Position numbers and translations under genes: made by a program
Part shown: piece by piece, positions 1-64,000 of the stretch
Layout: each line of letters begins with the position of its first letter
How positions within the stretch are numbered: position 1 is the stretch's first letter
NCBI GenBank assembly: GCA_947457565.1
Contig: CANGWH010000002.1
Span: forward strand, 12,175-76,174
Length of the DNA: 64,000 bases
Reading direction: 5' to 3'
Source: Flavobacteriales bacterium
GTDB taxonomy: Bacteria; Bacteroidota; Bacteroidia; NS11-12g; UBA955
The notes under the pieces: generated by a model
Database searches by the model: none
What the model saw: the letters and a program-made list of their open reading frames with translations, nothing else
What the model was told of the DNA's origin: nothing

Positions 1-10
1 TAGTTTAAAT

Positions 11-1168
11 TTGCACTTTTATTCCATGTCATTTCAAGATTTTTTTACGTCGATACAATTAAACAACATAGATCAGGCCTTATTAATTGCCAGCGGACTT
101 TTTATAATTATCTCGTGGTTGTATTTCTTTCTGGTTTTCTCAAAGGTTAAGTTATCAACCAAAACCGAAATTAACCAAAAACTCCCTGGAATTAGCCTTG
201 TGATTGCTGCCAGAGACGCAAAGAAACATCTCCTTGAAAATATACCGCTTTGGCTGAAACAAGATTATCCCGAATTTGAAATTGTTATTGCGAACGACAG
301 AAGTTCCGATGGATCCACGCTGTTTCTCACCGAACAAGCAAACCAACATCCACAATTAAAAATCGTTCATCTGGATATCGATGTGGTTAAATCAGGCGGT
401 AAAAAACTGGCCTTAACATTGGCCTTGAAAAAAGCAAAATATCAATACTTTGTCTTGACCGATGCCGATTGCAAACCTGCATCCGATCAATGGTTGCGTG
501 GCATGGTTAACGGCTTTGCTCAAGGATACGACATAGTCCTTGGCGTTTCGCCTCTCACCACTGGCAATGGTTTCTTAGGCCGGCTTATTCATTACGAAAA
601 CACCCTAACCGCTCTATCATACTTAGGTTTCTGCTTGCAACAAAAAACATACATGGGAGTTGGTAGAAATCTTGCTTACACGCGCAAAGCCTATGACAGT
701 GTAAGCGGATTTTCATCGCATTACCATATTCCCGCAGGCGACGACGACCTTTTCGTTCAAGAAGCCTCACAAAAAAATGCTACAGGAGTAATTATTCAGC
801 CCGATTCTTACACTACTAGCGCAGGACCATCTACTTGGAAACAGTATTGGAAACAAAAACAACGACATCTTTGGGTAGGTAAAAACTACTTGTCCAACGC
901 AAAATTCCAGCTATTTTGGTTCCCATTTTCTCAACTTGCGTTTTACTTGTTGATTGGGTTTTGGTTCCTTACGGGAACAAATTTATTTTGGCCATTGCTA
1001 ATGATATTCATTAAATGGATTCCCGAATGGATAATTTTCGGTATCAAAGCTAAATTGTTAAATATGCCTAAAGCCACACCCATTTATCCCATTTTAAATA
1101 TTTTTCAAGCCTTTTGGTATTCAGTTACTGGTATTTTTGCCTTTTTCAAAAAGAAAATTGTATGGTAA
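11..1168 (+). CDS. Family 2 glycosyltransferase, membrane-associated (C-terminal TM helices)
   Basis: The translation has GT2 motifs (VIAARD...EIVIANDRSSDGS, LTDADC DxD-like) and a hydrophobic C-terminus. The ORF-track start at 11 is a TTG; the first ATG is at 26, so the start is uncertain. Confidence 0.6.
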   Translation: MHFYSMSFQDFFTSIQLNNIDQALLIASGLFIIISWLYFFLVFSKVKLSTKTEINQKLPGISLVIAARDAKKHLLENIPLWLKQDYPEFEIVIANDRSSDGSTLFLTEQANQHPQLKIVHLDIDVVKSGGKKLALTLALKKAKYQYFVLTDADCKPASDQWLRGMVNGFAQGYDIVLGVSPLTTGNGFLGRLIHYENTLTALSYLGFCLQQKTYMGVGRNLAYTRKAYDSVSGFSSHYHIPAGDDDLFVQEASQKNATGVIIQPDSYTTSAGPSTWKQYWKQKQRHLWVGKNYLSNAKFQLFWFPFSQLAFYLLIGFWFLTGTNLFWPLLMIFIKWIPEWIIFGIKAKLLNMPKATPIYPILNIFQAFWYSVTGIFAFFKKKIVW

Positions 1169-1791
1169 CTTCTGACATCATCTTTAAGTATTTCCCCGAT
1201 TTATCCGAGGTACAAAAAAATCAATTTAGACAATTGGGCGATTTGTATCTATTTCACAATGAACGAGTAAATTTAATTTCACGAAAAGACATACAAAATT
1301 TATACACCAACCATATCTTACATTCCCTAGCATTAGCCAAGTTCTGCGATTTCCTACCGGGTAACCATTATATGGATATTGGCACTGGAGGTGGTTTTCC
1401 AGGCATTCCCCTAGCTATTTTATTTCCTAAATCACAATTTACTTTGGTTGATTCGATAGGAAAAAAAATACAAGTAGTTAATGACGTAATCGCGAAAACC
1501 GAAATTCTCAATGCCACAGGCTTTCATCTGCGTGCTGAGCAAATGCCAATAAAAGTTGATACCATCGTGGCAAGGGCCGTTGCACCCTGTATTGAATTAT
1601 GGAATTGGAGTACCGGACTTTGGAAAAAGAAACCATCCTTCTATTTGCTCAAAGGCGGTGATTTAGCGGAAGAAATCAATGAAGTGTTAGCCATTTCACC
1701 CAAAACCAAAGTACAGATGCATGCCATTTCCGACATTTTAGGTGAATTTGAGTTTTTTGAAACAAAAAAGGTTTTGAAAATAATCGCATAA
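1162..1791 (+). CDS. rsmG: 16S rRNA (guanine527-N7)-methyltransferase RsmG/GidB
   Basis: It has an SAM-binding DIGTGGGFPGIPLAI motif and the overall RsmG pattern (KYFPDL...Q...F..L..LY..WN.RVNLIS). The start is an internal ATG at 1162 that overlaps the upstream stop as ATGGTAA. Confidence 0.75.
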   Translation: MVTSDIIFKYFPDLSEVQKNQFRQLGDLYLFHNERVNLISRKDIQNLYTNHILHSLALAKFCDFLPGNHYMDIGTGGGFPGIPLAILFPKSQFTLVDSIGKKIQVVNDVIAKTEILNATGFHLRAEQMPIKVDTIVARAVAPCIELWNWSTGLWKKKPSFYLLKGGDLAEEINEVLAISPKTKVQMHAISDILGEFEFFETKKVLKIIA

Positions 1792-1903
1792 GTTCACCTC
1801 TTTTTTCGATATCAATTTTCATTTTCCATTATGTAGAAAAACGTTCTATTAATCGGTGACTATACTAATTTGATATTGCTATTTTCTATTGTGATCTGTC
1901 GTC

Positions 1904-1926
1904 AGTTGTACCACAACTATTTTTAG
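1904..1926 (+). terminator. Weak hairpin plus T-run downstream of rsmG
   Basis: AGTTGT-acc-ACAACT is followed by ATTTTTAG. The stem is short and AT-rich. Confidence 0.25.
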
Positions 1927-2007
1927 TTACCTCCATCAACCAATAAATTAAGGCCACTTCTATTCAAGTATAATTAAAGTTTTCAAGGCAACAACCTCAA
2001 AATTAAA

Positions 2008-4644
2008 TTACTCGAAATAATTCTTTAACGCGATAACTGCATTTTCGATTCCTGAGACGTCTTTTCCCCCGGCACTTGCAAAGAAAGGCTGTCCGCCGCC
2101 GCCGCCTTGGATATTCTTAGCAACTTCTCTCACCAACACGGCTGCGTTATACCCTTTTTCTGCTACCAAATTTTCATCAATATATAAGGCAATTCCTGGC
2201 TTACCATCGGCCGTAAATACCAAGCCAATAATAGAATTAGGTATTTCATTTTTCAATTGAAAACAAAGCTGTTTAGCGGCATCCGCAGAGGGCAACCCCA
2301 AGGATTTAATCAATAAATGCATCCCATTAACTTCGTTAAACGATGTTTTCAGCGATTGTTTAATTGCGGCAATTTGAGATAATTCGATGGCTTCTAATTT
2401 CGACTTCAAATCTGCATTTTCTTGCAGTAATTTTTCAATCGCCTGTACCGGATCTTTGGTATTATTTAATGCTTGCTCAACGAATTCCAACAATTGTAAT
2501 CTACCATTAATCAACGACTGAGCACCGTGATTTGTTACTGCCTCAATTCTTCGAACTCCGGCGGCAACGCTTGATTCGGAGGTAATCTTAAATAGACCAA
2601 TTTCCGCAGTATTGGCCACGTGGGTACCTCCGCACAATTCCATGCTATAATTACGATCGAACTCAATTACTCGAACAAAATCGCCATATTTTTCACCAAA
2701 CAACGCAGTAGCCCCCATAGCCGTAGCTTCGTCGATTGGAATATTCCTATGCTCTTGCAATGGAATTGACGCACGAATTTGTTCATTAACTCTCAGTTCT
2801 ACTTGTGATAATTCCTCCTCGGTCATTTTACCGAAATGCGAAAAATCAAATCGTAAATATTCAGAATTAACCAAACTTCCTTTCTGTGCAACATGCGAAC
2901 CAAGTGCCTCTCGCAGAGCCGAATGCATCAGGTGCGTTGCGCTATGGTTGGACGAAATAAGATTACGTTTCGACTTATCTACCGTTGCAACAAAATTTTG
3001 ATTGGGATTTTGCGGCAGTTTATCTACCAAATGAATATGTAATTTATTTTCTTTTACGGTATCCAACACACGCAATATTTCGCCATCTTTTTCCCCTTTT
3101 AATTCCCCTGAATCTCCAACCTGTCCACCACTTTCAGCATAAAATGGAGTATTATCTAAAACCAGTTGATACTGCTGTTTATCCCCTTTTACTATGACCG
3201 TTCTGTGTCTGCTAATAACGGTTTGATTTTCTGTAACATCGTAGCCGCAGAATAATTCTTCACTCTCTTGGTTTATCAGTTGCCAATCGCCCATTTGCTT
3301 GCTTGCATCGGCTTTTGAACGATTTTTCTGTTCGTCTAAACAACGCTGAAATACAAGCATGTCTACCGAAAATCCATTTTCTCTAGCCACTAAATCGGTT
3401 AAATCAATGGGGAATCCGAAAGTATCGTATAATTCGAAGGCAACTTCACCAGCAATAATCCGAGAATTGCTCTCTGAAATTATTGCCGTTAACCGATGCA
3501 TACCGGCACTCAATGTGCGGAAGAAAGACACCTCTTCTTCTTTTACCACGCGCATTACGAAACTCTCTTGGGATTTAAGTTCGGCAAAAGCGTGTTGAAA
3601 ATAATCGGCTAAACCAGGAATCAATTTATGAAAAAAGGGCTCTGTAAATCCTAGATAGGAATAGCCATAACGCGCTGCTCTACGCAAAATCCTTCTAACC
3701 ACATAACCTGCACCATTATTAGATGGTAACTGACCATCGGCGATACACATACTAACGGCACGAATATGATCAGCAATTACGCGAAAAGCGATGTCTTGTT
3801 TTTCATCATCGCCGTACGACTTCCCCGCGAGTTTCGCTGTTTCTTGAATAATAAATTGGAAGACATCGGTATCGTAATTACTGGTTTTACGTTGAATGCC
3901 ACGCACCAATCGTTCAAAACCCATACCGGTATCTACGTGCTGGGCAGGGAGTCTAACCAAACTACCATCAGACAATCGATTGAATTCCATAAACACGAGA
4001 TTCCAAATTTCTACTACTTCCGGGTGATCATTATTCACCAAATCGGCACCACTCACCGCTGCCCTATCCGCCTCAGATCGCATATCGAAATGAATTTCGG
4101 TACATGGTCCGCAAGGCCCTGTATCACCCATTTCCCAAAAGTTATCTTTTTTGTTTCCTTTTAATATTCTATCGGCCGGAAAAAATTGGTTCCAAAAGTT
4201 AAATGCATCCTGATCAAAATCGATATTGGAAGCTTCATCGCCTTCAAAAACAGTAACATACAATTGGTTGGCGGGCAATTGATACACCTCTGTTAGCAAC
4301 TCCCACGCCCATGCGATCGCATCTTTTTTGAAGAAATCCCCAAAACTCCAATTTCCCAACATTTCAAACATTGTGTGGTGGTAATGATCATGTCCAACCT
4401 CTTCCAAATCATTATGTTTGCCACTAACACGTAGACATTTTTGAGAATTAACGGCCCTTTTGTATGGAGCCATGCTATTTCCTAAGAAATAATCCTTGAA
4501 CTGATTCATCCCAGCATTGGTAAACATTAGGGTTGGATCCCCTTTCACAACGATGGGTGCCCCCTTTACAAACGTGTGTCCTTTGGATTCAAAAAACTGA
4601 ATGAATTTCGTTCGAATTTCGTGAGAAGTAAGCATAAAGTGCAA
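2008..4644 (-). CDS. alaS: Alanine--tRNA ligase
   Basis: This is an 878-aa class II aaRS with the characteristic AlaRS N-terminus (FIQFFESKGH, FTNAGMNQFK), an editing domain HxxxH (SATHLMHSAL) and a C-terminal DHHA1-like GGGGGQP motif. Confidence 0.95.
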   Translation of the reverse strand: MHFMLTSHEIRTKFIQFFESKGHTFVKGAPIVVKGDPTLMFTNAGMNQFKDYFLGNSMAPYKRAVNSQKCLRVSGKHNDLEEVGHDHYHHTMFEMLGNWSFGDFFKKDAIAWAWELLTEVYQLPANQLYVTVFEGDEASNIDFDQDAFNFWNQFFPADRILKGNKKDNFWEMGDTGPCGPCTEIHFDMRSEADRAAVSGADLVNNDHPEVVEIWNLVFMEFNRLSDGSLVRLPAQHVDTGMGFERLVRGIQRKTSNYDTDVFQFIIQETAKLAGKSYGDDEKQDIAFRVIADHIRAVSMCIADGQLPSNNGAGYVVRRILRRAARYGYSYLGFTEPFFHKLIPGLADYFQHAFAELKSQESFVMRVVKEEEVSFFRTLSAGMHRLTAIISESNSRIIAGEVAFELYDTFGFPIDLTDLVARENGFSVDMLVFQRCLDEQKNRSKADASKQMGDWQLINQESEELFCGYDVTENQTVISRHRTVIVKGDKQQYQLVLDNTPFYAESGGQVGDSGELKGEKDGEILRVLDTVKENKLHIHLVDKLPQNPNQNFVATVDKSKRNLISSNHSATHLMHSALREALGSHVAQKGSLVNSEYLRFDFSHFGKMTEEELSQVELRVNEQIRASIPLQEHRNIPIDEATAMGATALFGEKYGDFVRVIEFDRNYSMELCGGTHVANTAEIGLFKITSESSVAAGVRRIEAVTNHGAQSLINGRLQLLEFVEQALNNTKDPVQAIEKLLQENADLKSKLEAIELSQIAAIKQSLKTSFNEVNGMHLLIKSLGLPSADAAKQLCFQLKNEIPNSIIGLVFTADGKPGIALYIDENLVAEKGYNAAVLVREVAKNIQGGGGGQPFFASAGGKDVSGIENAVIALKNYFE

Positions 4645-4729
4645 AGATACTAAAACCTATGGGATCGACTTAAAAATACACCCTGAAAAACGACTAAAAA
4701 AGCAAACTGTTAAAACCTTGTGGATAAAC

Positions 4730-4760
4730 TTGAAAAACTATAGAAAATCCTTTATGTTTG
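4730..4760 (+). promoter_or_regulatory. Putative Bacteroidetes sigma-A-type promoter for the injection-system operon
   Basis: TTG lies at 4730-4732 and TATGTTTG (TAnnTTTG -7 consensus) at 4753-4760, with 20 nt spacing. The predicted start site is at or within a few nt of the ATG at 4765, which implies a leaderless or very short leader. Confidence 0.3.
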
Positions 4761-4764
4761 CCGC

Positions 4765-5124
4765 ATGAATCCAGATATTTTATTTAATCGGTTGGAGCAA
4801 AGAACAGAGCGGGAATTATTCCGTAGAAGTTTCAAAGCTGCTGCGGATAGTCAGGATTCAATGTTTAAGAAGTTTGAGAACCGCAAGCGAGAACAACTAA
4901 AAGTAACCATAGCTAGAGAGGTGAAGTGGTTTTTAATAACCATTATCCTAGCCCCTGTTCTAGGTTTTGTTTTTTTCTATGCTTTTGCGAATTTAATGCA
5001 GGAGACGATGATAGAATTAGCTATTTTTTTTAATGGTGTTGAAACTCTATTTTTAATAATCTCTGGAATTACCTTTTTAGGAATTTATTTAGCTCGACTA
5101 ATTATTTGGGCATTGAAGCAGTAA
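4765..5124 (+). CDS. Small two-TM membrane protein, first gene of the injection-system operon (holin-like or anchor?)
   Basis: This 119-aa ORF has a charged N-terminal half followed by two predicted TM helices. It sits 3 nt upstream of the cap-like gene. No family was recognised. Confidence 0.4.
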   Translation: MNPDILFNRLEQRTERELFRRSFKAAADSQDSMFKKFENRKREQLKVTIAREVKWFLITIILAPVLGFVFFYAFANLMQETMIELAIFFNGVETLFLIISGITFLGIYLARLIIWALKQ

Positions 5125-5127
5125 ATT

Positions 5128-5694
5128 ATGATTTACGAATCCCTTAGAGCCCTGGAATTAGAGATTAACTCTCACCTTAAATACGTTACAGGTTCTAATG
5201 AGGAATTATTGGTCCTTAGCAACATTGCCGATCAATCAGGTGCAAAAGCATTACAACAAGACAATGTAGTTTATTTTTCCTTACTAAGAATTGACGAAGA
5301 CAAGACGATAAATAAATCAGGCGGATATCCGAATAATTTCAAAAAGGGAGTGCCCACTTTATTGGTACTTTATGTAATGTTCGCTTCTTCTCATTCAGGA
5401 AACAGATATAAAGACGGAATATTTTTAATTGATAAAATCATTGGTTATTTCCATGAAAATTCGGTTTTAAAACAAACCGATATTGATGGATTACCCGCAG
5501 AAGTTGATTCCCTTGTCTTTGATTTGCAGAATATTGATTTTAGAGAGGTTTCCAATATATTTAGTGCTACCGGATCAAAATTAATGCCTCATGTAATTTA
5601 TAAAATTCGACTTTTACCTGTTTTCGGAAATGACAATAATAGATCATTACCAAGCATGAAGGAGCTAAATCGAAGGCTAAATGACAATGAATAA
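5128..5694 (+). CDS. DUF4255 (Pvc16/Afp16 N-terminal domain)-like protein, a putative tail terminator or cap
   Basis: This 188-aa protein has the DUF4255-like pattern (hydrophobic heptads, then VYFSLLRIDED...). Its position and tight spacing are consistent with an injection-system cap or terminator gene. Confidence 0.45.
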   Translation: MIYESLRALELEINSHLKYVTGSNEELLVLSNIADQSGAKALQQDNVVYFSLLRIDEDKTINKSGGYPNNFKKGVPTLLVLYVMFASSHSGNRYKDGIFLIDKIIGYFHENSVLKQTDIDGLPAEVDSLVFDLQNIDFREVSNIFSATGSKLMPHVIYKIRLLPVFGNDNNRSLPSMKELNRRLNDNE

Positions 5695-5702
5695 TTTCTT
5701 AA

Positions 5703-6539
5703 ATGAAAATTGTTGATTGGCTAAATATCAGTGCGAAACACGAACTTACTGGAGACGAGGAGTTATTCAGCTTTGGAATATTTCCAGATAATGAAACTCA
5801 ACGAAAACTTAAAAACCATAGACATTTATGGAATTTAGAGCGTGGCAAATTAACCGCCAAGTTTTTTACCCATGCCATAAATACGGAGTTACCAGAAATT
5901 GATTTTTTAGAACCAACGGTAACATTTAATTTTATTTTAGCTACAAAAGATTCGAATTTTCAATTAATTACTAAGAATTTAGATATTCCATTTTTTTATG
6001 AAAATCACCGACATGAAATTTCTATAGATGGCGCTAATTCAGCACCAGATGAAGTAGCTATTGTTTTTGCAAACGGGAATAAATACAAACCATCCCCTAT
6101 GCAACTACCCAATGGTTATCAATCTATTGGAAATCTAATATTAACTATAGAAAATCAGGTGGAATTTTTTAAAAATATAGTTAATCTCAAAAGACCACTT
6201 TCACTAAATTTCCAATTCAAATCAGCGGCTTATCCCATATTAATTGAGCTGATACCCGATATGAATACCGGCCCCTTACCAGAAATTGTGGAAGACGACA
6301 ATGGTTATGCACATTTTTCTTTGCAAAATGTGAATAACAACACCACTGTTTTCGCTCTATCCACCGAACCAATAAACCTTGTTTCTGCAAGCAAATTATC
6401 TATCCAAAGTTATTATATATCAACAGATAAGGAAAAGAAAAGGATAAAGCACAAAAACGTTAGATTTAGCATTGACAATCTCACTAACCACCCAAGTTAT
6501 CCACAACATCCTCTATTGTACAAGAAAGTAAAGTTGTAA
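5703..6539 (+). CDS. Hypothetical protein, injection-system-associated
   Basis: A 278-aa ORF with no recognisable motifs. Its codon usage is like its neighbours and it is 8 nt from the upstream gene. Confidence 0.5.
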   Translation: MKIVDWLNISAKHELTGDEELFSFGIFPDNETQRKLKNHRHLWNLERGKLTAKFFTHAINTELPEIDFLEPTVTFNFILATKDSNFQLITKNLDIPFFYENHRHEISIDGANSAPDEVAIVFANGNKYKPSPMQLPNGYQSIGNLILTIENQVEFFKNIVNLKRPLSLNFQFKSAAYPILIELIPDMNTGPLPEIVEDDNGYAHFSLQNVNNNTTVFALSTEPINLVSASKLSIQSYYISTDKEKKRIKHKNVRFSIDNLTNHPSYPQHPLLYKKVKL

Positions 6540-6578
6540 AGCCTTAGTTTTGTCCAAATCGTTAATTATTTAACAACT

Positions 6579-8444
6579 ATGGCAAATTACAGAACTCCAG
6601 GTGTGTACGTAGAAGAAATTTCTACCCTACCACCGTCGGTTGGTCAGGTACCAACTGCTGTTCCTGCGTTTGTTGGATATACTGCAAAAGCTCAAAAAGG
6701 CGGTAGCAGCATCCTAAACACAGGCGTTCACATCTCTTCTATGTTAGACTACATCGATTATTTCGGTGGTGGTTATGTTCCTGCTGAGATCCAAGTTTCT
6801 TTGGATGAAGGCAAGCAAGTTACCGGAGTTAAGTTTGACAAAAACTTCTACTTGTACGATGCAGTGCGTCTTTTTTTCGCTAACGGCGGAGGAGAATGCT
6901 ACATAGTATCCGTTGGTACTTATTCAGATGACATAAACTTCGAATCATTACTAGCTGGTTTGGAAGCTTGCAAGCGTGAAGACCAACCTACAATTTTGGC
7001 TATACCGGATTCTGTATTACTTGCTAAAGCTGACGAGTGTTTTTCTTTACAGCAAGCAATGTTAATGCAGTGTGCTGAAATGCAAAACCGTGTTGCTATT
7101 TTGGATGTTTACGAAGGCTATATTCACCGCAACGACAAGGATGTTGTGTTAAACTTCCGTAACGGTATTGGTGTTAATAATCTAAAATACGCTGCTTCTT
7201 ATTATCCTTGGATTTATTCAGCACTTCCACATAAATACAACCATGAAACCATAAAAATCAAGGTTGCCGATGAAGACAAAAGCTTAGAAGATTTAGCTTC
7301 TCACCCAATTTCTGTGAAGAATTTAAATGCTGCAATATCGGACATGGCCAAGATTCGTGATTTTTCAAATAAAGATTACAAATCTACAATCACTCCTTTA
7401 TTGGACAATTTGGATGGTTCAGCTGCCGATTTAAATGCGGGAGCCGGTGCTATTGCAACTTCTATGAAAGAGTTGTATGATTTCGCACTTGGTTTGTTCG
7501 ATAGCGCTCCTATCGCCAACGAAATGAGCGTTAAAGTAAATGCTAGTTCTAAATTCTCGGCTTTGTTGAAGAATTTTGCCAGCGTTGACGCTGCTATCGG
7601 TTCTGGGGCTTATAAAGGTGGTGACTTCTCTACGTTGGATTTGGGTGAACCCAATCCAAATGCTGCAATTGCTAACCAAGAGAACGCTGATATCAAGACT
7701 AAAATGTCTAAAGATGCTTTGTACAAGTTCGCCGATGAATTAAAAGGTATTTTAAACAGTGTTGCAGAAGATGCTGAAGCCATTAAAGAAAACCTAAGCA
7801 AAATCGCTTACGACCACAATCCTATCTTACAGAATATCGTTAATGAAATTTTGAAAGAACTGTCTAAAGCACCTACTGCTGGCCCAATTAGCGGTGTATA
7901 TGCAATGGTTGACAGTCAGCGTGGTGTATGGAAAGCTCCAGCAAACGTAAGTTTATCTTCTGTTGCTAGACCCTGTATCAAAATTGACGATCGTCAGCAA
8001 GAAGACTTAAACGTAGATGTACTTAGCGGTAAGAGTGTTAATGCTATCCGTACCTTCACAGGAAAAGGAACTTTAGTATGGGGCGCTAGAACATTGGCTG
8101 GAAACGATAACGAGTGGCGTTATATTTCTGTTCGTCGATTCTTCAACATGGTTGAAGAAAGCGTTAGAAACGCAACAGGATGGGCAGTATTTGAGCCAAA
8201 CGATGCATCCACTTGGATTCGCGTTAAAGCAATGATTGAAAACTACTTAACAAACCTTTGGAAAGCTGGAGCAATGGCTGGAGCATCTTCGGATCAGGCG
8301 TTCTTTGTAAACATTGGACTTGGTACAACTATGTCTGCTGTTGACATTTTGGAAGGTAGAATGAACATCGAAATAGGTATGGCCGTTGTAAGACCTGCGG
8401 AATTCATCGTATTGAAATTCTCACACAAATTACAAGAGTCATAA
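6579..8444 (+). CDS. Contractile tail sheath protein (Afp2-4/Pvc2-4-like)
   Basis: The N-terminus (YRTPGVYVEEISTLPPSV...VPAFVGYT) is the hallmark of phage and Afp sheath proteins. It has a conserved C-terminal sheath domain (VWGARTL...GMAVVRPAEFI) and is 621 aa long. Confidence 0.9.
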   Translation: MANYRTPGVYVEEISTLPPSVGQVPTAVPAFVGYTAKAQKGGSSILNTGVHISSMLDYIDYFGGGYVPAEIQVSLDEGKQVTGVKFDKNFYLYDAVRLFFANGGGECYIVSVGTYSDDINFESLLAGLEACKREDQPTILAIPDSVLLAKADECFSLQQAMLMQCAEMQNRVAILDVYEGYIHRNDKDVVLNFRNGIGVNNLKYAASYYPWIYSALPHKYNHETIKIKVADEDKSLEDLASHPISVKNLNAAISDMAKIRDFSNKDYKSTITPLLDNLDGSAADLNAGAGAIATSMKELYDFALGLFDSAPIANEMSVKVNASSKFSALLKNFASVDAAIGSGAYKGGDFSTLDLGEPNPNAAIANQENADIKTKMSKDALYKFADELKGILNSVAEDAEAIKENLSKIAYDHNPILQNIVNEILKELSKAPTAGPISGVYAMVDSQRGVWKAPANVSLSSVARPCIKIDDRQQEDLNVDVLSGKSVNAIRTFTGKGTLVWGARTLAGNDNEWRYISVRRFFNMVEESVRNATGWAVFEPNDASTWIRVKAMIENYLTNLWKAGAMAGASSDQAFFVNIGLGTTMSAVDILEGRMNIEIGMAVVRPAEFIVLKFSHKLQES

Positions 8445-8488
8445 AATTAATTAACCCAACGTTTAACAATAAAAAAAATTAAAACAAT

Positions 8489-8920
8489 ATGGCGAATCCA
8501 GATTATCCACTACCAAGGTTTCACTTCCGTGTAACTTTTGATAGCACAGTAATCAACTGCAGCGAGGTAACCGGTCTTAACACCAATTTGGATGTTATCG
8601 AATACCGCGATGGTGCAAGCGTTGAATTCAGTACCCAAAAAATGTCCGGCTTGAGAAAGTTTGGAGATATTGTAATTAAAAAAGGCGTTTTCCAAGATCA
8701 CCAAGAATATTGGGATTGGTACAATGCAGTTGAAATGAACAACCCAGTTCGTAAAACTGTAACCATCGAGTTATTGGATGAACAACATGCGCCTGTTATG
8801 ACTTGGGCATTGAAGAATGCTTGGCCTAACAAGGTTGAAAATCCCGATTTGAAATCGGATGCCAGTGAAGTAGCGGTTGAAACAATCACTATATCGCACG
8901 AAGGTTTATCCTTGGCATAA
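8489..8920 (+). CDS. Inner tube protein (Afp1/Pvc1-like)
   Basis: This 143-aa protein has the tube hallmark YPLPRFHFRVTFDS and the expected size. Confidence 0.85.
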   Translation: MANPDYPLPRFHFRVTFDSTVINCSEVTGLNTNLDVIEYRDGASVEFSTQKMSGLRKFGDIVIKKGVFQDHQEYWDWYNAVEMNNPVRKTVTIELLDEQHAPVMTWALKNAWPNKVENPDLKSDASEVAVETITISHEGLSLA

Positions 8921-8974
8921 TCTTTCCGAATAAGAACCCAACTATACGTTGATTCCCTATTTTTGTATTGAGCT

Positions 8975-9451
8975 ATGGCAAAAAAACAAAGCGTAGGTAA
9001 TCAGCCGTTAGTTGGGTTTCATTTTAGTGTTAACTTTCTTTTCAACACAAAAAACAAAACCACCGAAACAGGGTTTAAAGAAATAAAAGGAATTGAAAGA
9101 ACCATACTGTATAAACCTTCCGTAGAAGGAGCCACATCTTCGGATATGCTCGGTATAGATAAAGTTCAATACGGTACTCTCATTTTAAGTCGTGGTGTAG
9201 TTACCAATTCAAAAATTCACGAATGGTATGAAAAACATATTACCACTTTTAAAAAATACCCCATCCCAATCACGGTAAATGTGTTGGACAGCAACCATAA
9301 GCCTTTGTATTTTTATATCTTCTATGATGTCTATCCTGTAAAAATGGTCACCTCCGGATTTAATGCTATGAAGTCAGAAATTTTAATTGAAGAACTGCAC
9401 TTAGTCTACTCTAAATATACCCAAAGTACATCCGGCAGCTTTCAAAAATAA
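8975..9451 (+). CDS. Second inner tube protein (Afp5/Pvc5-like)
   Basis: This 158-aa protein has the VGFHFSVNF tube motif and is paralogous to the preceding gene. Confidence 0.8.
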   Translation: MAKKQSVGNQPLVGFHFSVNFLFNTKNKTTETGFKEIKGIERTILYKPSVEGATSSDMLGIDKVQYGTLILSRGVVTNSKIHEWYEKHITTFKKYPIPITVNVLDSNHKPLYFYIFYDVYPVKMVTSGFNAMKSEILIEELHLVYSKYTQSTSGSFQK

Positions 9452-9453
9452 CT

Positions 9454-9639
9454 ATGGTAGAGATTAAAAAGTTGATAATTAAAGCTTCTGTGAATGAGCA
9501 GAATGCCAACCAAGAAAACAATAGCGAAATTGAAGAAATTCAAAAGATTTATGAACATATCGAGGAAGTTAAACAAGAAATCCTCCATGATGTTGATGAA
9601 AGAATTGTGGAACTTATTGAAAAACGATTTAGAAAATAA
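9454..9639 (+). CDS. Small acidic coiled-coil protein, equivalent in position to Afp6/Pvc6
   Basis: A 61-aa E/K-rich ORF that starts 3 nt after the tube gene stop, with a same-strand operon context. Confidence 0.4.
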   Translation: MVEIKKLIIKASVNEQNANQENNSEIEEIQKIYEHIEEVKQEILHDVDERIVELIEKRFRK

Positions 9640-9647
9640 TAATATCC

Positions 9648-10394
9648 ATGGCTACAAGTTCAAACCAGATTAGCAAATTTGAAATAACAGCCTACGAAGA
9701 TGTTGATTGCACCAAAGCAGTTTCGCCTACATCTCAATCCAGCAAAGCCTTCGATTCAAGTAAATTAAAATATATATTTCCGTTTATTTCAAGTACGTTA
9801 AATCTTGAAAATACGCATACTTATAATTCCCAACAACCCATTGGTTTTTCTGGCGTTGATCCCAAATTTAAAAGTATAAAACCAAAGAATTTAAAACTAG
9901 ATCTGATTATTGATCCAGGTATAGAGCCTGATTATTCCTATTCTATGAATGAGGGAATGCCTATTAAAGAAGGGTTCATGACATTAACGGATAGGTTGGA
10001 ACTTTTCGAAAAACTGGTTGGATATAATTCTTCCACTCATAGACCCAATTATTTAGTACTATCTTGGGGTAGTAATTTTAGCATGAAAGCTACGCTTTCT
10101 TCCTATTCCATTGCCTATGACCGCTTTAACGCCAAAGGAGAACCTACAAAAGCAACCATTAAAGCTAATTTCCAGGAAGTAATTTCTTCAAAAAAAATGT
10201 TATCTGAACAAGATAGACAATCACCGGATGTTAGTCATTCCTTTGAAATAGAAGAAGGCGAGAATTTAATTCAACTCTGTGAACGTGTTTATGGAGACTC
10301 TAAATTCTATTTGCAAATAGCAAAAATTAATGGGTTAACATCCATTAGAAACTTACCCGTGGGAACTCGATTATATTTCCCTCCATTAAAATAA
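9648..10394 (+). CDS. Tube-initiator or baseplate hub protein with a C-terminal LysM domain (Afp7/Pvc7-like, T4 gp53-like)
   Basis: The C-terminal roughly 45 aa form a LysM fold (NLIQLCERVYGDSKFYLQIAKINGLTSIRNLPVGTRLYFP). Size and position match Afp7. Confidence 0.7.
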   Translation: MATSSNQISKFEITAYEDVDCTKAVSPTSQSSKAFDSSKLKYIFPFISSTLNLENTHTYNSQQPIGFSGVDPKFKSIKPKNLKLDLIIDPGIEPDYSYSMNEGMPIKEGFMTLTDRLELFEKLVGYNSSTHRPNYLVLSWGSNFSMKATLSSYSIAYDRFNAKGEPTKATIKANFQEVISSKKMLSEQDRQSPDVSHSFEIEEGENLIQLCERVYGDSKFYLQIAKINGLTSIRNLPVGTRLYFPPLK

Positions 10395-10400
10395 CTTACT

Positions 10401-12161
10401 ATGTCTTCCACCAAAGATCCAAGCACGGTTAGTTTCGAATTGTCCATTAACGGGGCAACATCCAAATTATCACCTCACATTCTTAAAATTCAAATCAATA
10501 AGAACATTGGTAAAATTTCAAGGGCAAAAGTAGTTATCCACGATGGCGATAGTTCTAAAGAAAAATTTGAGCTAATAGAGACAAATACCCCTAAAATCGG
10601 CGATACCGTAGAAATAAAAATAGGGGGCGATCCAACTTCTTTAAAATCCGTTTATAAAGGTGTAGTAAGCGGGTTAAGTGCCGAAGTTAGTAACTTTAAT
10701 CAACACGTTACTATTGATTGCGTGGATAAAGCTTTTCAAATGACGAAAGGTAGAAATACCTCTATTTTTCTAAAGAAAAAAGACGATGCAATTATAAAAG
10801 AAATTATAGGAAACTATGCAGGTATTACCGTTTCTGCAGATACAACAACAACCGAACATGAAAAATTAATTCAATACGGGGTGACGGATTGGGACTTTAT
10901 GTTAATGCGAGCAGAGGCAAATGGGCTTTTGGTAAGCAACTCAGATAACGAAATTGCTGTTAAGAAACCAAAATTAACGGAGGCAGCGAAACACACATAC
11001 AGCAATGGCACAAACATTCTAAATGTTCAAATTCAAGCCACCGGTGAGCCTGCGATTAGCTCAATGAGCATACAACATTGGGATTACGATTCCGGTGGAG
11101 TAAAGACAGGAAAGAGCGATGCAACAGATAAACCCAACTATCCAAGCTTGGTAACTGCAGATAGTGTTACAGCCTTTCAAAAGCCGAAAGAAGCAATAAA
11201 CGTTTATACCGCTGGCATCCACAAAGAAAACGCATTAAAGGGTATTGTAAACAACAAGGTTGTTCGATCCATGATTGCAACAGTTCGTGGTCAAGCAACA
11301 GTTTTTGGTGATTCTACCGTTAAACTCTGTGAAATAGTAGAACTTAAAGGCTTGGGGAAATTTAGTGGGAAGTTTTTTTGCAGTGGTATTGAACACAATA
11401 TGTCTGACGGAATTTTTTCTACTACAATACTTTTCGGGATAGACGATAAATCTTTATGGGAAAGAGACCCTAGTATTTTTCAAGAATCTGTAGGAAGTAC
11501 AATCTCTCCCGTTTACGGTTTACACTTGGGAACTGTAGTTAAATTAGATGGCGATCCAAACAGCCAGTTACGGATACAAATTAAACTTCCTATGTTCGGA
11601 TCTGATGCCTTAGTTTGGGCTCGACTCACCTTCCCTGACGCAGGAAAAAACCGAGGCATTTTCTTTGTTCCAGAAAAAGATGATGAAGTGGTGGTTTCTT
11701 TCTTAGATGGCGACCCAACCCAGCCCATAATTTTAGGAACATTGTATAATAAAAAAAGTACTGTACCAAAAACTTGGGATGCCAAAAACAATATTCGTAA
11801 AATCGTTTCAAAGAATAAAGTAGAAATTGAATTTGATGATGAAAAGAAAAATCTTACGCTAAAAACACCGGGTGGAAATTCAATTTTAATGGACGATGCA
11901 AAAGGTATTACCATTAAAGATAAAAATGGGAATAGCATCGAACTAGGCAGTTCAGGAATCACCATTAAATCTGCCAAAGACGCAACACTCAAAGCCTCTA
12001 AAAATGTAACCGTTCAAGGCGATGCAGGAGCAGTAACGATAAGTGGATTAGACGTAACCGCGGATGCTAAAAAAGCACTAAAAGTGGCGGGAAAAGCAAC
12101 TGCTGAAATAAGTGCCGCTGGAATACTGACAGTTAAAGGGGCGATGGTAAAAATTAATTGA
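10401..12161 (+). CDS. VgrG/gp27-gp5-like central spike protein (Afp8/Pvc8-like)
   Basis: This 586-aa protein has a gp5 OB-fold region (FGSDALVWARLTFPDAGKNRGIFFVPEKDDEVVVSFLDGDPTQPIILGTLYN) and C-terminal beta-helical repeats. Confidence 0.85.
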   Translation: MSSTKDPSTVSFELSINGATSKLSPHILKIQINKNIGKISRAKVVIHDGDSSKEKFELIETNTPKIGDTVEIKIGGDPTSLKSVYKGVVSGLSAEVSNFNQHVTIDCVDKAFQMTKGRNTSIFLKKKDDAIIKEIIGNYAGITVSADTTTTEHEKLIQYGVTDWDFMLMRAEANGLLVSNSDNEIAVKKPKLTEAAKHTYSNGTNILNVQIQATGEPAISSMSIQHWDYDSGGVKTGKSDATDKPNYPSLVTADSVTAFQKPKEAINVYTAGIHKENALKGIVNNKVVRSMIATVRGQATVFGDSTVKLCEIVELKGLGKFSGKFFCSGIEHNMSDGIFSTTILFGIDDKSLWERDPSIFQESVGSTISPVYGLHLGTVVKLDGDPNSQLRIQIKLPMFGSDALVWARLTFPDAGKNRGIFFVPEKDDEVVVSFLDGDPTQPIILGTLYNKKSTVPKTWDAKNNIRKIVSKNKVEIEFDDEKKNLTLKTPGGNSILMDDAKGITIKDKNGNSIELGSSGITIKSAKDATLKASKNVTVQGDAGAVTISGLDVTADAKKALKVAGKATAEISAAGILTVKGAMVKIN

Positions 12162-12174
12162 TTATTTTCGCGAT

Positions 12175-12474
12175 ATGCCTCCTGCAGCTAGAGTAACAGA
12201 CATGCACATGTGCCCAATGCAAACACCGGGTATAGTTCCTATTCCACATGTAGGAGGACCCATTGTTGGACCCGGCGCATCCAAAGTATTGATCGGAGGG
12301 CTTCCTGCAGCTTTAATGGGTGACAACTGCGTTTGTGTGGGTCCACCCGATAAAATAGTAAAAGGTTCTGCTACCGTATTAATTCAAGGGAAACCCGCTG
12401 CGAGGATGGGCGATACAACGGCTCACGGTGGTACGGTTATGAGCCTTTGCCCAACAGTTATGATTGGAGGATAA
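12175..12474 (+). CDS. PAAR-domain spike tip protein (Afp10-like)
   Basis: A 99-aa Gly/Pro-rich protein with the PAAR pattern (RVTDMHMCP...GGP...AARMGDTTAHGGTV). Confidence 0.85.
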   Translation: MPPAARVTDMHMCPMQTPGIVPIPHVGGPIVGPGASKVLIGGLPAALMGDNCVCVGPPDKIVKGSATVLIQGKPAARMGDTTAHGGTVMSLCPTVMIGG

Positions 12475-12475
12475 T

Positions 12476-12889
12476 ATGATTAGTGAATCAGAAAAAAATA
12501 ATTTCATTGGAACCGGAATACAATTTCCAATAAAAATCAATCCAAGTACTGGGAAAATTGAAACTGCACAAGGTAAAAATCTAATTGAACAAAGTATTAA
12601 ATTATTACTAAGCACTAAGCCCGGTGAACGATTATACCATAGTAATTATGGAATTGATTTAACCCCATTATTATTCGAAATTCCTAACGATAGCACATTA
12701 AAAGAAATTGAAGAGCGAATAAAAGATAGCATCGTTTTGTTCTTGCCAATGATCATTGTTGATTCTGTTGATTTTGAAATCAATGCATTGGAAGGGTTAA
12801 TTTACATTCAAATTGGATATATAGTAAAAGCCACAAACGCTCGAGCGAATTATGTTTATCCTTTCTACATCAAAGAAGCTAATCAATAA
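12476..12889 (+). CDS. gp25-like baseplate wedge protein (GPW/gp25 lysozyme-like fold, Afp9-like)
   Basis: It has the GPW_gp25 motif (G.GIQFPIKINPSTGKIETAQGKNLIEQSIKLLLSTKPGERL) and is about 137 aa from the internal ATG at 12476. Confidence 0.8.
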   Translation: MISESEKNNFIGTGIQFPIKINPSTGKIETAQGKNLIEQSIKLLLSTKPGERLYHSNYGIDLTPLLFEIPNDSTLKEIEERIKDSIVLFLPMIIVDSVDFEINALEGLIYIQIGYIVKATNARANYVYPFYIKEANQ

Positions 12890-12895
12890 TAGGCA

Positions 12896-15800
12896 TTGAA
12901 CCGCGATAGAAACTATAGTAGATACGAAATTCAAGACGTCAATGAATTAGAATTTAGCACCTTACTAAATAGTGCAACCCTATTTCAGAAAACAACGAAA
13001 GAGAATATTGTTACCGCAATTTTGGCTTTATCAAAACAAATCCAATTTTACAATTACAACGGTGAAACTGACGGTGATTTAAAACGATTTTTTGCTAGTA
13101 GTTTACCATTAATACTACTGCACACAACCGGCGAATCCATTTCTCAAAACATTAGAGATGCCAAAGATCTAGGTATTCAAATTGAACGATTACGATTAAA
13201 AGGAAATGATATAAATAGAAAATTACGAAGTGATTTGACTCAATTAATACGCGTTCAGTTAGAGAACTTAGAATTATTGAAAAATTCAGCATTTAGTGAA
13301 CAAAAATTCATTGAAGAACTTCTACCGTCTTTTCAATCACTTTCAAAATTATACCTTGATTTTTTTAATAATTGTATTAGTGATGGTTTAATTCCCTTAA
13401 ACAGAAAAGTTAAGCAACAATTTTACAATTTACTGCCTGCTCCAGTCTTTAACTCACAAATATCTTCGGAACATTGGTCGGTACAATTACTTCAATACAC
13501 TAATATTCTTGATGAAATAGATTTATTATGGAAATCTATACAATCAGAATCAAAAATTTTACTACAAAATATCATTAAGGATCAAAGTATTGATCCAATC
13601 TCTTCTCTAGCTTTTGTTTTAGGTGATTTATTAGAGGAAATTGGCAAAACAAATACAGATACCATTGATAAGTCTATCGCTGATTATTTTTTTAAAACCG
13701 TTGCTAAAATTGCTCCTTTTGAAACCGTATCAGACACCCTATACGCTCAGTTTGAAGCAATTCCCAACGATGAAATCAAAACAATCCCTGAAGGTTTAAA
13801 ATTCAAAGCTCTAATATCTCCTGAAATAGATGATTTCAATGTAGAATTAACCTGCGCTGAAAATACACCTATCAATAATCAGGAAATTATTAATCGTAAA
13901 ATTGTGAATTTCAGTTGGGACCAAATCAATACTGAAATAACAGATCAAGTAATACAAATAAGATCAACCCCACCCACTCGATACCAACTTGAAAAATTAA
14001 AGGCTCAATTTACAAATCTAAAATCTCCATTTTATTTTACTGTTTCTAGTCCATTATTATCCGTCGATGGAAACACCGTTAAATGGAAAATTTCCTTAGA
14101 ATTTTCAACATTGAACCTGTTAACAATACTTGAAAATTCATTTGACAAAAATCCTGATCTAAAACGTAGTTACGACAATCTTTCAATTGAGGATATTTTT
14201 ACAAGCTGGATAGACAACGGTTTTCTTCTGTCGTATCAATCCACAGAATCGATTGTAGAATTATCAACAGATAGGATATTTTTCACAGCCCAAAAAACAC
14301 TAGAGCAAAATTATGAATTTTGTTGGTCTTTGATGCTTGATAGTGATGACCCACTGCCCGTAGCGAATCCGGATGGTAACGTTCAGTTAACCTTTAATTT
14401 CATAAACGACTACTTATTCCTTTATCCATTATTTTCCAATTTAAAACCCAATACACTATCAATTGAAACAAGTGTACTTGATGTAACCAATTTAGAATTG
14501 TTTAATGACTTTGGGAAATTAGATACTACAACACCCTTTAATCCTTTTGGTACAAGGCCAGAAATTGGGTCAAAGTTTTACGTAGGACACCCATTGCTAT
14601 TTTCTAATGCACTAACTAATTTAAAAATAAATTGGCAATGGTATGGCCTACCGGACACTAACGGTGGATTTAAAGAACATTACAATAATTACGATTTAAT
14701 TGAATCAAACGAAGATTTCCTAGTTTCCATTTCAAGTTTACAAGGAGGCACTTGGTATCCAGAAACCGATAAACAAGTACTGCCTTTATTTACTACAACA
14801 ACAATAACCGAGAACACAGAAGATAAAGCAATTTCAAATATTCGCAGAATGAATGAAATCAATCTTCAACACCTCAACCTAGATAAAACTCATCGTAATT
14901 TCGAACAACTAAAAGAACCAAATAAAAGTAAATTTGGTTATTTAGCCTTTGAATTATTTTCACCTGCCGGTGCTTTCGGGCACAGTCGTTTCAATGACTT
15001 GGTTCAACGGAATATGAACAATAAGAAACCGGCAACAGTACAAGAGCCCTACACGCCATTAGTTACTGGAATTTCGGTTGAAGCAGTAATGCATGAAATT
15101 GTTGCTGAGGATTTAATCAACACAAGAATTTCCTGCTTTGGTGTTGAAGAATTAATAATGAATCAAGAAATCATCTCTTCTTATTCGTTAATGCCACGAA
15201 CGAATTACCAATCCGCTATGTATCTGGAATTTTCCAATTTTGACGATGGTAAGGCAAGTTTATACTTTCAATTACCAGAGAGATTTAATGGCATTCAAAG
15301 TAAATCCAAGAAGCAATGGTATCAATGGGAGAATAAAAAATGGAATGAAGTTGAAACAGCAAACATAGTAAGGGATGAGACACTTGCATTTGAATGTTCA
15401 GGCCAAATTTTAATCAATGAACTAATTGAAAACGAACCCTATATTAATAACTGGCTTAAAGTTACATCCTTTTCAGACAATGTTTTAACCAGGGTTAATC
15501 AGGTTTTAACGCAAACAGTAAAATTCAATATCAACGGGAGTGAAAGCCCAGCTCATGACTTAGAAATTACCGGAATTGAGATCCCTGATGAATTTTCTCT
15601 CGCTATTGGTGAAGTGAAACCAATTCATCAACAATCAATAAAAGCATTGCCCAATTTAGGCTATAAAAACGGCCCCTATTCGTTCCAATTTAAAACTCAA
15701 AATCGAATTGCCGATTTACAAGATTTGAAGCAATTTTTATTGTTAAAATTTCCAAAAATTCAGGAAGTACTTATCATTTCACATAAAGACAACCAAGATG

Positions 15801-16498
15801 CTAACGTACCTGGTTTAGTTCGTGCCATTTTAATTCCTCGATCAAAAAGTGATAGTTTATCGATAGCAAACTGGCCAAAATTCTCCACGTTAGAATTAAA
15901 ACAAATACAACATTTTTTAAACGACCATTCGGTTGTTGGCTGTCAGTATTCCGTTGAAAACCCTATTTATGAAGAAATTGTATTAAAAGGCAATATTGTT
16001 ATCAAAGCAGGGGTGGATAAAAACGAAGCTTCGTTAACCATTAATCAAGCTGTGTTAAAAGGATTTTTAGACTTTACAGGGATACAAAAAAAAGGATTCA
16101 GCTTTGGAAAAAGTATTTATACATCGAAGATTCTGAGTATTATTCGAAATTTACCATTTATTCAATCGGTAACAAACTTTGCCTGTTATACACGATTCGA
16201 TAATGAATTGTTGCTACCGGAGAATTTTAATAGTTTAAATTATCGGGTTGAACCGTCTAATATTAATCACATTTTAATTCCATCGTCGCAGCATTTTCTT
16301 GAAATTAAAGAATCAAACAAGACCCTTAGCGATGGCATTGGGGTATCGAATATGGCTCTTGAAACAGATTTCGTTATTGACAAATCAAGATACCTGCAGA
16401 AAAATTTGGGAATCGGAAGTCGAAAATTAGGAATAAATTTGCAAATTAATGGGGATTTTGACACTGAAAATCATGCAATCACGGAATTATTTCTTTAA
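12896..16498 (+). CDS. Large baseplate J (T4 gp6)-like protein (Afp11/Pvc11-like), 1200 aa, TTG start
   Basis: The size and its position immediately after gp25 match the invariant gp25-gp6 synteny of contractile systems. There is no in-frame ATG for more than 60 codons, so the start is TTG at 12896, 3 nt after tandem TAA-TAG stops. Confidence 0.5.
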   Translation: MNRDRNYSRYEIQDVNELEFSTLLNSATLFQKTTKENIVTAILALSKQIQFYNYNGETDGDLKRFFASSLPLILLHTTGESISQNIRDAKDLGIQIERLRLKGNDINRKLRSDLTQLIRVQLENLELLKNSAFSEQKFIEELLPSFQSLSKLYLDFFNNCISDGLIPLNRKVKQQFYNLLPAPVFNSQISSEHWSVQLLQYTNILDEIDLLWKSIQSESKILLQNIIKDQSIDPISSLAFVLGDLLEEIGKTNTDTIDKSIADYFFKTVAKIAPFETVSDTLYAQFEAIPNDEIKTIPEGLKFKALISPEIDDFNVELTCAENTPINNQEIINRKIVNFSWDQINTEITDQVIQIRSTPPTRYQLEKLKAQFTNLKSPFYFTVSSPLLSVDGNTVKWKISLEFSTLNLLTILENSFDKNPDLKRSYDNLSIEDIFTSWIDNGFLLSYQSTESIVELSTDRIFFTAQKTLEQNYEFCWSLMLDSDDPLPVANPDGNVQLTFNFINDYLFLYPLFSNLKPNTLSIETSVLDVTNLELFNDFGKLDTTTPFNPFGTRPEIGSKFYVGHPLLFSNALTNLKINWQWYGLPDTNGGFKEHYNNYDLIESNEDFLVSISSLQGGTWYPETDKQVLPLFTTTTITENTEDKAISNIRRMNEINLQHLNLDKTHRNFEQLKEPNKSKFGYLAFELFSPAGAFGHSRFNDLVQRNMNNKKPATVQEPYTPLVTGISVEAVMHEIVAEDLINTRISCFGVEELIMNQEIISSYSLMPRTNYQSAMYLEFSNFDDGKASLYFQLPERFNGIQSKSKKQWYQWENKKWNEVETANIVRDETLAFECSGQILINELIENEPYINNWLKVTSFSDNVLTRVNQVLTQTVKFNINGSESPAHDLEITGIEIPDEFSLAIGEVKPIHQQSIKALPNLGYKNGPYSFQFKTQNRIADLQDLKQFLLLKFPKIQEVLIISHKDNQDANVPGLVRAILIPRSKSDSLSIANWPKFSTLELKQIQHFLNDHSVVGCQYSVENPIYEEIVLKGNIVIKAGVDKNEASLTINQAVLKGFLDFTGIQKKGFSFGKSIYTSKILSIIRNLPFIQSVTNFACYTRFDNELLLPENFNSLNYRVEPSNINHILIPSSQHFLEIKESNKTLSDGIGVSNMALETDFVIDKSRYLQKNLGIGSRKLGINLQINGDFDTENHAITELFL

Positions 16499-16512
16499 TA
16501 TTACACGATAAA

Positions 16513-17217
16513 ATGGGGTCACGTAAACGTTCAGAATTAAAAAACTATTTTATTAAGGGAAGAATCCCAAAAGAAGAGGATTTTCAAGATTTAATTGATT
16601 CTACCGTCAACTTAATGGACGATAGAATTGACGTGGATGAAGATAATGGTTTGTTGCTTGAACAGAAAGAGAATAACGCCGTTGTAACCATTAGAAAAAG
16701 TATAGATAATGAAGACTCTTTTTGGAGAATAGAATTAGACGAAACGGATAATGATAGTTATCTACAGTTTAAGCATAACCAAAACGATATACCCATTGTA
16801 AGCTTATCGAAAAACGGCAATGTGGGTATCGGTATTGAAAAACCAATTCACAAACTTGACGTAGACGGGTTGATTGGATATCATGGTAGACTTGGTTATT
16901 ATCGATTTGGTGAAGTAAGTGCTGATGGCCAATGGCATAATATAATTGAAGGCATCTCTTCCCCTATGGCTGTTGAAGTTATAGCAAATTGTGGAGAAAA
17001 GGGAGCACATGCAATTACGCATGCTATTGCTGTTTGCACCTTTGGAAATAGTAAGGGTGGAATTCAAGCTACCCAAAATTATTTTGGCAGATCTAGAAAT
17101 AAAATTGAAGTTCGATGGTTTGGCGATTACTTCAATTATTCGTTGCAAATTAAAACCGGACGAGCATTTTCAAGGGAAACTAAAATAAAATATCATGTAG
17201 CTCTATTATGGGAATAA
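16513..17217 (+). CDS. Hypothetical protein (injection-system lineage-specific; fibre, adaptor or cargo candidate)
   Basis: A 234-aa ORF in tight operon context with no recognisable motifs. Confidence 0.45.
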   Translation: MGSRKRSELKNYFIKGRIPKEEDFQDLIDSTVNLMDDRIDVDEDNGLLLEQKENNAVVTIRKSIDNEDSFWRIELDETDNDSYLQFKHNQNDIPIVSLSKNGNVGIGIEKPIHKLDVDGLIGYHGRLGYYRFGEVSADGQWHNIIEGISSPMAVEVIANCGEKGAHAITHAIAVCTFGNSKGGIQATQNYFGRSRNKIEVRWFGDYFNYSLQIKTGRAFSRETKIKYHVALLWE

Positions 17218-17218
17218 T

Positions 17219-17419
17219 ATGGCATTATCGAAAAATTCAATTATAGAGCTAAATTTAAGTGCACAAGAAATCAATATTATCTTGGATGGTTTGGCTGCAA
17301 TGCCCTACAAAAATGTTTACCATTTAATAGAAAAAATCCACGCTCAAGTTAATACGCAGTCTAATCCTACCCATATAGGTAACCAAGATCCCAATTTTAC
17401 AAAAAAGTCCTCTCAGTAA
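17219..17419 (+). CDS. Hypothetical small protein
   Basis: A 66-aa ORF that fills the gap between operon genes exactly (1 nt after the previous stop). Confidence 0.35.
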   Translation: MALSKNSIIELNLSAQEINIILDGLAAMPYKNVYHLIEKIHAQVNTQSNPTHIGNQDPNFTKKSSQ

Positions 17420-17432
17420 AAACAAAACTGCA

Positions 17433-19970
17433 ATGAGTGACATTAACCAAAAGTATTCCATTGATGCGGAATTTGAAATTCCCGAGGCTTTCGATATATA
17501 TGCTTTAAGAGATAAAGGAATTAAACTAATTCAACAATACAGTGGTACAAGTTGGACTGATCACAACCTTCATGACCCTGGAATTACCATACTCGAGCAA
17601 ATCTGTTTTGCCATTGCCGATGTAAGTTACCAGACAACGCAAGCTATTGAATCTGCTATTGAATCGAATCAATTTGCGTTTAGTCCCTATTTCAAAATCG
17701 ACTCTACAACACCTTCATTTTATACTTTCGAAGATCTTGCTAAAATCATACAACAAGATGAACGAGTATACAAAGTATTCGTAATTCCCTCCTTAACCTA
17801 CCCCACTGTATCTGGAGTATACGATCTTGTAATTTTTTGTGAACAAGGTGCCAATAGAGAAGATGTAAAAAAATGGGTAAATGAGATTGCCAATCAATGG
17901 AGACCGTTATGTACTAAAATTGAAAGTATTCATTTACCGCCAATAAAACCAATTATTATTGATCTTGAAGTTGAGGTAAATTCAACAGAAAACATACAAG
18001 ATATTCTACAGTCCTATATAGGAGTTATTAAAGATTTTCTTAAAGGCAAAAACAATTCATTTACATTTTTTAACGAACAGATAACAGATCCTATATCTTT
18101 TTCAAAAAAAATAGGAATTCAATTACAAGCCGCTGACTTAGTTGCCGCAATCAATCAAATAAAATTCACTAAAGATATTATAAATATTAAATTAAAAGAT
18201 CCGGAACAAGAGTTTATTTGGACTTTAATTTTCGATATTCCTTATGAATTAACAATTGATCCAAAAAGTAAAATTACCTTTAAATATTCAGGGACTACAA
18301 TTCATGTATGTACAGACAAACAGTTATTCCAATTTGATAAAAAGAACCAATTTAAAAGAAAACAATCCAATTTCAGAGGTAATGACAATTTCAACCGATA
18401 CACCCAATTTTCGTCATTACAAAAAGGATTACCTTCTATTTATAACTTAGAACGCGATTTCAGAGACCCTATAAAAACAGAAGATGCCGGAGCGTTACAG
18501 CTGAAAGGTTTGCTATCGGTATTTGATCTTGTGATTTCTAATTTTATTGGAAAACTAGAAGTAATTTATTCGTTTTTAAATAAAAAACATATAAAATTTG
18601 CTGATTTAGCAGAGGATATGTTACTTAAAATACCCGGTATTGAATGGGTTTGGATTGATTTTATAAATAATTTTGAAGAAGTAAAAGTTACAAAAAGTAA
18701 ACCTCAACGGTATACCTATTGGAAAAACTACCTAAATACTTACAAAGATAAACTCCACGAAATGGTAAGTATGAGTTCACGAGCTGAACTCGACAATATT
18801 GAACAACTAATTTCATCCTATTTGTACCTTTTACAGTTAATGGGATTTAATTTAGAATTAATTGTAAAGCCACTTAAACAGTTAACAGCCCTAGATAGAG
18901 CATTCTATTTAGAACGATTATTGGAATATTGGATAGATAATAAAAATCATAGGATTCATACGCAAAACAACTTCTATCAAACTTCAATTCAGCCAAGCAA
19001 TACCGGTTATAGGGGTTTGATTTCAGCAATATTAAATTTAAACTTTGATACATTCAGCTTTTCTCAAAACATATCAAAAACATGGTCTAAACTAAGTAAA
19101 CCTGAGAATCATGCGTTCAAAATTGAACAAATAAAGTCAATTGCAGATTTATTTATTTATGGTAGAAATGAAAAGAATTATGTTTTGTCAGAAAAATCAG
19201 CTACAATAATTAAATCCCCAGACAATCCTATAGGTTTCATAAACAAATTTATTACCCAAGAGCAAATTGTTGATTTGTGCAGGAAACTTAAAGATATCCA
19301 TGATAAATCAGAAGGTTTTTTGTTATTTGAACATGCATTATTGGCCCCAGAATTAGAAGAATCTGTCTTTGGATTAAATTGTCAAATTGAGCATTCTTTA
19401 TATTTTTACATCGAACCCAATTATACTGTTAGAGATATTTACCGAAAAATATCAGAAATAGAGTCTTCTATAACCAATAACTCCTTTAAAATCATCACAA
19501 AAAATGAAGGTAAAAGGCAATATTGTAATTTTTTAATGATAGATGACACTGAATTTAAAATTGATAAATTTTATGGGGCAGAAAAGGACGGTGTTGAAGA
19601 CGCACAAAGAATAGGTAGAATTATCAGAGATAAAGGAATCAAATTTCATATTATCGATTACCTATATTACAGGTTCGCCAATCAAATTGATCCCTATAGT
19701 TTTACAATTTCACTTTGTTTTCCAAACTGGATTGACAAATTCGCTACAGCATCGCAAATAAATTCGATTTTACAAATTATTGATAAGACTGCCCCTCCAC
19801 ATCTTGTAGTTCAATGCAAATGGTTAAACCCTAAAGAGTTTGAGTTTTTAATGGAGAATTTCAATAAACTTACTAAAGGGAAGAGTATTGACACAGAGAA
19901 AAGTGCGGCAAGAATAAATTTATGTAATTTGCTAATGAAAGATGAAGTCCAACCATCTATTAATTCATGA
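17433..19970 (+). CDS. Large hypothetical protein, possibly an Afp12/Pvc12-like (gp7-like) baseplate component
   Basis: An 845-aa protein placed where Afp12 lies in canonical loci. It has no NTPase motifs and overlaps the downstream giant gene by 29 nt. Confidence 0.35.
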   Translation: MSDINQKYSIDAEFEIPEAFDIYALRDKGIKLIQQYSGTSWTDHNLHDPGITILEQICFAIADVSYQTTQAIESAIESNQFAFSPYFKIDSTTPSFYTFEDLAKIIQQDERVYKVFVIPSLTYPTVSGVYDLVIFCEQGANREDVKKWVNEIANQWRPLCTKIESIHLPPIKPIIIDLEVEVNSTENIQDILQSYIGVIKDFLKGKNNSFTFFNEQITDPISFSKKIGIQLQAADLVAAINQIKFTKDIINIKLKDPEQEFIWTLIFDIPYELTIDPKSKITFKYSGTTIHVCTDKQLFQFDKKNQFKRKQSNFRGNDNFNRYTQFSSLQKGLPSIYNLERDFRDPIKTEDAGALQLKGLLSVFDLVISNFIGKLEVIYSFLNKKHIKFADLAEDMLLKIPGIEWVWIDFINNFEEVKVTKSKPQRYTYWKNYLNTYKDKLHEMVSMSSRAELDNIEQLISSYLYLLQLMGFNLELIVKPLKQLTALDRAFYLERLLEYWIDNKNHRIHTQNNFYQTSIQPSNTGYRGLISAILNLNFDTFSFSQNISKTWSKLSKPENHAFKIEQIKSIADLFIYGRNEKNYVLSEKSATIIKSPDNPIGFINKFITQEQIVDLCRKLKDIHDKSEGFLLFEHALLAPELEESVFGLNCQIEHSLYFYIEPNYTVRDIYRKISEIESSITNNSFKIITKNEGKRQYCNFLMIDDTEFKIDKFYGAEKDGVEDAQRIGRIIRDKGIKFHIIDYLYYRFANQIDPYSFTISLCFPNWIDKFATASQINSILQIIDKTAPPHLVVQCKWLNPKEFEFLMENFNKLTKGKSIDTEKSAARINLCNLLMKDEVQPSINS

Positions 19971-22900
19971 GCTTGAAATAGACATTCAGGGAGTATCTGC
20001 AGAATGGGTTGAATTCCATCGAGAGTCCATCGTACAGAAACTTGTACAAATTTTTAACGATTTCCCGGAAAATGATCTGCAAATATTTCTCGAATTTATA
20101 TCCATTGATATCGGAAAATTCAATAACATTGGTGATTTTCTGCTTTTTCTTGACCTTGAGTTAACGCGATGGCGCCGTCAAATCCTAGAAGATAATTCAA
20201 TTAGCGAAAAACAAAAGTTAGAACCCAATTATTACTCAGACTTTTCCCAAAATGATTGGGATACTGTATTCCTTGAAACCAAAGATTTTTTCAATCCTGA
20301 ACTTGCAACGGACACCGATAAGTTAAAAATCAAATTCATTGAAATCTCTTCTCTATTACAACGAAATCGCGAACAATTTTGGAGATGGCTATTGGATTTA
20401 GGTATAAGTAATGAGTTGATAAGTAAATTTCGTAAATTCATTACCAATCAACAACTACCTAATGAAGCTATAGTTGCTTGGATTACCAGTATGATGGTTT
20501 TGAAGGATAAAAAACCCGATCAATCCTTCGAAAAAATACTCATTCAAATACTCTACAGAAACTTTACAAATTCCTATAAACTTTCAATATTCCTAAAAAG
20601 AAATGACGACGAATTTATACAAATACTGACAGCAAATACAAATAATAATCTCGCACCAGCTAACACGAAATTAATGGGCATTGAAGAATCGGATTGGCTT
20701 TATCTGGACTCCATTAATAATTGGCAGGAATTAGTTGGTTCTAAAATACTATCTCCTGAAATAATTAAGCAGATTCCTTTATCCTACCTCGTAAAGATTT
20801 TATCATCAAACAACTGGAATGATGATTCAATCTTTTGGGACAGTTTATCTCTTTTTTTAATTAATAATAATTTAATTAAAAAATCCGAATTACATAAACC
20901 AATTTCAACTGAGGATTCTCAACAAAAATTCTTCATCATTCAACAATGGTTTTTTAACACATTGCCCGCTGATGATAAAACCGCAGAAATTTCTACGGCA
21001 ATCTTAGTGATACTTTCTCTCAATCAAGACAAATCATCTACAGTAAAATTATTACAGGATTTTATTACTGAAATCTCACCCAATATTTCAACCGCCGAAT
21101 TTCTGCTATTCGAACAAATATGGATAGATATAATTCAAAAATTGAAAAATAATGAATATTCAATCAAATCGTTTAGTAATAAATTTCAGCAGATTTTCAT
21201 ACTAATTAACAAACTACTTAAAACAGAAGAACAGCCTAATTTCAACTTATTTGAATTTCTACAGTCAAAACCTATTGCAATTATCGTTTCAGAAAAAGAG
21301 ATAGATGTAACTCCACTATCAGCGAATGAACTTGGTATTAAAGAAAATGAATCCAATTATCTCTTAACCAATTTATATCGCAACTTTAAGTCTTTTGTAT
21401 CACTATTTCGTTCTAATGAAACGGTAGTTAATATCCTTATAGAAATCAGCAATAAAATTGCCGATAAATCGATTACGACAAATAAAGAAATCCTCCAAGC
21501 ATTTAGGCGCTATTATAAAATTAAAAAATTAGAGTTACTTACAAATTCTATTTCAGCGATTGATAAAAAATTCTTTGTTTCCAATAATATTAGTAATGAA
21601 CTAATACATTGGATTGATTGGATTAATTGGCTAAGTTTAAACCAGTATAAAAAAATCAATTTATCCTTTGATTTTTGGAAATTAACTTATTATAAAAAAG
21701 AAAATAATTCATCCAATCTATACGAAAAAATAAATACGAATATTATCAATATTATAAAAAGTGAAATTTCAGAATCACATAACAAAATTGATAATACACC
21801 TCCGTTATTTAATAAAGAAGAGCTGCTCTGGTTTGAGTCATTTATAGAGGAAATAGACAGTAATGTTTCATTAAATACAAATGATATATCCAATGAAACT
21901 CTAGAATTCTATTTTTCACTATTTAATTACATTCTAATTGAGGAAGCTAGTATTCAGAAATACAATAAATCAAATATTGAGCTACCTAACATTTCTCCTA
22001 ATACTAAAATAGAATTAATTATAGATCTTTACAAAAGACTAACCTCTCCAAATTACATCAATTTTACGTATGATTTATTACGAAAAATTGAAACGAATGC
22101 AGAACTGCAACAAACAAACAATCTCAGTTCTATTTATATATTCAGAGATTCTTTACGCTCAATAATTGAAACTAATTTATTCGAAAATTCAATTAATCAG
22201 ACGATAAAAAATGTACTATCCAAGTTGTTATTAGACCAATACGTTAATGATACAGAAACCAACCATAAATTGCCTGTTTCAGCGTATATCAATGCTGTCT
22301 TTGGCTTTTTTCTGTCATGGCAAGAACAATTAATTGAATTCCAGAAACAAAAATTTTCCAAAACAAATAATCAATTAGAACTTACTGCACCAAAGTTGAT
22401 CAATGCAATCCAGCTTTGGTTAGAAAGCACAAACGCCACATGGGTTAATCCTAAACAATTACCCGTAGAATTAGGAGAATCTCTTGTGGAATTTATGACA
22501 CAGTTGAAGAAAATTGATTTTATCTTTCAGGAGATTCAAGACAAGAATACCGATATTGATATTCAACAATTACAGAAAATTTATCAGTTAGATATTTCTA
22601 TTTTATTTTCTGACTTCTTTGATCAAATTAATTTTCAGCACGAAATTAGTGCAACAATAAAAATCAACTATTTACTCCAAAATAGTATTATAAAAACCAA
22701 TTTAATCATTAAAAATTTAATACACGAATTAATACCCCCTAGCTTCACTATAAATAACCTTATCTCCAATTATGCAGCCATTGGTGATAAAGTATTTGAT
22801 ACATTTATACCCACTTTAAGTGAAATTCATTTGTTTACACTTGTAGATATTCACAACCAATTACAAGAACAAACAAAGCATTTAATACTGAGTATCAATG

Positions 22901-25900
22901 AATATCAAAAATCGTCATTAGTAAATCCTTTCCAAGAAGATATTTTAAACAAAGCATATACGTTGGATATCAATCCTATTATTTTCAAAAATATTTCCAA
23001 AGTCCCCCTCTCTTATTCCATCAATACATGGACCAACAACTTAGAATATTCATATACCATTGATTCAATTTTAAACGACTCAAGTCTCTTTCTAAACCTA
23101 ATTCTAAACCAACATAGAATACCTATCGTTACTGTTACTAATTCTAATCAATCCATTAATAAATATATCTCGAAAGTTGAATTAATCAACGTATTATTTG
23201 GACATCCACGATGGAGAGAACTTTATGTACAATTAACAAGGCGAGAAGGTGAAGGGTTTAAGCAATTAGCCAATCAATTAAATATAGCGGACGTTTTTCT
23301 TATTGTAAACAATAAATTCCCAAGTTCCAATAACTATTCTACAGATATCGAGAACTTAATTACTATTGTTTTGTCCAATATTAATAAAAGTACTAATTTT
23401 TTACAAACGTTTAAATTTTATTGGATACAAATCACACAACCGCCAAATCCTGTAAGAATCCTCCAAATAATTTTAGAAACCTATTTAACGATAAATGAAT
23501 CGAATATTTTACAATTTATTCAATCAATAATAATTCCTTCAACGATATTCAAACGACTTCAGAAATCAGAAAAAAAAGCTCTCGATGAATGGATTAACAA
23601 TCAATTAAAAAATTTCCAACCACGAAAAGAGAATGAATTTTTCGAGACCATACAGCGATTAGAAGAGATTAACGCTATCCCCAAAGAACTAATTAATCAA
23701 ATCGTACTAAAGAAACAGAATTATTCCGTTCGAAATAATTCTCTTAATCAATCGAGGAATCTATCCTTTGATGATTCTAATGATATAAACAATATAATGA
23801 GGGGAAATGAAGTGGATAATAATTTAAAGGAACAACGGAGCGAATCAGAAGATAAATTATCAAGGGATATACCCAATAGCCCCGATCTGAATGAAATTGA
23901 GATAAATTTCACTAATGAAACTACTGAGAAAAAACAAATAGAATTTACCGCTTTCGATGACCCAAATCTAAATGAGTCAACCACGATTGAAGGAAACAAT
24001 GTATTACAAACCGCTGAAAATAAAACAGTCCCTATACTTCCTGGCACGAATCCTTCAAATTCAGCAGATCAAGAAGCTAGATTAATAGATTTCAATACAC
24101 TAGACAACAACAATAATATCCAACAAGAATCATCTCAAGATTTCGTTTCAATCTTCGAAAAAAACAATAACAGTTGGAGTACATTAATTAAGGAAATCAA
24201 CTATAAACTTTTAAGTACCCCAACTATTGCTGAAACCGTTATTGCCGAACAAGTATATTTAATTGCTGAAAAGAAACTACCCAACAATACCGATATAATA
24301 GAGCTTCAAGGCTTCTTTAGGAAAATAATAACCTACAGTATATGGTTTGAGCTATTAGACATTATTCCAACAACCATTTACAGCAGTTTTAATTCATTCT
24401 CGGTTTCCCAAAAAACAGGAATTATAACCTTAATAAAAAACTCAAAAACAAATATTTCAAATGAAATAAAAGTAAAATTTTTAAGTCACATTATTTGGGA
24501 ATATTTAAATTCAAAATCAACGCATTGGCTAATTAAACCCAGTTTTGATTCAGTAACGAGTCTACTCATTGAGATAAAAACTATTAAGCCTTTGCTGTTT
24601 TCAGAGATATTAGCTCAACCTACATTTAAAAAAATTCTAATAAATCGTCAATGGAATTTGCCGATTCAAGAATTCAAAGAATATAGTGACAACCTAAACA
24701 TAAAAGCAAAGCCCATTGATGCCCAGCAAAATATCAACCCCTCAAATAAGGCCATTTATTTCCCAATAATTGAAACTAACTGGGCTGTTTGGCAACAACT
24801 GGACACTCCTTCTGACTCTACCAATATCGAGATTATCCGCTCTATATTAAACAAATATTTATCTTTAAACTATAGCAAATCAAACAGTGTATTAACGTGG
24901 ATAGATTCTTTATTAAGTTTAACCTATTTTAACGAAAAAAATCAATATCCCGAATTTTTATTCAACAAACTGATTATCAATCAATGGATTATAAATGGAA
25001 AAACAAATTTTACTCGATTAAAAAGTGACTCGATTTTCTCTATTTTCAATTACACTATTAACCAAATATCTGGTAATAATGATTTAACTCGACTACCATC
25101 GTCCATTGGTATTAATTTTCATAAAAGTATCGAGGGTCTTTCAAAAGTAGAAGACGAGAGTTTACTTCAAGAAATTGATAACAACTTTAAATTATTAAGC
25201 GACTTTTTTGTAGAAATAGCTACTAAGGTTAAAGATAGAACTACTAACTTAAATACTTCTGAAATTTTAAATACTGTAGAAATTACTGAAGTGCTTAATT
25301 TGAATTTAATCAAACTGTTACTTTCAACTAAACAGCGGAATGCTGATTGGTTCAACAACAATTTTGAATTAAATCAATTTGACAAAATTATTACGTTCAC
25401 CCTAGAAGAACTAGAACTACTTACAACCAAAATATCATCTAATGAACCTAAAATATTAATTACCCAATTAAATCAATTTCACCAATTTATAATTGAATTC
25501 AACAACGGTAAAAACTCCGATAACAATCCGATTTATTGGCAGGTGAGTATAACTGTAATTATTGATGCATTAATTAAGAAATCAATTAATTTATTAAATA
25601 AATATGGTAATAAAACTACTGTAAATAGCCTTTCACAATATCCGATTTTTTCGATTGATGACTTTTTTGATAGTGAATTATTAATTGAGTCGCTTAAAGA
25701 AACTGCGAATTCATCGTTAGAATTAATACGTAAAACGTTGAATCTCACCTCCAATATTGAAACCAGTCTGGTAATATATTGGCTATCTGAAAATTTCAAT
25801 TTCCATCTATCTGAATTTAAACCCTCAGATAATCCTTTGTTAGAAATATTCTTCGATAAATCTGAACAAATACCTGAATCTGATCATGTAATAGAACTTT

Positions 25901-27129
25901 TGGTCCAACAATTAATTGAACTCAACTACGAAGCAGGTTTTAGTACAGATGAGTACTTTATTGAAAGTTTAATTCCATCATTATTGTTATCATTTACCTA
26001 CAGCAGGCCGCAACAAATTAATGAAATTATAGAAAATCGACTCTCGGAAGAATGGAATGAATCGGATACCGAAGAAGATAATAAACAGCCATTATCGAAA
26101 CTAGAAAGTAAAATAAATGAGTCTACTAGCAGCACCGTTGATTCCAACCAAGTTGTTAGTTCCAACAATGTTAAAAGTAGCAAAGATATCAGCTTGAATC
26201 GTAGCAATGGAAGTGACTCAGGAGTTGGTTTAAAGAATGAGGATGACCAAACATTGGGCAATACTGAAGATAGCAGCGTAGGATCAAGTTCCGCACCAAC
26301 CATTCAATTGCCTTATTCTAGAGAATCCATTACGCAGCAACTATTTAAAAATACACCTAATATTTATGGGTCGCTCCGAGAATCATTTATTGAAATTTCG
26401 AATAAAATCAACCCCTCTGAAATTGAAAAACTTGTTGCAAGGATAAAGTCAGCATGGGAGAATCAAATAAAAGCAAGACAAATAATAGAAGGCCATTTAC
26501 AGCAGCCCAATTTATTTAAGGCTATAGAATCCATTCCATTAAATAAAAAAATTGAAATTAAGACAACTAACGAAGTAAAACAGGATAATTCTGCAATTAA
26601 AAAAGCCGTTAACCAAGGGACTCGATTTGCAACTGGGCTTTGTGGAATGATAATGTTAGCACCCTATTATGGGACATTATTTCGCAGAATGAATCTAATT
26701 GAAAATAATAATTTCAAATCGGAAACTGAACAATTAAAAGCTTATTCCATTATATTCCAATTGGCTAAATTACACGAAGAAACACCAACCGATTATCAAG
26801 ATTTAGTACCTAGAATTATAGTGGGCATTCCACCAGAAGCTACGGTTACGGGAATTGTACAATTAAGCGAAGAGGAATTAGAAGAAATTGAAAAATTTTT
26901 AACAGCAGTTAAGGCTCAATGGAAACTCATGAATAATGTAAGTTTACGCGGATTTATTCAATCATTTTTGTTAAGAACCGGTAAAGTCTGGAAAGAAGGT
27001 GATAAATGGAAGATAGAGGTTGACACCCACGGCGCAGATATTATATTAAAAACCGTACCTTGGGGTTTCTCATTTATAAAATACCCTTGGAATCCTTATA
27101 TTATTGAAACCAAATGGGAATTGGAATAA
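19942..27129 (+). CDS. Giant 2395-aa low-complexity, predicted alpha-helical protein; candidate tape-measure (Afp14-like) or cargo protein
   Basis: One uninterrupted ORF, strongly N/I/K/L/E/Q-rich. It has an S/D/E-rich segment near aa 2050-2150 and a more complex, roughly 250-aa globular-looking C-terminal region (GLCGMIMLAPYYGTLF...WKIEVDTHGADIIL). It is the last gene of the operon. Confidence 0.6.
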   Translation: MKSNHLLIHELEIDIQGVSAEWVEFHRESIVQKLVQIFNDFPENDLQIFLEFISIDIGKFNNIGDFLLFLDLELTRWRRQILEDNSISEKQKLEPNYYSDFSQNDWDTVFLETKDFFNPELATDTDKLKIKFIEISSLLQRNREQFWRWLLDLGISNELISKFRKFITNQQLPNEAIVAWITSMMVLKDKKPDQSFEKILIQILYRNFTNSYKLSIFLKRNDDEFIQILTANTNNNLAPANTKLMGIEESDWLYLDSINNWQELVGSKILSPEIIKQIPLSYLVKILSSNNWNDDSIFWDSLSLFLINNNLIKKSELHKPISTEDSQQKFFIIQQWFFNTLPADDKTAEISTAILVILSLNQDKSSTVKLLQDFITEISPNISTAEFLLFEQIWIDIIQKLKNNEYSIKSFSNKFQQIFILINKLLKTEEQPNFNLFEFLQSKPIAIIVSEKEIDVTPLSANELGIKENESNYLLTNLYRNFKSFVSLFRSNETVVNILIEISNKIADKSITTNKEILQAFRRYYKIKKLELLTNSISAIDKKFFVSNNISNELIHWIDWINWLSLNQYKKINLSFDFWKLTYYKKENNSSNLYEKINTNIINIIKSEISESHNKIDNTPPLFNKEELLWFESFIEEIDSNVSLNTNDISNETLEFYFSLFNYILIEEASIQKYNKSNIELPNISPNTKIELIIDLYKRLTSPNYINFTYDLLRKIETNAELQQTNNLSSIYIFRDSLRSIIETNLFENSINQTIKNVLSKLLLDQYVNDTETNHKLPVSAYINAVFGFFLSWQEQLIEFQKQKFSKTNNQLELTAPKLINAIQLWLESTNATWVNPKQLPVELGESLVEFMTQLKKIDFIFQEIQDKNTDIDIQQLQKIYQLDISILFSDFFDQINFQHEISATIKINYLLQNSIIKTNLIIKNLIHELIPPSFTINNLISNYAAIGDKVFDTFIPTLSEIHLFTLVDIHNQLQEQTKHLILSINEYQKSSLVNPFQEDILNKAYTLDINPIIFKNISKVPLSYSINTWTNNLEYSYTIDSILNDSSLFLNLILNQHRIPIVTVTNSNQSINKYISKVELINVLFGHPRWRELYVQLTRREGEGFKQLANQLNIADVFLIVNNKFPSSNNYSTDIENLITIVLSNINKSTNFLQTFKFYWIQITQPPNPVRILQIILETYLTINESNILQFIQSIIIPSTIFKRLQKSEKKALDEWINNQLKNFQPRKENEFFETIQRLEEINAIPKELINQIVLKKQNYSVRNNSLNQSRNLSFDDSNDINNIMRGNEVDNNLKEQRSESEDKLSRDIPNSPDLNEIEINFTNETTEKKQIEFTAFDDPNLNESTTIEGNNVLQTAENKTVPILPGTNPSNSADQEARLIDFNTLDNNNNIQQESSQDFVSIFEKNNNSWSTLIKEINYKLLSTPTIAETVIAEQVYLIAEKKLPNNTDIIELQGFFRKIITYSIWFELLDIIPTTIYSSFNSFSVSQKTGIITLIKNSKTNISNEIKVKFLSHIIWEYLNSKSTHWLIKPSFDSVTSLLIEIKTIKPLLFSEILAQPTFKKILINRQWNLPIQEFKEYSDNLNIKAKPIDAQQNINPSNKAIYFPIIETNWAVWQQLDTPSDSTNIEIIRSILNKYLSLNYSKSNSVLTWIDSLLSLTYFNEKNQYPEFLFNKLIINQWIINGKTNFTRLKSDSIFSIFNYTINQISGNNDLTRLPSSIGINFHKSIEGLSKVEDESLLQEIDNNFKLLSDFFVEIATKVKDRTTNLNTSEILNTVEITEVLNLNLIKLLLSTKQRNADWFNNNFELNQFDKIITFTLEELELLTTKISSNEPKILITQLNQFHQFIIEFNNGKNSDNNPIYWQVSITVIIDALIKKSINLLNKYGNKTTVNSLSQYPIFSIDDFFDSELLIESLKETANSSLELIRKTLNLTSNIETSLVIYWLSENFNFHLSEFKPSDNPLLEIFFDKSEQIPESDHVIELLVQQLIELNYEAGFSTDEYFIESLIPSLLLSFTYSRPQQINEIIENRLSEEWNESDTEEDNKQPLSKLESKINESTSSTVDSNQVVSSNNVKSSKDISLNRSNGSDSGVGLKNEDDQTLGNTEDSSVGSSSAPTIQLPYSRESITQQLFKNTPNIYGSLRESFIEISNKINPSEIEKLVARIKSAWENQIKARQIIEGHLQQPNLFKAIESIPLNKKIEIKTTNEVKQDNSAIKKAVNQGTRFATGLCGMIMLAPYYGTLFRRMNLIENNNFKSETEQLKAYSIIFQLAKLHEETPTDYQDLVPRIIVGIPPEATVTGIVQLSEEELEEIEKFLTAVKAQWKLMNNVSLRGFIQSFLLRTGKVWKEGDKWKIEVDTHGADIILKTVPWGFSFIKYPWNPYIIETKWELE

Positions 27130-27152
27130 AAAAACCTTTGCTTTGATGAAGT

Positions 27153-28400
27153 CTACTTTTTAGGTAAAGTTGCAGTTGGGGCTTCCCCCGTTATATTACT
27201 TTGGATTGTTGGTGCAACAGTTATATTGGATTGTGTAGAATTCAAGGTTGCTGTTTGATTTATACCATTTTCTTTTTTCCAAAGATTCATACCTCTAGCT
27301 TTTTCTTTATCTTCAATTGCTCCTTTAAAATCCCCAATTTTAACCCTCAATACTGACCTAAGAGAATAGGCTTCTGGATAGTTAGAACGTAACGCAATTG
27401 CATCCGATACCTCAATTAATGCCGTAGCAGAATCACCAAGTGCCATTAAATTTTTAGCTAAAAAATAATGAAACTCCGGAATAGAGTCTGCAATTTTTTC
27501 AATTCCCAAATAAATCTCGTTAGCATTATTGTACTTATTTAATCCATCAAAACCTCTGGCCTTTGATAAAAGTAGTGGAATACTATTGGGGTCAGATTGT
27601 AATCCTTTCTCGGCAAATGCCACTGCCAAAGGATACTCCCCTATTATTAAATAATACTCAGACATTACCTGATTCATCATAGTTGCCTCAGGCGCAATTT
27701 TACGTGCCTTTTCCAAATAATTCTTAGCGGTATCTAGCGCATTTACTGCCAACAAGTTTTTGGCCATTACCACAGACGCCTGCCAATTATCAGAATTTCT
27801 AAATAATACGCGTCTACAATCAGCCATTGATTTTTCATATTCACCCATTTCGTAATAAGCACTACTTCTGGACAAATAGACTAAAGAAGAAGTATCGGAT
27901 ATTTTCAAACAATCATTGAAGTATTTTAAAGCAAATCCAAAATTCTTTTTCATCAGGTTTAAGGACCCTAAACTTCGAAGTGCCTCGTAGGAAGTATTTT
28001 GTGATACCTGGGCCGATTTGAAATCATTTTCAGCAGCTACATAGTCTTGAATTTTCAAATTAGATTTCCCACGAATAAGATAAGCCATACCCTCCAATGG
28101 ATCTAATTCAATCGCCTTTGTTAATGACTCAACCGCAAGATTATATTGAGCGCTTTCGTATAGTAATATTCCTTTATTCAAATACGCAATCTTATTATTA
28201 GGGTTTATTCCTATGATTTTATTATACACTTCTATGGCTTCAGATACTTTGCCATTTTGAGCTAATTCGCTTGCGGCTTCTATAAGCAAAGATTCTTGTC
28301 TACCATTACAACTGGCAAAAATTACAAGTGCTATTGTTAAAAATTTTGTAATAAAAATCCGCATATTGAGTAAAAATGTGGGATAATTGTGGATATCCAC
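27153..28400 (-). CDS. TPR-repeat lipoprotein
   Basis: It has a lipoprotein-type signal (FASCNG) followed by multiple 34-aa TPR-like repeats (A..Y/L...G...A). Confidence 0.7.
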   Translation of the reverse strand: MDIHNYPTFLLNMRIFITKFLTIALVIFASCNGRQESLLIEAASELAQNGKVSEAIEVYNKIIGINPNNKIAYLNKGILLYESAQYNLAVESLTKAIELDPLEGMAYLIRGKSNLKIQDYVAAENDFKSAQVSQNTSYEALRSLGSLNLMKKNFGFALKYFNDCLKISDTSSLVYLSRSSAYYEMGEYEKSMADCRRVLFRNSDNWQASVVMAKNLLAVNALDTAKNYLEKARKIAPEATMMNQVMSEYYLIIGEYPLAVAFAEKGLQSDPNSIPLLLSKARGFDGLNKYNNANEIYLGIEKIADSIPEFHYFLAKNLMALGDSATALIEVSDAIALRSNYPEAYSLRSVLRVKIGDFKGAIEDKEKARGMNLWKKENGINQTATLNSTQSNITVAPTIQSNITGEAPTATLPKK

Positions 28401-28439
28401 GAAAGTACTAGGTTTTTTTATTAGATTCGCAATGTTTTA

Positions 28440-30356
28440 ATGAAAATAGTTTTAAGACATACCCATCTCTTACGCACGCTTTTCGCATTTTTTTGTGCAG
28501 CCACTGTCCAATATGGAACACAAGAACTATTTGCACAAACTGACATTAAAACACCGAGTTTAAATTCTCAAATTGAAGCATTTAAAAATTCGGACACCAA
28601 AGAAAAAAAAGAAAAAACTGGCAAGATAAAAGCCTTCATATCCGATACTATACCAACCTACACCGAAGCATTTGGCACATATTTAAAGGAAGTATTAGAA
28701 TATCAGAATCGCCTGGATTACTTAGACGGAGTTAAGCCAACAGCTAATGCCAAACCTAATGCTCAAACGCCAAGACGTGTATTAGAGTTGAATTATTACC
28801 AAACGGTAAAAAAGGCCAATGAAAAAGATTGGACAGGTTTAGAGTATTTGCCTTTTAACGAGAACAATCGCTCCAAAGAAATAAACAAAGAGGTTTATGG
28901 TTTTCATTGTTATTGGCAGGGAAATAAATATGAAAAGTACGATTGGAATGCATTAACTAGAATTGGATATGTTGGGTACGAAATAAATCCAGGAAATGGT
29001 TCCCCTGTTTCCACCCATAATTGGCGGAATACGGCATTACATAAACGAGCAATGCAATACGACGTAGATGTTGATATTGTTGCTAGTATTCGAGGAATTT
29101 CCAACACCAATACTTTTTTAAGTAGAAAGGAAAGTTGGAAAACCTTTGCAGATTCTCTTGTACAATTGCTTAATTTTAGCCAAGGAGATGGTGTAGTGTT
29201 AGATTTCCCTGATGTAAATAAGCAAAATGCTATGGCTTTTGTGGAATTTACACGTTTAGTAAAATATGTACTGAATGAGAATTCGCCACGATTTGAAGTA
29301 GGAATTGCACTACCCCCAGTAGACATTAACAAAGGATTTTCAGTAAAAGACCTAAAAGGGATTGCCGATCGATTTATAATATTTGCCTTTGATTACAACG
29401 ATTTCCAAGGTGTTTTTTGTGCTCCCAATGCTCCGATGCTATCCCCTAACTCCGATGCGTACAGCATGGACAGAAGCTATAATTTCTATGTTGCACAAGG
29501 GATGTTGCCAGAAACTATTACCATGGTTTTGGGAATGTACGGTCAACAGTGGGTTATGGATCAGCCGAACCCTATGAATTCAAAGGCAATTTTTGGTAGG
29601 ACGTTTTCCATTTTCGATTTCGAAGAAGACATGTTAGTTAGATTTAAACCTAACTATGACGATAAATCATTCCAATACTATTCTACGTATTCTTTGGGTG
29701 GGAAATGGATGGTTAATTGGTGTGAAAATATTTATTCGATTTCTATAAAGTCAGATTATATAAATAACAAGAAAATTGGAGGGATTGGATTCTGGGATCT
29801 TGCTCAAACCGTTAGTGGCAATGAGACATTAACAAAATTCTGGCCCTTGATTTATAAAAAATTCTCTAAACAAGACGCCAAACTTCCCGATCAAATTATT
29901 AATCAGTTCTCTGGAATAGGTAATTATAACATGGATAGTATTATTGCCTCGAACGATGCGTTAATAATGTCGGCAATTGATTTAGCTGAAAATCCATTTT
30001 TACCCGAGCAAATAGATACTAAACTATTATCAAAAGCACAGAAAAATGGTTTCCAATATAAGGAATTGGCGAAAGCCATTGGATTGCTTTTTACAATTTT
30101 AAGTGTTTGTGCTGCCATTGCCTTAGTATTTGCAATGTTCGATGAAAAGGCAAGAGAAGTTGTTTTGCACGAACACGGTGCCATGTTATTTGCACCAATA
30201 GCAATGATTTTAGTAGTAATAACTCTTAGAGTTACTAAAATAATACTCAATTCCGAAATGGAATTCCTAATTGGTGCATTATTTGGAATTGGAAGTTATT
30301 ATTTGATACAATATTTAAAGAATCGACAAATTCAAAACAATGAAGAAACCCCTTAA
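28440..30356 (+). CDS. Secreted GH18 (chitinase-like) domain protein with degenerate catalytic motif and C-terminal TM helices
   Basis: It has a signal peptide. DGVVLDFPD stands where GH18 has DGxDxDWE, so the second Asp and the catalytic Glu are replaced. GIGFWDLAQT matches the GH18 C-terminal barrel motif. The C-terminal roughly 100 aa contain 2-3 TM helices. Confidence 0.45.
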   Translation: MKIVLRHTHLLRTLFAFFCAATVQYGTQELFAQTDIKTPSLNSQIEAFKNSDTKEKKEKTGKIKAFISDTIPTYTEAFGTYLKEVLEYQNRLDYLDGVKPTANAKPNAQTPRRVLELNYYQTVKKANEKDWTGLEYLPFNENNRSKEINKEVYGFHCYWQGNKYEKYDWNALTRIGYVGYEINPGNGSPVSTHNWRNTALHKRAMQYDVDVDIVASIRGISNTNTFLSRKESWKTFADSLVQLLNFSQGDGVVLDFPDVNKQNAMAFVEFTRLVKYVLNENSPRFEVGIALPPVDINKGFSVKDLKGIADRFIIFAFDYNDFQGVFCAPNAPMLSPNSDAYSMDRSYNFYVAQGMLPETITMVLGMYGQQWVMDQPNPMNSKAIFGRTFSIFDFEEDMLVRFKPNYDDKSFQYYSTYSLGGKWMVNWCENIYSISIKSDYINNKKIGGIGFWDLAQTVSGNETLTKFWPLIYKKFSKQDAKLPDQIINQFSGIGNYNMDSIIASNDALIMSAIDLAENPFLPEQIDTKLLSKAQKNGFQYKELAKAIGLLFTILSVCAAIALVFAMFDEKAREVVLHEHGAMLFAPIAMILVVITLRVTKIILNSEMEFLIGALFGIGSYYLIQYLKNRQIQNNEETP

Positions 30357-30963
30357 TAAAGGCATTTCAAATTGTATATTGTTAGGTCTTTTGAGTTCGA
30401 TACTCATTTCGGCTTGTGCCAGGCGATCATTTTCTCAAGATTTTATTGCTCGTTTTGGCGTTGATTCATCCATGATGACTCAAATGTATTATTTTCCTAA
30501 TAGACCGTTTAATCTTCAATTTGGTATTAGGGATATTAAATTTAAAGACAATAATGGTAGTTATATAATCACCCGATATAGGAATGTAGATGAATATTTA
30601 TTTACACCAAAAACAAGGGGGATTCTTAGGTACTATTCTAAAGATACCGTAAAAATACAATTCTCAGACAGTTCAACAGGTGTGCTAAGATTTGTTAGAG
30701 ACACAGAAAACGACAGATATTTTTTAAGTGCTGACACCATTCTCGGTGAAAGATTTATCATTAATTATTTAGGATATAATTGTATAAGCAGTACACGTAT
30801 GCCTAGAATCAAATTAACCGTCCAAGGGGTTGAATTAACAAAAGTTAAACGACATAGAAAAATTCAATCTGGGGTAAGTCGTGGCAATAGTGAACTGCAA
30901 ATCCAAAGTGAACCGAAAAAACCGAAAAAAACTAGAATAAAGCCAGCTCCGGTTATAGAGTAA
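30340..30963 (+). CDS. Hypothetical lipoprotein
   Basis: A 207-aa protein with a LISAC lipobox-like signal and a basic C-terminal tail. Confidence 0.5.
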   Translation: MKKPLNKGISNCILLGLLSSILISACARRSFSQDFIARFGVDSSMMTQMYYFPNRPFNLQFGIRDIKFKDNNGSYIITRYRNVDEYLFTPKTRGILRYYSKDTVKIQFSDSSTGVLRFVRDTENDRYFLSADTILGERFIINYLGYNCISSTRMPRIKLTVQGVELTKVKRHRKIQSGVSRGNSELQIQSEPKKPKKTRIKPAPVIE

Positions 30964-30971
30964 AATTCACA

Positions 30972-30993
30972 CCAATTACATTGAACTAATTGG
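30972..30993. terminator. Hairpin between convergent genes
   Basis: CCAATTA-cattgaac-TAATTGG has a 7-bp stem. The flanking T/A runs are weak. Confidence 0.2.
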
Positions 30994-31059
30994 CTAGCGC
31001 ACTAAACAACATTCTTTATTCTAGTTGTACGTTCATCAAGAATGCATAGCATTGGAGCT

Positions 31060-34041
31060 CTACACGATATATTTTTTAATTAACGCTCTCCGCTGATTAA
31101 ATATCATTTCAGGATGCTCTTTTGAATCCCTAAGTTTCTTTTCACTTTCAAAACTATTTAACCAATCAACTAAGATTTCTGAACCAATAAATACGTCTTC
31201 CACTGATTTCAATTCGGCTTTACCAATAAAACGCTCTATAGTTGTTCCAAATTTGGAAGAAGAAGAAGATACCGCTGCGCGTAACGAGGTTATGTTTGAC
31301 TTTCTAAAGGCGGTTAATTTCTCAGGATTATAATGCTTTTTATGTAATATTCTTAAGGCCCAAAATTTAATTGAAACAGGAATTAACGAAAAATCTTTCA
31401 ACGCTATATCCAGATACCTCTCATTTAAATCACCGGAGAACAATGGGATTAACTGTCTCCATTGATCAATTTTTTGAGCAAACGTAGTTGGTTCGTAGAT
31501 AGGTAATAAATAAGGCTTTACAGCCGGCGGCAAAATTTCTCCCAATAGTTCTAAATTAAATATCACATCGGTATCTGTTTCAATATTATTTAAATAATTC
31601 TCAACACGTTGGGCTCCATGAATACCTAAATTAAAAGAGAGAATCTGAATAATCTGTATTTGAACTTGCTTACTTAAATGATACATATTACTTAACATAA
31701 ACAGATCTTCCACAGACTGACCATGTATTTCACTTATATTAATTTGCAACCATACCAACAACTCACTTGTATCTTTCAACAAACCAACAAATTTGGGGTA
31801 TAAATCATGCTCCGTATGAATTATTGTTTGCTGGTCCCATTGCTTGAAAATTTGGTTTCGTAAAGCAACAGGAGAATAGCTAATCAATGTGAGTATGTCA
31901 GTAATTGAGTATTTGTTTGATCGAATGATTTCAATTGCCTGAAATTGACTGCTTAATTCATTACTATTTAACAACCTCCCCAAGTCAATAACCCTATTCC
32001 CGCTAATAATTGATTCTTCTACGATTTCCTCCTCATAATCAACATCCACCGTTCTTAGAAACTCTTCCTCATTATTAATTGCTTCTGCTACCGATGTTGA
32101 TGAAACCACTGCGATTTCGTCTTCCATAATTTCGTCATGTTGCAAATATTCAATGTGCGAAATTTGTGTTTGCAACTCACCTTCTTCTACAAATTCATCA
32201 ATATTTTCTGGATTATGATCTAGATTTTCATCGTTTACAACCAATGATGCAAAATCTCCATTTTCAGACAGTATTTGTAATAGATTTTTGTAAGGCGATT
32301 TAGGCCTATCGATTTCATTGCTACTGATTGTTAACTCTGAACTAGAACTATTAAGGACTGTGAATCGCTCATAATATATTGATGGCGGGAGAACTTTAAT
32401 ACCTACACTTTCCTTATCCAAATCACTACCCAACGTATTATCAAAGGCTGATTCTAAATTATTTAAATATCCAGGTTCACCTGCAGATGAGGAACTTAAT
32501 AATTGGCTAGAATTCTCCGTATCATTGAATTTAGCCGAATTTTCATCAATTTCTCTTGATTTCAATGAGTCTGTTGATGGGAATTCTAGTTCGGTATTTG
32601 CTTTTTCTGAGGGATCAACACTCAAATTATCAACTATATTACTTTGAGGAATATCCTTAGCTGTATTGTTATTATTGCTTTGATATCCAACCGCTGACAA
32701 CTGTAAATTCTCTTTTAACGTTGTAAATCTATTCTTATAAAGTGTTGCAATGCCCTTAGACAAATTAACCCAAACCAACGATAAAATCAGGCTTGAATAT
32801 ATTAGAAATTCATTCACCGGCACATAAAAGGAAAACCAAGGGAAATATCTAAGAATTACAGGAATTAGGATAATTCCAACGGCGAGAAACCGTATTTTAA
32901 AACCAGTAAGTATTCTACGCGTTGCAAATTTCTCTGCTGCACTGCAATGATTAAGAGCAACATCTAGCATTGCCTCTGAAATATTTGCCCCTCCAACCCA
33001 AACTATGATAAAAAGAACACTAATCGAAAAGTTATAAAAAAGAGATTGTTCATCGCCAAACACCCGATTAGCCACCAATATTATTGAAAACAATAAAGTA
33101 AGAACTGGAATGATTATCACACTTACCGTTGTTTTAATTCTCCTTAATTGGGTTTTCCCAAATTCTTGATAGATTACGGCAAAGACATTCAACCAAATTA
33201 CCAAAGTAATAAACCTCTGAAAATTTTTATCATGGTTTAAGGTAAGCTTTTCCAATTCCATAGAAAATACAGATGCCGTAAAGATTAATAATATCAGAGT
33301 ACTCAAATAAATAAGTCGGAAATAATTACTTGATAAATAGACACTATTCTTCTTAATCATGTTTGGAGGTTTAATTTCTTGAATGGCCAAACCATGGTTA
33401 CCCGATTTAATATTGTCTGTTAAATTAAATCGAAATAACCATAAAATTCCAAAAGTTGTGATCCACAAATAATCTTGTGGAAGAAACATATCACTTAAAA
33501 ACCACTCGATGAAAATTAATGTTCCAACTATTGAAACTGAATAAATGGTTCTATTGATATTTATGCGATTAAAATCTGGGACATCCGCTAGACCTTGTTT
33601 TTTGTTTATACTAAATAATTGCGCAGATTGTACTTCTAAAATACTTTTAAAACCTGTGATAATAGGAAATACGATAGATAAATTAACAATTTTGAGCAAT
33701 CGTAATATAAGCGGGTGGTCAATCGGCCACGAATATTGTAATAACAATAATGTTATAAATGCTAAAACAAAAATACCAAAACGCCTCAGTGCACCCAAAT
33801 AGCCGTAATCGGTTAACAGTAGCTTTGACAACCGATTAAAGAGGACTTGAAAACCTATATAACAAACTGCAATTAATAATACATCTATCTCAATACCTGT
33901 AGAATAATCTTTTCTATAAACTCCTTCAACAAGCAGGGCTGAGATTACACCTAACAAAACAAATTGATAGCCTAGCTTTTTTGCGATCCAAAATCCACCA
34001 GTAGAAAGACCGCTATAAAACCATTTTCTTAACCAATTCAT
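31060..34041 (-). CDS. 993-aa polytopic membrane protein with a low-complexity linker and a large C-terminal soluble domain
   Basis: About 10 predicted TM helices in the first 450 aa, then an S/N/E/D-rich linker, then a roughly 430-aa C-terminal domain with no recognised motif. It follows the TonB-dependent receptor gene by 3 nt. Confidence 0.6.
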   Translation of the reverse strand: MNWLRKWFYSGLSTGGFWIAKKLGYQFVLLGVISALLVEGVYRKDYSTGIEIDVLLIAVCYIGFQVLFNRLSKLLLTDYGYLGALRRFGIFVLAFITLLLLQYSWPIDHPLILRLLKIVNLSIVFPIITGFKSILEVQSAQLFSINKKQGLADVPDFNRININRTIYSVSIVGTLIFIEWFLSDMFLPQDYLWITTFGILWLFRFNLTDNIKSGNHGLAIQEIKPPNMIKKNSVYLSSNYFRLIYLSTLILLIFTASVFSMELEKLTLNHDKNFQRFITLVIWLNVFAVIYQEFGKTQLRRIKTTVSVIIIPVLTLLFSIILVANRVFGDEQSLFYNFSISVLFIIVWVGGANISEAMLDVALNHCSAAEKFATRRILTGFKIRFLAVGIILIPVILRYFPWFSFYVPVNEFLIYSSLILSLVWVNLSKGIATLYKNRFTTLKENLQLSAVGYQSNNNNTAKDIPQSNIVDNLSVDPSEKANTELEFPSTDSLKSREIDENSAKFNDTENSSQLLSSSSAGEPGYLNNLESAFDNTLGSDLDKESVGIKVLPPSIYYERFTVLNSSSSELTISSNEIDRPKSPYKNLLQILSENGDFASLVVNDENLDHNPENIDEFVEEGELQTQISHIEYLQHDEIMEDEIAVVSSTSVAEAINNEEEFLRTVDVDYEEEIVEESIISGNRVIDLGRLLNSNELSSQFQAIEIIRSNKYSITDILTLISYSPVALRNQIFKQWDQQTIIHTEHDLYPKFVGLLKDTSELLVWLQINISEIHGQSVEDLFMLSNMYHLSKQVQIQIIQILSFNLGIHGAQRVENYLNNIETDTDVIFNLELLGEILPPAVKPYLLPIYEPTTFAQKIDQWRQLIPLFSGDLNERYLDIALKDFSLIPVSIKFWALRILHKKHYNPEKLTAFRKSNITSLRAAVSSSSSKFGTTIERFIGKAELKSVEDVFIGSEILVDWLNSFESEKKLRDSKEHPEMIFNQRRALIKKYIV

Positions 34042-34044
34042 TGG

Positions 34045-36750
34045 TTAAAAATTAAATACCATACTACCAAAAAACATCCTACCATACTGAGGTATCATTG
34101 CACTATAACTGCCAGTACCTAGGCGAGCTCCGGGGCTGAAAAATTTGGCGTTCGTTAAATTATAGCCTTTTATTTGCAAGCTAACTTGCTTAAATAATTG
34201 TACATCAATATTCATATTCACCAATTGATAACCCGGTATTTCTTTAAGATTAGAAAGACTACCAAACGTCTCCCAACCTGTTGGTTTCGCGGAAACATGA
34301 TTTAACATAAACTGAATATTCGTTTTAATATGAGGTAAAAAAACGCCCAATCCTGCATTGGCATTAAACGGGGATATATCAGACATAACTTTTACCCTAG
34401 CACTATCTGTTTCATTAACTTTTGTATTTAAATGGGTAGTGTTTGCATAAAAATATACATTTTCTGAGATATTTAATTTCAATACTGTTTGAAGGCCCAT
34501 TACTTCAGCGGTTCCTGTATTTTCAAATATTTCCAATTTATCAACTAAACCGTTTCGAGTAATATTCAAATACGAAGCATAAAATCCATTTACCTCAATG
34601 GAAGACTGATTCTCCGATCCCAAGGCTTTAAAGACAACTAATTCCAAATCACGCACTTTTTCAGGTTTCAATAACTCATTACCAACCTTTACATTTGGGA
34701 TGGTTGAAAATCGATTATATTGGCTTGCATCCATGATTGCTTCAGAGTATACCGCTTTAACAATCCATTTATTGGGATAATACACTATTGAATATCGAGG
34801 ATTAAATTTCAATCGATAGCCCAATGTGCTTCGCTCATTAAAAATTTTGTTATCTACCCTACCCCCAATTCCGATATTTAAAAATTTTGACGGATTGGAG
34901 TAATTATACTGACCAAAAGTACCAAAATCTACAACGGTAATATGGTTTCCTCCTTCTAACTTAGGATTAACCCTCCCATATAATGACGGATTTTCTCTTG
35001 GATAGGTAATATAATCTACTTGTAAAAGTCCATTTCTAATTTCGGCTCCAAAAATTAAATCACTGTGTTGGCTTAATTGATAATTAAATCTCAGTTCATC
35101 CCTGTACTGCTTACTTTGTTGGGAATAGTATCTGCGCAAATATCCAGGTTCTACATTTTTTATTAAACTATCCAGCGTCAATTGTCCAACACCTCCGCCA
35201 CCATTCGCAAATGATCTATATTGAGTAATGATCGAATTGTTCCCAAAATCTGATGTTTTGAAATAGGTATTATTAGTAACTATTAATTTATCTCCAAAAC
35301 GTTTGGTATACTTACAAAAGTATATCTGTTGTCGTACATGCCAAGAATTAAAATCGCTATTTACAGCAAATAGACTATCTACATAATCGGGCGATGCCCC
35401 TTCAACGCTTTCCCAAAATTGTCCACCTACAACAAAGTCACCCAGCGTAATTTTAGTAGAGAAATAATAATTTGCATCCTTTTCCTTAAAGAGATTTCTA
35501 CCGGGTTTAAATTGTTGTCCGGCTTCCCCTAGATACTTTTTACCGAGTTGGTAATTGGATTGATCCAGTGAATCCATCTTTTTAAGTGCATATTCGGTAG
35601 GAATTATTCGTGTACTGTCCGCTGAATACGTGTGGTAAAGTCCATTTTTATCGATTGATTTAAAATAACCTATGGCATTTGTATCGCCTTTCGCGCCATA
35701 ACGCTTAAAGGTATCAATCGTCATTATTTCTCTGTAATAGTCAGGGGTTGATTTCCATTTTCCATCCCAATTAGGAAACTGACTTAAATCCAAATCCTCG
35801 GTGGTATACACTCTGGCTGTTGCTTGCGCGAAAACACCATTAGACCCCAAACTACCATTTATTTCAGCCATATTGGTATTGAGTGCTCCTTTAGTAGCGA
35901 TACCGTTTACATTTACCAAACGCTTACCTGCAATATCTTTATTTTTAAATACATCCGACGGTGATTTAGTTACGATATTTACAACTCCTGTAAAAGCATT
36001 AGGTCCATAGATAGTAGATGCCGGACCATAAATAATTTCAATTCGTTTAATATTTGAAACGGGAAACTGACGAGACAAAAACACAGCGTTAGTCCATAAT
36101 TCGTTATCATCTACCCCATCAATCATAAATAACATACGCTCTGTTAATGCCGAAGTTCGATAACCACGTTGATAAACGGTAGCGTATGATGTACCAAAGG
36201 TTCTAGAAACATCAAAACCAGGCAAATCATAAAATATCTGTGTAATATCTTGATATCCTCTGCGCTTAATATCTTCCTCTGTTATTACCTGTATAGTTGC
36301 GGGCGCTAATTCAATTTTCTCTGCTTTTTTAGAAACCGATGTAGTGAGATTGGCCTGCATCGACGCACGAATAAATCTAACTTGTAATTTTAATCGCTCT
36401 GGATCTCTTAGTTCTGTTTCAAAATTATCCTTTAGAGTTAAAATAGCTGTTATTGTGCGGTTCGCTGCTTCAATAGAATCCATAGCTAAGTAAGCCATTG
36501 CAATCCATTTCATGGCATCTATTTTTTCATTCTCAGCAAAACCATTGCGTTGTATACAGGTATTTAATCTTGAAATACAGGTAAAGAATCCCCCCAATTG
36601 ATAGTCTAATTCAGCTTGGGTTATTGTATTTTTCCCACAAATAGACGACTCGATATTCGACATATCGGTGGTATCGGATTGTGCCTTTACACTGCCAATA
36701 CAAATTTGAAATAATAAAACTAAAACTACTGCTAAAATTTCTTTTCTCAT
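34045..36750 (-). CDS. TonB-dependent outer-membrane receptor with an atypical Cys-containing N-terminal extension
   Basis: It has a signal peptide, a plug-domain motif (IEIIYGPASTIYGPNAFTGVVNIVTK) and an 800-aa barrel with a C-terminal aromatic residue (FNF). The roughly 130 aa before the plug are not like CarbopepD_reg. Confidence 0.7.
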   Translation of the reverse strand: MRKEILAVVLVLLFQICIGSVKAQSDTTDMSNIESSICGKNTITQAELDYQLGGFFTCISRLNTCIQRNGFAENEKIDAMKWIAMAYLAMDSIEAANRTITAILTLKDNFETELRDPERLKLQVRFIRASMQANLTTSVSKKAEKIELAPATIQVITEEDIKRRGYQDITQIFYDLPGFDVSRTFGTSYATVYQRGYRTSALTERMLFMIDGVDDNELWTNAVFLSRQFPVSNIKRIEIIYGPASTIYGPNAFTGVVNIVTKSPSDVFKNKDIAGKRLVNVNGIATKGALNTNMAEINGSLGSNGVFAQATARVYTTEDLDLSQFPNWDGKWKSTPDYYREIMTIDTFKRYGAKGDTNAIGYFKSIDKNGLYHTYSADSTRIIPTEYALKKMDSLDQSNYQLGKKYLGEAGQQFKPGRNLFKEKDANYYFSTKITLGDFVVGGQFWESVEGASPDYVDSLFAVNSDFNSWHVRQQIYFCKYTKRFGDKLIVTNNTYFKTSDFGNNSIITQYRSFANGGGGVGQLTLDSLIKNVEPGYLRRYYSQQSKQYRDELRFNYQLSQHSDLIFGAEIRNGLLQVDYITYPRENPSLYGRVNPKLEGGNHITVVDFGTFGQYNYSNPSKFLNIGIGGRVDNKIFNERSTLGYRLKFNPRYSIVYYPNKWIVKAVYSEAIMDASQYNRFSTIPNVKVGNELLKPEKVRDLELVVFKALGSENQSSIEVNGFYASYLNITRNGLVDKLEIFENTGTAEVMGLQTVLKLNISENVYFYANTTHLNTKVNETDSARVKVMSDISPFNANAGLGVFLPHIKTNIQFMLNHVSAKPTGWETFGSLSNLKEIPGYQLVNMNIDVQLFKQVSLQIKGYNLTNAKFFSPGARLGTGSYSAMIPQYGRMFFGSMVFNF

Positions 36751-36754
36751 CCCA

Positions 36755-39700
36755 TTATTTTTTGAGTTCTGCTTCTAAATATACCAAGTCCAACAGATGA
36801 AAACGAATTGAAAAATCCTCAGAAATTGAAACCAGACCATGGTGATTAGGGATCCAACGACTATCATAAATCCATGAATCATGAATTTTCATTTTAACCA
36901 CTTTGTTCGCATAATCTGAGGTTAAAAATTCATCAATTCCAATGATTCGTAGATAATTATCAAACCCCGTTGATAATATGACCGCTTTACCATTTAAATC
37001 ATAAACCCAATTTAACGATGTTACTTCCGATAAATGCAATGTTTTAAAGACTGAAAATGTATTTTGATTGGTATAATAATAACCCATTCTACCTCGTCTA
37101 CTTCCTATTGCGATAGTATCACCGGTTGAAGAAAACGACATAGCAGTTACAAATTGAACATCTATTTTGGCTGATTTGGTAGGTTTACCAAGTAAATTCT
37201 TATTATCTGCAAAGAATTCCAAATTACCATTTCTTATCCATGCCACGGAAGATTTATTTGAGAATGCAACGGCAGAAACTCCCGATACAATAGTTGGTGT
37301 TTGCATCGTTTCGTTCCAAATGTACGCCGTTGTACCTTGTTGAATTATTACATTTCCAGCGATAACATTCACTTTTGTAAAATTATTAAATGGTATTTTG
37401 GCCGGTATTTGTTTTTCTACTACTAGGTTATTGGCCGCAACGGATGCAACAGCCAAATTACCATTTTTTAAACCCAAATAAAATTTGCCGGTTATCTCAT
37501 TAAGAGCAATAGATTGAATTCCATTAATCGTTTTTGTAGAATTTATTAGATTTAAACGATTATGATCTGCTGAAATTTTAAAGACACGAACGGTTCCATT
37601 TTCCGATAAAGCAATTACTTGGTCGAGTTTCTTGTAATACAACATCTGCCTTACAGGACTGCCAGTTCGTAGCAAATTTCTTTCCTGATTATTCCAAGCC
37701 CAGTTAAAATACATTGGCAAAAGAATATGGTTGTAAAAATCTGTAAATTTAAGTTTCCTAGCATCTTCCAAAGCTGTCAGAACTTCTTGTTTACTTTTTT
37801 CAAATTCTTTTTCTTCTAATTTAATTACAGAGCTTAAGGCTGTTTGAGCAATAACTGATTTTTTTGTATTCTCTTCAACAATGGCGGTTTGTTTTTCTGC
37901 AAATTTTCGTTGATTCTCTGCATATTCAGCAGCAGCCGTTGCTTTGGTTTCGTTTGATTTTGCTAATTCTGCCGCAATCTTTGCTGCCTTTGTGGCATTA
38001 TTGGCTTTCACTAGATTCGCTTCTGCTTGCACTTGCAGTGCTTTAATTTCTTTAAATTGCTTTTCTAAATCGGACTGAGCAGAAGAAATCTCCTTTACTA
38101 AAAGATCTGCCTTTGCTTTTTCACCTCTGGCTATTTCTGTTTGTTCTTTGGCTTCTATTTCTTTTAACTCTGCTTTTTTTCTATTTTCCTCTGCTTTGAT
38201 TCGTTCAAAAAATGCCCATACTCCAAAGCCTAAGGCTATTACACCAATAATTGAAATTGTAATAGAAAACCTTCTAGCCCGAAGTAATTTTTGTTTCTGC
38301 TGATTTTCTGCAAATTCAATTTCCCGTTTTTGTTGTTCTTCGGAGTATTCCAAAAACAACATTGCTCGTTCAAAATTTCCATTAATTCTTGATGCCCAAG
38401 CAATATTGGGCGAATTATCGGCTCTCCATTTTAAGGCTAATGTAAGCTCTGGATCTCGCCATAAACTACCTTTTCTATTTTCGTACTGATCAGCAGCTTC
38501 ACACAATCGAACATACATATCAATCGACTCACTTTCTTCTTCCACCCAACGAATTAATCGCTGCCAAACACGCATTAAACTCTCGTGAGAAATATCTAAA
38601 ACCGAAGATTCTGATAGCGAAGACTTTGCTGCAGGAACTAAAAATGCTCGTCCTACTTTTCTGAATGTATTTGCAACTTGTGAAACCTCTTCAAAACTAG
38701 CACCTACTAATTCCATCACCTTGGACATCGGTGTAGGCCTGCGAACACCTCTACCATCGTTACCTCGATCTGTTAAAGTTCGAAACAAGGCTCTACAAAC
38801 ATCCTGTAATCTATCGGTTTTTAATTCTAAAAAGGCTTCTTCAGCGTGTAGCGATAAGGCTTGCGTTACTGTACCCACCTCCTCATAGTGAAAAACATCT
38901 AATTTACCTTCTCGCTTATATTTATCATTCCAACATTCCCAAACTCGCATAAGTACATGCTGTAAAATGGGTAATTGATCTTGATTCTCACCTATGTCTT
39001 GCAGCAAACGATTAACCAACTCATTGCTTACTGTCGCACCACCCACTGCTGCGGGGCCAACAATAGCAGATCGTAGCTGATCACTCGTCATTTTAGGTAC
39101 TAAGTAATTTCCTTCGTTAATTGCTTCGGGAAGTCCTTCAAAATGGGTACAATCACCCAAAAAATCAGAGCGCATTGTGATGACAACAAAAATCGGTAAT
39201 TCTGTAAACTTAGTTGCCCATAACAAGTTATCTAACAAATGTTTGGCTTCAATAAAATGCGTAGAATTATCGGCAGATGTAAATCGAAACAACTCTTCAA
39301 ATTGGTCGATTAACAACAGAAGATTTTCACCAGGTACTGCAAATTTTTGATAAAATTGTTCCAAACCATGGGCGGATTTTTTCAGTGTGGCTTCTATCGA
39401 ATTTAAACCATCATTACTATTCAACCCAAGTTGTTCTAAATGATTCTTCGTATTATCGAACAACGCTTTGGCTAAGTTTTTCGTAGGGTTTGACCCAGGG
39501 CGAAAATTAACAACATTCCATAAAGAACTTGTTCCAGACATGAATCCGCTATACAGCGATGGTATTACCCCGGATTTCACCAATGATGATTTACCACTTC
39601 CAGAAGTACCTAATACAGCTAAAAACTTATTCTTTCTTAGTTTCCTTATTAAATCATCTATTTGCTGTTCTCTACCATAAAATAAAAAATCTTCTTCAGG

Positions 39701-39766
39701 TTCAAAAGACCTTAATCCTGGGTAAGGATTGGAAACCTCAATACTATTAATTATTAGTTCTTCCAC
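36755..39766 (-). CDS. STAND-class NTPase (NB-ARC/AAA_16-like) with coiled-coil and C-terminal WD40-like beta-propeller
   Basis: The N-terminus (NPYPGLRSFEPEEDFLFYGRE...FLAVLGTSGSGKSSLVKSG) is typical of bacterial STAND-WD40 proteins. It has a Walker B (LLLLIDQFEELF), a TM or amphipathic segment, a K/E-rich coiled coil around aa 500-650 and repeated beta-strand blocks in the C-terminal 350 aa. Confidence 0.7.
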   Translation of the reverse strand: MEELIINSIEVSNPYPGLRSFEPEEDFLFYGREQQIDDLIRKLRKNKFLAVLGTSGSGKSSLVKSGVIPSLYSGFMSGTSSLWNVVNFRPGSNPTKNLAKALFDNTKNHLEQLGLNSNDGLNSIEATLKKSAHGLEQFYQKFAVPGENLLLLIDQFEELFRFTSADNSTHFIEAKHLLDNLLWATKFTELPIFVVITMRSDFLGDCTHFEGLPEAINEGNYLVPKMTSDQLRSAIVGPAAVGGATVSNELVNRLLQDIGENQDQLPILQHVLMRVWECWNDKYKREGKLDVFHYEEVGTVTQALSLHAEEAFLELKTDRLQDVCRALFRTLTDRGNDGRGVRRPTPMSKVMELVGASFEEVSQVANTFRKVGRAFLVPAAKSSLSESSVLDISHESLMRVWQRLIRWVEEESESIDMYVRLCEAADQYENRKGSLWRDPELTLALKWRADNSPNIAWASRINGNFERAMLFLEYSEEQQKREIEFAENQQKQKLLRARRFSITISIIGVIALGFGVWAFFERIKAEENRKKAELKEIEAKEQTEIARGEKAKADLLVKEISSAQSDLEKQFKEIKALQVQAEANLVKANNATKAAKIAAELAKSNETKATAAAEYAENQRKFAEKQTAIVEENTKKSVIAQTALSSVIKLEEKEFEKSKQEVLTALEDARKLKFTDFYNHILLPMYFNWAWNNQERNLLRTGSPVRQMLYYKKLDQVIALSENGTVRVFKISADHNRLNLINSTKTINGIQSIALNEITGKFYLGLKNGNLAVASVAANNLVVEKQIPAKIPFNNFTKVNVIAGNVIIQQGTTAYIWNETMQTPTIVSGVSAVAFSNKSSVAWIRNGNLEFFADNKNLLGKPTKSAKIDVQFVTAMSFSSTGDTIAIGSRRGRMGYYYTNQNTFSVFKTLHLSEVTSLNWVYDLNGKAVILSTGFDNYLRIIGIDEFLTSDYANKVVKMKIHDSWIYDSRWIPNHHGLVSISEDFSIRFHLLDLVYLEAELKK

Positions 39767-41217
39767 GACTCAATCCAATTTTTTAATTCCAACGAAAAGT
39801 CCGAAGAGGATTCTGCGATTAAGTCAAAATCTTTACTTTTCAATTGTATTGCCGATTTTTCTTTACCTCGAACAATTAATTTGGGCATAGACTTATTAGC
39901 CCTCCCGTAAGAAGTTGCACGTAACAAGTCTCTAGATCTACTTTGTAACCAATTGGTTGATCCTGAAGCAAAGTACAATATCACAGCGTCACAGTTTTGA
40001 AGTGACCTAGAATGAGCTAGTCTTATTTCAGATTCATCTACGTTTGGATCAATCTGTAATACTTCACAACCTTCCAATTTGCAAATTGTATACACTTCCT
40101 GAATATTGGAAGAATCGGCAACATCCGCAATCAAATAGACCTTATTTGGCTTTGATTCACTGTCATTCATTTCTACTTTTTTTGAATTCAAGAGTTTTCT
40201 TGCTTCTTCAATTTTACTAGGCAATAAAGATTGTAATTCTGTAAGTTCCCCTTCTATTAGTGTAGTATTTTCCGATTTAATCGAACTTCGCAGATCCTCA
40301 ATCAGCAATTTCTGTCTTTCATCTGTTAACTTTACATTCTTAGGAATCCAAATAATCTTTGTTAAACTGTTATCAACAGAAAACTCTTCTGAAATATCAT
40401 TTTGGATTTCAGCCAATGATCGTGCTGTTCCTTCGGGTACCGTCCCATAAATTCCGCCTAGTAGATGAATGGCCAAATTACATTGCTGCATATTTCTACT
40501 GATTTCCATTTGACATGAAGGCATTCGCTGAACAATATTCGTTCTTGGAATAATCGTATAACCCTGTTTTAGCAAATCTCTTCTGATGGTTTCTCTCGCT
40601 ACTAGTTGATCTTCTGCCGCCTCTGCTAAATAAATTGTCAAATTTTTCTCATCGGGTTTATTCTCCATCCAACGATGATTGGTTTGAATTGAATCTTTAT
40701 TTAAAAACTTAGCAATATCTGATGCTAATATTTCCAATAACTCATCATATTCCCTACTCGTATTATTGTAGTTGCTTGGCGACATTTCTAAAACCGTATT
40801 GGATTCCTCATCCTTTTTAAAAAAGGGATATTGGATATCAGAACTCAATACTAAAGGGACCAATTCAACTGGAACAGGCTGTCTTAAAACCGGGAAAAAT
40901 TTCATATTGGAATCACCATTAAGTAATTCCTTCGAAATTTCCTCTAACTCCACAGTAAACTTATCGGATCGAACGGATTTGAACGATAATATCGAAATAA
41001 TGGCAGCAACTTTTTTTAATTCACTGCAATATTCAGGCTCAAATCTATCCAATGAATTTTTAGATTTAACCTCTAAAACCGTAATTTCTCTATCCAATAA
41101 AACTTCGATTTTAGGAATTAAATGTTCTTTTAATTCAAGTAGCCAACTCTTACTGGAAGTAGCGGTTCCGGCATCAAATACCGAAAAATTAAATCCAATA
41201 TCAAATTTGGCCAACAT
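39754..41217 (-). CDS. Multi-domain protein with repeated Rossmann-like, TIR- or DUF4062-like modules; partner of the STAND NTPase
   Basis: A 487-aa protein with segments such as NLTIYLAEAAEDQLVARETIRRDLLKQGYTII and KVYLIADVADSSNIQEVYTICKLEGCEV that resemble TIR-like or DUF4062 openings (beta-strand, acidic residue, helix). It overlaps the NTPase gene by 13 nt. The assignment is tentative. Confidence 0.35.
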   Translation of the reverse strand: MLAKFDIGFNFSVFDAGTATSSKSWLLELKEHLIPKIEVLLDREITVLEVKSKNSLDRFEPEYCSELKKVAAIISILSFKSVRSDKFTVELEEISKELLNGDSNMKFFPVLRQPVPVELVPLVLSSDIQYPFFKKDEESNTVLEMSPSNYNNTSREYDELLEILASDIAKFLNKDSIQTNHRWMENKPDEKNLTIYLAEAAEDQLVARETIRRDLLKQGYTIIPRTNIVQRMPSCQMEISRNMQQCNLAIHLLGGIYGTVPEGTARSLAEIQNDISEEFSVDNSLTKIIWIPKNVKLTDERQKLLIEDLRSSIKSENTTLIEGELTELQSLLPSKIEEARKLLNSKKVEMNDSESKPNKVYLIADVADSSNIQEVYTICKLEGCEVLQIDPNVDESEIRLAHSRSLQNCDAVILYFASGSTNWLQSRSRDLLRATSYGRANKSMPKLIVRGKEKSAIQLKSKDFDLIAESSSDFSLELKNWIESWKN

Positions 41218-41237
41218 GTTGCAATTGTGAAGAAGTT

Positions 41238-41267
41238 CAAATCTATTGATTTATCTAATATAATCAA
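41238..41267 (-). promoter_or_regulatory. Putative Bacteroidetes-type promoter of the 41217-31060 operon
   Basis: On the minus strand TTG lies 19 nt before TAGATTTG (TAnnTTTG). The motif ends 20 nt upstream of the ATG at 41217. Confidence 0.35.
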
Positions 41268-41282
41268 CACTTTGTGGAAATA

Positions 41283-41317
41283 AAAAAGCCCATAGAAATA
41301 GATTCTAAGGGCTTTTT
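41283..41317. terminator. Rho-independent terminator downstream of pckA (bidirectional geometry)
   Basis: AAAAAGCCC-(17 nt loop)-GGGCTTTTT is a 9-bp stem including the GC core, flanked by T-runs on both strands. It lies between the pckA stop and the downstream operon promoter. Confidence 0.6.
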
Positions 41318-41391
41318 TTATTAATTGTTAGTACAACTTTAACTAATTCAATAATTGTACCGGTTTAATAAGCTATTTTCGATCAAATCTA

Positions 41392-42990
41392 CTACTGCTC
41401 AGCAGCCAATTTCGGTGCAGCTTGGATGATTTCTTCGCTAGCTCCTTCTGCAAACTTCTTGAAGTTATCGTTGAATAAAACTGCAAGTTTATTACACTGA
41501 GCATCGTAAGCAGATTTATCATTCCAAGTATTTCTTGGGTGTAATAATTCTGCGGGAACATTGGGACAGCTATCGGGCATAAGAACACCGAATGTTGGAT
41601 GAGCGGTAAAGCTGCCATTTAAATTACCCTCTAAAGCAGCGGTAATCATAGCACGAGTATAGCTCAATTTCATTCTACTACCAACACCGTAAGGACCTCC
41701 AGTCCAACCAGTATTTATCAACCATACATTTACGTTTGGATTGGCTTCTAATTTCTCTCCTAACATTTTAGCGTACTTGGTAGGATGTAACGGTAAAAAT
41801 GCTTGACCGAAGCAAGCAGAGAATGTTGCTTGCGGTTCAGTTACTCCAGCTTCTGTTCCTGCAACTTTAGCGGTATAACCGCTAATAAAATGGTACATAG
41901 CTTGACCCGTGGTTAATTTTGAAATCGGAGGAAGTACACCGAAAGCATCGGCAGTTAAAAAGAAAATATTCTTTGGTGCATCGCCAACGGAGGGAACTGC
42001 AATATTATCAATATAATCGATTGGATACGCTGCCCTAGTGTTTTCAGTAACAGATATATTATCGTAATCAACTTCGTTACCACCGTCGCGGAATCGAACG
42101 TTTTCAACCAATGAACCTGATTGAATAGCATTCCAAATCTGAGGTTCCTTTTCTTCGGTTAGGTTAACACATTTCGCGTAACAACCGCCTTCAAAGTTAA
42201 ATACAGAATTAGCGCCCCATCCGTGCTCATCATCGCCAATTAACTTACGATTAGGATCGGCACTTAGCGTTGTTTTACCCGTTCCTGACAAACCGAAGAA
42301 AATCGCTGTATCGCCTTCTGCCCCTATATTCGCTGAGCAATGCATACTCAACACGCCCTTTTCCTGCGGAAGAATGTAATTTAAAACTCCGAAAATACCT
42401 TTTTTGATTTCACCGGTATAACCACTGCCTCCTATCAAAATGATTTTACGAGACATGTTTACGATGGTAAAATTGTGTTGACGTGTACCATCAACGGCCG
42501 GATCCGCCTTAAAACTAGGAGATGCAACAATTATCCATTCTGTTGGTGCCGTTGAAATTTCTTCTGCCGTTGGACGTAAGAATAAATGCTTAGCGAATAA
42601 ATTCTGGTAGGCTGATTCTGTAACCACCTGAATATTTAATCGATAAGTGGAATCCGCACAGGCGTAAGCGTTTCTAACAAACAACTCCTTGCCCCCCATG
42701 TGGTTTATAACTTTATTCAGTAAAGCATCAAATGCCGCGGACTCGAAAGGCTGATTTACGGTACCCCACCAAGCCGTTTCTGCGGTTAAATTGTCTTTAA
42801 CTAGAAATTTGTCTTTAGGACTTCTTCCTGTAAATTCACCAGTATCAGCCGCTAAAGCACCAGATGATGCAATAACACCCTCGTTTCTTTCCAAGGCTTT
42901 CGCCACTAATTCCTCTGTAGTGAGGTTTTCGTACACAGCAGCGGCGTTTTTCTTTAGCCCTGCAATAATTTCATTATTCTGCATTACCAA
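41392..42990 (-). CDS. pckA: Phosphoenolpyruvate carboxykinase (ATP)
   Basis: It has the kinase-1a motif FFGLSGTGKTTLS, is 532 aa long and shows PEPCK-ATP family motifs throughout. Confidence 0.9.
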   Translation of the reverse strand: MVMQNNEIIAGLKKNAAAVYENLTTEELVAKALERNEGVIASSGALAADTGEFTGRSPKDKFLVKDNLTAETAWWGTVNQPFESAAFDALLNKVINHMGGKELFVRNAYACADSTYRLNIQVVTESAYQNLFAKHLFLRPTAEEISTAPTEWIIVASPSFKADPAVDGTRQHNFTIVNMSRKIILIGGSGYTGEIKKGIFGVLNYILPQEKGVLSMHCSANIGAEGDTAIFFGLSGTGKTTLSADPNRKLIGDDEHGWGANSVFNFEGGCYAKCVNLTEEKEPQIWNAIQSGSLVENVRFRDGGNEVDYDNISVTENTRAAYPIDYIDNIAVPSVGDAPKNIFFLTADAFGVLPPISKLTTGQAMYHFISGYTAKVAGTEAGVTEPQATFSACFGQAFLPLHPTKYAKMLGEKLEANPNVNVWLINTGWTGGPYGVGSRMKLSYTRAMITAALEGNLNGSFTAHPTFGVLMPDSCPNVPAELLHPRNTWNDKSAYDAQCNKLAVLFNDNFKKFAEGASEEIIQAAPKLAAEQ

Positions 42991-43186
42991 AATTCAATAA
43001 CTTTGACCATACAAAGGTACTTTATCCAATTGGTAAGGTCACTGATTTTAATCATCCTTTACCAAGTTAAATTACCAACACACAAAAATAAAATTATTGG
43101 TTAGCTATAAAAATAACAATATATTGAAATACAACAATTTAAAGCATACCCATAAATTGAAAAGTGTAGTTTTGACACTTAAAAAA

Positions 43187-43876
43187 ATGTGCATTATTGT
43201 TTTGGCATCCAGTGCTTTAACAACAAATTTATTCGGTCAAAATCTTCAGTTATCTTCAAAAAGAGAAGTAACCCTCGGAAGTAGTATGATACTGCTTTCG
43301 GGAGCATCCTTTTATCTTAGCCAACACTATAACACGCCAAGTAACACCTGGCAGATAAAAGGTATTGACCAATGGAATCAACCTTATTTAAATAAACGCA
43401 ATGCTACTATTTCGGATATTACTTTCATAAGCACACTCGCTGCTTCAACTCTATCAGGACTTGCTCTGCCAAAACAACAACAACTAGCCTATGGTGTTGT
43501 TATGGCACAAAATGTATGGCTCACGGCCAACGTTGTACAAATAAGCAAAGTTCTTGTAGGTAGAAATAGACCCTACGTTAAGGGAACTGGATTAATTGAA
43601 GAAGAGCATTCGGATAATTATTATTCATTTTTTAGCGGACACTCTGCTCTTTGTGCTACGATGGCTACCACTGCACTGCTGGCAACCTACAAGAATTATA
43701 ATGGTTCCGCACTCAACTGGGGCAAAGCCACTGCATTGTCGGGTGTTGCATTAGCACTGAGCACGGGCATTTTGCGCATCACAGCGGGAAAGCACTACCC
43801 CTCCGATGTGCTTACGGGTTTAATTGTTGGCACCAGTATCGCTCTAATTAATACTATGTTGCATGAAACGAAATAG
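43187..43876 (+). CDS. PAP2-family phosphatase (secreted or membrane)
   Basis: It has PAP2 motifs (KxxxxxxRP: KVLVGRNRP; SGHS; SRITAGKHYPSDV). A signal peptide starts at the internal Met 43187. Confidence 0.7.
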   Translation: MCIIVLASSALTTNLFGQNLQLSSKREVTLGSSMILLSGASFYLSQHYNTPSNTWQIKGIDQWNQPYLNKRNATISDITFISTLAASTLSGLALPKQQQLAYGVVMAQNVWLTANVVQISKVLVGRNRPYVKGTGLIEEEHSDNYYSFFSGHSALCATMATTALLATYKNYNGSALNWGKATALSGVALALSTGILRITAGKHYPSDVLTGLIVGTSIALINTMLHETK

Positions 43877-44564
43877 ATTGGTACAATTCTTCTTTATTTT
43901 CTCGAGTCTTTTCGTCTCATTGTTCACCGCTTGCGGTGGTTTTTTATCAAAAAATTCAACCAATAATTACGAGACAACTTCCAATAAAAACAATGAAATT
44001 CGCAGTATGAAATCAAACGAATCAATACAAGGAACTGAAACTGCCGTGCTAGCCGGTGGTTGTTTTTGGTGTTTGGATGCGGTTTACCAAAAACTAGAGG
44101 GCGTAACAGCCATTGAATGTGGCTATAGCAACGGAACCAAAGAAAATCCCACCTATGAGGAAGTTTGTTCAGGGATAACAAAACATGCCGAAGTTATTAA
44201 AATCACCTACGATACTTCCAAAATCAGCTACCAAGAATTATTGGAAGTTTTTTGGAGAATTCACGATCCAACAACATTAAATCGGCAGGGGAACGACATA
44301 GGCACTCAATACAGGAGTGGGATATATTATCAAAATGAAGCTCAACGAATCATCGCGTTCGCAAGTAAAGAAGCCGTAAAATCATCCGGGTTGTGGGAAG
44401 GCACTATAGTAACTGAGATTATTCCTTTGAATAATTATTACACAGCAGAATCGTATCATCAAGATTATTTCACTAATAACCCAGAGAATCAATATTGTGT
44501 TTATGTAGTAGGGGCAAAAGTGGAGAAGTTCAAAAAAGAGTTTAAGGATAAGCTAAAGAAGTAA
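43863..44564 (+). CDS. msrA: Peptide-methionine (S)-S-oxide reductase, lipoprotein
   Basis: It has the GGCFWC active site, the MsrA fold motifs (GYSNG, HDPTT) and a lipobox (FTACGG). Confidence 0.85.
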   Translation: MKRNRLVQFFFIFSSLFVSLFTACGGFLSKNSTNNYETTSNKNNEIRSMKSNESIQGTETAVLAGGCFWCLDAVYQKLEGVTAIECGYSNGTKENPTYEEVCSGITKHAEVIKITYDTSKISYQELLEVFWRIHDPTTLNRQGNDIGTQYRSGIYYQNEAQRIIAFASKEAVKSSGLWEGTIVTEIIPLNNYYTAESYHQDYFTNNPENQYCVYVVGAKVEKFKKEFKDKLKK

Positions 44565-44583
44565 CCTCGGTATTTCCCAATCG

Positions 44584-44910
44584 TTACCCCTTGGTTTTAT
44601 AACCCTGAGCTTGCAAGAACAACTTAACCTTTGCGTGTAAGTCGCCTTGGATAATTATATCCCCTTCTTTAGCAGATCCACCTACACCACAATGATTTTT
44701 TATCTTGCGTTCCAATTCTTTAAGATCTTGTGAATTACCGATGAATTCTTTTATAACAACACAGGGTTTCCCATTTCTTACTTCGCGCCGAACATATAAT
44801 ATCTGTTGCGTTATAGGTAATGTTTCTTGCTCTTCGGATTCAGTCTCGTAAGTATAATTGGGATTGGTAGAGTAAACCACCCCGTTTTTATTTTTATTCT
44901 TATTACTCAT
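44584..44910 (-). CDS. SUI1/YciH-family translation initiation factor
   Basis: A 108-aa protein with the SUI1 domain pattern (KGKPVTVI.G...DLKELAKKLK..CGCGGSVKDG.IEIQGD...V...L...G). Confidence 0.8.
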   Translation of the reverse strand: MSNKNKNKNGVVYSTNPNYTYETESEEQETLPITQQILYVRREVRNGKPCVVIKEFIGNSQDLKELERKIKNHCGVGGSAKEGDIIIQGDLHAKVKLFLQAQGYKTKG

Positions 44911-44936
44911 GACAAGGCCAATATAAAGGGATATTT

Positions 44937-45698
44937 TTATTTACGCACAATTACACCCGCAACCGCCTGCGCTTGAGGCATAATCACTAAATCATTGATA
45001 TTAACATGGGGTTTTCTGCTCACTACCCATGAAATTGCATCGGCTATATCTTCTGCTACTAAATTCTCAAAGCCCTGATATACGGCTTTGGCTCTTTCTG
45101 AATCACCCTCAAAACGCACTATGGAGAATTCCGTTTCCGCAGCCCCAGGGTGTATTCCGGTTACTTTCACACCGTGTTCTGCAGTTTCTATCCGCATCGC
45201 TTTGGTTAAAGCATCAACGGCAAACTTAGTAGAGCAATAGACATTACCTTTATCGTAAACCTCTTTTCCTGCTATGGACCCAATATTTATAACATGGCCT
45301 GATTGCCTTTCTATCATGCCAGGAAGTACTTGTCGACTTACATATAACAAACCTTTCACATTGGTATCTATCATAGCATCCCAGTGCGATAGATTTCCAT
45401 CATATACCTTTGATAACCCCTGTGCTAAACCCGCATTATTAACCAATACATCGATACTTTTCCAATCATTTGGTAAATTCTGAAAGGTATTTTCTACGGC
45501 CTTTGAATCGCGCACATCCAATACAATGGATAAAACATCGGCTCCTTTGGTTTGTAGATCTGACGTTACTTTTTCCAATCGATCCGCTCTTCGAGCTATG
45601 ATTATCAAACGAAAACCAAGGCTAAATAATGCGTGAGCGGTTGCCTCTCCAATTCCACTGCTAGCTCCAGTAATACACGCTATCTTAGACTGATCCAT
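44937..45698 (-). CDS. Short-chain dehydrogenase/reductase (YdfG-like NADP-dependent)
   Basis: It has TGASSGIG, NNAG and YCSTK catalytic motifs. Confidence 0.8.
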   Translation of the reverse strand: MDQSKIACITGASSGIGEATAHALFSLGFRLIIIARRADRLEKVTSDLQTKGADVLSIVLDVRDSKAVENTFQNLPNDWKSIDVLVNNAGLAQGLSKVYDGNLSHWDAMIDTNVKGLLYVSRQVLPGMIERQSGHVINIGSIAGKEVYDKGNVYCSTKFAVDALTKAMRIETAEHGVKVTGIHPGAAETEFSIVRFEGDSERAKAVYQGFENLVAEDIADAISWVVSRKPHVNINDLVIMPQAQAVAGVIVRK

Positions 45699-45701
45699 AA
45701 C

Positions 45702-46436
45702 TTATTGGTTAGATGCAATTATTATCATATTGGGTGTAAACACAATATTCCGAGTACTTCTGGCCGTTGCAAACAATTGCAACTTTAATCTAATTAGCAT
45801 TACTTGATAAATGATTTTTCGTAACAGTTCTTTCCAAACAGATTTTACTTGCATAAAGCTCGATAGAATCTGAACATTATTGAACCCCGTAGCTAACAAA
45901 ACTTGTTGGGCCGATGAGGCATTTAGATAGTTTTCGTGGGTAAAATCTCCATTAGCAAAAACGGAGGCCATGGGGGAATCTAAGTTGGGAGTCCTGAAAA
46001 TCACAATCCCATTAGGGGTTAAAGCGCGCTTTATCGTTTGCAATAATTCAACCAACTCATCCTTGGTAAAATGTTCAATAATATCCATTCCAAGAATTAC
46101 ATCATAGGTATGAGTGCATGCTTCTAGAAACTCTAGACCATTGCCCATTTCAACACAATTTACGCCCAAAGAATGCGCAAGTTCTACTTGTTCTTTACTC
46201 AAATCCATACCCGAAATATTGTTGAATCCCACATTGGATAGCGCTTGCAATAAACTTCCACTTCCGCATCCTAAATCAAATACTTTGGCCGACTTAGCTA
46301 CTGTTGAAAGTAAAGGGATTATTTCCTTATCGAACTGATCAACTTCCCTTTCGAACAACTGTTTTGCATCGGTTAATGAAGCCCGGCCACTTTGGGTGGA
46401 ATGATAATTAGTATATAAGGTTTGCCGGTATTTCAT
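45702..46436 (-). CDS. Class I SAM-dependent methyltransferase
   Basis: It has motif I VFDLGCGSG and motif post-I (ISGMDLS). Confidence 0.7.
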   Translation of the reverse strand: MKYRQTLYTNYHSTQSGRASLTDAKQLFEREVDQFDKEIIPLLSTVAKSAKVFDLGCGSGSLLQALSNVGFNNISGMDLSKEQVELAHSLGVNCVEMGNGLEFLEACTHTYDVILGMDIIEHFTKDELVELLQTIKRALTPNGIVIFRTPNLDSPMASVFANGDFTHENYLNASSAQQVLLATGFNNVQILSSFMQVKSVWKELLRKIIYQVMLIRLKLQLFATARSTRNIVFTPNMIIIASNQ

Positions 46437-46459
46437 GGAGCAAAGTTAGCCGTTTCTTT

Positions 46460-46900
46460 TCACTTAGCAGATACCGTTGGAATGTCCACAGCCGCCATAA
46501 TTGAGACACAGGTTGCCACTAATTTTTCATCGCCATTCGCAAATACATCATAAACTTCCCCTTCACAGAATATCAAGGATTTACCACTTTTCTTCACTTT
46601 CCCAATGGCTTTAATTCTTGGGGCTGTTGAGGGATTAACATAACTTACCTTTAAATCCACGGTAACTACATTCAGCCCTTTGGGCGCTGTGGTGTAGGCC
46701 GATATTCCGGTAACTACGTCACAAATAGTAGCAGTAACCCCGCCGTGTGTAAATCCAGTATGTTGCATATGGTGATTTTCTATGTCGATATGCATCTCCG
46801 CAAATCCGGCTTCAATATCATCCAACGATAATCCAATAAATTGAATAAACTGATTTTCTTTTAATCTGGGTTGCATGTAATTGAACAAATCTTGATTCAT
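46460..46900 (-). CDS. PaaI/hotdog-fold thioesterase
   Basis: It has the HGG motif (HGGVTATICD) and is 146 aa long. Confidence 0.75.
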   Translation of the reverse strand: MNQDLFNYMQPRLKENQFIQFIGLSLDDIEAGFAEMHIDIENHHMQHTGFTHGGVTATICDVVTGISAYTTAPKGLNVVTVDLKVSYVNPSTAPRIKAIGKVKKSGKSLIFCEGEVYDVFANGDEKLVATCVSIMAAVDIPTVSAK

Positions 46901-46906
46901 AATGTA

Positions 46907-48031
46907 TTATTTGATAGGATTGTAAGTTGATTGTTGTAATAATGTATTGGCATCTTTTATTTTCCAAAGATTGTATAAATTATAATCGCCTTGTTCTTTA
47001 ACCCAAGCTTGAACTATACGCAGGCCTATATAATTACCTATCAATGGCGGACAATCTTCAGGGACACCACCACCGAAGGTTTTTAAACCATACGCGAAGT
47101 ATCGTTTATAGTCCTGAAATCGGGTAGTAAATAGCAGTTTATTGTCGATAAAATGCTTCCAAATTTGACCTTCTTGACTTTCTAACCACTGCCATTCTTT
47201 TTCGGTATACCCTATAATTTCCCATGGCTTTTTATTTGGAAAAGCTTCTAACGCAGAATGCCATATTTTGCCTTGGAAAACGGCCTCATCTAGCATAGAT
47301 TTCCTTACATAATCGGGCTCATAGCGCATTTTCAAATAACCCATAACTAATTGATATGCTATTTGATTAGTTGCGCAGTACTTAGTAAAAAACGATGGTA
47401 AATCCAGTTGCGAATACACTGGAAATGTATCATTTAGAAACATCTCTTTGCTGTATGCTAAGATGTATTTTTTTCGTTTTTTACCATTTTCCATCACCAT
47501 TTGCTCATCCGTAAATGTGCTGTAATTACTAAATTGGGATAAATAATCGTATACTTCGAAGGTTGCGGCCAGGGAATCGTTAAACGCGTTCAGCTCGCCG
47601 TGAAGTCTGGTTAACCCATTACTTAATAAATCTTTATATTCTGTTTCTCGTTGATAATGATTTTTAACCCATAGAAAAACCCTAGAATTTTGGTTCATCC
47701 AGAATTGAAATTGAGCTGTTTTTACTGAATCGGTTGCCATATTCAAAACCCCGAGTCCCATTACTTCGTACCACCATAAATCAAAGAATCTACCGTGTTT
47801 TTTCTTTAATGCTACAATATCTTCTGCGGTACATCCGTTAATCCGTAAACTATCCAATTCACCTACGAAGGATTTATATTCAATTTTCGGTTGTGTATTA
47901 AGGGAATCTCTCCTATTTTGTGTACAAGAAAACAGAATTACCGAAACAAGGGGATAAATCCATAGTCTAGGTGGTATAAATTTTACAGATTTTTGCATGA
48001 ATACGATTATGAAACTACAAAGAAACATCAC
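46907..48031 (-). CDS. Hypothetical lipoprotein
   Basis: A 374-aa protein with a signal and lipobox (VILFSCTQ). The start is ambiguous: 48031, or 47998 which is more likely. Confidence 0.5.
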   Translation of the reverse strand: MMFLCSFIIVFMQKSVKFIPPRLWIYPLVSVILFSCTQNRRDSLNTQPKIEYKSFVGELDSLRINGCTAEDIVALKKKHGRFFDLWWYEVMGLGVLNMATDSVKTAQFQFWMNQNSRVFLWVKNHYQRETEYKDLLSNGLTRLHGELNAFNDSLAATFEVYDYLSQFSNYSTFTDEQMVMENGKKRKKYILAYSKEMFLNDTFPVYSQLDLPSFFTKYCATNQIAYQLVMGYLKMRYEPDYVRKSMLDEAVFQGKIWHSALEAFPNKKPWEIIGYTEKEWQWLESQEGQIWKHFIDNKLLFTTRFQDYKRYFAYGLKTFGGGVPEDCPPLIGNYIGLRIVQAWVKEQGDYNLYNLWKIKDANTLLQQSTYNPIK

Positions 48032-48827
48032 TTTTGGCTTAACTGCGATGATTAGTAGCGCGCTTTTTAGTCAATCCACCTCCCAAGCATTGAAAACTAT
48101 GGAGTTGGGAATACGAATCAGTCCAAATATTGCATGGGCGAAAATACAAAGTGGATCAATGAAAGCAAACGGTGCCGGTGTAGGATTCACCTATGGTCTT
48201 ACCGGGGACTTTGCCTTAGGAAATAGTGGAAATTATTTCTTTTCAACGGAATTGAATGTTAGCACAATTCCAGTAAAAGTGGCTTCCACAACTACCATGA
48301 AAAATGTTACTCCAAAAATTGGTGGTGGATACGATACCACTAGTTTCCGCGGTGGTGAATTAGAGTTTAATTACGCTAACCAATATTTACAAATTCCCTT
48401 GGGAATTAAAATGAAAACCCAAGAAATTGGCAACATGAAGTATTATATTCAAGTGGGTATTGCACCGTCATTTATGATGAGAAGCAGGTTAACCACTACA
48501 ACTATAGGTACTCAACAGCGAGTTTATCCCGATAACAAAGGCATTTCGTTTCACGATCCTAATTTAGAGGCGGATGATGTGTATCAATTCTCAGGAACAA
48601 ACGTTGTAGGTTCTGCCGTTGGGGAAAAAGAATATGATTTCAAGGACGATGTAGCTCGAGTACGATTCCCTGCAATTATCGGCGTTGGCTTGGATTATAA
48701 ATTAACGGGCAATACACGGTTCACTGCAGGATTGCGTTTTGACAATGCGATCAATGATTTCTTTAAAGACAAACGTGTAAATGCGCGCAGCAACATGATT
48801 GCCATCAATATGGGTATCATTTTCTAA
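47997..48827 (+). CDS. Outer-membrane beta-barrel protein (porin/OmpA-barrel-like)
   Basis: It has a signal peptide, alternating amphipathic beta-strands and a terminal aromatic residue (GIIF). The start is 47997 or the internal ATG at 48009. Confidence 0.55.
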   Translation: MNTIMKLQRNITFGLTAMISSALFSQSTSQALKTMELGIRISPNIAWAKIQSGSMKANGAGVGFTYGLTGDFALGNSGNYFFSTELNVSTIPVKVASTTTMKNVTPKIGGGYDTTSFRGGELEFNYANQYLQIPLGIKMKTQEIGNMKYYIQVGIAPSFMMRSRLTTTTIGTQQRVYPDNKGISFHDPNLEADDVYQFSGTNVVGSAVGEKEYDFKDDVARVRFPAIIGVGLDYKLTGNTRFTAGLRFDNAINDFFKDKRVNARSNMIAINMGIIF

Positions 48828-48834
48828 TCAATAG

Positions 48835-50472
48835 ATGGCTAATCTAAAGATTGCCCTAGCCCAATTAAATTATAAGGTTGGTGATTTTGAGAGAAACACG
48901 GCAAAGATTGCGGATGTATTATTTGAAGCGAAGCAAAATAAAACAGATTTAGTAGTATTTTCGGAACTCTCCGTTTGTGGTTATTCGCCGGATGATTTAT
49001 TGGATTATCCTTGGTTTATAGAAAAATGCGAGCAAAGTTTAGAGGCAGTAGCCATGGCATGCGATGGTATCGCGGCCATAGTGGGCGGTGTGATGAGGAA
49101 TCCTGGAAAAGGCAGACAATTACAGAATGTTTGCTGCTTTATTCATGATGGCAAAATCGATCATATCATACCCAAAACACTACTACCCACTTACGATGTT
49201 TTTAATGAACGTCGATATTTTGAGCCTGGGAATCAACCACAAGTTATTGAATACAAAGGAACTAAAATCGGCATTGCCATTTGTGAAGATCTGTGGGACA
49301 TTTACAATGATTTTGAATATTTACAGCATCCCGGTGAAGATTTAGTGACATTGGGGGCTGAAATAATTATAAATCCTTCAGCATCACCCTTTCATATTGG
49401 TAAACAATCGTTAAGAAACCGTGTTTTTGCAGGACAAGCAAGTCGATTTGGTGTTCCCGTATTGTATTGCAATCAGGTGGGGGTACATACAGAATTACTG
49501 TTTGATGGCAGTTCAAGAGCCATCAATGCAACGGGGGAAGTTGCGGCACAATTACCTAGTTTTGATGAATCCGTAGTTTATCTTCACTATAAAGAAGGGG
49601 AATTTATTGCTGAAAAATCCGTCCCGTTAGAAACTGATGACATCGCTTTGTTGCATCAATCCTTGGTATTTGGAATCCGCGATTATTTCTCGAAAATGGG
49701 ATTTAAATCGGCAACTTTTGGTGCGAGTGGGGGAATCGATAGTGCCGTAATCCAAGCGTTAGCAACGGAGGCATTGGGGGCCAATAATGTGCACCCTGTT
49801 TTAATGCCTTCGATGTACAGTTCGGACCACAGTATTAACGATGCTTTAGAACTATCTAGACGATTAGATAATAGTTCGATAACCTTACCCATTGAAGATA
49901 TCTATAATTCAACCATCAAAACACTTAAGCCAATTTTTAAAAACTTACCCTTTTCGTTGGCTGAAGAGAATTTACAAGCGCGCACCCGGGCTGTATTACT
50001 CATGGGTATTAGCAATAAATTTGGCTATATTCTATTGAATACCAGCAATAAAAGCGAAATGAGTGTTGGGTATTCTACGTTGTATGGCGATTTGTGTGGT
50101 GCCTTATCCCCCATTGGTGATGTTTATAAAACCCAGGTATATGCACTGGCCAAATACATCAATCGAAACCAGGAATTAATTCCCAAAAACATTATTGAAA
50201 AAGCGCCATCGGCAGAACTGAGACCGGGCCAAAAAGATCAAGATTCCTTACCGCCTTATGAAGTATTGGATGAAATACTCAAAAACTATATTGAGTTGAA
50301 GCGGGGGCGAGACGAAATCATCACCTTAGGTTACGAACCATCTACCGTAGACAAGGTAATTGCTTTGGTTAACGGTAGCGAATACAAGCGCTATCAAGCT
50401 CCGCCTATACTTCGTGTGAGTTCGAAAGCATTTGGCAAAGGAAGAGTAATGCCGTTGGTTGGGAAATATTAA
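48835..50472 (+). CDS. nadE: Glutamine-dependent NAD+ synthetase
   Basis: It has an N-terminal CN-hydrolase domain (E-K-C triad context, CEDLW) and a C-terminal NAD-synthase PP-loop SGGIDSAV. It is 545 aa long. Confidence 0.9.
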   Translation: MANLKIALAQLNYKVGDFERNTAKIADVLFEAKQNKTDLVVFSELSVCGYSPDDLLDYPWFIEKCEQSLEAVAMACDGIAAIVGGVMRNPGKGRQLQNVCCFIHDGKIDHIIPKTLLPTYDVFNERRYFEPGNQPQVIEYKGTKIGIAICEDLWDIYNDFEYLQHPGEDLVTLGAEIIINPSASPFHIGKQSLRNRVFAGQASRFGVPVLYCNQVGVHTELLFDGSSRAINATGEVAAQLPSFDESVVYLHYKEGEFIAEKSVPLETDDIALLHQSLVFGIRDYFSKMGFKSATFGASGGIDSAVIQALATEALGANNVHPVLMPSMYSSDHSINDALELSRRLDNSSITLPIEDIYNSTIKTLKPIFKNLPFSLAEENLQARTRAVLLMGISNKFGYILLNTSNKSEMSVGYSTLYGDLCGALSPIGDVYKTQVYALAKYINRNQELIPKNIIEKAPSAELRPGQKDQDSLPPYEVLDEILKNYIELKRGRDEIITLGYEPSTVDKVIALVNGSEYKRYQAPPILRVSSKAFGKGRVMPLVGKY

Positions 50473-51716
50473 TGGAAACGGCCAAAATCCTGCCTAACTC
50501 TTCCAACTATCCCAAGGAATTTTGGATAATGTGTGTGGGTGCACTTAGTTTTTTTCTATCCTTCAATATTGTATTGCCCGAATTAGCTACAGAATTACGA
50601 CATCGTGGGGGTGGTGCTTACGTAAGTTGGATTATTCCGTTGTTTTCTTTTAGTGCCTTAATTGCTAGGCCATTCAGCGGTTGGTTGGCCGATAATGTAG
50701 GCCGAAAGGTGGTAATGATTGGTGGTTGTATTTTCTGTTTAATTGCCGGCTGGTTTTACCCCATGGTTGGTTCCGCGATTTCTTTTTTATGGTTACGCGT
50801 TTTTCATGGCTTTTCTACAGGCTTTACCCCAACTGGATTCACTGCATTTACCGCGGATATTGTACCTGAAAGTCATAGAGGACGAGCGATGGGTTGGCAG
50901 GGTATGTTCAACAACATAGGCACCACCTTGGGATATGCTCTTGGAGCTAAAATTGCATTTCATCTAGGATCAAATTGGTTGTTTTATTTTAGCTCTGGGT
51001 TTGCCGCCATAGCTATGATTATGTTTCAACTATTACCTGAAACTAAACCTTATCGAACCGAAAGAAAAAAGTTCGAATTTAAATTCTCGGCCTTATTCTA
51101 TTGGCCCGCGTGGAAACCATCATTATTAATGGGTTTAGTTTGTATTTCCTTAGGGACTTTACTAACGGTGATGCCAGATTTTACTCAAATGCTGGGGTAT
51201 AAAGACAAAGGATTTTATTTAAGTATTTATATTGCCACATCGCTATTTTTTCGATTAATCAGCGGAAGAGTTTCGGATAAACTAGGCCGGGCTTGGAGCA
51301 CAGCTATTGGAACTTTTTTCCAAATAATATCGATGGCTCTATTGGTTGGTATCGCTAGCAAATATATCTTATCTATTGAAATTGCGTTTGTTACGTCTGC
51401 ACTTTGTTATGGTTTAGGGCAAGGGTTCAATGCTCCCAGTTTATTTGCATGGGGCACTGACACCGCCGGAGATTTACATCGTGGCAAAGCCATGGCAATG
51501 ATTTTTATATTTTTGGAACTTGGAATAATTGCAGGTGGATTAATTGCCGGACATTATGCGGTTGTACCCATAGTTCCTGCGGGGATTTCAGAGGAATCCA
51601 TAGTAGGTGCCTATTGGAATTATTCGGCTATTTTCGGCGTGAATTTAATTAGTTTTTTAATTGCCTTTGTATTCTCGGCCTATCAAATTATTGCAACTAA
51701 AAAGAGAGAATTTTAA
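50472..51716 (+). CDS. MFS transporter
   Basis: 12 predicted TM helices and an MFS motif GRKVVMIGG between TM2 and TM3. Confidence 0.75.
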   Translation: METAKILPNSSNYPKEFWIMCVGALSFFLSFNIVLPELATELRHRGGGAYVSWIIPLFSFSALIARPFSGWLADNVGRKVVMIGGCIFCLIAGWFYPMVGSAISFLWLRVFHGFSTGFTPTGFTAFTADIVPESHRGRAMGWQGMFNNIGTTLGYALGAKIAFHLGSNWLFYFSSGFAAIAMIMFQLLPETKPYRTERKKFEFKFSALFYWPAWKPSLLMGLVCISLGTLLTVMPDFTQMLGYKDKGFYLSIYIATSLFFRLISGRVSDKLGRAWSTAIGTFFQIISMALLVGIASKYILSIEIAFVTSALCYGLGQGFNAPSLFAWGTDTAGDLHRGKAMAMIFIFLELGIIAGGLIAGHYAVVPIVPAGISEESIVGAYWNYSAIFGVNLISFLIAFVFSAYQIIATKKREF

Positions 51717-52354
51717 TTATCCGATGGGATACTAAGCGCAGGATCATTGTATTCCTGTATTGGAACAGCGGGTTGATTTGCGTCTTGAATCTTTTCCAAT
51801 ACTTTTAAAACATCATTCCTCCACCGAACGTTGGTATTATATATTCCGTATAGATATCTTACCATTTCCTGATCGGATTGCGTTGGTCTGCCATTTTTCT
51901 TTGTAAAACTGCGATTAATTCCATCGAGGTACAACCCAAAATCCAGAATACAATCATACCACGAAGCATAAATTGAGTAGTTGGTTTTTGATTTTGCAAC
52001 GGCCGTTGTTTTTCTAGAACGAGGGAAACGCATACCTACCAAGTTATTATAAAGTCTGGAGTATTTCGAATATTGGCCATCTACTCCTGATTCAATTATT
52101 TTAACCGCAGTGAAAATATTCGCCCACTGTGGAATTGCCTCTGTGGCTACATGATGCATGGCCATAACCGAAGGAATCTTCTTTAAAGAAAGGGTCAAAG
52201 TATCGTAAAATAGAGTATCATTCCGCAATACAATTGCGGTATCCGACGCCTTAATCAAAGATGTCTTAGAAGTTTCAAAGGTTGCTTTTCCAATCACCGC
52301 CGCACTACACAAAATCAGAACTGTGGTTGGAAAAATCCACTTGCTTCTGAGCAT
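51713..52354 (-). CDS. Secreted glucosaminidase-domain (FlgJ-like) peptidoglycan hydrolase
   Basis: It has a signal peptide and the segment VKIIESGVDGQYSKYSRLYNNLVGMRFP, which resembles the PF01832 ESGWG...NNLFGIK core. Confidence 0.5.
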   Translation of the reverse strand: MLRSKWIFPTTVLILCSAAVIGKATFETSKTSLIKASDTAIVLRNDTLFYDTLTLSLKKIPSVMAMHHVATEAIPQWANIFTAVKIIESGVDGQYSKYSRLYNNLVGMRFPRSRKTTAVAKSKTNYSIYASWYDCILDFGLYLDGINRSFTKKNGRPTQSDQEMVRYLYGIYNTNVRWRNDVLKVLEKIQDANQPAVPIQEYNDPALSIPSDN

Positions 52355-52402
52355 AAGTACAAAGATAGTAAACTAAGAAAATTGCAACTGATTAATTAAT
52401 AA

Positions 52403-54352
52403 TCAATTAATCCACATGTTGCTCACAGCCATTCCCAATACCGCTGCAATTTCTCTTTTTTGTTCATTTAAAAATTCCACATACAGCAATAATTCCTCCA
52501 TGTCGCAATCGGGATTTTTCAACTCTAATAATTTGGAATTAATGAGTTTATCTATTTTTTTACGTTTGAAATGAAGCAACAAATTAATGGCCACTTCAAG
52601 GTACTGTGTTTCCTCTGTACTTACGTCAATTAAGTTAGCAGCAAAAGCTTCACTTAACTCATGACTAGCGGTTAATTCGCCGGCGGCCCACCGAGCAATT
52701 TCCTCATTTTCGTGATTAAGAAAGAACCCAGCATCGGGAATATCTTCTGTATTTAAAAAATACGGTATCAATAATTGGGCAAAGGGCTCGTGAAATTCCA
52801 AAAAATCATCTTCTTGAATTTTTTGTTTCAGAAAATGAAATAAGGAATTAGATTCCAGCGCTGGTTTATTTCCATGCAACAACATCAATCGGAAAAATCC
52901 CATCTCTTGTTCCTTATCCGTAAGCGGTTCTTGAATATGAATTTCTGCGGGTACCTCTTTGGTTGATTGCGAAACATTATTCAACAGTTGTTGACTTTCC
53001 TTAATTTTCTCTTGCCGCAGTAATTTGGCTAATTCGGAGGTTAAAATAACCTCTTCCATTTGACAAACTCCGGCCAATTGTTGGAGCAAGGTACTACGTT
53101 TTAAGCCATCTTTAATCAGAGCTACACTTTTAAGAATTTCCTTTACCGCATCGGACTTTCTCAAAGGATCCCCGTCTGTTTCTTGCAGCAATAATTCAGC
53201 TTTAAACACAATAAATGTTTTTTCGCTTTGATCAACAAACCTAGAAAATCCTTCGCCACCTAATTGTTGGCAATAGGAATCTGGGTCTTCTCCATCGGGC
53301 AGTAGAACCACCCTAACGTTAAGATCTTCTTCTAATAGTAAATCAATCCCGCGCAGAGAAGCTTTGATACCGGCAGCATCTCCATCGTAAATAACCGTAA
53401 CATTTTGGGTAAATCGTTTCACTAATTTAATTTGACCTGGGGTTAAGGCAGTGCCGCTGCTTGCCACCGCATTCTCAACTCCATTTTGATGCATGGTAAT
53501 TACATCGGTATAGCCTTCACAGAGCAATACTTTATCCAATTTTTTAATGGCATTTTTCGCTTGAAAAACACCAAACAATACTTCACTTTTCTTGTATAAT
53601 TCTGTTTCTGGGGAATTAACGTATTTAGGCGCATTATCGGCATTACCCATTTTCCTTCCACCAAAGCCAATAACTTTTCCAATGACACTGTGAATGGGGA
53701 ATATTACACGATTTCTAAATAAATCGTAATACGACCCATTATCTCTTTCTTTAATCAACCCTGCTCCCAGTAAAAAATCGGATTTATACCCTTTATCCAA
53801 TGCGGCTGTTGTAAATGATTCCCAGCCTTCGGGATTATACCCCAACTGCCATTTTTTAATCGTTTCTAGGGTAAATCCTCGTTCCCTGAAATAAGGCAAG
53901 GCGATGGAAGCACCTTCTTCTGTATCGTGCAGTTGCTGTTGAAAATAATCGGCGGCAAAATCTACCGCAGCTTGTATTGATTCTCGATGTAGTTGTTTTT
54001 CTTTAAAGTTATCTTGATCTTCTATTGATCGGGTTTCTTCCAGGGTTATTCCGTATCTATTGGCCAATATCCTTGCTGATTCTGCAAAAGACAGGTTATC
54101 GATATCCATTAGAAATTGAATAGCATTTCCACCTTTTTGACAGCCAAAACACTTGTAAATCCCTAAGGTTGGAGAAACCACAAAACTGGGCGTTTTTTCA
54201 TTGTGAAACGGACAAGGCGCTTTGTAACGCGATCCACTTTTCCGCAAAGAGACATAATCGCCAACTACCTCATCAATCGGTACAACCGTTAATAAATGTT
54301 GAATGGACTGTTCGGTAATCATGCTATAATCTAAACTACTAATATACTCCAA
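52403..54352 (-). CDS. dnaG: DNA primase
   Basis: It has a CHC2 zinc finger (CPFHNEKTPSF...CFGC) and a TOPRIM domain (EGYTDV, DGDAAG). Confidence 0.9.
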   Translation of the reverse strand: MEYISSLDYSMITEQSIQHLLTVVPIDEVVGDYVSLRKSGSRYKAPCPFHNEKTPSFVVSPTLGIYKCFGCQKGGNAIQFLMDIDNLSFAESARILANRYGITLEETRSIEDQDNFKEKQLHRESIQAAVDFAADYFQQQLHDTEEGASIALPYFRERGFTLETIKKWQLGYNPEGWESFTTAALDKGYKSDFLLGAGLIKERDNGSYYDLFRNRVIFPIHSVIGKVIGFGGRKMGNADNAPKYVNSPETELYKKSEVLFGVFQAKNAIKKLDKVLLCEGYTDVITMHQNGVENAVASSGTALTPGQIKLVKRFTQNVTVIYDGDAAGIKASLRGIDLLLEEDLNVRVVLLPDGEDPDSYCQQLGGEGFSRFVDQSEKTFIVFKAELLLQETDGDPLRKSDAVKEILKSVALIKDGLKRSTLLQQLAGVCQMEEVILTSELAKLLRQEKIKESQQLLNNVSQSTKEVPAEIHIQEPLTDKEQEMGFFRLMLLHGNKPALESNSLFHFLKQKIQEDDFLEFHEPFAQLLIPYFLNTEDIPDAGFFLNHENEEIARWAAGELTASHELSEAFAANLIDVSTEETQYLEVAINLLLHFKRKKIDKLINSKLLELKNPDCDMEELLLYVEFLNEQKREIAAVLGMAVSNMWIN

Positions 54353-54367
54353 AAAAAGTTATTAGAT

Positions 54368-55597
54368 TTGCAAAGAACCCTCTACTTACGGGAAAATCCA
54401 AATACCATGGTTAATAAAGCAGCGATACAGGAAAAAGCCAAGGCGCTATTGCCACGATTAATTGAAATTCGCAGATTGATTCACGAGAATCCAGAATTAT
54501 CGTTTCAAGAACACGAAACGGCCGCACTGGTTGAACGTTATTTACAACAGTCGTTGGGGTTGAAAACGGAACGATTAGCCAATACAGGTGTTGTAGCCAC
54601 CATCGAAGGTAGAAATCCAAATTCAAAAACGGTGGGTCTGAGGGCCGATATGGATGCTTTGCCAATTGTTGAAGTAAATGATGGTAGAGCATACCGCTCC
54701 AAAAAGGAAGGAATTATGCATGCCTGTGGTCACGATGCCCATACCACGAGTTTATTGGGTGCAGCAACCATTTTAAATGAGCTGAAAGATCAATTTCAAG
54801 GTAGAATTAAACTTGTTTTTCAACCTGGAGAAGAAAAACTACCCGGTGGAGCATCGTTAATGATAAAAGAGGGTGTACTTTCCGATATAGACGTTATGAT
54901 TGGCCAACATGTTATGCCAGCCATTTACACCGGCAAAGTAGGATTCCGACCAGGATTATACATGGCAAGCACGGATGAAATATATGTAAAAATCCATGGA
55001 AAAGGTGGCCATGGGGCTATGCCACATTTAACGGTAGATCCAATTGCAATTGCGGCAAATTTAATTGTTGCCCTACAACAAATTGTATCTAGAAATGCCA
55101 ATCCCACCCTACCCTCTGTTCTTACTTTTGGCAAAATAATTGGCAACGGAGCCACCAATGTTATCCCATCGGAGGTGATTTTGGAAGGGACGTTTAGAAC
55201 ATTAGACGAAACTTGGCGAACTAGTGCGCACGAGAAAATGGTTACAATGGCTAAGGGAATCGTTGAAAGTATGGGCGGTACGGTAGATTTCAATATTGTT
55301 CGAGGATATCCGTTTTTAAGGAATAACGAACCCCTAACAGAACGCTGTATTAGCTCAGCCAATGAATACATGGGTTCAGAAAATGTAGAACCGTTAGGTA
55401 TTTGGATGGCCGCAGAAGATTTTTCGTATTATTCGCAAGAAGTACCGAGTTGTTTTTATCGATTAGGTACAAAATCTGACAGCAAAAATACCGGCATAAG
55501 TGTGCATAATGCTGGTTTCGACATTGATGAAGATGCGTTGGAGTTTGGTTGCGGATTGTTGAGTTGGTTAGCGTTAAATGAACTTAACCACCAATAA
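54368..55597 (+). CDS. M20D-family amidohydrolase (N-acyl-L-amino acid amidohydrolase-like)
   Basis: It has the HACGHDAHT metal-binding motif and is about 400 aa long. Confidence 0.8.
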   Translation: MQRTLYLRENPNTMVNKAAIQEKAKALLPRLIEIRRLIHENPELSFQEHETAALVERYLQQSLGLKTERLANTGVVATIEGRNPNSKTVGLRADMDALPIVEVNDGRAYRSKKEGIMHACGHDAHTTSLLGAATILNELKDQFQGRIKLVFQPGEEKLPGGASLMIKEGVLSDIDVMIGQHVMPAIYTGKVGFRPGLYMASTDEIYVKIHGKGGHGAMPHLTVDPIAIAANLIVALQQIVSRNANPTLPSVLTFGKIIGNGATNVIPSEVILEGTFRTLDETWRTSAHEKMVTMAKGIVESMGGTVDFNIVRGYPFLRNNEPLTERCISSANEYMGSENVEPLGIWMAAEDFSYYSQEVPSCFYRLGTKSDSKNTGISVHNAGFDIDEDALEFGCGLLSWLALNELNHQ

Positions 55598-55982
55598 TAT
55601 ATTTAAGACTGTCTACAGCAGCATCCCAAATAGAAGCCGCCATTTCTTCTTCTCCTTCGTCTACAAATTCGGTAATGAGCAAATCAACATCCCCAGTTAT
55701 TTCGTCTTGTTGAATCCGAAACTCTAAAAACTCTTCTGGCGAAGGCGAGGCAGCTACACTAAACTTCACGTACTTATTAACCACATTTTTAATAAGATTC
55801 GCTTCGGTTTTCGTTCCATCGTCCCATTGAAAAACATATTGGGTCCCACTTTTTACGCCTACGTGATCGGCAAACCAACTTTGTAAACCGGATGGATTAG
55901 AAATATACTGATATATTATTGTTGGTGAGGAACGAAGTGGGTATTCCAATTCTATTTTTATTCTCGCATTACCTGTAGCCAT
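55584..55982 (-). CDS. SRPBCC/AHSA1-like small protein
   Basis: About 130 aa from the internal Met (MATGNARIKIELEYP...). The pattern is weakly like the activator-of-Hsp90 or START superfamily. Confidence 0.4.
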   Translation of the reverse strand: MATGNARIKIELEYPLRSSPTIIYQYISNPSGLQSWFADHVGVKSGTQYVFQWDDGTKTEANLIKNVVNKYVKFSVAASPSPEEFLEFRIQQDEITGDVDLLITEFVDEGEEEMAASIWDAAVDSLKYIIGG

Positions 55983-56007
55983 ATTGCATTGATTTGGGGT
56001 ATCTCTA

Positions 56008-56688
56008 GTGCAAAAAAGGCATTTTGATGTTAATTTCAAAATTATCTGCCATGAAGTTAGAATTATATTTGTACACATGATCCATTCCTCCACCTATACT
56101 CAAGGAGCTTTTGTGCTGTTTTTATCGGCGTTTTTAATAGCTATCGGTGGATTAAATATGCCCATTACTTGGTATATTCATCGAAATGGATTTCACGAAG
56201 CCGATGTTTTTTTTAATTTCTACACCCAAACGGCCGAGTGGCTTCTTATTGTAATCGCCGCAATATTATCGTTTTACACCAATCGTATTGTAGGAATTGT
56301 ATTTTTGGCAACCGCATCTATTCAGGGATTAATCGTATTAGCTATAAAACAATGGGTGAATGCACCTAGGCCGGCCACCGTTGCAATTGAACAAATACGA
56401 TCTATACCTGGGGTACCACTACAGTATTGGAACTCTTTTCCGAGTGGTCATACGGCAATTGCCGTTTTATGCTATGGATTCATTGCCCTTAGTATTAACA
56501 CTCTTTTACGAAAAAATAACAAAATAGTACAGCTGTGTTTATTGTATTTAGCCGCAGCAATGGCATATTCGCGTATATATTTGGGTCAGCATTCCTTACT
56601 AGATGTAAGTATCGGGGGGATATTAGCTCTTATATTCTTGCAAACATCCCAATGGATAATACGCAATTGGCTTACCAAAGTTGTTTAA
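56008..56688 (+). CDS. PAP2-family membrane phosphatase
   Basis: It has the KxxxxxxRP (KQWVNAPRP), PSGHT and SRIYLGQHSLLDV motifs and is polytopic. Confidence 0.75.
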   Translation: MQKRHFDVNFKIICHEVRIIFVHMIHSSTYTQGAFVLFLSAFLIAIGGLNMPITWYIHRNGFHEADVFFNFYTQTAEWLLIVIAAILSFYTNRIVGIVFLATASIQGLIVLAIKQWVNAPRPATVAIEQIRSIPGVPLQYWNSFPSGHTAIAVLCYGFIALSINTLLRKNNKIVQLCLLYLAAAMAYSRIYLGQHSLLDVSIGGILALIFLQTSQWIIRNWLTKVV

Positions 56689-56740
56689 GCGCAGGGAATC
56701 TAGTTAATTGCCATTATTCTTCTTACTGCAATCAGAAAAT

Positions 56741-58441
56741 ATGTCAAAACTCACCATCCATATTCTATTAACAATAGTTGCTGCGCTGCTACTATTGCCT
56801 GGACTTGGCTTGGTACCCTTATTTGATTGGGATGAATTAAATTTCGCCGAATCGGCCCGCGAAATGGCATTAACAAACAATTGGTGGTATGTTCAAATGG
56901 GCTTCGAACCATTTTGGGAAAAGCCCCCATTGGCCATAATATTTCAAGCACTGGCTGTAAATATATTTGGGGATCACTCTTGGGTTTATCGATTACCCAA
57001 TGCCGTTGCAGGCATCGTAACGGTAAACTTCGTTTATCATGTAGGAGAATATTTAGGCAGGAGGATGTTAGGTATATTTTGGGCAATTACCCTGCTTTGT
57101 ACGTTTGCCACGTTTATCTATTGGAAATCCGCAATTATTGATCCTGTTTTCAATTTACTTATTGTCTTGTCCTTGTGGAATTGGTATAAAATAAGTCGGG
57201 CCGAAATTCACGGTGAGCGCTCCCATATTTATTATTTACTTAGCGGTTTGTTTATTGCCCTTGCTACGTTAACCAAAGGGCAGGCAGCTTTAATTATTTT
57301 CTTGGCTATTATTGGTTGGATTACGCTCTATCGAGGTCGATGGCACGATTTATTAACGGGTAAATTTTTCTTGTTTCTATTGCCCATTTTTATACTCGTT
57401 GGAGGTTGGGTATTTAAGGTTTATCAACTGTTAGGGAGTTCTTTTTTTGTGTCATTTTTCTCTTATCAACAAGAATTAATACGAGGTCAATTTGAATGGC
57501 ATACACAACCTTGGTTTTACCACATCGTTGTTTTGCTTATTTTGTGCTTTCCATCATCGGCAATTGCTGTAAAATACTTAACAAAGAAAGGAGAAGAAGA
57601 CTATATTTTGGAGAGTTGGCATTTTTTAATGCGCAGCATGTTTTGGATAGTTCTTTTGATTTTTTCCATTGTTTCCACTAAAATCATCCATTATTCTAGT
57701 CTTTGTTGGTGGCCGATTACTTACTTTGCTGCCTATCATTGTTATTTGGTTTATACCAATAGAGCCGTAACCACATCTGGGCAAAAATTATGGTTAATAT
57801 TGAGTGGATTCATCCTGTGTATTGTGCTTTGGGCGGGTCCTATAGCGCTAAATTGGGTAGATTGGAGGCATAGCCGATGGTTCAGCAGCTTGGATTCTTA
57901 TGCTATAGCAATATTGGAATCGGGACCTTGGTCTACAATCACTTTACTACCGGGTTTAATACTATTTATTGGAATTGTTTTCATCGTTAAAATGATATTT
58001 CAAACAGGGAAAAAAGAATTCATGGAGGGCAACTTATTATTAATAACCTTGTTGGTAGCCATTGCATCCTATACCCTCTTACTACCCTCTGCCGCTAACA
58101 CCCTACAAAATCCATTGTCTTTGTATATCAAGAAATTGAATCACAAACAAATTCTCATTGAAAATCAAGGCTTTAAAACCTATGCTATCTATTACCATGG
58201 TAAATTTACACCCAGAAATTTTACCGGTAGCTGGTTTACATCTTCAGCTATGGTCCGCGATAAAATCAAAGGCCATCCTTATCCTAAACAGGAAGCTAGA
58301 AAGGTATGGATTCGCGATGGCGAACCGAGCGAGCCTTCCTATTTAATAACAAAAAACACCTATAAACCCGACTTATATTTCTTGCATCAATTTAAACAAA
58401 CCGATTCATTTATTGGATATAGGGTTTGGAAACGCAAATAG
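56741..58441 (+). CDS. GT39/GT83 (ArnT/PMT-like) membrane glycosyltransferase
   Basis: It has an N-terminal loop motif (PLFDWDELNFAESAREM, the DE motif of ArnT/PMT), many TM helices and a C-terminal periplasmic domain. Confidence 0.7.
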   Translation: MSKLTIHILLTIVAALLLLPGLGLVPLFDWDELNFAESAREMALTNNWWYVQMGFEPFWEKPPLAIIFQALAVNIFGDHSWVYRLPNAVAGIVTVNFVYHVGEYLGRRMLGIFWAITLLCTFATFIYWKSAIIDPVFNLLIVLSLWNWYKISRAEIHGERSHIYYLLSGLFIALATLTKGQAALIIFLAIIGWITLYRGRWHDLLTGKFFLFLLPIFILVGGWVFKVYQLLGSSFFVSFFSYQQELIRGQFEWHTQPWFYHIVVLLILCFPSSAIAVKYLTKKGEEDYILESWHFLMRSMFWIVLLIFSIVSTKIIHYSSLCWWPITYFAAYHCYLVYTNRAVTTSGQKLWLILSGFILCIVLWAGPIALNWVDWRHSRWFSSLDSYAIAILESGPWSTITLLPGLILFIGIVFIVKMIFQTGKKEFMEGNLLLITLLVAIASYTLLLPSAANTLQNPLSLYIKKLNHKQILIENQGFKTYAIYYHGKFTPRNFTGSWFTSSAMVRDKIKGHPYPKQEARKVWIRDGEPSEPSYLITKNTYKPDLYFLHQFKQTDSFIGYRVWKRK

Positions 58442-58500
58442 ACTTGGGGTTTGTATTCATAAATTTTTCTTCTAAATTGCAAATTATCAACCCCGGGAAT

Positions 58501-59451
58501 ATGAAAGCGAATAGAACATGTGTAATCACCTCCAACTGGGAAAAAGGCGCTGGAAAGATTGGAACTTCTTTAGGCCCATCGCGAATAAAATCATTATTAG
58601 AATCTAATACTTTAGGACAGCGATTTATTGAAACCATCACTGTAGAATCGAAATCAACTATTGAACCTAACAGCAGCCAATCAATAGAATTCAATCCAGC
58701 AAAGCACATTGAAGAATTAATTCAACATTCGCAACAACTAAGCACTACGGTTGAAGATTGCATAATTTCCGGGTATAACGCATTGGTTCTTTCCGGTGAT
58801 CATTCCAACGCCATTGGCACAGTTAGCGGGTTATGCCGATCTTTAGGGGGTGAAAACATAGGCGTAATTTGGATCGATGCCCATTTGGATTTACACTCGC
58901 CCTACACTACTCCATCGGGGAACATTCATGGAATGAGTGTAAATGCATTATTGGGAGACGATAATAAGGACCAAGCTGTAAGAATCTTAACGCAAGAACA
59001 ATTAGAATCTTGGAATTCTTTGAAAACAATAAAGAACAACAAACCTCAAAATTGTATTTTACCTAAAAATTTAATTTTCATAGCCACAAGATCTTTCGAA
59101 AAAGAAGAATGGGCGTTAATTCAAAAGCATAATATACTTGTAATTACAGTACAAGAAATCAAAGAAAATGGCAATGATTGGTTAAATAATCAAATTAATG
59201 AACACCTAAAACATTGCTTATATCGATATGTGAGTTTTGATGTTGATTCCCTAGATTCTAGTATTTCTTCAGCAACAGGGACACCGGAACCCCAGGGGCT
59301 GAACATTGAAATCTCCTCTTATTTATTTGAGCAGTTGTGGAATCATCCGCAAACGGTTTGTATGGAAATTACAGAATTCAATCCATCATTACCTGAGCCA
59401 GAAAAATTAGACCACGCCTTATTGAATTGCTTTCAATCGGTGGTTATCTAA
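58501..59451 (+). CDS. Arginase/agmatinase/formiminoglutamase-family ureohydrolase
   Basis: It has the Mn-binding motifs SGDHS, DAHLD and SFDVDSLD. Confidence 0.75.
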   Translation: MKANRTCVITSNWEKGAGKIGTSLGPSRIKSLLESNTLGQRFIETITVESKSTIEPNSSQSIEFNPAKHIEELIQHSQQLSTTVEDCIISGYNALVLSGDHSNAIGTVSGLCRSLGGENIGVIWIDAHLDLHSPYTTPSGNIHGMSVNALLGDDNKDQAVRILTQEQLESWNSLKTIKNNKPQNCILPKNLIFIATRSFEKEEWALIQKHNILVITVQEIKENGNDWLNNQINEHLKHCLYRYVSFDVDSLDSSISSATGTPEPQGLNIEISSYLFEQLWNHPQTVCMEITEFNPSLPEPEKLDHALLNCFQSVVI

Positions 59452-60498
59452 TAACCACTGAACGGTATCTACATTATCTGCAAAATCCACTAAGGTGGTG
59501 CATTGGGTATTACCTAATTCTACTATTGAGATAGATTCCACCTTATTCCAATGAGATATTTCCGGCATATTCGTTGCAAGAACCTGAATATTACTACCCC
59601 AAGATACTATTTTATGTTCTATGTCAATATTGTTTTCATAAAAGCTGTAATGCAGCATCCCAACTGGAGCATATAATTCTTCACTTTCTTTGGCAATAAC
59701 GTAGCCGGTATCCACATGTGGATCTAAGTTCATTAATAATAGAGCCTTATGATAGTGATAGTTATTTACATACTTATTGTGATTAACCAACGTGTTTAAA
59801 TACTCCTTGTCCCACAGTTTAAAAATTCTACCAAGATCATAATTCATGGGCAAAACCAAGTGTGTAACATTTCTACAACCAAGACCAAAATAATCAAAAA
59901 CATCTTTTCCTAACCCAATTATTTCCTCTTTGGATTCACTACCGGAAAGGACAGCAACACTGTTACGGTTTTTACGAATTATATGGGGAATATTGCGGAA
60001 ATAATAATCAAAATATCTACTGCTATTATTGCTTCCGGTAGCTATAGCCGCATCAATTCCTTTTAAGTCATCACTCCAAACAATTTGCTGATTCCATAAA
60101 GGTTCCCATTGGGTGGCTCGATTAATTAAATATGTAATTAAAACATCATCAACCGAAGAACGTTTTACTTTCAATTTATATCCGCAAAGAACTCCATTGA
60201 TTACATCTTGTAACCCTACCAGCGGAATATTTCCCGCTAGAATTAACCCTAAAACAGGATGATTGCCCAATTCATCATTGAAATTATGCTTAGGCCATTG
60301 ATACTTTAATACAAATTCATTTATCGATGGTTCATTTAATGCAATTTGCCATTGTCTCAAGGATTGATTAATTGTATCTGGTTCAAACCAACGATTTTTA
60401 ATACTGGCCTGGGTAACCGTAGATTTCCATTCTTCATCATTCTCGAAATTATCCAAAGCTCGTTGCAGCGAGATTAATAATGATTGTTGAATATCCAT
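59419..60498 (-). CDS. Acyl-CoA reductase (LuxC)-like protein
   Basis: About 360 aa. The LGLILAGNIPLVGLQD segment resembles the LuxC family. The start is the internal ATG at 60498. Confidence 0.4.
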   Translation of the reverse strand: MDIQQSLLISLQRALDNFENDEEWKSTVTQASIKNRWFEPDTINQSLRQWQIALNEPSINEFVLKYQWPKHNFNDELGNHPVLGLILAGNIPLVGLQDVINGVLCGYKLKVKRSSVDDVLITYLINRATQWEPLWNQQIVWSDDLKGIDAAIATGSNNSSRYFDYYFRNIPHIIRKNRNSVAVLSGSESKEEIIGLGKDVFDYFGLGCRNVTHLVLPMNYDLGRIFKLWDKEYLNTLVNHNKYVNNYHYHKALLLMNLDPHVDTGYVIAKESEELYAPVGMLHYSFYENNIDIEHKIVSWGSNIQVLATNMPEISHWNKVESISIVELGNTQCTTLVDFADNVDTVQWLLDNHRLKAIQ

Positions 60499-60636
60499 AG
60501 TGCAAAGGTAACTAGGTAATCTAGGAGTGCCCAAGAGGAATGGTTATTTTTGCAATTAATGCAACACTTTACAGAGGATTTGTTAATTTTCATAGAACAA
60601 TTACCATTAAGGTATCTAATTATGTAGGTTTGCAGT

Positions 60637-61374
60637 ATGAAATTCCTAATTAATAGGCATCGTATTTTTATACTTGGTTTCTATTTCATTGTTAATACTA
60701 GCTTCGGTCAGAGTGACGACCGATTATCTAAGTATTTCATCGGGTTCACGCCTGGAATTAACTTTTCAAAAACATCGCCGAACGATACAGCCAATTTAAA
60801 TTTTAGTTCTCGAAATAAAACAGGATTCAATCTTGGATTAGCTACTGCATACAACATAAAAGATAATATTTCGATTACCAGTGGTATTGGGTTTGTTTCG
60901 CATGGCTACCGAGTATTTTGCGATACATTGCCTGTAAACAATAAAATTGTACGTAATACCGTTAATTTAACGCTTCCTCTAGGGATGTCCTTTAGACAAG
61001 GAGGCAGCACAAAAAGTCAGATTCATGAGAAATTCGGGGTTGTTCTTAACTATAATTTCGCTTCAAAATCAGATACACTAACGAATGCAATCCTAAATAC
61101 TAGGTTTCGTGTAACTGAGACGAATAATAACAGAATTTATCCTACCTTTTATCTGGGAGTGGGATTAGGTGGAGGATCTGGGAAAGGGGATCGTTATGAA
61201 TTTGGATTTACCTATCACTATTCATTGATTAATATTCGTAGTATGAAAGTAGAAGGTGGTGAATTTTACAAATCGTACTTCCCATTGAATTATCGAGGGG
61301 GAATGTTACAAGCTAGCTTTACCTATTATTTTAACACAGGGAATTTAAAAAAATCCGATGAATATTTCTATTAA
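60637..61374 (+). CDS. Outer-membrane beta-barrel protein
   Basis: It has a signal peptide, alternating beta-strand pattern and a terminal aromatic (YFY). Confidence 0.5.
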   Translation: MKFLINRHRIFILGFYFIVNTSFGQSDDRLSKYFIGFTPGINFSKTSPNDTANLNFSSRNKTGFNLGLATAYNIKDNISITSGIGFVSHGYRVFCDTLPVNNKIVRNTVNLTLPLGMSFRQGGSTKSQIHEKFGVVLNYNFASKSDTLTNAILNTRFRVTETNNNRIYPTFYLGVGLGGGSGKGDRYEFGFTYHYSLINIRSMKVEGGEFYKSYFPLNYRGGMLQASFTYYFNTGNLKKSDEYFY

Positions 61375-61425
61375 ACCCTAAGGCTAGCTACTGTAAAAAC
61401 TGTTTTAATACAATAACCACTTATC

Positions 61426-62253
61426 ATGGAAACGCTTGTACATTTTTTTGAAGGACTCAGTCCGCTAATGCAAGGATTTACGGGCAGTTTATTTACTTGG
61501 TTTATTACAGCATTAGGTGCCTCAATGGTCTTTTTCATTAAGGACATACGAAAAGGCTCCATGGATACATTGCTGGGATTTACGGGCGGTGTAATGTTAG
61601 CCGCTAGTTTTTGGAGTTTACTAAATCCAGCCATTGAGATGGCTCAACAACAAGGTTATTCAAAAATGGCTTGGATGCCTGTAGGCATTGGGTTTTTAGG
61701 CGGGGCTATATTTTTATATTTATTGGATCAATTCCTACCCCATTTACATTTAAGTTCGCCCATAGAACAAAAAGAAGGTGTTAAAACCAATTGGAACCGT
61801 ACTGTTTTACTTGTTTTAGCAATTACCCTGCACAATATTCCCGAAGGATTGGCGGTTGGGGTTGCGTTTGGCGCTGTTGCAGAAGGGTTACCTGGGGCTG
61901 ATTTGGCTGGAGCAATCGCTTTGGCTATAGGTATAGGGATTCAAGATTTCCCAGAAGGCATGGCCGTGGCCTTACCCCTTCGGAGGTATGGTTTATCGCG
62001 CAGGAAATCGTTTATGTGGGGACAATTAAGCGGGATGGTTGAACCCATTGCGGGTGTTTTAGGGGTAGCGCTGGTAATGATTGCTAGCAGTATTTTACCC
62101 TATGCCTTGGCGTTTGCTGCAGGAGCAATGATTTATGTAGTTGTGGAAGAGGTTATTCCCGAATCTCAAAGCAGTGGGCACAACGACAAATCCACGTTAG
62201 GATTTATGTGTGGGTTTGTGCTAATGATGGCCTTAGATGTTGGTTTAGGATAA
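61426..62253 (+). CDS. ZIP-family divalent metal transporter (ZupT-like)
   Basis: It has the HNIPEGLAVG and QDFPEGMAV signature motifs. Confidence 0.85.
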   Translation: METLVHFFEGLSPLMQGFTGSLFTWFITALGASMVFFIKDIRKGSMDTLLGFTGGVMLAASFWSLLNPAIEMAQQQGYSKMAWMPVGIGFLGGAIFLYLLDQFLPHLHLSSPIEQKEGVKTNWNRTVLLVLAITLHNIPEGLAVGVAFGAVAEGLPGADLAGAIALAIGIGIQDFPEGMAVALPLRRYGLSRRKSFMWGQLSGMVEPIAGVLGVALVMIASSILPYALAFAAGAMIYVVVEEVIPESQSSGHNDKSTLGFMCGFVLMMALDVGLG

Positions 62254-62299
62254 GTTTCATCGTATCTACACAGAGACTGACTGTGTATGGCGACTGCCT

Positions 62300-62944
62300 T
62301 TAATGGACACGATCACCACGAAGGGTCCAATTCTCCATTACCGAAGCTTCATAATCCAACCATTCCTGCCAGCGTTTTTTTACCTTATCTGGGGGGAAAT
62401 AGGTTCTTGCTAAGTCTAAAAATAATGTGTAGTGGCCGGCTTCTGAGACCATGAATTCGTAGTAAAACTCTTTTAGTTGTTCATCGGTACAATATAAACT
62501 CAACAACCGAAATCGTTCGCAACTTCTTGCTTCAATTAAACCACATAACAACAATTGTTCCAGCAAGTGATCTTCCTTGGGTCCGCCTTTTATTACAAAC
62601 TTCAATAATTCTAACACATATTCATCTTTTCGAGATTTACCCAATTCCAGTCCACGTTTCTTTAATTCCTTGAGAACTTTGCGAAAATGGCCCCATTCTT
62701 CGGAGACAACTGGGGCAACTTTCTCTACAATTTTTGGATAATCGGCAAAACGAACAATTAATGAAATACACTGAGTTGCCGCTTTTTGTTCGCAGAAAGC
62801 GTGATCAACTAAAATCTCATGAATCGATTTTTCGGCAATATTAACCCAACGGGGATCTGTGGCTAATTTCAAGCCTAACATCCTTACCGCCTCTAAGTTC
62901 TGTTCTTTGGTAAAATCTTTACTTGCTTTGAAATTGTCACTCAT
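62300..62944 (-). CDS. tRNA-(ms2io6A)-hydroxylase MiaE-like ferritin-fold protein
   Basis: About 214 aa with a pattern of conserved E/H pairs (HAFCEQKAA, EEWGHF, IEARSCERF) typical of di-iron MiaE. Confidence 0.45.
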   Translation of the reverse strand: MSDNFKASKDFTKEQNLEAVRMLGLKLATDPRWVNIAEKSIHEILVDHAFCEQKAATQCISLIVRFADYPKIVEKVAPVVSEEWGHFRKVLKELKKRGLELGKSRKDEYVLELLKFVIKGGPKEDHLLEQLLLCGLIEARSCERFRLLSLYCTDEQLKEFYYEFMVSEAGHYTLFLDLARTYFPPDKVKKRWQEWLDYEASVMENWTLRGDRVH

Positions 62945-62959
62945 AAAATTGTCGCTTTT

Positions 62960-63397
62960 CTAGGCTTCAATTTTTGCTACTCTATTTTGGTGTCTTCCGC
63001 CTTCAAATTCTGCAGATAAATAAGCATTTACAATTTCAAAGGCTTTTTCTTGAGAAATAAAACGAGCGGGTAAACACAAAACATTGGCATTGTTATGCTG
63101 TCTAGCTAAAGCGCCTAGTTCCGGTTCCCAACACAATGCAGCTCTTACACCCGCGTGTTTATTGGCAGTGATGCAAACGCCATTGCCACTACCACAAACT
63201 AGGATACCTAATGAATTCTCACCCGAAGCCACTGAATTAGCTACCTTATGAGCATAATCGGGATAATCAACGCTATCGGCAGAATCCGGTCCCATATCTT
63301 GCAATTCGTACCCTTGTTCTAACAAATAAACCAATAGTTCATTTTTTAGTTCAAAACCCGCATGGTCTGAACCCAAAGCCAACGTTATTTTAGTCAT
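62960..63397 (-). CDS. rpiB: Ribose-5-phosphate isomerase B
   Basis: It has the LGSDHAG and CGSGNGVCITANK motifs and is 145 aa long. Confidence 0.85.
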   Translation of the reverse strand: MTKITLALGSDHAGFELKNELLVYLLEQGYELQDMGPDSADSVDYPDYAHKVANSVASGENSLGILVCGSGNGVCITANKHAGVRAALCWEPELGALARQHNNANVLCLPARFISQEKAFEIVNAYLSAEFEGGRHQNRVAKIEA

Positions 63398-64000
63398 TTT
63401 CCTTTTGTTTTTCTACTCTTTTTGCTACTTGAATTCCAACTACATACAACAACAACAATGGTGTTCCCAGTAGTAGCTGACTGAAAACATCCGGAGATGG
63501 TGTTGCAATTCCTGCGATGATAAAGATAATTACTACCGCATATCGCCAATTCTTTGTTAAGAACTCGGCAGAAACTAAGCCGATTTTCGCCAATATGTAT
63601 ATTAATACTGGAAGTTCAAACACCAGTCCCGTGGCCAAACTCATAAACGTTACAAATCCCGTGACCGAGGCGATGGTGGGGATATTGCGTATTTGCGGAC
63701 TTAACTGATACCCTAACAAGAAATTTGACGCTAACGGCACTAGAAAGAAGTAAGCGAAAGATAAACCCGTAAAGAACAATAAGGAAACAATACCTAAACT
63801 ATTTTTAGTCTTTTTTATCTCTTTTTCGCTCAAAGCGGGTTTTACAAAGCTCCAAATTTGATAAATAATATAAGGAAAAGCAACCACAAATCCAACTACT
63901 AATGCTATTTTAAATGCGCTAACAAATTGGCCTTGAATTTGTTGACTTTGCATTTCTAACAAGGGCGGTTCCCAACACAGTGCATCGGTATTAAATAGAT
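63390..64000 (-). CDS. tatC: Sec-independent translocase TatC (5' end beyond the window)
   Basis: It has TatC TM topology and motifs (PSPDVFSQ). The ORF runs open to the window edge. Confidence 0.8.
   Translation of the reverse strand, partial: LFNTDALCWEPPLLEMQSQQIQGQFVSAFKIALVVGFVVAFPYIIYQIWSFVKPALSEKEIKKTKNSLGIVSLLFFTGLSFAYFFLVPLASNFLLGYQLSPQIRNIPTIASVTGFVTFMSLATGLVFELPVLIYILAKIGLVSAEFLTKNWRYAVVIIFIIAGIATPSPDVFSQLLLGTPLLLLYVVGIQVAKRVEKQKEND

What the first reader, a model, noticed from the sequence alone, without database searches (positions are those of the whole stretch)
4765..27129. Complete-looking extracellular contractile injection system locus of the Bacteroidetes 'T6SSiv'/Afp-PVC-like type
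Eighteen co-directional, tightly spaced or overlapping genes encode the recognisable core of a phage-tail-like nanomachine. These are a single sheath (PGVYVEE N-terminus), two tube paralogues (PRFHF/GFHF), a LysM tube initiator, a VgrG-like spike, a PAAR tip, gp25 and a 1200-aa gp6-like protein. A DUF4255 cap-like protein sits at the 5' end. No T6SS membrane-complex genes (TssJLM-like), no ClpV and no TssB/C split sheath are present, so this is a phage-like injection system and not a canonical T6SS. Only a minority of bacterial genomes carry one, and the Bacteroidetes lineages are poorly characterised. No integrase, transposase or tRNA flanks it in the window, which argues for a domesticated system over a prophage.
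Basis: partly seen in the sequence, partly recalled or inferred. Interest (0 to 1): 0.8.

Follow-up and report, generated by a model that had tools for sequence, protein, structure and literature searches.

The report
Very long membrane-anchored-type contractile injection system
This is a real, intact phage-tail-like injection machine in an uncultured freshwater Bacteroidota bacterium; it belongs to an already described group, most resembles its cell-anchored members, and stands out by an unusually long length-ruler protein and the lack of the usual cargo-loading ATPase.

Summary
Window 4765-27129 carries 16 (not 18) co-directional, tightly packed genes for a contractile injection system (CIS): cap, cap adaptor, sheath, two tube proteins, plug, tube initiator, VgrG spike, PAAR, gp25, Cis11, Cis12 and a 2395-aa tape measure. 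It is not a canonical T6SS and not a prophage tail.

The "extracellular" label is the weak part. Gene for gene, the locus is collinear with clade Ib systems, especially the Salmonella salamae SalCIS (2026). It shares that system's two marks of membrane association: a SalCis13-type short trimeric fibre (16513-17217) and a likely SalCis20-type membrane-anchored GH18 protein. The GH18 gene lies outside the given range (28440-30356).

The tape measure is 4.5 times longer than that of AlgoCIS, which predicts a tube of roughly 0.4-1 µm.

The AAA+ ATPase and variable cargo genes that sister lineages carry upstream are missing from the whole 64-kb window.

All genes are under purifying selection. My best reading is a cell-anchored, contact-dependent, T6SSiv/SalCIS-like machine (confidence about 0.55). 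A released eCIS remains possible. It is a new member of a known kind, of moderate interest.

The parts
4765..5124 (+). TM119: 119-aa protein with a charged N-terminal half and two C-terminal transmembrane helices. It is the first gene of the operon and its function is unknown.
   Evidence: No hit in Pfam, NCBIfam, PHROGs or PADLOC. Hydropathy gives 2 TM helices. It is the first gene in every relative with sheath identity of at least 47%. dN/dS is 0.006 against L001.
5128..5694 (+). Cap / tube terminator (Cis16A, short Alg16A-like form)
   Evidence: Pfam Pvc16_N, 1.1e-16. At 188 aa it is close to Alg16A (197 aa; PMC8894135).
5703..6539 (+). Cap adaptor (Cis16B)
   Evidence: The single sequence finds nothing. 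The profile of 12 positional homologues (A4) hits SalCis16b 9r9n_C at 1.2e-10 over its full length, the AlgoCIS cap adaptor 7adz_1A at 2e-6, and tCIS All3326 at 1e-4.
6579..8444 (+). Contractile sheath (Cis2), single gene
   Evidence: Pfam Phage_sheath_1C, 1.4e-16. PDB sequence matches: AlgoCIS 7adz_2A 7.7e-129, SalCIS 9r9h_T 1.6e-118, tCIS 7b5h_AO 1.8e-118, versus Pvc2/Afp2 at about 1e-51 to 1e-60.
8489..8920 (+). Inner tube protein (Cis1)
   Evidence: Pfam Phage_T4_gp19, 1.1e-40. It is 99% identical in L001 and L004.
8975..9451 (+). Second tube paralogue (Cis5, baseplate-proximal tube layer)
   Evidence: Pfam Phage_T4_gp19, 4.7e-20. The assignment rests on its position, as for Cis5 in AlgoCIS and SalCIS.
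9454..9639 (+). Spike plug (Cis6/Alg6-like), 61 aa
   Evidence: Pfam DUF5908, 1.9e-5, 25.8 bits, just below the 27.7-bit cut-off. Position and size match the Alg6 plug (PMC8894135). A small ORF sits at this position in relatives.
9648..10394 (+). Tube initiator (Cis7), with a LysM-like C-terminus
   Evidence: Pfam CIS_tube, 1.5e-24. The LysM resemblance is by eye only.
10401..12161 (+). VgrG-like spike (Cis8, gp27 and gp5 parts fused)
   Evidence: Pfam Phage_base_V 6.7e-21 and Phage_GPD 2.2e-8. It is 34% identical over its full length to the SalCIS-type Cis8 in L088, 1e-114.
12175..12474 (+). PAAR spike tip (Cis10)
   Evidence: Pfam PAAR_motif, 1.6e-26. It is 74% identical to the L088 PAAR.
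12464..12889 (+). gp25-like sheath initiator (Cis9)
   Evidence: Pfam GPW_gp25, 8.1e-15.
12896..16498 (+). Cis11: gp6-like baseplate wedge with a long extension (the spike-cage former in solved relatives)
   Evidence: PDB sequence matches: tCIS All3317 2.4e-25, SalCis11 9rce_A 6.5e-24, Alg11 7aeb_G 1.7e-21. TIGR02243 matches weakly, on the C-terminus only.
16513..17217 (+). Cis13-type short trimeric fibre, a candidate baseplate-to-membrane anchor (SalCis13 homologue)
   Evidence: BLASTP against the 276-aa ORF between Cis11 and Cis12 of the SalCIS-type operon L088: 1e-37, 31% over the full length. Profile A5 hits Bdellovibrio fibre bd2133 8ond at 8.5e-12 and the N-terminus of tCIS All3316 at 2.5e-4; All3316 has 18 chains in 7b5h. 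dN/dS is 0.02.
17219..17419 (+). p66: 66-aa protein of unknown function that follows the fibre gene. I infer a fibre assembly factor.
   Evidence: No family hit. It is conserved at this position in the clade, 45-79% identity. dN/dS is 0.16.
17433..19970 (+). Cis12: gp6/gp7-like baseplate wedge
   Evidence: PDB sequence matches: Alg12 7aeb_A 4.3e-20, tCIS All3315 2.7e-16, SalCis12 9rce_B 6.2e-14. Only the N-terminal ~110 aa match.
19942..27129 (+). Tape measure protein (Cis14), 2395 aa
   Evidence: Pfam CIS_TMP, 1.8e-39, on residues 2116-2392 only. Only the last ~200 aa are conserved. Length is held at 2318-2473 aa in five relatives although identity falls to 20-60%. The AF2 model of residues 1-1200 is low-confidence and nearly all helical. 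The ORF stays open over 7.2 kb of 29% GC DNA.
27153..28400 (-). TPR lipoprotein on the opposite strand, a conserved neighbour between the tape measure and the GH18 gene. Membership is uncertain.
   Evidence: Pfam TPR_2, 1.2e-24. A signal peptide with a lipobox Cys is visible. It sits at the same place in L087, L089, L090 and L091, 42-88% identity.
28440..30356 (+). GH18TM: Sec signal, periplasmic GH18 domain lacking the catalytic Glu, and three C-terminal TM helices. Probable SalCis20 equivalent (envelope anchor or peptidoglycan binder).
   Evidence: Pfam Glyco_hydro_18, 3.3e-24. Architecture read from the sequence. BLASTP to the SalCis20-type protein of L088 gives 2e-7; that L088 protein equals PDB 9r9a_B at 1600 bits. 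hhalign gives probability 51%, E 1.6e-4, and aligns DGVVLDF with DGITLDI. Foldseek best hits are YdhD and SleL (the model is poor, pLDDT 48). The gene follows the tape measure in every relative checked. dN/dS is 0.02.
30340..30963 (+). p207: predicted lipoprotein whose start overlaps the end of GH18TM by 17 nt. Likely partner of GH18TM.
   Evidence: Signal peptide with a lipobox. Conserved after GH18TM in L087, L089, L090 and L091. No family hit.

Best explanation
The locus encodes a clade Ib contractile injection system of the long, envelope-associated kind (T6SSiv / SalCIS-like), in an uncultured freshwater Bacteroidota.

Proposed working.
1. A baseplate assembles around the spike. Its parts are the VgrG trimer with a PAAR tip and a Cis6 plug, the Cis7 initiator, gp25, and six Cis11-Cis12 wedges whose Cis11 extensions cage the spike.
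2. The 2395-aa tape measure attaches to the baseplate through its conserved C-terminal ~200 residues. It sets the length of the Cis5/Cis1 tube and the single-protein sheath that polymerise on it.
3. The Cis16A cap and Cis16B cap adaptor close the distal end.
4. From the tape-measure length, the machine should be about 0.4-1 µm long: 0.36 µm if a plain alpha-helix; 0.52-0.55 µm by the published CIS calibration; about 1.1 µm by the SalCIS ratio.
5. Six trimers of the short Cis13-type fibre, with the membrane-anchored, peptidoglycan-facing GH18 protein (and probably its lipoprotein partner), hold the baseplate at the inner membrane. Sheath contraction then drives the tube and spike out through the envelope into an adjacent cell.
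6. This lineage lacks the Cis15 AAA+ loader and the adjacent cargo genes of its sisters. Damage would therefore come from the spike complex, from mechanical puncture, from the ejected tape measure, or from factors encoded elsewhere.

Shown versus inferred.
- Shown: gene identities, collinearity with SalCIS, conservation, purifying selection, and absence of the ATPase from the window.
- Inferred: membrane anchoring, actual length, target and payload.
For: Identity of the parts.
- Pfam and PDB sequence matches for all structural genes.
- The closest solved relatives are the three clade Ib machines: AlgoCIS, SalCIS and tCIS.

Collinearity with SalCIS.
- The SalCIS order is 16a-16b-2-1-5-6-7-8-10-9-11-13-12-14-20.
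- All eight genes that can be compared with the SalCIS-type operon L088 match in order.
- L088 is tied to SalCIS by a 1600-bit match of its last gene to PDB 9r9a_B.

Marks of membrane association.
- Cis13: p234 matches the L088 gene at 1e-37 over the full length.
- Cis20: same Sec signal + GH18 + 3 C-terminal TM architecture, same position after the tape measure, BLASTP 2e-7, hhalign E 1.6e-4 with a shared non-catalytic DGxxLD motif, and SleL/YdhD-like fold hits.
- The SalCIS paper used SalCis13, SalCis20 and the Cis11 extension to define a membrane-associated cluster. It saw 600-700 nm assemblies at the inner membrane (PMC13266070).
- Aureispira T6SSiv is anchored to the inner membrane and 420 nm long (bioRxiv 10.1101/2024.01.29.577165).

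Tape measure as a ruler.
- Length is conserved at 2318-2473 aa while sequence identity falls to 20-60%. Only the last ~200 aa are conserved.
- AlgoCIS experiments give 0.229 nm per residue, and 0.2156 across CISs (bioRxiv 10.64898/2026.05.27.728243).

The system is functional.
- dN/dS is 0.006-0.16 for 15 genes and 0.02 for GH18TM.
- The same gene order occurs in more than 20 assemblies.

ATPase and cargo.
- An AAA+ gene (PF00004, 1e-27) plus variable ORFs of 524-1271 aa lie divergently upstream of TM119 in sister clades.
- alaS occupies that place here and in L001, L003 and L004.
- There is no AAA+ homologue and no HExxH ORF anywhere in the window.
Against: - Nothing here shows where the machine sits in the cell; anchoring is inferred from two homologies.
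- The Cis20 link is weak at sequence level: hhalign probability is only 51%, the AF2 model is poor (pLDDT 48), and 9r9a itself was not among the 50 Foldseek matches listed and may not be in that library.
- GH18TM is separated from the operon by an opposite-strand gene.
- In the SalCIS paper itself, anchoring through SalCis13 and SalCis20 is a model, not a demonstrated fact.
- By bit score the sheath is slightly closer to the released AlgoCIS than to SalCIS.
- The SalCIS paper states that all operons of its cluster encode a SalCgo2 homologue. None is found here.
- The ATPase and cargo could lie elsewhere in the genome as a split locus.
- The length-per-residue calibrations differ threefold, so the predicted length is rough.
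Confidence: 0.55

Rival explanations
1. A released extracellular CIS of the AlgoCIS/MAC kind. Particles assemble free in the cytoplasm and are set free by lysis of the producer. They then bind targets through the 234-aa fibre. TM119 would act as a holin-like protein and the GH18 protein as the wall-degrading partner.
For: - The sheath's best solved match is AlgoCIS (7.7e-129), and Cis12's best match is Alg12.
- AlgoCIS belongs to the same clade Ib and was shown to be released (PMC8894135).
- The cap plus cap-adaptor pair and the plug are as in AlgoCIS.
- The fibre profile matches adhesive Bdellovibrio fibres, which fits target binding.
- A small 2-TM protein together with a wall-directed GH18 could be read as a lysis pair.
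Against: - The GH18 domain lacks the catalytic Glu of the DxxDxDxE motif across the family. It is also Sec-exported and tethered by three TM helices, which is unlike an endolysin.
- TM119 is the first gene of the operon, 23 kb away from the GH18 gene.
- There is no Cis15 loader and no cargo gene. In AlgoCIS these are needed to fill the tube.
- The fibre is the SalCis13 type.
- A particle of 0.5 µm or more would be several times longer than AlgoCIS (about 121 nm), the one released eCIS whose length I checked here.
Confidence: 0.3
2. A cytoplasmic CIS that fires inside the producer or onto internal membranes, as in Streptomyces CIS or cyanobacterial tCIS. It would serve stress-induced cell death or lysis, not attack.
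For: - tCIS is among the closest solved relatives for sheath, Cis11 and Cis12.
- The N-terminus of the fibre family matches tCIS All3316.
- There are no cargo genes.
- A small membrane protein is encoded in the operon, as CisA is for Streptomyces CIS (title and abstract of PMC12237407).
Against: - The SalCis13 and SalCis20 homologies point to the cell envelope.
- No thylakoids are expected in Bacteroidota (my own knowledge).
- The Cis12 of this locus is not of the enlarged tCIS type: 845 aa against 1335 aa.
Confidence: 0.1
3. A decaying remnant or a myovirus prophage tail module with no present function.
For: A core component (AAA+) and the cargo genes are missing from the window.
Against: - All 16 ORFs are intact and of conserved length in many relatives. 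dN/dS is 0.006-0.26.
- The 7.2-kb tape-measure ORF stays open in 29% GC DNA.
- No capsid, portal, terminase or integrase family in the flanking ORFs scanned, and no tRNA.
- The accessory proteins match no PHROG family.
- The chromosomal context is stable.
Confidence: 0.03

Closest known systems
SalCIS of Salmonella enterica subsp. salamae (Ejaz et al., Nat Commun 2026, PMC13266070; PDB 9r9h, 9r9n, 9rce, 9r9a)
   Same: - Clade Ib.
- Same gene order: 16a-16b-2-1-5-6-7-8-10-9-11-13-12-14-20.
- Cap adaptor: the best profile hit is SalCis16b.
- The SalCis13-type fibre sits between Cis11 and Cis12 (1e-37).
- A membrane-anchored GH18/SleL-like protein follows a very long tape measure.
- SalCIS is 600-700 nm long and lies at the inner membrane.
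   Different: - Host phylum: Bacteroidota here, Gammaproteobacteria for SalCIS.
- Identities are low: 21-34% for most proteins, 74% for PAAR.
- This locus has three extra conserved genes (TM119, p66, p207) and an intervening TPR lipoprotein gene.
- The tape measure is 2395 aa, against 1354 aa in the SalCIS-type operon L088.
- The GH18 protein is shorter: 638 aa against 864-881 aa.
- No SalCis15 AAA+, SalCgo1 or SalCgo2 in the window.
T6SS subtype iv of Aureispira sp. CCB-QB1 (ixotrophy; bioRxiv 10.1101/2024.01.29.577165) and of Ca. Amoebophilus asiaticus (Böck et al. 2017)
   Same: - Bacteroidota hosts.
- Clade Ib gene set with a tape measure and a Cis11 cage.
- Long, uniform machines: 420 nm in Aureispira.
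- Anchoring to the inner membrane by six densities plus the cage.
- SalCis13 homologues are reported in both operons.
   Different: - No sequence from either organism was available here, so relatedness is indirect, through the SalCIS paper.
- Aureispira has a trans-envelope complex and antennae. No encoding genes are named in the passages of the preprint I read.
- Aureispira encodes DUF4157 effector candidates; none is seen here.
AlgoCIS of Algoriphagus machipongonensis (Xu et al. 2022, PMC8894135; PDB 7adz, 7aeb)
   Same: - Best solved match for the sheath (7.7e-129) and for Cis12.
- A short Cis16A cap plus a cap adaptor.
- The Alg6-type plug.
- The Cis11 cage former.
- Bacteroidota host.
   Different: - AlgoCIS is released and about 121 nm long, with a 526-aa tape measure.
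- It has the Alg15 AAA+ and HExxH cargos Cgo1 and Cgo2 in the cluster.
- Its tail fibres are described as a different kind: Alg19 has Ig-like folds.
Thylakoid-anchored CIS of Anabaena (Weiss et al. 2022; PDB 7b5h, 7b5i)
   Same: - Best solved match for Cis11 (2.4e-25).
- Close matches for the sheath and the Cis12 N-terminus.
- All3316, present as six trimers in the baseplate, shares the N-terminal ~40 aa of the fibre family.
- All3326 matches the cap adaptor.
   Different: - Cyanobacterial host and thylakoid anchoring.
- Much larger Cis12 (1335 aa).
- All3316 is only 154 aa and lacks the C-terminal part of p234.
Afp / PVC (subtype Ia eCIS)
   Same: Same superfamily and overall part list. Sheath C-terminal domains match at 1e-38 to 1e-63.
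   Different: - Afp and PVC have three sheath paralogues, an Afp15 ATPase, Afp13 adenovirus-like fibres, a full-length two-domain cap, and toxin genes at the 3' end.
- They have no cap adaptor and no Cis20.
- Their gene order differs (PMC6899500).

Membership tests
Contractile injection system superfamily (Afp/PVC-like; Chen et al. 2019 core set) | Sheath (Afp2/3/4), tube (Afp1/5), Afp7, Afp8, Afp9, Afp11 and Afp16 homologues in one cluster | tested here: met
   All seven are found by Pfam or PDB sequence matches.
Contractile injection system superfamily (Afp/PVC-like; Chen et al. 2019 core set) | Afp15-type AAA+ ATPase (the eighth core component, present in more than 85% of loci) | tested here: not met
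   No AAA+ in the cluster. tblastn with the sister-clade ATPases finds nothing in the 64-kb window. Pfam scans of the flanks show only an unrelated nSTAND1 NTPase. A copy elsewhere in the genome cannot be excluded.
Clade/subtype Ib CIS (MAC, T6SSiv, AlgoCIS, tCIS, SalCIS) | Single sheath gene, single fused VgrG, one notably long Afp11, tape measure present; sheath groups with Ib members | tested here: met
   One sheath gene, a fused Cis8, a 1200-aa Cis11 and CIS_TMP are present. The three best solved sheath matches are all Ib (434, 400 and 400 bits), against 218 bits or less for Ia. No formal phylogeny was built.
Clade/subtype Ib CIS | Cap adaptor (Cis16B) and spike plug (Cis6) | tested here: met
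   Cap adaptor: profile hit to SalCis16b, Alg16B and All3326. Plug: DUF5908 at 25.8 bits, just under the cut-off, with the right size and position.
SalCIS-like membrane-associated cluster (Ejaz et al. 2026) | SalCis13-type trimeric fibre encoded between Cis11 and Cis12 | tested here: met
   BLASTP 1e-37 over the full length to the corresponding gene of the SalCIS-type operon L088. The trimeric state itself was not tested.
SalCIS-like membrane-associated cluster (Ejaz et al. 2026) | SalCis20: Sec-exported integral membrane protein with a SleL-like hydrolase domain and three TM helices | tested here: inconclusive
   Architecture and position match. The sequence link is weak: BLASTP 2e-7 over 99 aa, hhalign probability 51%. 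Fold hits to YdhD and SleL come from a low-confidence model.
SalCIS-like membrane-associated cluster (Ejaz et al. 2026) | Extended helical domain IV of Cis11 | not tested
   Only residues 507-1164 align to SalCis11. The N-terminal half could not be aligned or modelled with the remaining quota.
SalCIS-like membrane-associated cluster (Ejaz et al. 2026) | SalCgo2 homologue (HExxH protein) in every operon of the cluster | tested here: not met
   No ORF of 60 aa or more with an HExxH motif anywhere in the window. I had no SalCgo2 sequence for a direct search.
T6SS subtype iv (defined by mode of action) | Baseplate anchored to the inner membrane; contact-dependent firing from inside the cell | not testable with these tools
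   This needs cryo-electron tomography and killing assays. Only indirect gene-content support is available.
Canonical T6SS (subtypes i-iii) | TssB/TssC split sheath, TssJLM or equivalent membrane complex, ClpV, no tape measure | tested here: not met
   There is a single 621-aa sheath and a tape measure. No such families were found in the window ORFs that were scanned.
Myovirus prophage tail module | Adjacent capsid, portal and terminase genes, an integrase, and often a tRNA attachment site | tested here: not met
   The scanned flanks are housekeeping genes. There is no tRNA. The accessory proteins match no PHROG family.

The most novel reading that the evidence does not exclude
The conserved set of envelope genes next to the tape measure may encode the trans-envelope anchor and trigger of a T6SSiv-type machine.
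- The set comprises a TPR lipoprotein, the GH18 membrane protein, a lipoprotein, a ~10-TM protein with a large soluble domain, a TonB-receptor-like outer-membrane barrel, and a membrane-spanning STAND NTPase with a WD40 propeller.
- That structure has been seen in Aureispira tomograms, and the preprint passages I read name no genes for it.
- The machine itself would be a half-micron to micron-long, cargo-loader-free puncturing device used by a freshwater Bacteroidota to kill neighbouring cells.
Probability: 0.12. Interest if true: 0.8.

Novelty: new member of a known kind. Interest (0 to 1): 0.45.

Why it matters
Clade Ib injection systems are being used as models for how phage-tail machines became either released particles or cell-anchored weapons, and as programmable protein-delivery devices.

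This locus adds three things:
- It is a free-living freshwater Bacteroidota representative that combines the AlgoCIS-like core with the two SalCIS-type membrane-association genes.
- Its tape measure is one of the longest in the family, which gives a natural test of the ruler rule far outside the engineered range.
- Its sister lineages retain the AAA+ loader and variable cargo genes. They therefore offer a natural comparison of a system with and without lumen loading.

The gain is incremental. The kind of machine, its parts and its probable mode of action are already described.

Tried and rejected
- Single-sequence searches of the 278-aa, 234-aa and 2395-aa proteins against solved structures gave nothing usable. 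Profiles built from locus-derived homologues were needed.
- NCBIfam gave only sub-threshold TIGR02243 hits. PHROGs and PADLOC gave nothing for the accessory proteins.
- Promoter and terminator scans were at chance level.
- The AF2 models of the GH18 protein and of tape-measure residues 1-1200 were low-confidence (pLDDT 48 and 39). I used them only for fold class and secondary structure.
- The word-indexed homologue search found very few relatives of Cis11, the tape measure and GH18TM (7, 6 and 12). Diversity had to come from the genome and metagenome scans instead.
- I considered that the four genes at 31060-41217 belong to the system, because they stay adjacent in six relatives. I set this aside as unproven. 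The p487 + nSTAND1 pair occurs in more than 50 unrelated loci, and the four-gene set occurs without any CIS or GH18 gene in L098.
- I considered that the giant tape measure is unique. It is not: 12 of the best 150 family representatives are 2000 aa or longer.
- I considered an effector domain fused to the tape measure. No Pfam domain and no confident globular fold appeared in residues 1-1200. Residues 1201-2100 were not modelled.

Full report
**What is there.** Between 4765 and 27129 the + strand carries 16 ORFs with gaps of 0-55 nt or short overlaps.

Pfam assigns the following:
- a short Pvc16_N/DUF4255 cap;
- one sheath;
- two gp19-type tube proteins;
- a DUF5908-like 61-aa protein;
- a CIS_tube initiator;
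- a fused VgrG;
- PAAR;
- gp25;
- CIS_TMP, on the last 280 residues of a 2395-aa protein.

The 1200-aa and 845-aa proteins have no Pfam hit. They match the solved Cis11 and Cis12 chains of AlgoCIS, the Anabaena thylakoid-anchored CIS and the Salmonella SalCIS. The sheath's best solved matches are the same three machines (434, 400 and 400 bits), far ahead of Afp/PVC at 218 bits or less.

Flanks. Of the 28 flanking ORFs (>=200 aa) I scanned, those with a Pfam hit are ordinary chromosomal genes, such as a GT2 glycosyltransferase, rsmG and alaS upstream, and PEPCK, gldB, NAD synthase and dnaG further downstream; four gave no hit, and about ten smaller ORFs in 44.6-64.0 kb were not scanned. There is no tRNA. 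No capsid, portal, terminase, integrase, TssJLM or ClpV family appears.

**Naming the unknowns.**
- 278-aa protein after the cap (5703-6539). Alone it finds nothing. A profile of 12 positional homologues hits SalCis16b over its full length (1.2e-10), the AlgoCIS cap adaptor (2e-6) and tCIS All3326 (1e-4). It is the cap adaptor.
- 61-aa ORF (9454-9639). It has the size and place of the Alg6 plug.
- 234-aa protein between Cis11 and Cis12 (16513-17217). It is 31% identical over its full length (1e-37) to the gene at the same position in locus L088.
- L088 is a SalCIS-type operon. Its last gene matches PDB 9r9a_B at 1600 bits, and its Cis11 and Cis12 have exactly the lengths of the solved SalCis11 and SalCis12 chains. 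By elimination within the published 15-gene order, the L088 gene at that position is SalCis13.
- The family profile of the 234-aa protein also matches trimeric Bdellovibrio fibres (8.5e-12). Through its first 40 residues it matches All3316, which is present in 18 copies in the tCIS baseplate. The protein is thus a short trimeric fibre that plugs into the baseplate.

**The locus is larger than stated.** After the tape measure come three more genes:
- an opposite-strand TPR lipoprotein gene (27153-28400);
- a 638-aa protein (28440-30356) with a Sec signal, a GH18 domain and three C-terminal TM helices;
- a 207-aa lipoprotein gene whose start overlaps the end of the 638-aa gene.

SalCis20, the gene after the SalCIS tape measure, is described as a Sec-exported protein with a SleL-like hydrolase domain and three TM helices.

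Evidence that the 638-aa protein is its equivalent:
- BLASTP to the L088 SalCis20-type protein gives E 2e-7.
- hhalign gives E 1.6e-4 at 51% probability. It aligns DGVVLDF with DGITLDI, so both lack the catalytic Glu.
- The best fold matches are YdhD and SleL, but from a poor model.

I treat the equivalence as probable, not proven.

The trio TPR-GH18TM-lipoprotein follows the tape measure in every relative whose downstream region I could read. That includes two relatives in which these proteins are only 41-50% identical to the window's.

**Comparative picture.** A scan of species-representative genomes found 193 related sheath genes. The closest (73-80% identity) are freshwater-lake Bacteroidota MAGs. 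Their NCBI organism labels are inconsistent, so I place the organism no more precisely than Bacteroidota. The gldB gene in the window fits that.

The full 16-gene order, including TM119, the fibre and the 66-aa ORF, is shared by all relatives with at least 47% sheath identity.

In the sister clades (sheath 73-80%), an AAA+ gene (PF00004, 1e-27) sits divergently right upstream of TM119. It is followed by variable ORFs of 524-1271 aa without known domains. This is the arrangement SalCIS has for SalCis15 and its cargos.

In the window and its three closest relatives, alaS occupies that place. tblastn with the sister ATPases finds nothing in the 64 kb, and no ORF contains an HExxH motif. [quoted passage not shown] This lineage therefore either keeps the loader elsewhere or works without lumen cargo.

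**Tape measure.**
- Only the last ~200 residues are conserved: 85-92% in close relatives, 44-54% in distant ones.
- The rest drops to 20-60% identity, yet length stays at 2318-2473 aa in five relatives and is 1757 aa in one.
- dN is about 0.54, against 0.01-0.14 for the other genes.
- The AF2 model of residues 1-1200 is low-confidence but almost entirely short helices, with no confident globular domain.

This is the behaviour expected of a ruler.

Predicted particle length for 2395 residues:
- about 0.52-0.55 µm from the published calibrations of 0.229 and 0.2156 nm per residue;
- about 0.36 µm for a plain alpha-helix;
- about 1.1 µm from the SalCIS ratio (about 600 nm for a 1354-aa homologue).

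Such long tape measures are uncommon but not unique. Of the best 150 of 8060 family representatives, 12 are 2000 aa or longer and about a third are 1000 aa or longer.

**Is it functional?** dS is saturated, so the ratios are rough. Even so, dN/dS is 0.006-0.16 for 15 genes, 0.02 for GH18TM and 0.2-0.26 for the tape measure. The relic reading is rejected.

**Mode of action.** Three things favour an envelope-anchored, contact-dependent T6SSiv/SalCIS-like machine (confidence about 0.55):
- the SalCis13-type fibre;
- the probable SalCis20 equivalent;
- a tape measure in the size class of the anchored systems (Aureispira 420 nm, SalCIS 600-700 nm).

Three things keep a released eCIS alive as a rival (about 0.3):
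- the sheath is marginally closer to the released AlgoCIS;
- the Cis20 link is weak;
- anchoring is itself only a model in the SalCIS paper.

Localisation cannot be read from sequence.

**Neighbours.** Four further genes on the opposite strand (31060-41217) remain adjacent in six relatives, although the upstream flank differs:
- a ~10-TM protein;
- a TonB-receptor-like barrel;
- an nSTAND1 NTPase with a TM segment and a WD40 propeller;
- a 487-aa protein.

The same four-gene set occurs without a CIS in L098, and the last two genes occur as a pair in more than 50 unrelated loci. I therefore report it as a separate module, with a small chance of functional coupling.

**Verdict.** This is a genuine, selected, clade Ib contractile injection system. 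It is a new member of a known kind. Its distinguishing features are the 2395-aa ruler, the missing loader and cargo module, and the clade-specific small genes TM119 and p66.

Noticed in passing
window 31060-41217 (- strand): A four-gene module: a 993-aa protein with ~10 TM helices and a large soluble part; a 901-aa TonB-receptor-like protein (signal peptide + Plug domain); a 1003-aa nSTAND1 NTPase with a TM segment, coiled coil and WD40 propeller; and a 487-aa protein (weak DUF4062). It stays next to the CIS in six relatives. It also occurs without any CIS in L098, and the last two genes form a pair in more than 50 metagenome loci. No PADLOC match.
   Followed up: partly
L009, L011, L015, L016 and other sister loci, 0.3-7 kb upstream of the TM119 gene: Sister clades carry one or two divergent AAA+ genes (~447 aa) plus lineage-variable ORFs of 524, 632 or 1271 aa with no Pfam domain and no HExxH motif. 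These are likely the loader and its cargos. The module is absent from the window lineage, where alaS sits instead.
   Followed up: partly
window 4765-19970 compared with L004: Protein identity alternates sharply along the operon. Sheath is 96%, tube1 99%, PAAR 93% and TM119 93%. Against that, cap is 64%, tube2 49%, tube initiator 63%, Cis11 64%, and the plug is undetectable. This pattern suggests recombination or very uneven constraint.
   Followed up: no
window 18000-26000: GC content falls from about 35-38% to 29% across the end of Cis12 and most of the tape-measure gene. The protein is rich in Ile, Leu, Asn, Ser and Lys, and has no Cys.
   Followed up: partly
window 28440-30356: The GH18 domain has DGVVLDFPD where GH18 enzymes have DGxDxDWE. 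The catalytic Glu is missing, and the whole family keeps DGxxxDF. The SalCis20-type protein has DGITLDIDL. Both may bind the wall without cutting it.
   Followed up: partly
L008 10001-13849: A lone Cis11-like gene (1282 aa, 23% identity) lies among rplL, smpB, mutL and nusA, with no other CIS gene within 10 kb. This resembles the split loci described for endosymbiont-type genomes.
   Followed up: no
L088 (JGI metagenome 3300067984): A nearly SalCIS-identical operon in an environmental metagenome. Its tape measure is 1354 aa. Set against the published 600-700 nm, that gives about 0.44-0.5 nm per residue, twice the AlgoCIS calibration.
   Followed up: no
record titles of L010, L011, L014, L020 and L021: Several MAGs carrying close relatives of this Bacteroidota-type locus are labelled Chitinophaga pinensis, Rhizobium sp. 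or Arenicella sp. in their public records. These labels look unreliable for taxonomic placement.
   Followed up: no

Follow-up and report, generated by a model that had tools for sequence, protein, structure and literature searches.

A probable subtype Ib contractile injection system locus in a Flavobacteriales bacterium, with its ATPase gene in a divergent upstream position

Does the operon at 4765-27129 of this contig encode a whole contractile injection system (CIS), or one from which essential parts are missing? The original prediction described a non-canonical gene order in which neither an ATPase nor a fiber could be seen. In the window, that is, the whole stretch of 64,000 nucleotides that was analyzed, the operon lies on the + strand with tightly spaced genes (Table 1), and it very probably represents a complete CIS of lineage I, subtype Ib, in the standard layout of its lineage. 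Members of this subtype include AlgoCIS, the Anabaena thylakoid CIS, MAC, and T6SS-iv. At the sequence level, the nearest solved relatives of the locus are AlgoCIS, the Anabaena thylakoid CIS, and SalCIS, and the assignment to subtype Ib was made because the sheath, Cis11, and Cis12 best match chains of these three systems and a profile of ORF 5703-6539 matches the cap adaptor of AlgoCIS.

Table 1. Features of the locus and its flanks (coordinates relative to window base 1)
Feature	Coordinates	Strand	Length (aa)	Evidence or remark
Cis15-like AAA ATPase	about -1466..-126 (left of window base 1)	-	446	ENA ERZ28613074, scaffold_142
GT2 glycosyltransferase	26-1168	+		between ATPase module and operon
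rsmG/gidB	1162-1791	+		between ATPase module and operon
alaS	2008-4635	-		between ATPase module and operon
First operon gene	4765..5124	+	119	charged N-terminus, two to three hydrophobic helices
Cis16A cap (tail terminator)	5128..5694	+	188	Pfam Pvc16_N 1.1e-16 (DUF4255)
Probable Cis16B cap adaptor	5703..6539	+	278	5-ortholog profile vs AlgoCIS 7adz_1A, E 0.001
Sheath (Cis2)	6579..8444	+	621	Pfam Phage_sheath_1C
Inner tube (Cis1)	8489..8920	+	143	Pfam Phage_T4_gp19 1.1e-40
Second tube-family protein, Cis5-like	8975..9451	+	158	Pfam Phage_T4_gp19 4.7e-20
Probable Cis6 spike plug	9454..9639	+	61	Pfam DUF5908 1.9e-05, 25.8 bits
Cis7 tube initiator	9648..10394	+	248	Pfam CIS_tube 1.5e-24
VgrG-like spike (Cis8)	10401..12161	+	586	Pfam Phage_base_V 6.7e-21, Phage_GPD
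PAAR spike tip (Cis10)	12175..12474	+	99	Pfam PAAR_motif 1.6e-26
gp25-like sheath initiator (Cis9)	12476..12889	+	137	Pfam GPW_gp25 8.1e-15
Cis11 (gp6/Afp11-like baseplate wedge)	12896..16498	+	1200	PDB All3317 2.4e-25
Cis13-like short fiber or baseplate-peripheral trimer	16513..17217	+	234	
Conserved ORF between Cis13 and Cis12	17219..17419	+	66	gene calls
Cis12 (gp6/gp7-like, Afp12-like baseplate wedge)	17433..19970	+	845	PDB Alg12 4.3e-20
Giant tape measure protein (Cis14)	19942..27129	+	2395	Pfam CIS_TMP 1.8e-39, residues 2116-2392
TPR lipoprotein, first block gene	27153..28400	-		Pfam TPR; signal peptide with lipobox-like Cys
Inactive GH18-like protein	28440..30356	+		Pfam Glyco_hydro_18 3.3e-24; signal peptide, C-terminal transmembrane helices
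Lipoprotein	30340..30963	+	207	lipobox; syntenic at 40-89% identity
Polytopic inner-membrane protein	31060..34041	-	993	about 10 predicted helices, large soluble C-terminal part
TonB-dependent-receptor-family outer-membrane protein	34045..36750	-	901	Pfam Plug; NCBIfam TonB-dependent families
nSTAND1 NTPase	36755..39766	-	1003	Pfam nSTAND1 1.9e-95, WD40-type propellers; TM segment predicted 499-517
Protein upstream of STAND gene, last block gene	39754..41217	-	487	weak DUF4062 match only

Gene order and structural genes of the operon

The genes follow each other in the order membrane protein, Cis16A, Cis16B, sheath, tube, Cis5, Cis6 plug, Cis7, VgrG, PAAR, and then gp25, after which come Cis11, the Cis13 short fiber, a 66-aa ORF, Cis12, and the tape measure. 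The same order is found in 7/7 independent related loci (L007, L009, L011, L013, L019, L028, and L029), whose sheaths are 53-78% identical to the sheath of the locus studied. All seven have a leading cap gene and place PAAR ahead of gp25, which makes this order the rule for the lineage, that of subtype Ib, and unusual only when compared with Afp/PVC (subtype Ia); subtypes Ia and Ib differ in organization (Chen et al. 2019). The idea of a non-canonical order with missing parts therefore fails, the more so as the ATPase adjoins the window and the fiber corresponds to ORF 16513-17217. A Pvc16_N/DUF4255 gene does stand at the 5' end, as predicted, but the 119-aa gene lies just before it. The latter is kept first in L007, L011, and L013 (59-69% identity) and in L009 (30%), gave no match in Pfam, NCBIfam, and PDB searches, and is a candidate membrane anchor or holin-like release factor. 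PAAR, which follows VgrG, was correctly placed ahead of gp25. The overlap reported between the two arises only from a TTG start at 12464; the ATG at 12476, which the gene calls of every carrier contig use (137 aa, against 137-138 aa in relatives), begins 1 nt past the PAAR stop codon and gives none.

The sheath matches AlgoCIS (7.7e-129), SalCIS (1.6e-118), and Anabaena All3325 (1.8e-118) in the PDB, and the Cis1 tube is 87-93% identical in close relatives. Cis16A is similar in size to Alg16A of AlgoCIS (197 aa), and ORF 5703-6539 resembles Alg16B (284 aa) in size and position. Its profile gave three matches in all, the other CIS protein being Anabaena All3326 in third place (E 0.85), and from the score against AlgoCIS together with its position the ORF is probably Cis16B. 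Likewise, ORF 9454-9639 scores just below the DUF5908 cut-off of 27.7 bits, but a DUF5908 call occupies the corresponding position in L009, L019, and L028; score and position together suggest that it is probably the Cis6 plug, Alg6 being a small plug protein. Cis11 also matches the SalCIS baseplate J protein (6.5e-24) and Alg11 (1.7e-21), and it is long enough for the spike-cage extension typical of Ib systems. For Cis12, further PDB matches were obtained with All3315 (2.7e-16) and SalCis12 (6.2e-14), those with Afp12 and Pvc12 being weak. The ORFs that had been left unassigned can be placed: 12896-16498 is Cis11, 17433-19970 is Cis12, 16513-17217 is Cis13-like, and 5703-6539 and 9454-9639 are the probable Cis16B and Cis6. 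The ORF at 17219-17419 is 49-61% identical in L009, L011, L013, L028, and L029, had no match in a Pfam search, and is possibly a fiber assembly factor. In the tape measure, the C-terminal CIS_TMP domain is conserved and the N-terminal part of ~2050 aa is fast-evolving and AT-rich (29% GC); relatives have tape measures of 1901-2491 aa. Phage tape measures correspond to about 0.15 nm per residue, and by this phage rule, which is not calibrated on the CIS family, a machine of roughly 300-360 nm is predicted.

The ATPase and the probable short fiber

The absence of an AAA+ ATPase from the operon itself was confirmed, with no AAA or P-loop Pfam match on any ORF of 4765-27129. The single Walker A regex match in the operon, GGVKTGKS at 11094 inside VgrG, looks like chance, and P-loop genes within the 64-kb window are limited to those for the STAND protein and PEPCK. 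When four CIS-linked AAA proteins from relatives were searched against the 64 kb with tblastn, nothing was returned at E<0.05, and there is therefore no AAA pseudogene remnant either. The ATPase is not missing from the organism, however. The source scaffold (locus L014) holds 7993 bases to the left of window base 1, and on it a 446-aa AAA gene starts 127 nt beyond that base, some 4.9 kb away from the start of the operon and in divergent orientation. The protein carries Walker A (GPSGTGKT) and Walker B (ILFFDE) motifs and is of the CDC48 type, with Cdc48/p97 as best solved relatives. Full-length alignments with the AAA genes beside the operons of L007, L011, and L013 show 54-59% identity, and the AAA directly 3' of the tape measure in L019 and L028 is 39-43% identical (L019: 39%, E 1e-121). 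Judged by these alignments, the protein is an Afp15/Cis15-type ATPase, orthologous to the AAA genes that relatives carry beside or at the end of their operons. The original prediction was to fall if such a gene lay next to the operon just outside the window, and on this count it is refuted. Further left come conserved 633-aa and 154-aa genes, whose products share 38% and 41% identity with the 619-aa and 156-aa proteins of L007. In the clade of the locus studied, the ATPase has moved from the operon 3' end to a divergent upstream position, where it heads a small module. In L007, L011, and L013, no gene separates the AAA gene from the 119-aa gene; in this lineage only, three housekeeping genes (26..4635) have ended up between module and operon, and the ATPase is therefore pushed 127 nt outside the window. 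Its separation from the operon by three housekeeping genes, across which co-regulation is at most putative, is counted as a point against the main reading of the locus.

A fiber-like protein, also thought to be absent, is encoded within the operon by ORF 16513-17217, a Cis13-like short fiber that combines an N-terminal attachment motif, a fiber-shaft repeat, and a lectin-like C-terminal beta domain. It occupies the position of all3316 (Cis13), which sits between all3317 and all3315, and its N-terminus is weakly similar to All3316 (39 aligned residues, E 0.0045); global TM-scores between the monomer model and its matches are low (0.24-0.32). T4 gp9 is a connector and trigger, and gp9 baseplate proteins are among the top matches in the fold search. 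Together with the N-terminal match to the thylakoid-membrane anchor of the Anabaena CIS, and with Amoebophilus Aasi_0556 having been proposed as a T6SS-iv anchor, these matches leave some room for a structural or anchoring baseplate trimer instead of a target-binding fiber (compare Anabaena Cis13, Aasi_0556, and T4 gp9). This possibility is regarded as somewhat doubtful, as ORF 16513-17217 has no C-terminal transmembrane helix, unlike All3316, and as it ends in a domain similar to sugar-binding lectins and shares a shaft motif with adhesive Bdellovibrio fibers. A quite different explanation would be a reduced, non-canonical lineage that does without the Afp15-like ATPase and the fiber, or uses novel proteins in their place. 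It would agree with an operon without any P-loop protein, a 64-kb stretch without a homolog of the CIS-linked AAA, and the absence from the operon of a long Afp13-type or collagen-like fiber gene, but it is highly improbable with an orthologous AAA gene and its conserved partner genes on the same scaffold, a fiber-like ORF 16513-17217, and all other "unassigned" ORFs mapping to known CIS parts. The original prediction had offered a choice between parts encoded elsewhere and unassigned ORFs used instead, and both halves were right: the ATPase lies just outside the window, and the fiber is one of those ORFs.

The envelope and STAND genes behind the tape measure

Seven envelope and STAND genes (27153-41217) lie 3' of the tape measure in 12/12 recovered loci (4/4 obtained with the TMP C-terminus as query, 8/8 with the GH18-like protein). 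The whole block was confirmed in 5/12, all three distant metagenome loci included, and identities in distant clades are 24-53%. The TPR lipoprotein is syntenic after the TMP in L015-L018, L022, L024, L025, and L027 (40-89% identity). The GH18-like protein lacks the catalytic DxDxE glutamate in 4/4 aligned members; used as a query, it was located in the tape-measure region of 8/8 metagenome loci, with the TMP directly upstream in 4/4 annotated ones. In distant loci, the C-terminal region of the 993-aa protein is 28-34% identical, and the TonB-dependent-receptor-family protein is syntenic at 36-39% identity. The nSTAND1 NTPase (39-42% identical over its full length) and the 487-aa protein (28-36%) are both syntenic in L024, L025, and L027; a PADLOC search with the NTPase gave no match. 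The STAND protein had been described as the only NTPase nearby and as unrelated. PEPCK is also present in the window, and because the block follows the tape measure in 12/12 loci, the STAND protein is probably not unrelated to the injection system. The synteny of the block may, however, come from common ancestry inside a single bacterial order and not from function, and its TonB-dependent receptor looks ordinary.

Known systems and possible mode of action

With Afp/PVC, the locus has in common the tube, sheath, Cis7, VgrG, gp25, PAAR, Cis11, Cis12, tape measure, AAA ATPase, and cap, with sheath matches of 1e-37 to 1e-63. However, the cap comes first here and last in Afp/PVC, PAAR precedes gp25, the ATPase is divergent and upstream instead of after the tape measure, one sheath gene replaces three, the adenovirus-like Afp13 fiber is absent, and two proteins, Cis16A and Cis16B, make up the cap. 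AlgoCIS (Algoriphagus machipongonensis; a subtype Ib extracellular CIS; PDB 7adz, 7aeb) gives the best solved sheath match and clear Cis11 and Cis12 matches, and shares the two-part cap (short Cis16A plus Cis16B adaptor), the small plug (Cis6), and a Cis11 of the long, cage-bearing type. In contrast to AlgoCIS, no homolog of the Alg19 Ig-like fiber was seen, the fiber here being a short Cis13-like one, the tape measure is much larger, the conserved envelope/STAND block follows the operon, and no DUF4157 cargo gene lies within the window. AlgoCIS, the nearest solved relative, is a released particle, an observation that counts against an anchored mode. The Anabaena PCC 7120 thylakoid-anchored CIS (all3313-all3327; PDB 7b5h) shares the Cis11, small Cis13, Cis12 arrangement (all3317, all3316, all3315), resembles the locus at the N-terminus of All3316, and gives strong matches for sheath, Cis11, and Cis12. 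However, All3316 has 154 aa and ends in a transmembrane helix, whereas the Cis13-like protein has 234 aa and ends in a beta-sandwich, and the host here is a member of the Bacteroidota, without thylakoids. The T6SS-iv of Aureispira sp. (ixotrophy) and Amoebophilus asiaticus are further Ib systems from Bacteroidota, compared here by description. In Aureispira, the machine is 420 nm long, a length set by the tape measure, Cis11 forms a cage, and there is a trans-envelope complex, for which the preprint gives no protein names; in Amoebophilus, the locus is split and a trans-envelope complex is lacking. For the present locus, anchoring in the membrane, antennae, and contact-dependent killing are hypothetical.

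In the working model, a baseplate of Cis6, 7, 8, 9, 10, 11, and 12 would nucleate polymerization of tube and sheath along the tape measure, Cis16A and Cis16B would end the structure, and the AAA ATPase would aid assembly and cargo loading; contraction would then push the VgrG-PAAR-tipped tube into the target. Such a machine could be a released extracellular CIS (eCIS) like AlgoCIS, assembled in the cytoplasm and freed by lysis, with the lectin-like tip of Cis13 binding targets and the envelope/STAND block an unrelated neighbor. AlgoCIS chains are the best solved homologs, a fiber with a lectin-like tip suits target binding, the 119-aa membrane protein (4765-5124) could be holin-like, and an ATPase with a putative cargo module is typical of eCIS, in which Pvc15 is reported to load payloads (PMC11495950). 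Release is nevertheless given distinctly less than an even chance: no endolysin or lysis cassette was seen in the locus, the seven-gene block stays with the tape measure across clades at only 24-53% identity, and the predicted 300-360 nm is well beyond the size of AlgoCIS, with its 23 sheath layers. The mode favored, at evenly balanced confidence, is contact-dependent and anchored in the cell envelope like that of the Aureispira T6SS-iv, because the envelope/STAND block follows the tape measure in all recovered loci.

Gene order and subtype of the injection-system locus

The contractile injection system (CIS) locus is a complete and typical member of lineage I subtype Ib (the AlgoCIS / tCIS / MAC / T6SS-iv group), and the parts that seemed to be missing are a product of the choice of Afp/PVC as reference and of the window boundary. 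Its operon occupies 4765-27129 on the + strand, with tightly packed genes; outside it, the window carries genes usual for a Bacteroidota chromosome (alaS, PEPCK, gldB, dnaG, NAD synthase and others). The window sits within a 119-kb metagenome scaffold (ENA ERZ28613074 scaffold_142), and a MAG contig labelled uncultured Flavobacteriaceae encodes proteins 49-90% identical to those of the window, the TPR, GH18-like and 207-aa proteins reaching 87-90%. Among PDB sequences, the sheath is best matched by AlgoCIS (7.7e-129), SalCIS (1.6e-118) and Anabaena All3325 (1.8e-118), and the Pvc and Afp sheaths match at 1e-37 to 1e-63; by these scores it groups with Ib sheaths. More than 7700 sheath homologs were found at E<=1e-30, the best 120 of which are all at least 53% identical.

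The gene order was originally described as non-canonical, by comparison with Afp/PVC systems (subtype Ia). These run tube-sheath ... VgrG-gp25-PAAR ... fibre-tape measure-ATPase-cap and have three sheath paralogs, whereas the window locus is ordered differently and has one sheath gene. However, seven independent loci recovered through sheath and Cis13 homologs (Cis, CIS component numbering; sheaths 53-78% identical to that of the window) all have the order found here (L007, L009, L011, L013, L019, L028, L029). This order starts with the 119-aa gene or the cap and continues with sheath, tubes, Cis6, Cis7, VgrG, PAAR, gp25, Cis11, Cis13, Cis12 and tape measure, L019 keeping it without PAAR. The locus tags of the Anabaena CIS follow the same relative order. 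Because the order is identical in seven relatives, and because subtypes Ia and Ib have components in common but a different organization (Chen et al. 2019), it is non-canonical only against Afp/PVC. At 13629-15092 of L029 (GCA_029940435.1), a DJ-1/PfpI gene takes the place of the tape measure after Cis12, which suggests that this locus is split or truncated.

Two details of the order as originally described hold in part. The cap gene does lie close to the 5' end of the operon, but it is preceded by the gene for a 119-aa membrane protein, whose N-terminus is charged and which has two to three hydrophobic helices. The clade retains this first gene, at 59-69% identity in close relatives and 30% in L009; its product, for which no family match was found, could be an anchor or holin-like protein. 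PAAR does precede gp25, but the two overlap only if gp25 starts at TTG 12464. On every carrier contig, gp25 was called from the ATG at 12476, giving a protein of the same length as in relatives and no overlap with PAAR.

Features of the CIS locus and its surroundings (window coordinates unless a scaffold is named; L014 is the window's own scaffold including the left flank)
Feature	Position	Strand	Remark
880-aa protein, two AAA domains + AAA_lid_6	L014 19145-21787 (left of window)		IetA-like PADLOC matches; next to ATPase-cargo module
633-aa and 154-aa genes	L014 16170-18547 (left of window)		after ATPase
AAA446, 446-aa AAA ATPase	about -1466 to -126	-	4.9 kb from operon start
119-aa membrane-protein gene	4765-5124	+	operon's first gene, upstream of cap gene
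Cis16A cap, 188 aa	5128-5694	+	Pfam Pvc16_N/DUF4255 1.1e-16
Probable Cis16B cap adaptor	5703-6539	+	
Sheath	6579-8444	+	Pfam
gp19-type tube proteins (two)	8489-8920 and 8975-9451	+	Pfam
61-aa ORF, probable Cis6 plug	9454-9639	+	
CIS_tube protein	9648-10394	+	Pfam
VgrG	10401-12161	+	Pfam
PAAR	12175-12474	+	Pfam
gp25, 137 aa	ATG 12476	+	Pfam; start per gene calls
Cis11	12896-16498	+	
Fibre-like protein (Cis13 position)	16513-17217	+	
66-aa ORF between Cis13-like gene and Cis12	17219-17419	+	49-61% identity in five relatives
Cis12	17433-19970	+	
Tape measure, 2395 aa	19942-27129	+	CIS tape measure domain = last 280 residues (Pfam)
TPR lipoprotein	block gene 1	-	
GH18-like protein	28440-30356	+	
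207-aa lipoprotein	block gene 3	+	
Polytopic (inner-)membrane protein, 993 aa	block gene 4	-	
TonB-dependent-receptor-family outer-membrane barrel	block gene 5	-	
nSTAND1-WD40 protein	block gene 6	-	
487-aa protein	block gene 7	-	

Formerly unassigned ORFs and the fibre-like protein

NCBIfam gave no name for any of the CIS ORFs left unassigned, and those for Cis11 and Cis12 were assigned by comparison with the sequences of solved structures, with probable identities for two more. Cis11 (Afp11-like) matches All3317 at 2.4e-25, SalCIS at 6.5e-24 and Alg11 at 1.7e-21; with 1200 aa, it is homologous to both Alg11 (1050 aa) and All3317 (1231 aa). In Ib systems, Cis11 has an extra domain that forms the spike cage. 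Cis12 (Afp12-like) matches Alg12 at 4.3e-20 and All3315 at 2.7e-16. The ORF following the cap gene is probably the cap adaptor Cis16B, which would form a two-part cap with Cis16A, as suggested by its position, its size (278 aa vs 284 aa for Alg16B) and a five-ortholog profile that matches the cap adaptor of AlgoCIS (E 0.001). This profile gave three matches in total, the only other CIS protein being Anabaena All3326 in third place (E 0.85). A single-sequence AlphaFold2 model of the ORF was not usable (mean pLDDT 36.5), and single-sequence searches of PDB sequences were uninformative for it, for the 119-aa protein and for the tape measure; ortholog profiles, not single sequences, provided the PDB matches for the cap adaptor and fibre ORFs. 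The 61-aa ORF has a DUF5908 match just under the cut-off, and DUF5908 is called at the equivalent position in three relatives, which is that of the Cis6 plug. The 66-aa ORF before Cis12 has no family match.

The locus was also thought to lack a fibre, but a 234-aa fibre-like protein is encoded between Cis11 and Cis12. This Cis13 position is common to all relatives compared, and Anabaena all3316 likewise lies between all3317 and all3315; All3316 is Cis13, a tail-fibre-like protein of the Anabaena CIS. A protein of Cis13 type would be expected to share an N-terminal baseplate-attachment segment with All3316 and to have a trimeric fibre fold. A repeated shaft motif, GNVGIG...P..KLDV.G, underlies the match of a four-sequence profile to the Bd2133 fibre of Bdellovibrio (9.6e-10); the profile also matches further Bdellovibrio fibre proteins and, weakly, the All3316 N-terminus (E 0.0045). 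An AlphaFold2 model built with 30 homologs (mean pLDDT 81) is confident in the C-terminal beta domain, and Foldseek searches with it matched gp9, tailspikes and fibres, with the Bd2133 fibre and T4 gp9 ranked at the top. Together, position, profile, model and structural matches suggest a short protein at the baseplate periphery, fibre-like and with a predicted lectin-like tip. The locus contains no long fibre of the Afp13 (adenovirus-like) type.

The ATPase and its module

As originally noted, Pfam places no AAA or P-loop domain on any ORF of the operon, and tblastn of four CIS-linked AAA proteins from relatives against the 64 kb gave nothing at E<0.05. A Walker A regular expression has one chance match in the operon, GGVKTGKS in VgrG, which was rejected as an NTPase site because it lies in the spike gene, in an ORF without an AAA or P-loop Pfam match. 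Elsewhere in the window, the expression finds the STAND protein and PEPCK. However, an AAA ATPase gene adjoins the window edge. This gene (AAA446), in the scaffold region around alaS, starts 127 nt beyond the edge on the same scaffold and is followed by genes for 633-aa and 154-aa proteins. The ATPase is thus not missing; it lies just outside the window, next to the operon, where its presence had been named at the outset as overturning the claim.

AAA446 has a Pfam AAA domain (3.3e-26, residues 245-370) with intact Walker A (GPSGTGKT) and Walker B (ILFFDE) motifs, and its best PDB matches are to Cdc48/p97 (6e-40). It aligns over its full length with the operon-flanking AAA proteins of relatives (54-59% identity) and with the AAA found directly after the tape measure in L019 (39%, E 1e-121), and it is 43% identical to the one so placed in L028; its N-terminal 240 aa, where ATPases of this family have a domain of their own, align with AAA460 of L019. 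These sequence comparisons place it as a CDC48-clade ATPase of Afp15/Cis15 type, orthologous to the in-operon or operon-abutting ATPases of relatives. The Cis15 module is not always found in the same place. In L019 and L028 it comes after the tape measure, and in L007, L011 and L013 (sheaths 73-78% identical) an AAA gene of about 440 aa adjoins the 119-aa gene on its upstream side, in divergent orientation, followed by variable genes without Pfam matches. In these three loci module and operon abut, whereas in the window GT2, rsmG/gidB and alaS (26-4635) lie between them, an arrangement shared by a contig of a second sample (ERZ21844627). In L013, two paralogous Cis15-like AAA genes (43% identical) flank a 1048-aa protein without family matches (1040-6831).

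The 633-aa and 154-aa proteins are 38% and 41% identical to the 619-aa and 156-aa proteins of L007; the equivalent genes differ in L011 and L013, as expected for genes of a cargo or effector and its partner. The 633-aa protein, which is disordered and rich in Gly/Ala/Ser at its N-terminus and has a hydrophobic, glycine-rich stretch close to its C-terminus, might, as a guess, be a loaded, membrane-active cargo. The 880-aa double-AAA protein encoded next to this module was rejected as a CIS part, the equivalent place in L007 and L011 having no such gene, and it is probably unrelated to the system.

Tape measure, envelope block and mode of action

The tape measure (Cis14) is recognized by its C-terminus (Pfam CIS_TMP, 1.8e-39) and ranges from 1901 to 2491 aa in relatives. 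Its gene has 29% GC, vs 34-41% elsewhere in the window, and its AT-rich N-terminal part of about 2050 aa (19942-26100) diverges much faster than the neighbours: compared with locus L022, the tape measure is 36% identical and the flanking genes 69-91%. In phages, tail length follows a rule of about 0.15 nm per tape-measure residue. This rule, which is not calibrated for this family, predicts a machine of 300-360 nm, in the range of the 420-nm T6SS-iv of Aureispira and much longer than AlgoCIS with its 23 sheath layers.

Seven genes (27153-41217) follow the tape measure. Genomes were scanned with the tape measure C-terminus, for which a word-indexed search had given two short matches that were reused as alignment, and metagenomes with the GH18-like neighbour. 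The same genes occur 3' of the tape measure in all four genome loci and in all four annotated metagenome loci, the other four of the eight metagenome loci recovered being 91% identical to the query. The whole block was confirmed in five of the 12 loci, among them the three distant metagenome loci. In distant clades, the block proteins are 24-53% identical, similar to the CIS proteins themselves. All are envelope or membrane-associated. The GH18-like protein begins with a signal peptide and ends in two to three transmembrane helices, and the catalytic DxDxE glutamate is lost in all aligned members (DFPD or DLYG instead), which makes a glycan-binding pseudoenzyme likely. In the STAND protein, a single membrane segment is predicted between NTPase and propeller; PADLOC returned nothing for this protein, its 487-aa partner or the 993-aa protein. 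The STAND protein had been considered unrelated to the operon, but its gene is syntenic with the tape measure across the recovered loci and, as the block follows the tape measure in these loci, it is probably linked to the CIS.

From established CIS biology, assembly would be nucleated at the baseplate and proceed along the tape measure, ending with Cis16A and Cis16B. The AAA ATPase would aid assembly and cargo loading, as Pvc15 does in loading payloads (PMC11495950), and sheath contraction would drive the VgrG-PAAR spike forward. The machine could act as a released particle or from an anchored position in the envelope. Release retains an appreciable probability, but, given the block and the length of the machine, a contact-dependent mode with anchoring in the envelope is preferred, at about an even chance. 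For anchoring of the T6SS-iv type, in which the baseplate sits on the inner membrane, firing depends on contact and no particles are released, the giant tape measure and the conserved envelope block are indirect hints. The T6SS-iv of Aureispira has a trans-envelope complex with outer-membrane, periplasmic and inner-membrane parts, whose components are unnamed in the preprint; judged from synteny alone, the envelope proteins of the block would fit this complex. A literature search found no paper describing such a block. It is conceivable, if rather doubtful, that the products of the seven genes form the conduit across the envelope, and the trigger for firing, of a cell-anchored machine that resembles T6SS-iv and is very long. 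If so, the block would supply candidate proteins for the as yet unassigned trans-envelope complex and the antenna of the Aureispira T6SS-iv, and would tie a STAND NTPase to the control of a contractile injection system.

Altogether, the apparent loss of ATPase and fibre is of little import, and the comparison yields a clear list of parts, with a table of synteny, for a Bacteroidota CIS family that is abundant. The Cis15 ATPase module is mobile, standing after the tape measure, divergently upstream or displaced by housekeeping genes, so screens that demand an in-operon ATPase misclassify such loci. The locus itself is of known type, and the single feature worth pursuing is the conserved envelope/STAND block beside giant tape measures, which offers testable candidates for the anchoring and triggering of long T6SS-iv-type machines.

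Follow-up and report, generated by a model that had tools for sequence, protein, structure and literature searches.

The tape measure protein of AlgoCIS, Alg14, is a tunable ruler with a coefficient of 0.229 nm/aa, and its experimental lengthening and shortening resulted in the predicted change in particle length, with the lumen capacity of AlgoCIS also scaling with tape-measure length. Across contractile injection systems (CISs), a slope of 0.2156 nm/aa with an R2 of 0.84 has been obtained, and the tape measures of eCISs have been described as mixed alpha/beta at their ends and helical in the middle, which varies in length. In the published phylogenetic grouping, AlgoCIS, MAC and tCIS are placed beside T6SSiv. 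The T6SSiv of Aureispira is uniformly 420 +/- 8 nm, which has been attributed to its cis14, and this gene is essential for assembly, which is abolished by IS insertions in it.

In the window, which is the whole 64,000-nucleotide stretch of DNA analysed in this study, we identified a CIS operon of 15 genes at positions 4765-27129, all on the forward strand and with cis14 as the last, as listed below.

4765-5124, forward strand: orf119, the first gene of the operon, small, with TM-like hydrophobic segments (Kyte-Doolittle 19-residue maximum 2.47; no Pfam match)
5128-5694, forward strand: cis16, cap or tail terminator (Pfam Pvc16_N, E 1.1e-16; in PDB, the tCIS All3327 and AlgoCIS cap)
5703-6539, forward strand: orf278 (no match in Pfam, PHROG or PDB)
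6579-8444, forward strand: cis2, sheath (Pfam Phage_sheath_1C; best PDB match the AlgoCIS sheath 7adz, E 7.7e-129)
8489-8920 and 8975-9451, forward strand: two gp19-type inner tube genes (Pfam Phage_T4_gp19, E 1.1e-40 and 4.7e-20)
9648-10394, forward strand: CIS_tube-family protein (Pfam CIS_tube, E 1.5e-24)
10401-12161, forward strand: cis8, VgrG-like spike (Pfam Phage_base_V and Phage_GPD)
12175-12474, forward strand: PAAR tip, 99 aa (ORF; PAAR_motif on orthologous products)
12464-12889, forward strand: cis9, gp25-like sheath initiator (Pfam GPW_gp25, E 8.1e-15)
12896-16498, forward strand: cis11, baseplate-J-like, 1200 aa (in PDB, All3317 (7b5h), E 2.4e-25, and Alg11 (7aeb), E 1.7e-21)
16513-17217, forward strand: orf234, present in all syntenic loci (no family or PDB match)
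17219-17419, forward strand: orf66, an unassigned but conserved cluster gene found at every syntenic locus
17433-19970, forward strand: cis12, baseplate protein (in PDB, Alg12 (7aeb_A), E 4.3e-20, and All3315)
19942-27129, forward strand: cis14, giant CIS tape measure protein gene (ORF of 2395 aa plus stop; Pfam PF19268 CIS_TMP)

The PDB matches indicated that the best solved relatives of these structural proteins are those of AlgoCIS and Anabaena tCIS, and there was no characterised system among the best 120 matches of the sheath search. The CIS_tube-family protein is likely to be the tube initiator, as we infer for its role. The CIS cluster contained no recognisable gene for a Cis15 ATPase, a tail fibre or a cargo protein of the DUF4157 or toxin type. 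The lack of a tail-fibre gene and the occurrence of orf119, a small TM protein, as the first gene would be no more than hints of a cell-anchored mode, as in the T6SSiv of Amoebophilus and Aureispira.

The final gene of this co-directional and tightly packed cluster, cis14, is a single ORF starting with ATG, with the size and terminal position that had been assigned to it in a preliminary description of the locus. Its start overlaps the upstream cis12 by 29 nt, and the overlap is identical in the related loci L001 and L002. Because about 8% of random codons are stops at about 30% GC, the occurrence by chance of 2395 codons without a stop has a probability of about 1e-86. The residue bias noted earlier was also borne out, as the protein is rich in I (12.3%), L (11.2%), N (10.6%), S (9.3%), E (8.0%) and K (7.4%) and poor in Ala (2.6%) and Gly (1.8%) compared with housekeeping genes (7.6 and 7.2%, respectively). 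To call it low-complexity was, however, an overstatement, since no 40-aa window had an entropy of less than 3.0 bits, with a mean of 3.55 compared with a background of 3.75, and no internal repeats were found by self-BLASTP. The GC content of cis14 was 0.301, compared with 0.41-0.42 in alaS and PEPCK, in agreement with the higher AT content than in flanking housekeeping genes that had been pointed out. This feature is not specific to cis14, because cis11 (GC 0.327) and cis12 (GC 0.305) share it and the GC3 of cis14 (0.267) is no lower than theirs.

The assignment of the product as a tape measure, which had been proposed from its position, was strongly supported by the match to Pfam PF19268 CIS_TMP at aa 2116-2392 (E 1.8e-39), with a score of 136.8 bits compared with the cut-off of 27.8. 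An exhaustive HMMER search with the C-terminal domain as the query indicated that CIS_TMP is located at the extreme C-terminus in all 8060 family representatives, and the alignment of the giant and short tape measures (short TMPs) by hhalign gave a probability of 100% with an E of 2e-45 for the C-terminus. The relationship with the C-terminus of Afp14 was confirmed by pairwise BLASTP, where aa 2247-2394 aligned with 384-530 of the 535 aa of Afp14 at 27% identity (E 2e-12), thus ending within 5 residues of the Afp14 C-terminus, and by the family profile, which matched Afp14 with a probability of 99.4% (E 3.5e-21). Afp14 had been taken to be a large protein, which is incorrect in view of its length. 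A member of the 90% cluster to which the cis14 protein belongs also carries the NCBI name 'contractile injection system tape measure protein'. As for phage TMP families, no relevant PHROG match was found in five segments of the cis14 protein, the single hit being to a family of unknown function (E 0.0057). No tape-measure chain was found in PDB with the C-terminal domain alone or with a 44-sequence family profile, the best E in the PDB searches with tape-measure sequences and profiles being 0.06 for a spurious helical match. Word-indexed searches returned only 6 proteins with the full protein and only 4 with an alignment of 10 giants, because low-complexity words saturate the candidate list.

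The domain plan of the cis14 protein was delineated as follows, with the dN/dS values estimated in comparison with the assembly L018.

19942-20691, forward strand: N-terminal conserved region, aa 1-250 (48-71% identity among orthologs; dN/dS 0.18)
20692-23691, forward strand: helical block 1, aa 251-1250 (1000-1025 aa in four orthologs; dN/dS 0.27)
23029-23691, forward strand: better-conserved central module within block 1, aa ~1030-1250 (by ortholog identity)
23692-24141, forward strand: linker 1, aa 1251-1400, N/S/E/D-rich (predicted coil; indel hotspot)
24142-26061, forward strand: helical block 2, aa 1401-2040 (640-654 aa in four orthologs; dN/dS 0.23)
26062-26331, forward strand: linker 2, aa 2041-2130, Ser-rich spacer (S 24.4%; predicted coil at 2039-2126)
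26332-27126, forward strand: C-terminal CIS_TMP domain, aa 2131-2395, mixed alpha/beta (Pfam match at aa 2116-2392)

At the N-terminus, aa 2-74 were found by hhalign to correspond to the N-terminal module common to ordinary CIS tape measures of about 480 aa, matching positions 3-86 of the short TMPs with a probability of 70-86% and an E of 5e-6 to 4e-5, which provides moderate confidence only. The motif I-x-I-D-I/L-G-K in this module is shared with short TMPs as I-(E/D)-I-D-L-G, and Pfam reported only the C-terminal stretch of the protein and not this module. The conserved C-terminal domain, which had been estimated at about 250 aa, was exactly 265 aa and gap-free in each of the four orthologs, whose identity at aa 2201-2395 was 83-98%, and it had a dN/dS of 0.03. 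Since CIS_TMP occupies the last ~265 aa and the short-TMP module the first ~75 aa, the expansion sits between conserved ends, and the protein has retained both end modules of an ordinary tape measure of about 450-550 aa, with about 1900 extra residues between them.

For the region between the ends, AlphaFold2 models of both halves of the protein indicated 60% helix (102 helices with a median of 13 aa), 2% strand and 39% coil, although these figures are only indicative of helicity because the models, built from 4-sequence alignments, were of low confidence (mean pLDDT 38 and 33). The earlier view of an almost entirely helical protein was, hence, exaggerated. In the same low-confidence models, block 1 consisted mainly of short helices with a beta-hairpin at 1060-1076, and block 2 was helical apart from one coil at about 1564-1615. 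The identity of block 1 among orthologs was 18-40% at aa 251-1050, rising up to 42-66% at aa 1051-1250. The Ser-rich spacer that had been noted is present as linker 2, which varies from 81 to 189 aa among orthologs with a dN/dS of 0.51, but it is one of two main spacers. The other, linker 1, contains 18.7% N, is predicted to be coil at 1268-1400, varies from 56 to 150 aa and has a dN/dS of 1.06 and a 6-aa indel with respect to L018. There are better-conserved internal modules at aa ~1030-1250, 1401-1550 and 1901-2040, which a pure ruler role does not explain.

The giant size of cis14 was shared by its relatives. Orthologs in syntenic loci were 2318-2448 aa, and complete relatives in the clade were all 1756-2509 aa, within a CIS_TMP family in which lengths span about 300-2509 aa and fall into classes that follow lineage. 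A genome scan with the clade patterns found only MAGs (Bacteroidia, Flavobacteriales and the label 'Chitinophaga pinensis'), with no cultured relative and no Aureispira among them. The label 'Chitinophaga pinensis' of the MAG is apparently a placeholder. In sequence, cis14 has diverged rapidly, with 50% identity to the L001 ortholog at the protein level, whereas 10 of the 12 neighbouring genes showed 84-97%, the exceptions being orf993 (73%) and orf66 (79%). The dN in this comparison was 0.41, compared with 0.02-0.08 for eight neighbours and 0.20 for orf993. The synonymous sites of cis14 were saturated in the comparisons with L001 and L002 and unsaturated in that with L018, by which the overall dN/dS was determined to be 0.28 and in which indels were confined to linkers. 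Diversifying selection on cis14 was considered and rejected, as dN/dS with respect to L018 was below 1 everywhere except in linker 1, where it was about 1.

Such fast divergence could raise the concern that the ORF is a decaying, mis-assembled or artefactually fused gene with a meaningless size, and several database entries for a related protein do comprise C-terminal halves only (1252 and 1294 aa). These entries, however, result from 100-N scaffold gaps inside the gene, and the frame is open up to the gap. Intact ORFs are present in at least nine independent complete giant genes of 1901-2492 aa in other MAGs and in four other assemblies (L018-L021) of near-identical or closely related strains, the overall dN/dS and that of the C-terminal domain indicate constraint, and there was neither internal duplication nor a fusion signature. 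This concern is, thus, effectively refuted, and we regard an artefact or decay as extremely improbable. The 1252- and 1294-aa entries were also considered as IS or frameshift switches, as in Aureispira, and this was rejected in view of the 100-N gaps in an otherwise open frame. A tandem fusion or internal duplication of two tape measures was likewise rejected, as self-BLASTP was empty and all 21 inter-region hhalign probabilities were 1.2% or lower.

In our interpretation, cis14 is probably a Cis14/Afp14-type tape measure of a chromosomal CIS of the AlgoCIS / thylakoid-CIS / T6SSiv lineage and a true ruler for a machine of about 360-550 nm. If it works as Alg14, Afp14 and the tape measures of phages do, a few copies of the protein would thread the lumen of the growing inner tube, with one end held at the baseplate or spike, and the tube and sheath would polymerise along it to its far end, where the Cis16 cap would then bind, so that the length of the protein would set that of the machine. 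The extra residues between the end modules make up two long blocks, of about 1000 and 640 aa, which are built of short helices and connected by disordered linkers rich in N, S, D and E. Among four orthologs, the length of the helical blocks is kept to about 1-2% at about 30% identity and that of the linkers varies 2-3-fold, and this conservation of block length with free sequence, like the published work on Alg14, is indirect support for the ruler role.

It was also considered that only part of the protein, for example aa ~1401-2395, threads the tube, with the N-terminal ~1250 aa serving as an assembly scaffold or chaperone platform or as a connection to the cap or antenna, or being cleaved off, which would make the machine shorter than full scaling. 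Linker 1, with its 150 aa (56-150 aa among orthologs) and neutral evolution, does split the protein, directly after the better-conserved central module with its beta-hairpin, and the predicted coil accounts for 39% of residues. Phage tape measures are sometimes proteolytically processed. However, the short-TMP N-terminal module is located at the extreme N-terminus and not after linker 1, and therefore both functional ends flank the whole expansion; the region after linker 1 is unlike that module (hhalign <1%). Block 1, moreover, has a length conserved to about 1% between orthologs, which would be expected of a segment that adds to length, and in sister clades linkers have shrunk to 16-33 aa, with block 1 extended to 1051-1395 aa and eight of the nine complete proteins in our alignment A1 (the ninth being 1756 aa) at total lengths of 2171-2509 aa. 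It is, hence, unlikely that only a part of the protein measures.

With cis14 as a full ruler, the predicted length of the machine is about 360 nm at 0.15 nm/aa, about 410 nm by the tube-only ratio of AlgoCIS (90.2 nm / 526 aa) and about 515-550 nm by the published whole-particle coefficients of 0.2156-0.229 nm/aa, a wide range in which the coefficient, being calibrated on proteins of about 370-660 aa, may not extrapolate to 2395 aa. Because 39% of residues are predicted to be coil and the two linkers are near-neutral, not every residue need add length. The machine would, by this estimate, be 3-4.5 times as long as a typical eCIS of about 120 nm and within the range of the 420-nm T6SSiv of Aureispira. 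The preliminary description had left three options, namely partial use, a second function as an effector or cargo, and an unusually long particle. The last is best supported, with the end modules at the extremes, the conserved block lengths and the published precedent, whereas positive evidence for an effector or cargo was lacking. Thus, cis14, about 4.5 times as large as the classic tape measure, most likely specifies an unusually long injector of roughly 0.4-0.5 micrometre, rather than a toxin.

A combined role as a ruler and payload could nevertheless be supposed, in which the protein is expelled on firing and its enlarged middle acts on the target, for example by membrane perturbation or binding, or in which it is the main lumen content of a machine with no separate cargo. 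The cluster with neither a DUF4157 or toxin-type cargo gene nor a Cis15 loading ATPase, the evolution of cis14 far faster than its neighbours, as can be the case for target-facing proteins, and the internal conserved modules are consistent with such a role. The tape measures of phages are ejected and are capable of forming channels in membranes, and Tme of Streptomyces davawensis provides a precedent as a tape-measure-related CIS effector of >2000 aa. However, searches of Pfam, NCBIfam and PHROGs found CIS_TMP only, with no catalytic, toxin, enzyme or DUF4157 domain, and there was no TM-like segment (KD19 maximum 1.34), so that the hallmarks of Tme (DUF4157, TM helices and a C-terminal nuclease) are all absent. 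The dN/dS of 0.23-0.27 in the helical blocks, with values of about 1 only in linkers, indicates relaxed constraint and not diversifying selection, and the cargo and ATPase may simply be encoded elsewhere in the genome. We, therefore, consider this combined role to be quite improbable. It is similarly doubtful that the expansion of about 1900 residues, with its conserved internal modules, is itself delivered as the payload of a half-micrometre injector or serves in it as a scaffold for cargo docking, with the linkers as processing sites or elastic joints; if this were true, one gene would encode both the length of the machine and its payload.

If the scaling holds for cis14 as a ruler, uncultured lake Bacteroidota build injectors of about 0.4-0.5 micrometre, which would be near the top of the known CIS sizes and about as long as many bacterial cells are wide. 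With 22 tube layers per 90.2 nm, as in AlgoCIS, about 85-130 layers of tube and sheath would be necessary, a number that would constrain cell geometry and require a large investment of protein. The clade could also serve as a natural test of the ruler model, in that the sequence of cis14 drifts almost freely while the helical blocks keep their lengths and both end modules are preserved, and its naturally long rulers (1750-2500 aa) may be of use in engineering for tuning the length and lumen capacity of CISs. The conceptual picture of how CIS length is set is unchanged by cis14.

Among the known systems, AlgoCIS is similar in that the sheath, Cis11, Cis12 and cap in the window all match its PDB chains, with the sheath match the best overall (E 7.7e-129). 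The plan of the cis14 protein is as described for eCIS tape measures, among which Alg14 is an experimentally established ruler. In contrast, Alg14 is 526 aa for a 120.6-nm particle, and the protein in the window is 4.6 times as long and has long disordered linkers; the tail fibres, Alg15 ATPase and DUF4157 cargo (Cgo1/2) of AlgoCIS have no recognisable counterpart in the window cluster. Afp14 of the anti-feeding prophage of Serratia entomophila (pADAP) shares the homologous C-terminal ~150-165 aa, the position after Afp11-13-type baseplate genes and the common NCBI and Pfam family name. It differs in its length of 535 aa and in having the genes for the Afp15 AAA+ ATPase, the Afp16 cap and toxins after it, whereas in the window the operon carries its cap gene at the start and ends with cis14, and the sheath matches Afp/PVC much more weakly (~1e-51 to 1e-63) than AlgoCIS or tCIS. 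The CIS cluster of S. davawensis likewise encodes a protein of >2000 aa, Tme, which combines disordered and helical parts and is loaded into the particle, but Tme is distinguished by DUF4157, multiple TM helices, a C-terminal EndA-like nuclease and kinship with phage tape measures; the cis14 protein is without these features and its C-terminus is CIS_TMP. The T6SSiv of Aureispira sp. CCB-QB1, known as the ixotrophy system and for its 'rhapidosomes', also belongs to Bacteroidota and has a cis1-cis16-type cluster including a tape measure. Its machine has been observed at 420 nm, and the length predicted here, entirely by analogy, is of the same order.

The open reading frame at 19942-27129 (+) was confirmed to start with ATG and to encode 2395 aa, as previously assigned. 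Because stop codons account for about 8% of random codons at a GC content of about 30%, such a giant open frame does not arise by chance, the probability for 2395 aa being about 1e-86 (both values by our own arithmetic, the latter from composition). The intact gene was also found in four other assemblies (L018-L021) of near-identical or closely related strains. The possibility of an artefact or a pseudogene was refuted, the half-length database entries being due to scaffold gaps. In several metagenome scaffolds, the orthologous gene is interrupted by a gap of 100 N (9665-9764 in scaffold L022 and 9791-9890 in scaffold L023), so that their entries represent only the C-terminal halves (1252 and 1294 aa), and these assembler breaks seem to fall in the variable middle of the gene.

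The biased amino-acid composition pointed out in the preliminary description was borne out, with I, L, N, S, E, and K together making up 59% of the protein and with A and G at 2.6% and 1.8%, compared with 7.6% and 7.2% in the housekeeping proteins of the window. The term low-complexity was an overstatement, as no 40-aa window had an entropy below 3.0 bits and no internal repeat was detected by self-BLASTP. The high AT content was real (GC of 0.301, compared with 0.41-0.42 for alaS and PEPCK) but was not specific to this gene: cis11 (0.327) and cis12 (0.305) had comparably low values, and at GC3 the giant gene (0.267) was not below either of them. The AT-richness is therefore a feature of the operon's distal half and of the amino-acid bias, and not a sign of foreign origin of this gene.

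The only Pfam match of the giant protein was CIS_TMP (PF19268), with aa 2116-2392 aligned to positions 291-463 of the 463-position profile (E 1.8e-39). In an exhaustive HMMER search using the last 296 aa as the query, which yielded 8060 family representatives, this domain was at the extreme C-terminus in every match listed. The archetype, Afp14 of Serratia entomophila pADAP, has 535 aa, and its gene is followed by those for the Afp15 ATPase and the Afp16 cap. The comparison of the C-terminus with Afp14, which had been proposed earlier, was positive (aa 2247-2394 with Afp14 384-530, 27% identity, E 2e-12), and a family profile including the C-terminus from the window matched Afp14 with 99.4% probability. 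Thus, the CIS_TMP match and the Afp14 alignment indicate that the interpretation as a tape measure was right. At the other end, the first ~75 aa aligned with the N-terminal module of family members of ~480 aa (hhalign 70-86%, E ~1e-5), the motif I-(E/D)-I-D-L-G being common to both. The rest of the protein, when compared by hhalign with either end module, with itself, and with the middle of a short tape measure, stayed below 2% in all cases. A tandem fusion or repeat expansion was rejected, as there was no resemblance to other parts of itself or to the end modules. Judged from these alignments, the giant protein is an ordinary tape measure of contractile injection systems (CIS), the two ends of which are separated by ~1900 additional residues. 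It adds a new and very large protein to a known family and is already recognised by Pfam and NCBI. Among the top matches listed for the family, lengths of 300-600 aa were the most frequent; a second group had 900-1500 aa, and at least 14 proteins formed a tail of 1900 aa or more. The length classes clustered by lineage in a rough NJ tree.

The internal anatomy was mapped from an alignment of four orthologs (2318-2448 aa) and from AlphaFold2 models of two halves, which were mutually consistent. The models were of low confidence (mean pLDDT of 38 and 33, from 4-sequence alignments), and secondary structure alone was used. Synonymous sites were saturated against L001, the closest distinct ortholog, and dN/dS was therefore determined using the closer variant L018 (dS ~0.06).

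Regions of the tape measure (19942-27129, +), with lengths in the four orthologs and dN/dS against L018 (whole protein, 0.28; cis12 as control, 0.07)
aa 1-250: N-terminal region; 48-71% identity among orthologs; dN/dS 0.18
aa 251-1250: helical block 1; 18-40% identity over aa 251-1050; 1000, 1014, 1025, and 1025 aa; dN/dS 0.27
aa 1251-1400: linker 1, Asn-rich coil; 56-150 aa; dN/dS 1.06
aa 1401-2040: helical block 2, with a shorter coil at ~1564-1615; 640, 654, 644, and 644 aa; dN/dS 0.23
aa 2041-2130: linker 2, 24% Ser; 81-189 aa; dN/dS 0.51
aa 2131-2395: C-terminal alpha/beta domain; 83-98% identity over aa 2201-2395; 265 aa in 4/4; dN/dS 0.03

The predicted secondary structure was 60% helix (102 helices with a median of 13 residues), 2% strand, and 39% coil in these low-confidence models, so that "almost entirely helical" went too far. 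A central module (window 23029-23691, aa ~1030-1250) showed 42-66% identity, far above the surrounding helical block, with several columns invariant across ten giants and a predicted beta-hairpin; it matched neither known families nor the two end modules.

Against L001, the tape measure showed 50% protein identity with 25 gaps and a dN of 0.41. For the neighbouring genes, the identity was 84-97% with 0-1 gaps in 10 of 12, the others being orf66 (79%) and orf993 (73%, 10 gaps), and the dN was 0.02-0.08 for eight neighbours and 0.20 for orf993. Indels against L018 were confined to the two linkers. Selection on the tape measure is relaxed purifying, diversifying selection being rejected by the dN/dS profile. 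The sister clades combine short linkers (16-33 aa) with a longer block 1 (1051-1395 aa), and eight of the nine complete proteins in the alignment that includes them have 2171-2509 aa, the ninth having 1756 aa; all complete genes in the wider clade fall within 1756-2509 aa. Such a pattern, the sequence being nearly free and the block lengths and end modules conserved, is expected of a molecular ruler. It is unlikely that only part of the protein is used for measuring. This reading is kept open by the neutrally evolving linker and by the conservation of the central module, and is weakened by the conserved length of block 1 and by the fact that the N-terminal module shared with other family members lies at the very start of the protein.

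The giant gene is the last in a close-packed, co-directional operon (4765-27129), in which the intergenic gaps are 1-54 nt, except for one of 196 nt, with two overlaps.

Order of the CIS operon
4765-5124 (+): gene 1, orf119, with TM-like segments
Genes 2-7: Cis16 cap, orf278, sheath, two gp19-type tubes, CIS_tube protein
Genes 8-14: VgrG-like spike, PAAR, gp25, Cis11, orf234, orf66, Cis12
19942-27129 (+): gene 15, the giant gene

The closest solved machines by sequence were AlgoCIS (sheath E 7.7e-129, with Alg11, Alg12, and the cap also matched) and the thylakoid-anchored CIS of Anabaena, PVC and Afp being far more distant. The cap gene follows the tape measure in Afp, whereas cis16 is at the operon start in the window. 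The 119-aa product of orf119 is strongly hydrophobic (Kyte-Doolittle 19-residue maximum of 2.47) and had no family match; a role in membrane anchoring or in the regulation of firing is conceivable. No Cis15/Afp15-type AAA+ ATPase, recognisable tail fibre, or DUF4157/toxin-type cargo gene was found in the cluster or the annotated parts of the window. The missing fibre gene and the putative small membrane protein at the operon start may be hints bearing on whether the system is an eCIS (released) or a T6SSiv (cell-anchored). That the giant protein is a ruler plus payload is unlikely in our judgement, although the cluster encodes neither cargo nor an ATPase and the conserved internal modules at aa ~1030-1250, 1401-1550, and 1901-2040 are unexplained. 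There is no positive evidence for this reading: the protein contains no other domain and no TM-like segment (Kyte-Doolittle 19-residue maximum of 1.34), and it lacks the features that define the Tme effector.

The operon is flanked by housekeeping genes (alaS, PEPCK, dnaG, nadE, gldB, and others), and the entire neighbourhood is syntenic in related metagenome-assembled genomes, indicating a stable chromosomal locus. The relatives are all uncultured Bacteroidota, several of which bear lake-series names.

Genes downstream of the CIS operon
28440-30356 (+): GH18-like gene, just downstream of the cluster and kept there in all syntenic relatives
31060-34041 (-): ORF of 993 aa without a Pfam match, surpassed in divergence only by the tape measure within the neighbourhood, adjoining a Plug-domain TonB-dependent-receptor-like gene
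36755-39766 (-): 1003-aa nSTAND1 NTPase fused to WD40/beta-propeller repeats (E 1.9e-95), syntenically conserved a few genes past the CIS locus
46907-48031 (-): GldB gliding-motility lipoprotein gene (E 6.3e-43), which marks the host as a gliding/T9SS-type member of Bacteroidota

In Persicobacter psychrovividus, the cap gene of the plasmid-borne CIS locus also has a GH18 gene immediately upstream (L025, 3079-4836); the two proteins share 27% identity over 361 aa (E 2e-41), and hydrophobic C-terminal tails are apparent in both. The GH18-like gene may encode a payload, or it may be accessory to the CIS, with cell-wall remodelling as one conceivable role.

Returning to the tape measure as a ruler, Alg14 (526 aa) is reported to set the length of AlgoCIS, the closest solved system, at 120.6 nm, and when its helices were duplicated or deleted, the particles measured 138, 161, and 89 nm, compared with predicted values of 132.5, 152, and 85 nm. 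Across CIS, the regression of length on tape measure has a slope of 0.2156 nm/aa (R2 0.84). By analogy, copies of the protein would run through the lumen of the tube from an anchor at its baseplate end, and the tube and sheath would grow along them by polymerisation until capped by Cis16. The size estimate for 2395 aa was 359 nm at a helical rise of 0.15 nm/aa, ~410 nm from the tube-only ratio of AlgoCIS (90.2 nm/526 aa), 504-553 nm with coil residues extended, and 516-548 nm from the published coefficients. A machine of roughly 0.4-0.5 micrometre, 3 to 4.5 times the length of a typical eCIS, may thus be expected from these known systems. Among the options raised earlier, an unusually long particle is the best supported, given the N-terminal module at the extreme N-terminus and the conserved block lengths. 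Giant CIS rulers already have a published precedent in Aureispira, a predatory member of Bacteroidota: its T6SSiv is uniformly 420 +/- 8 nm long when extended, which has been attributed to cis14, and IS insertions in this gene abolish assembly and killing. The present case is useful for its clean natural ruler signature and for the half-micrometre injectors predicted in uncultured lake Bacteroidota, the host having broad gliding/T9SS biology in common with the ixotrophic predators that use long T6SSiv.
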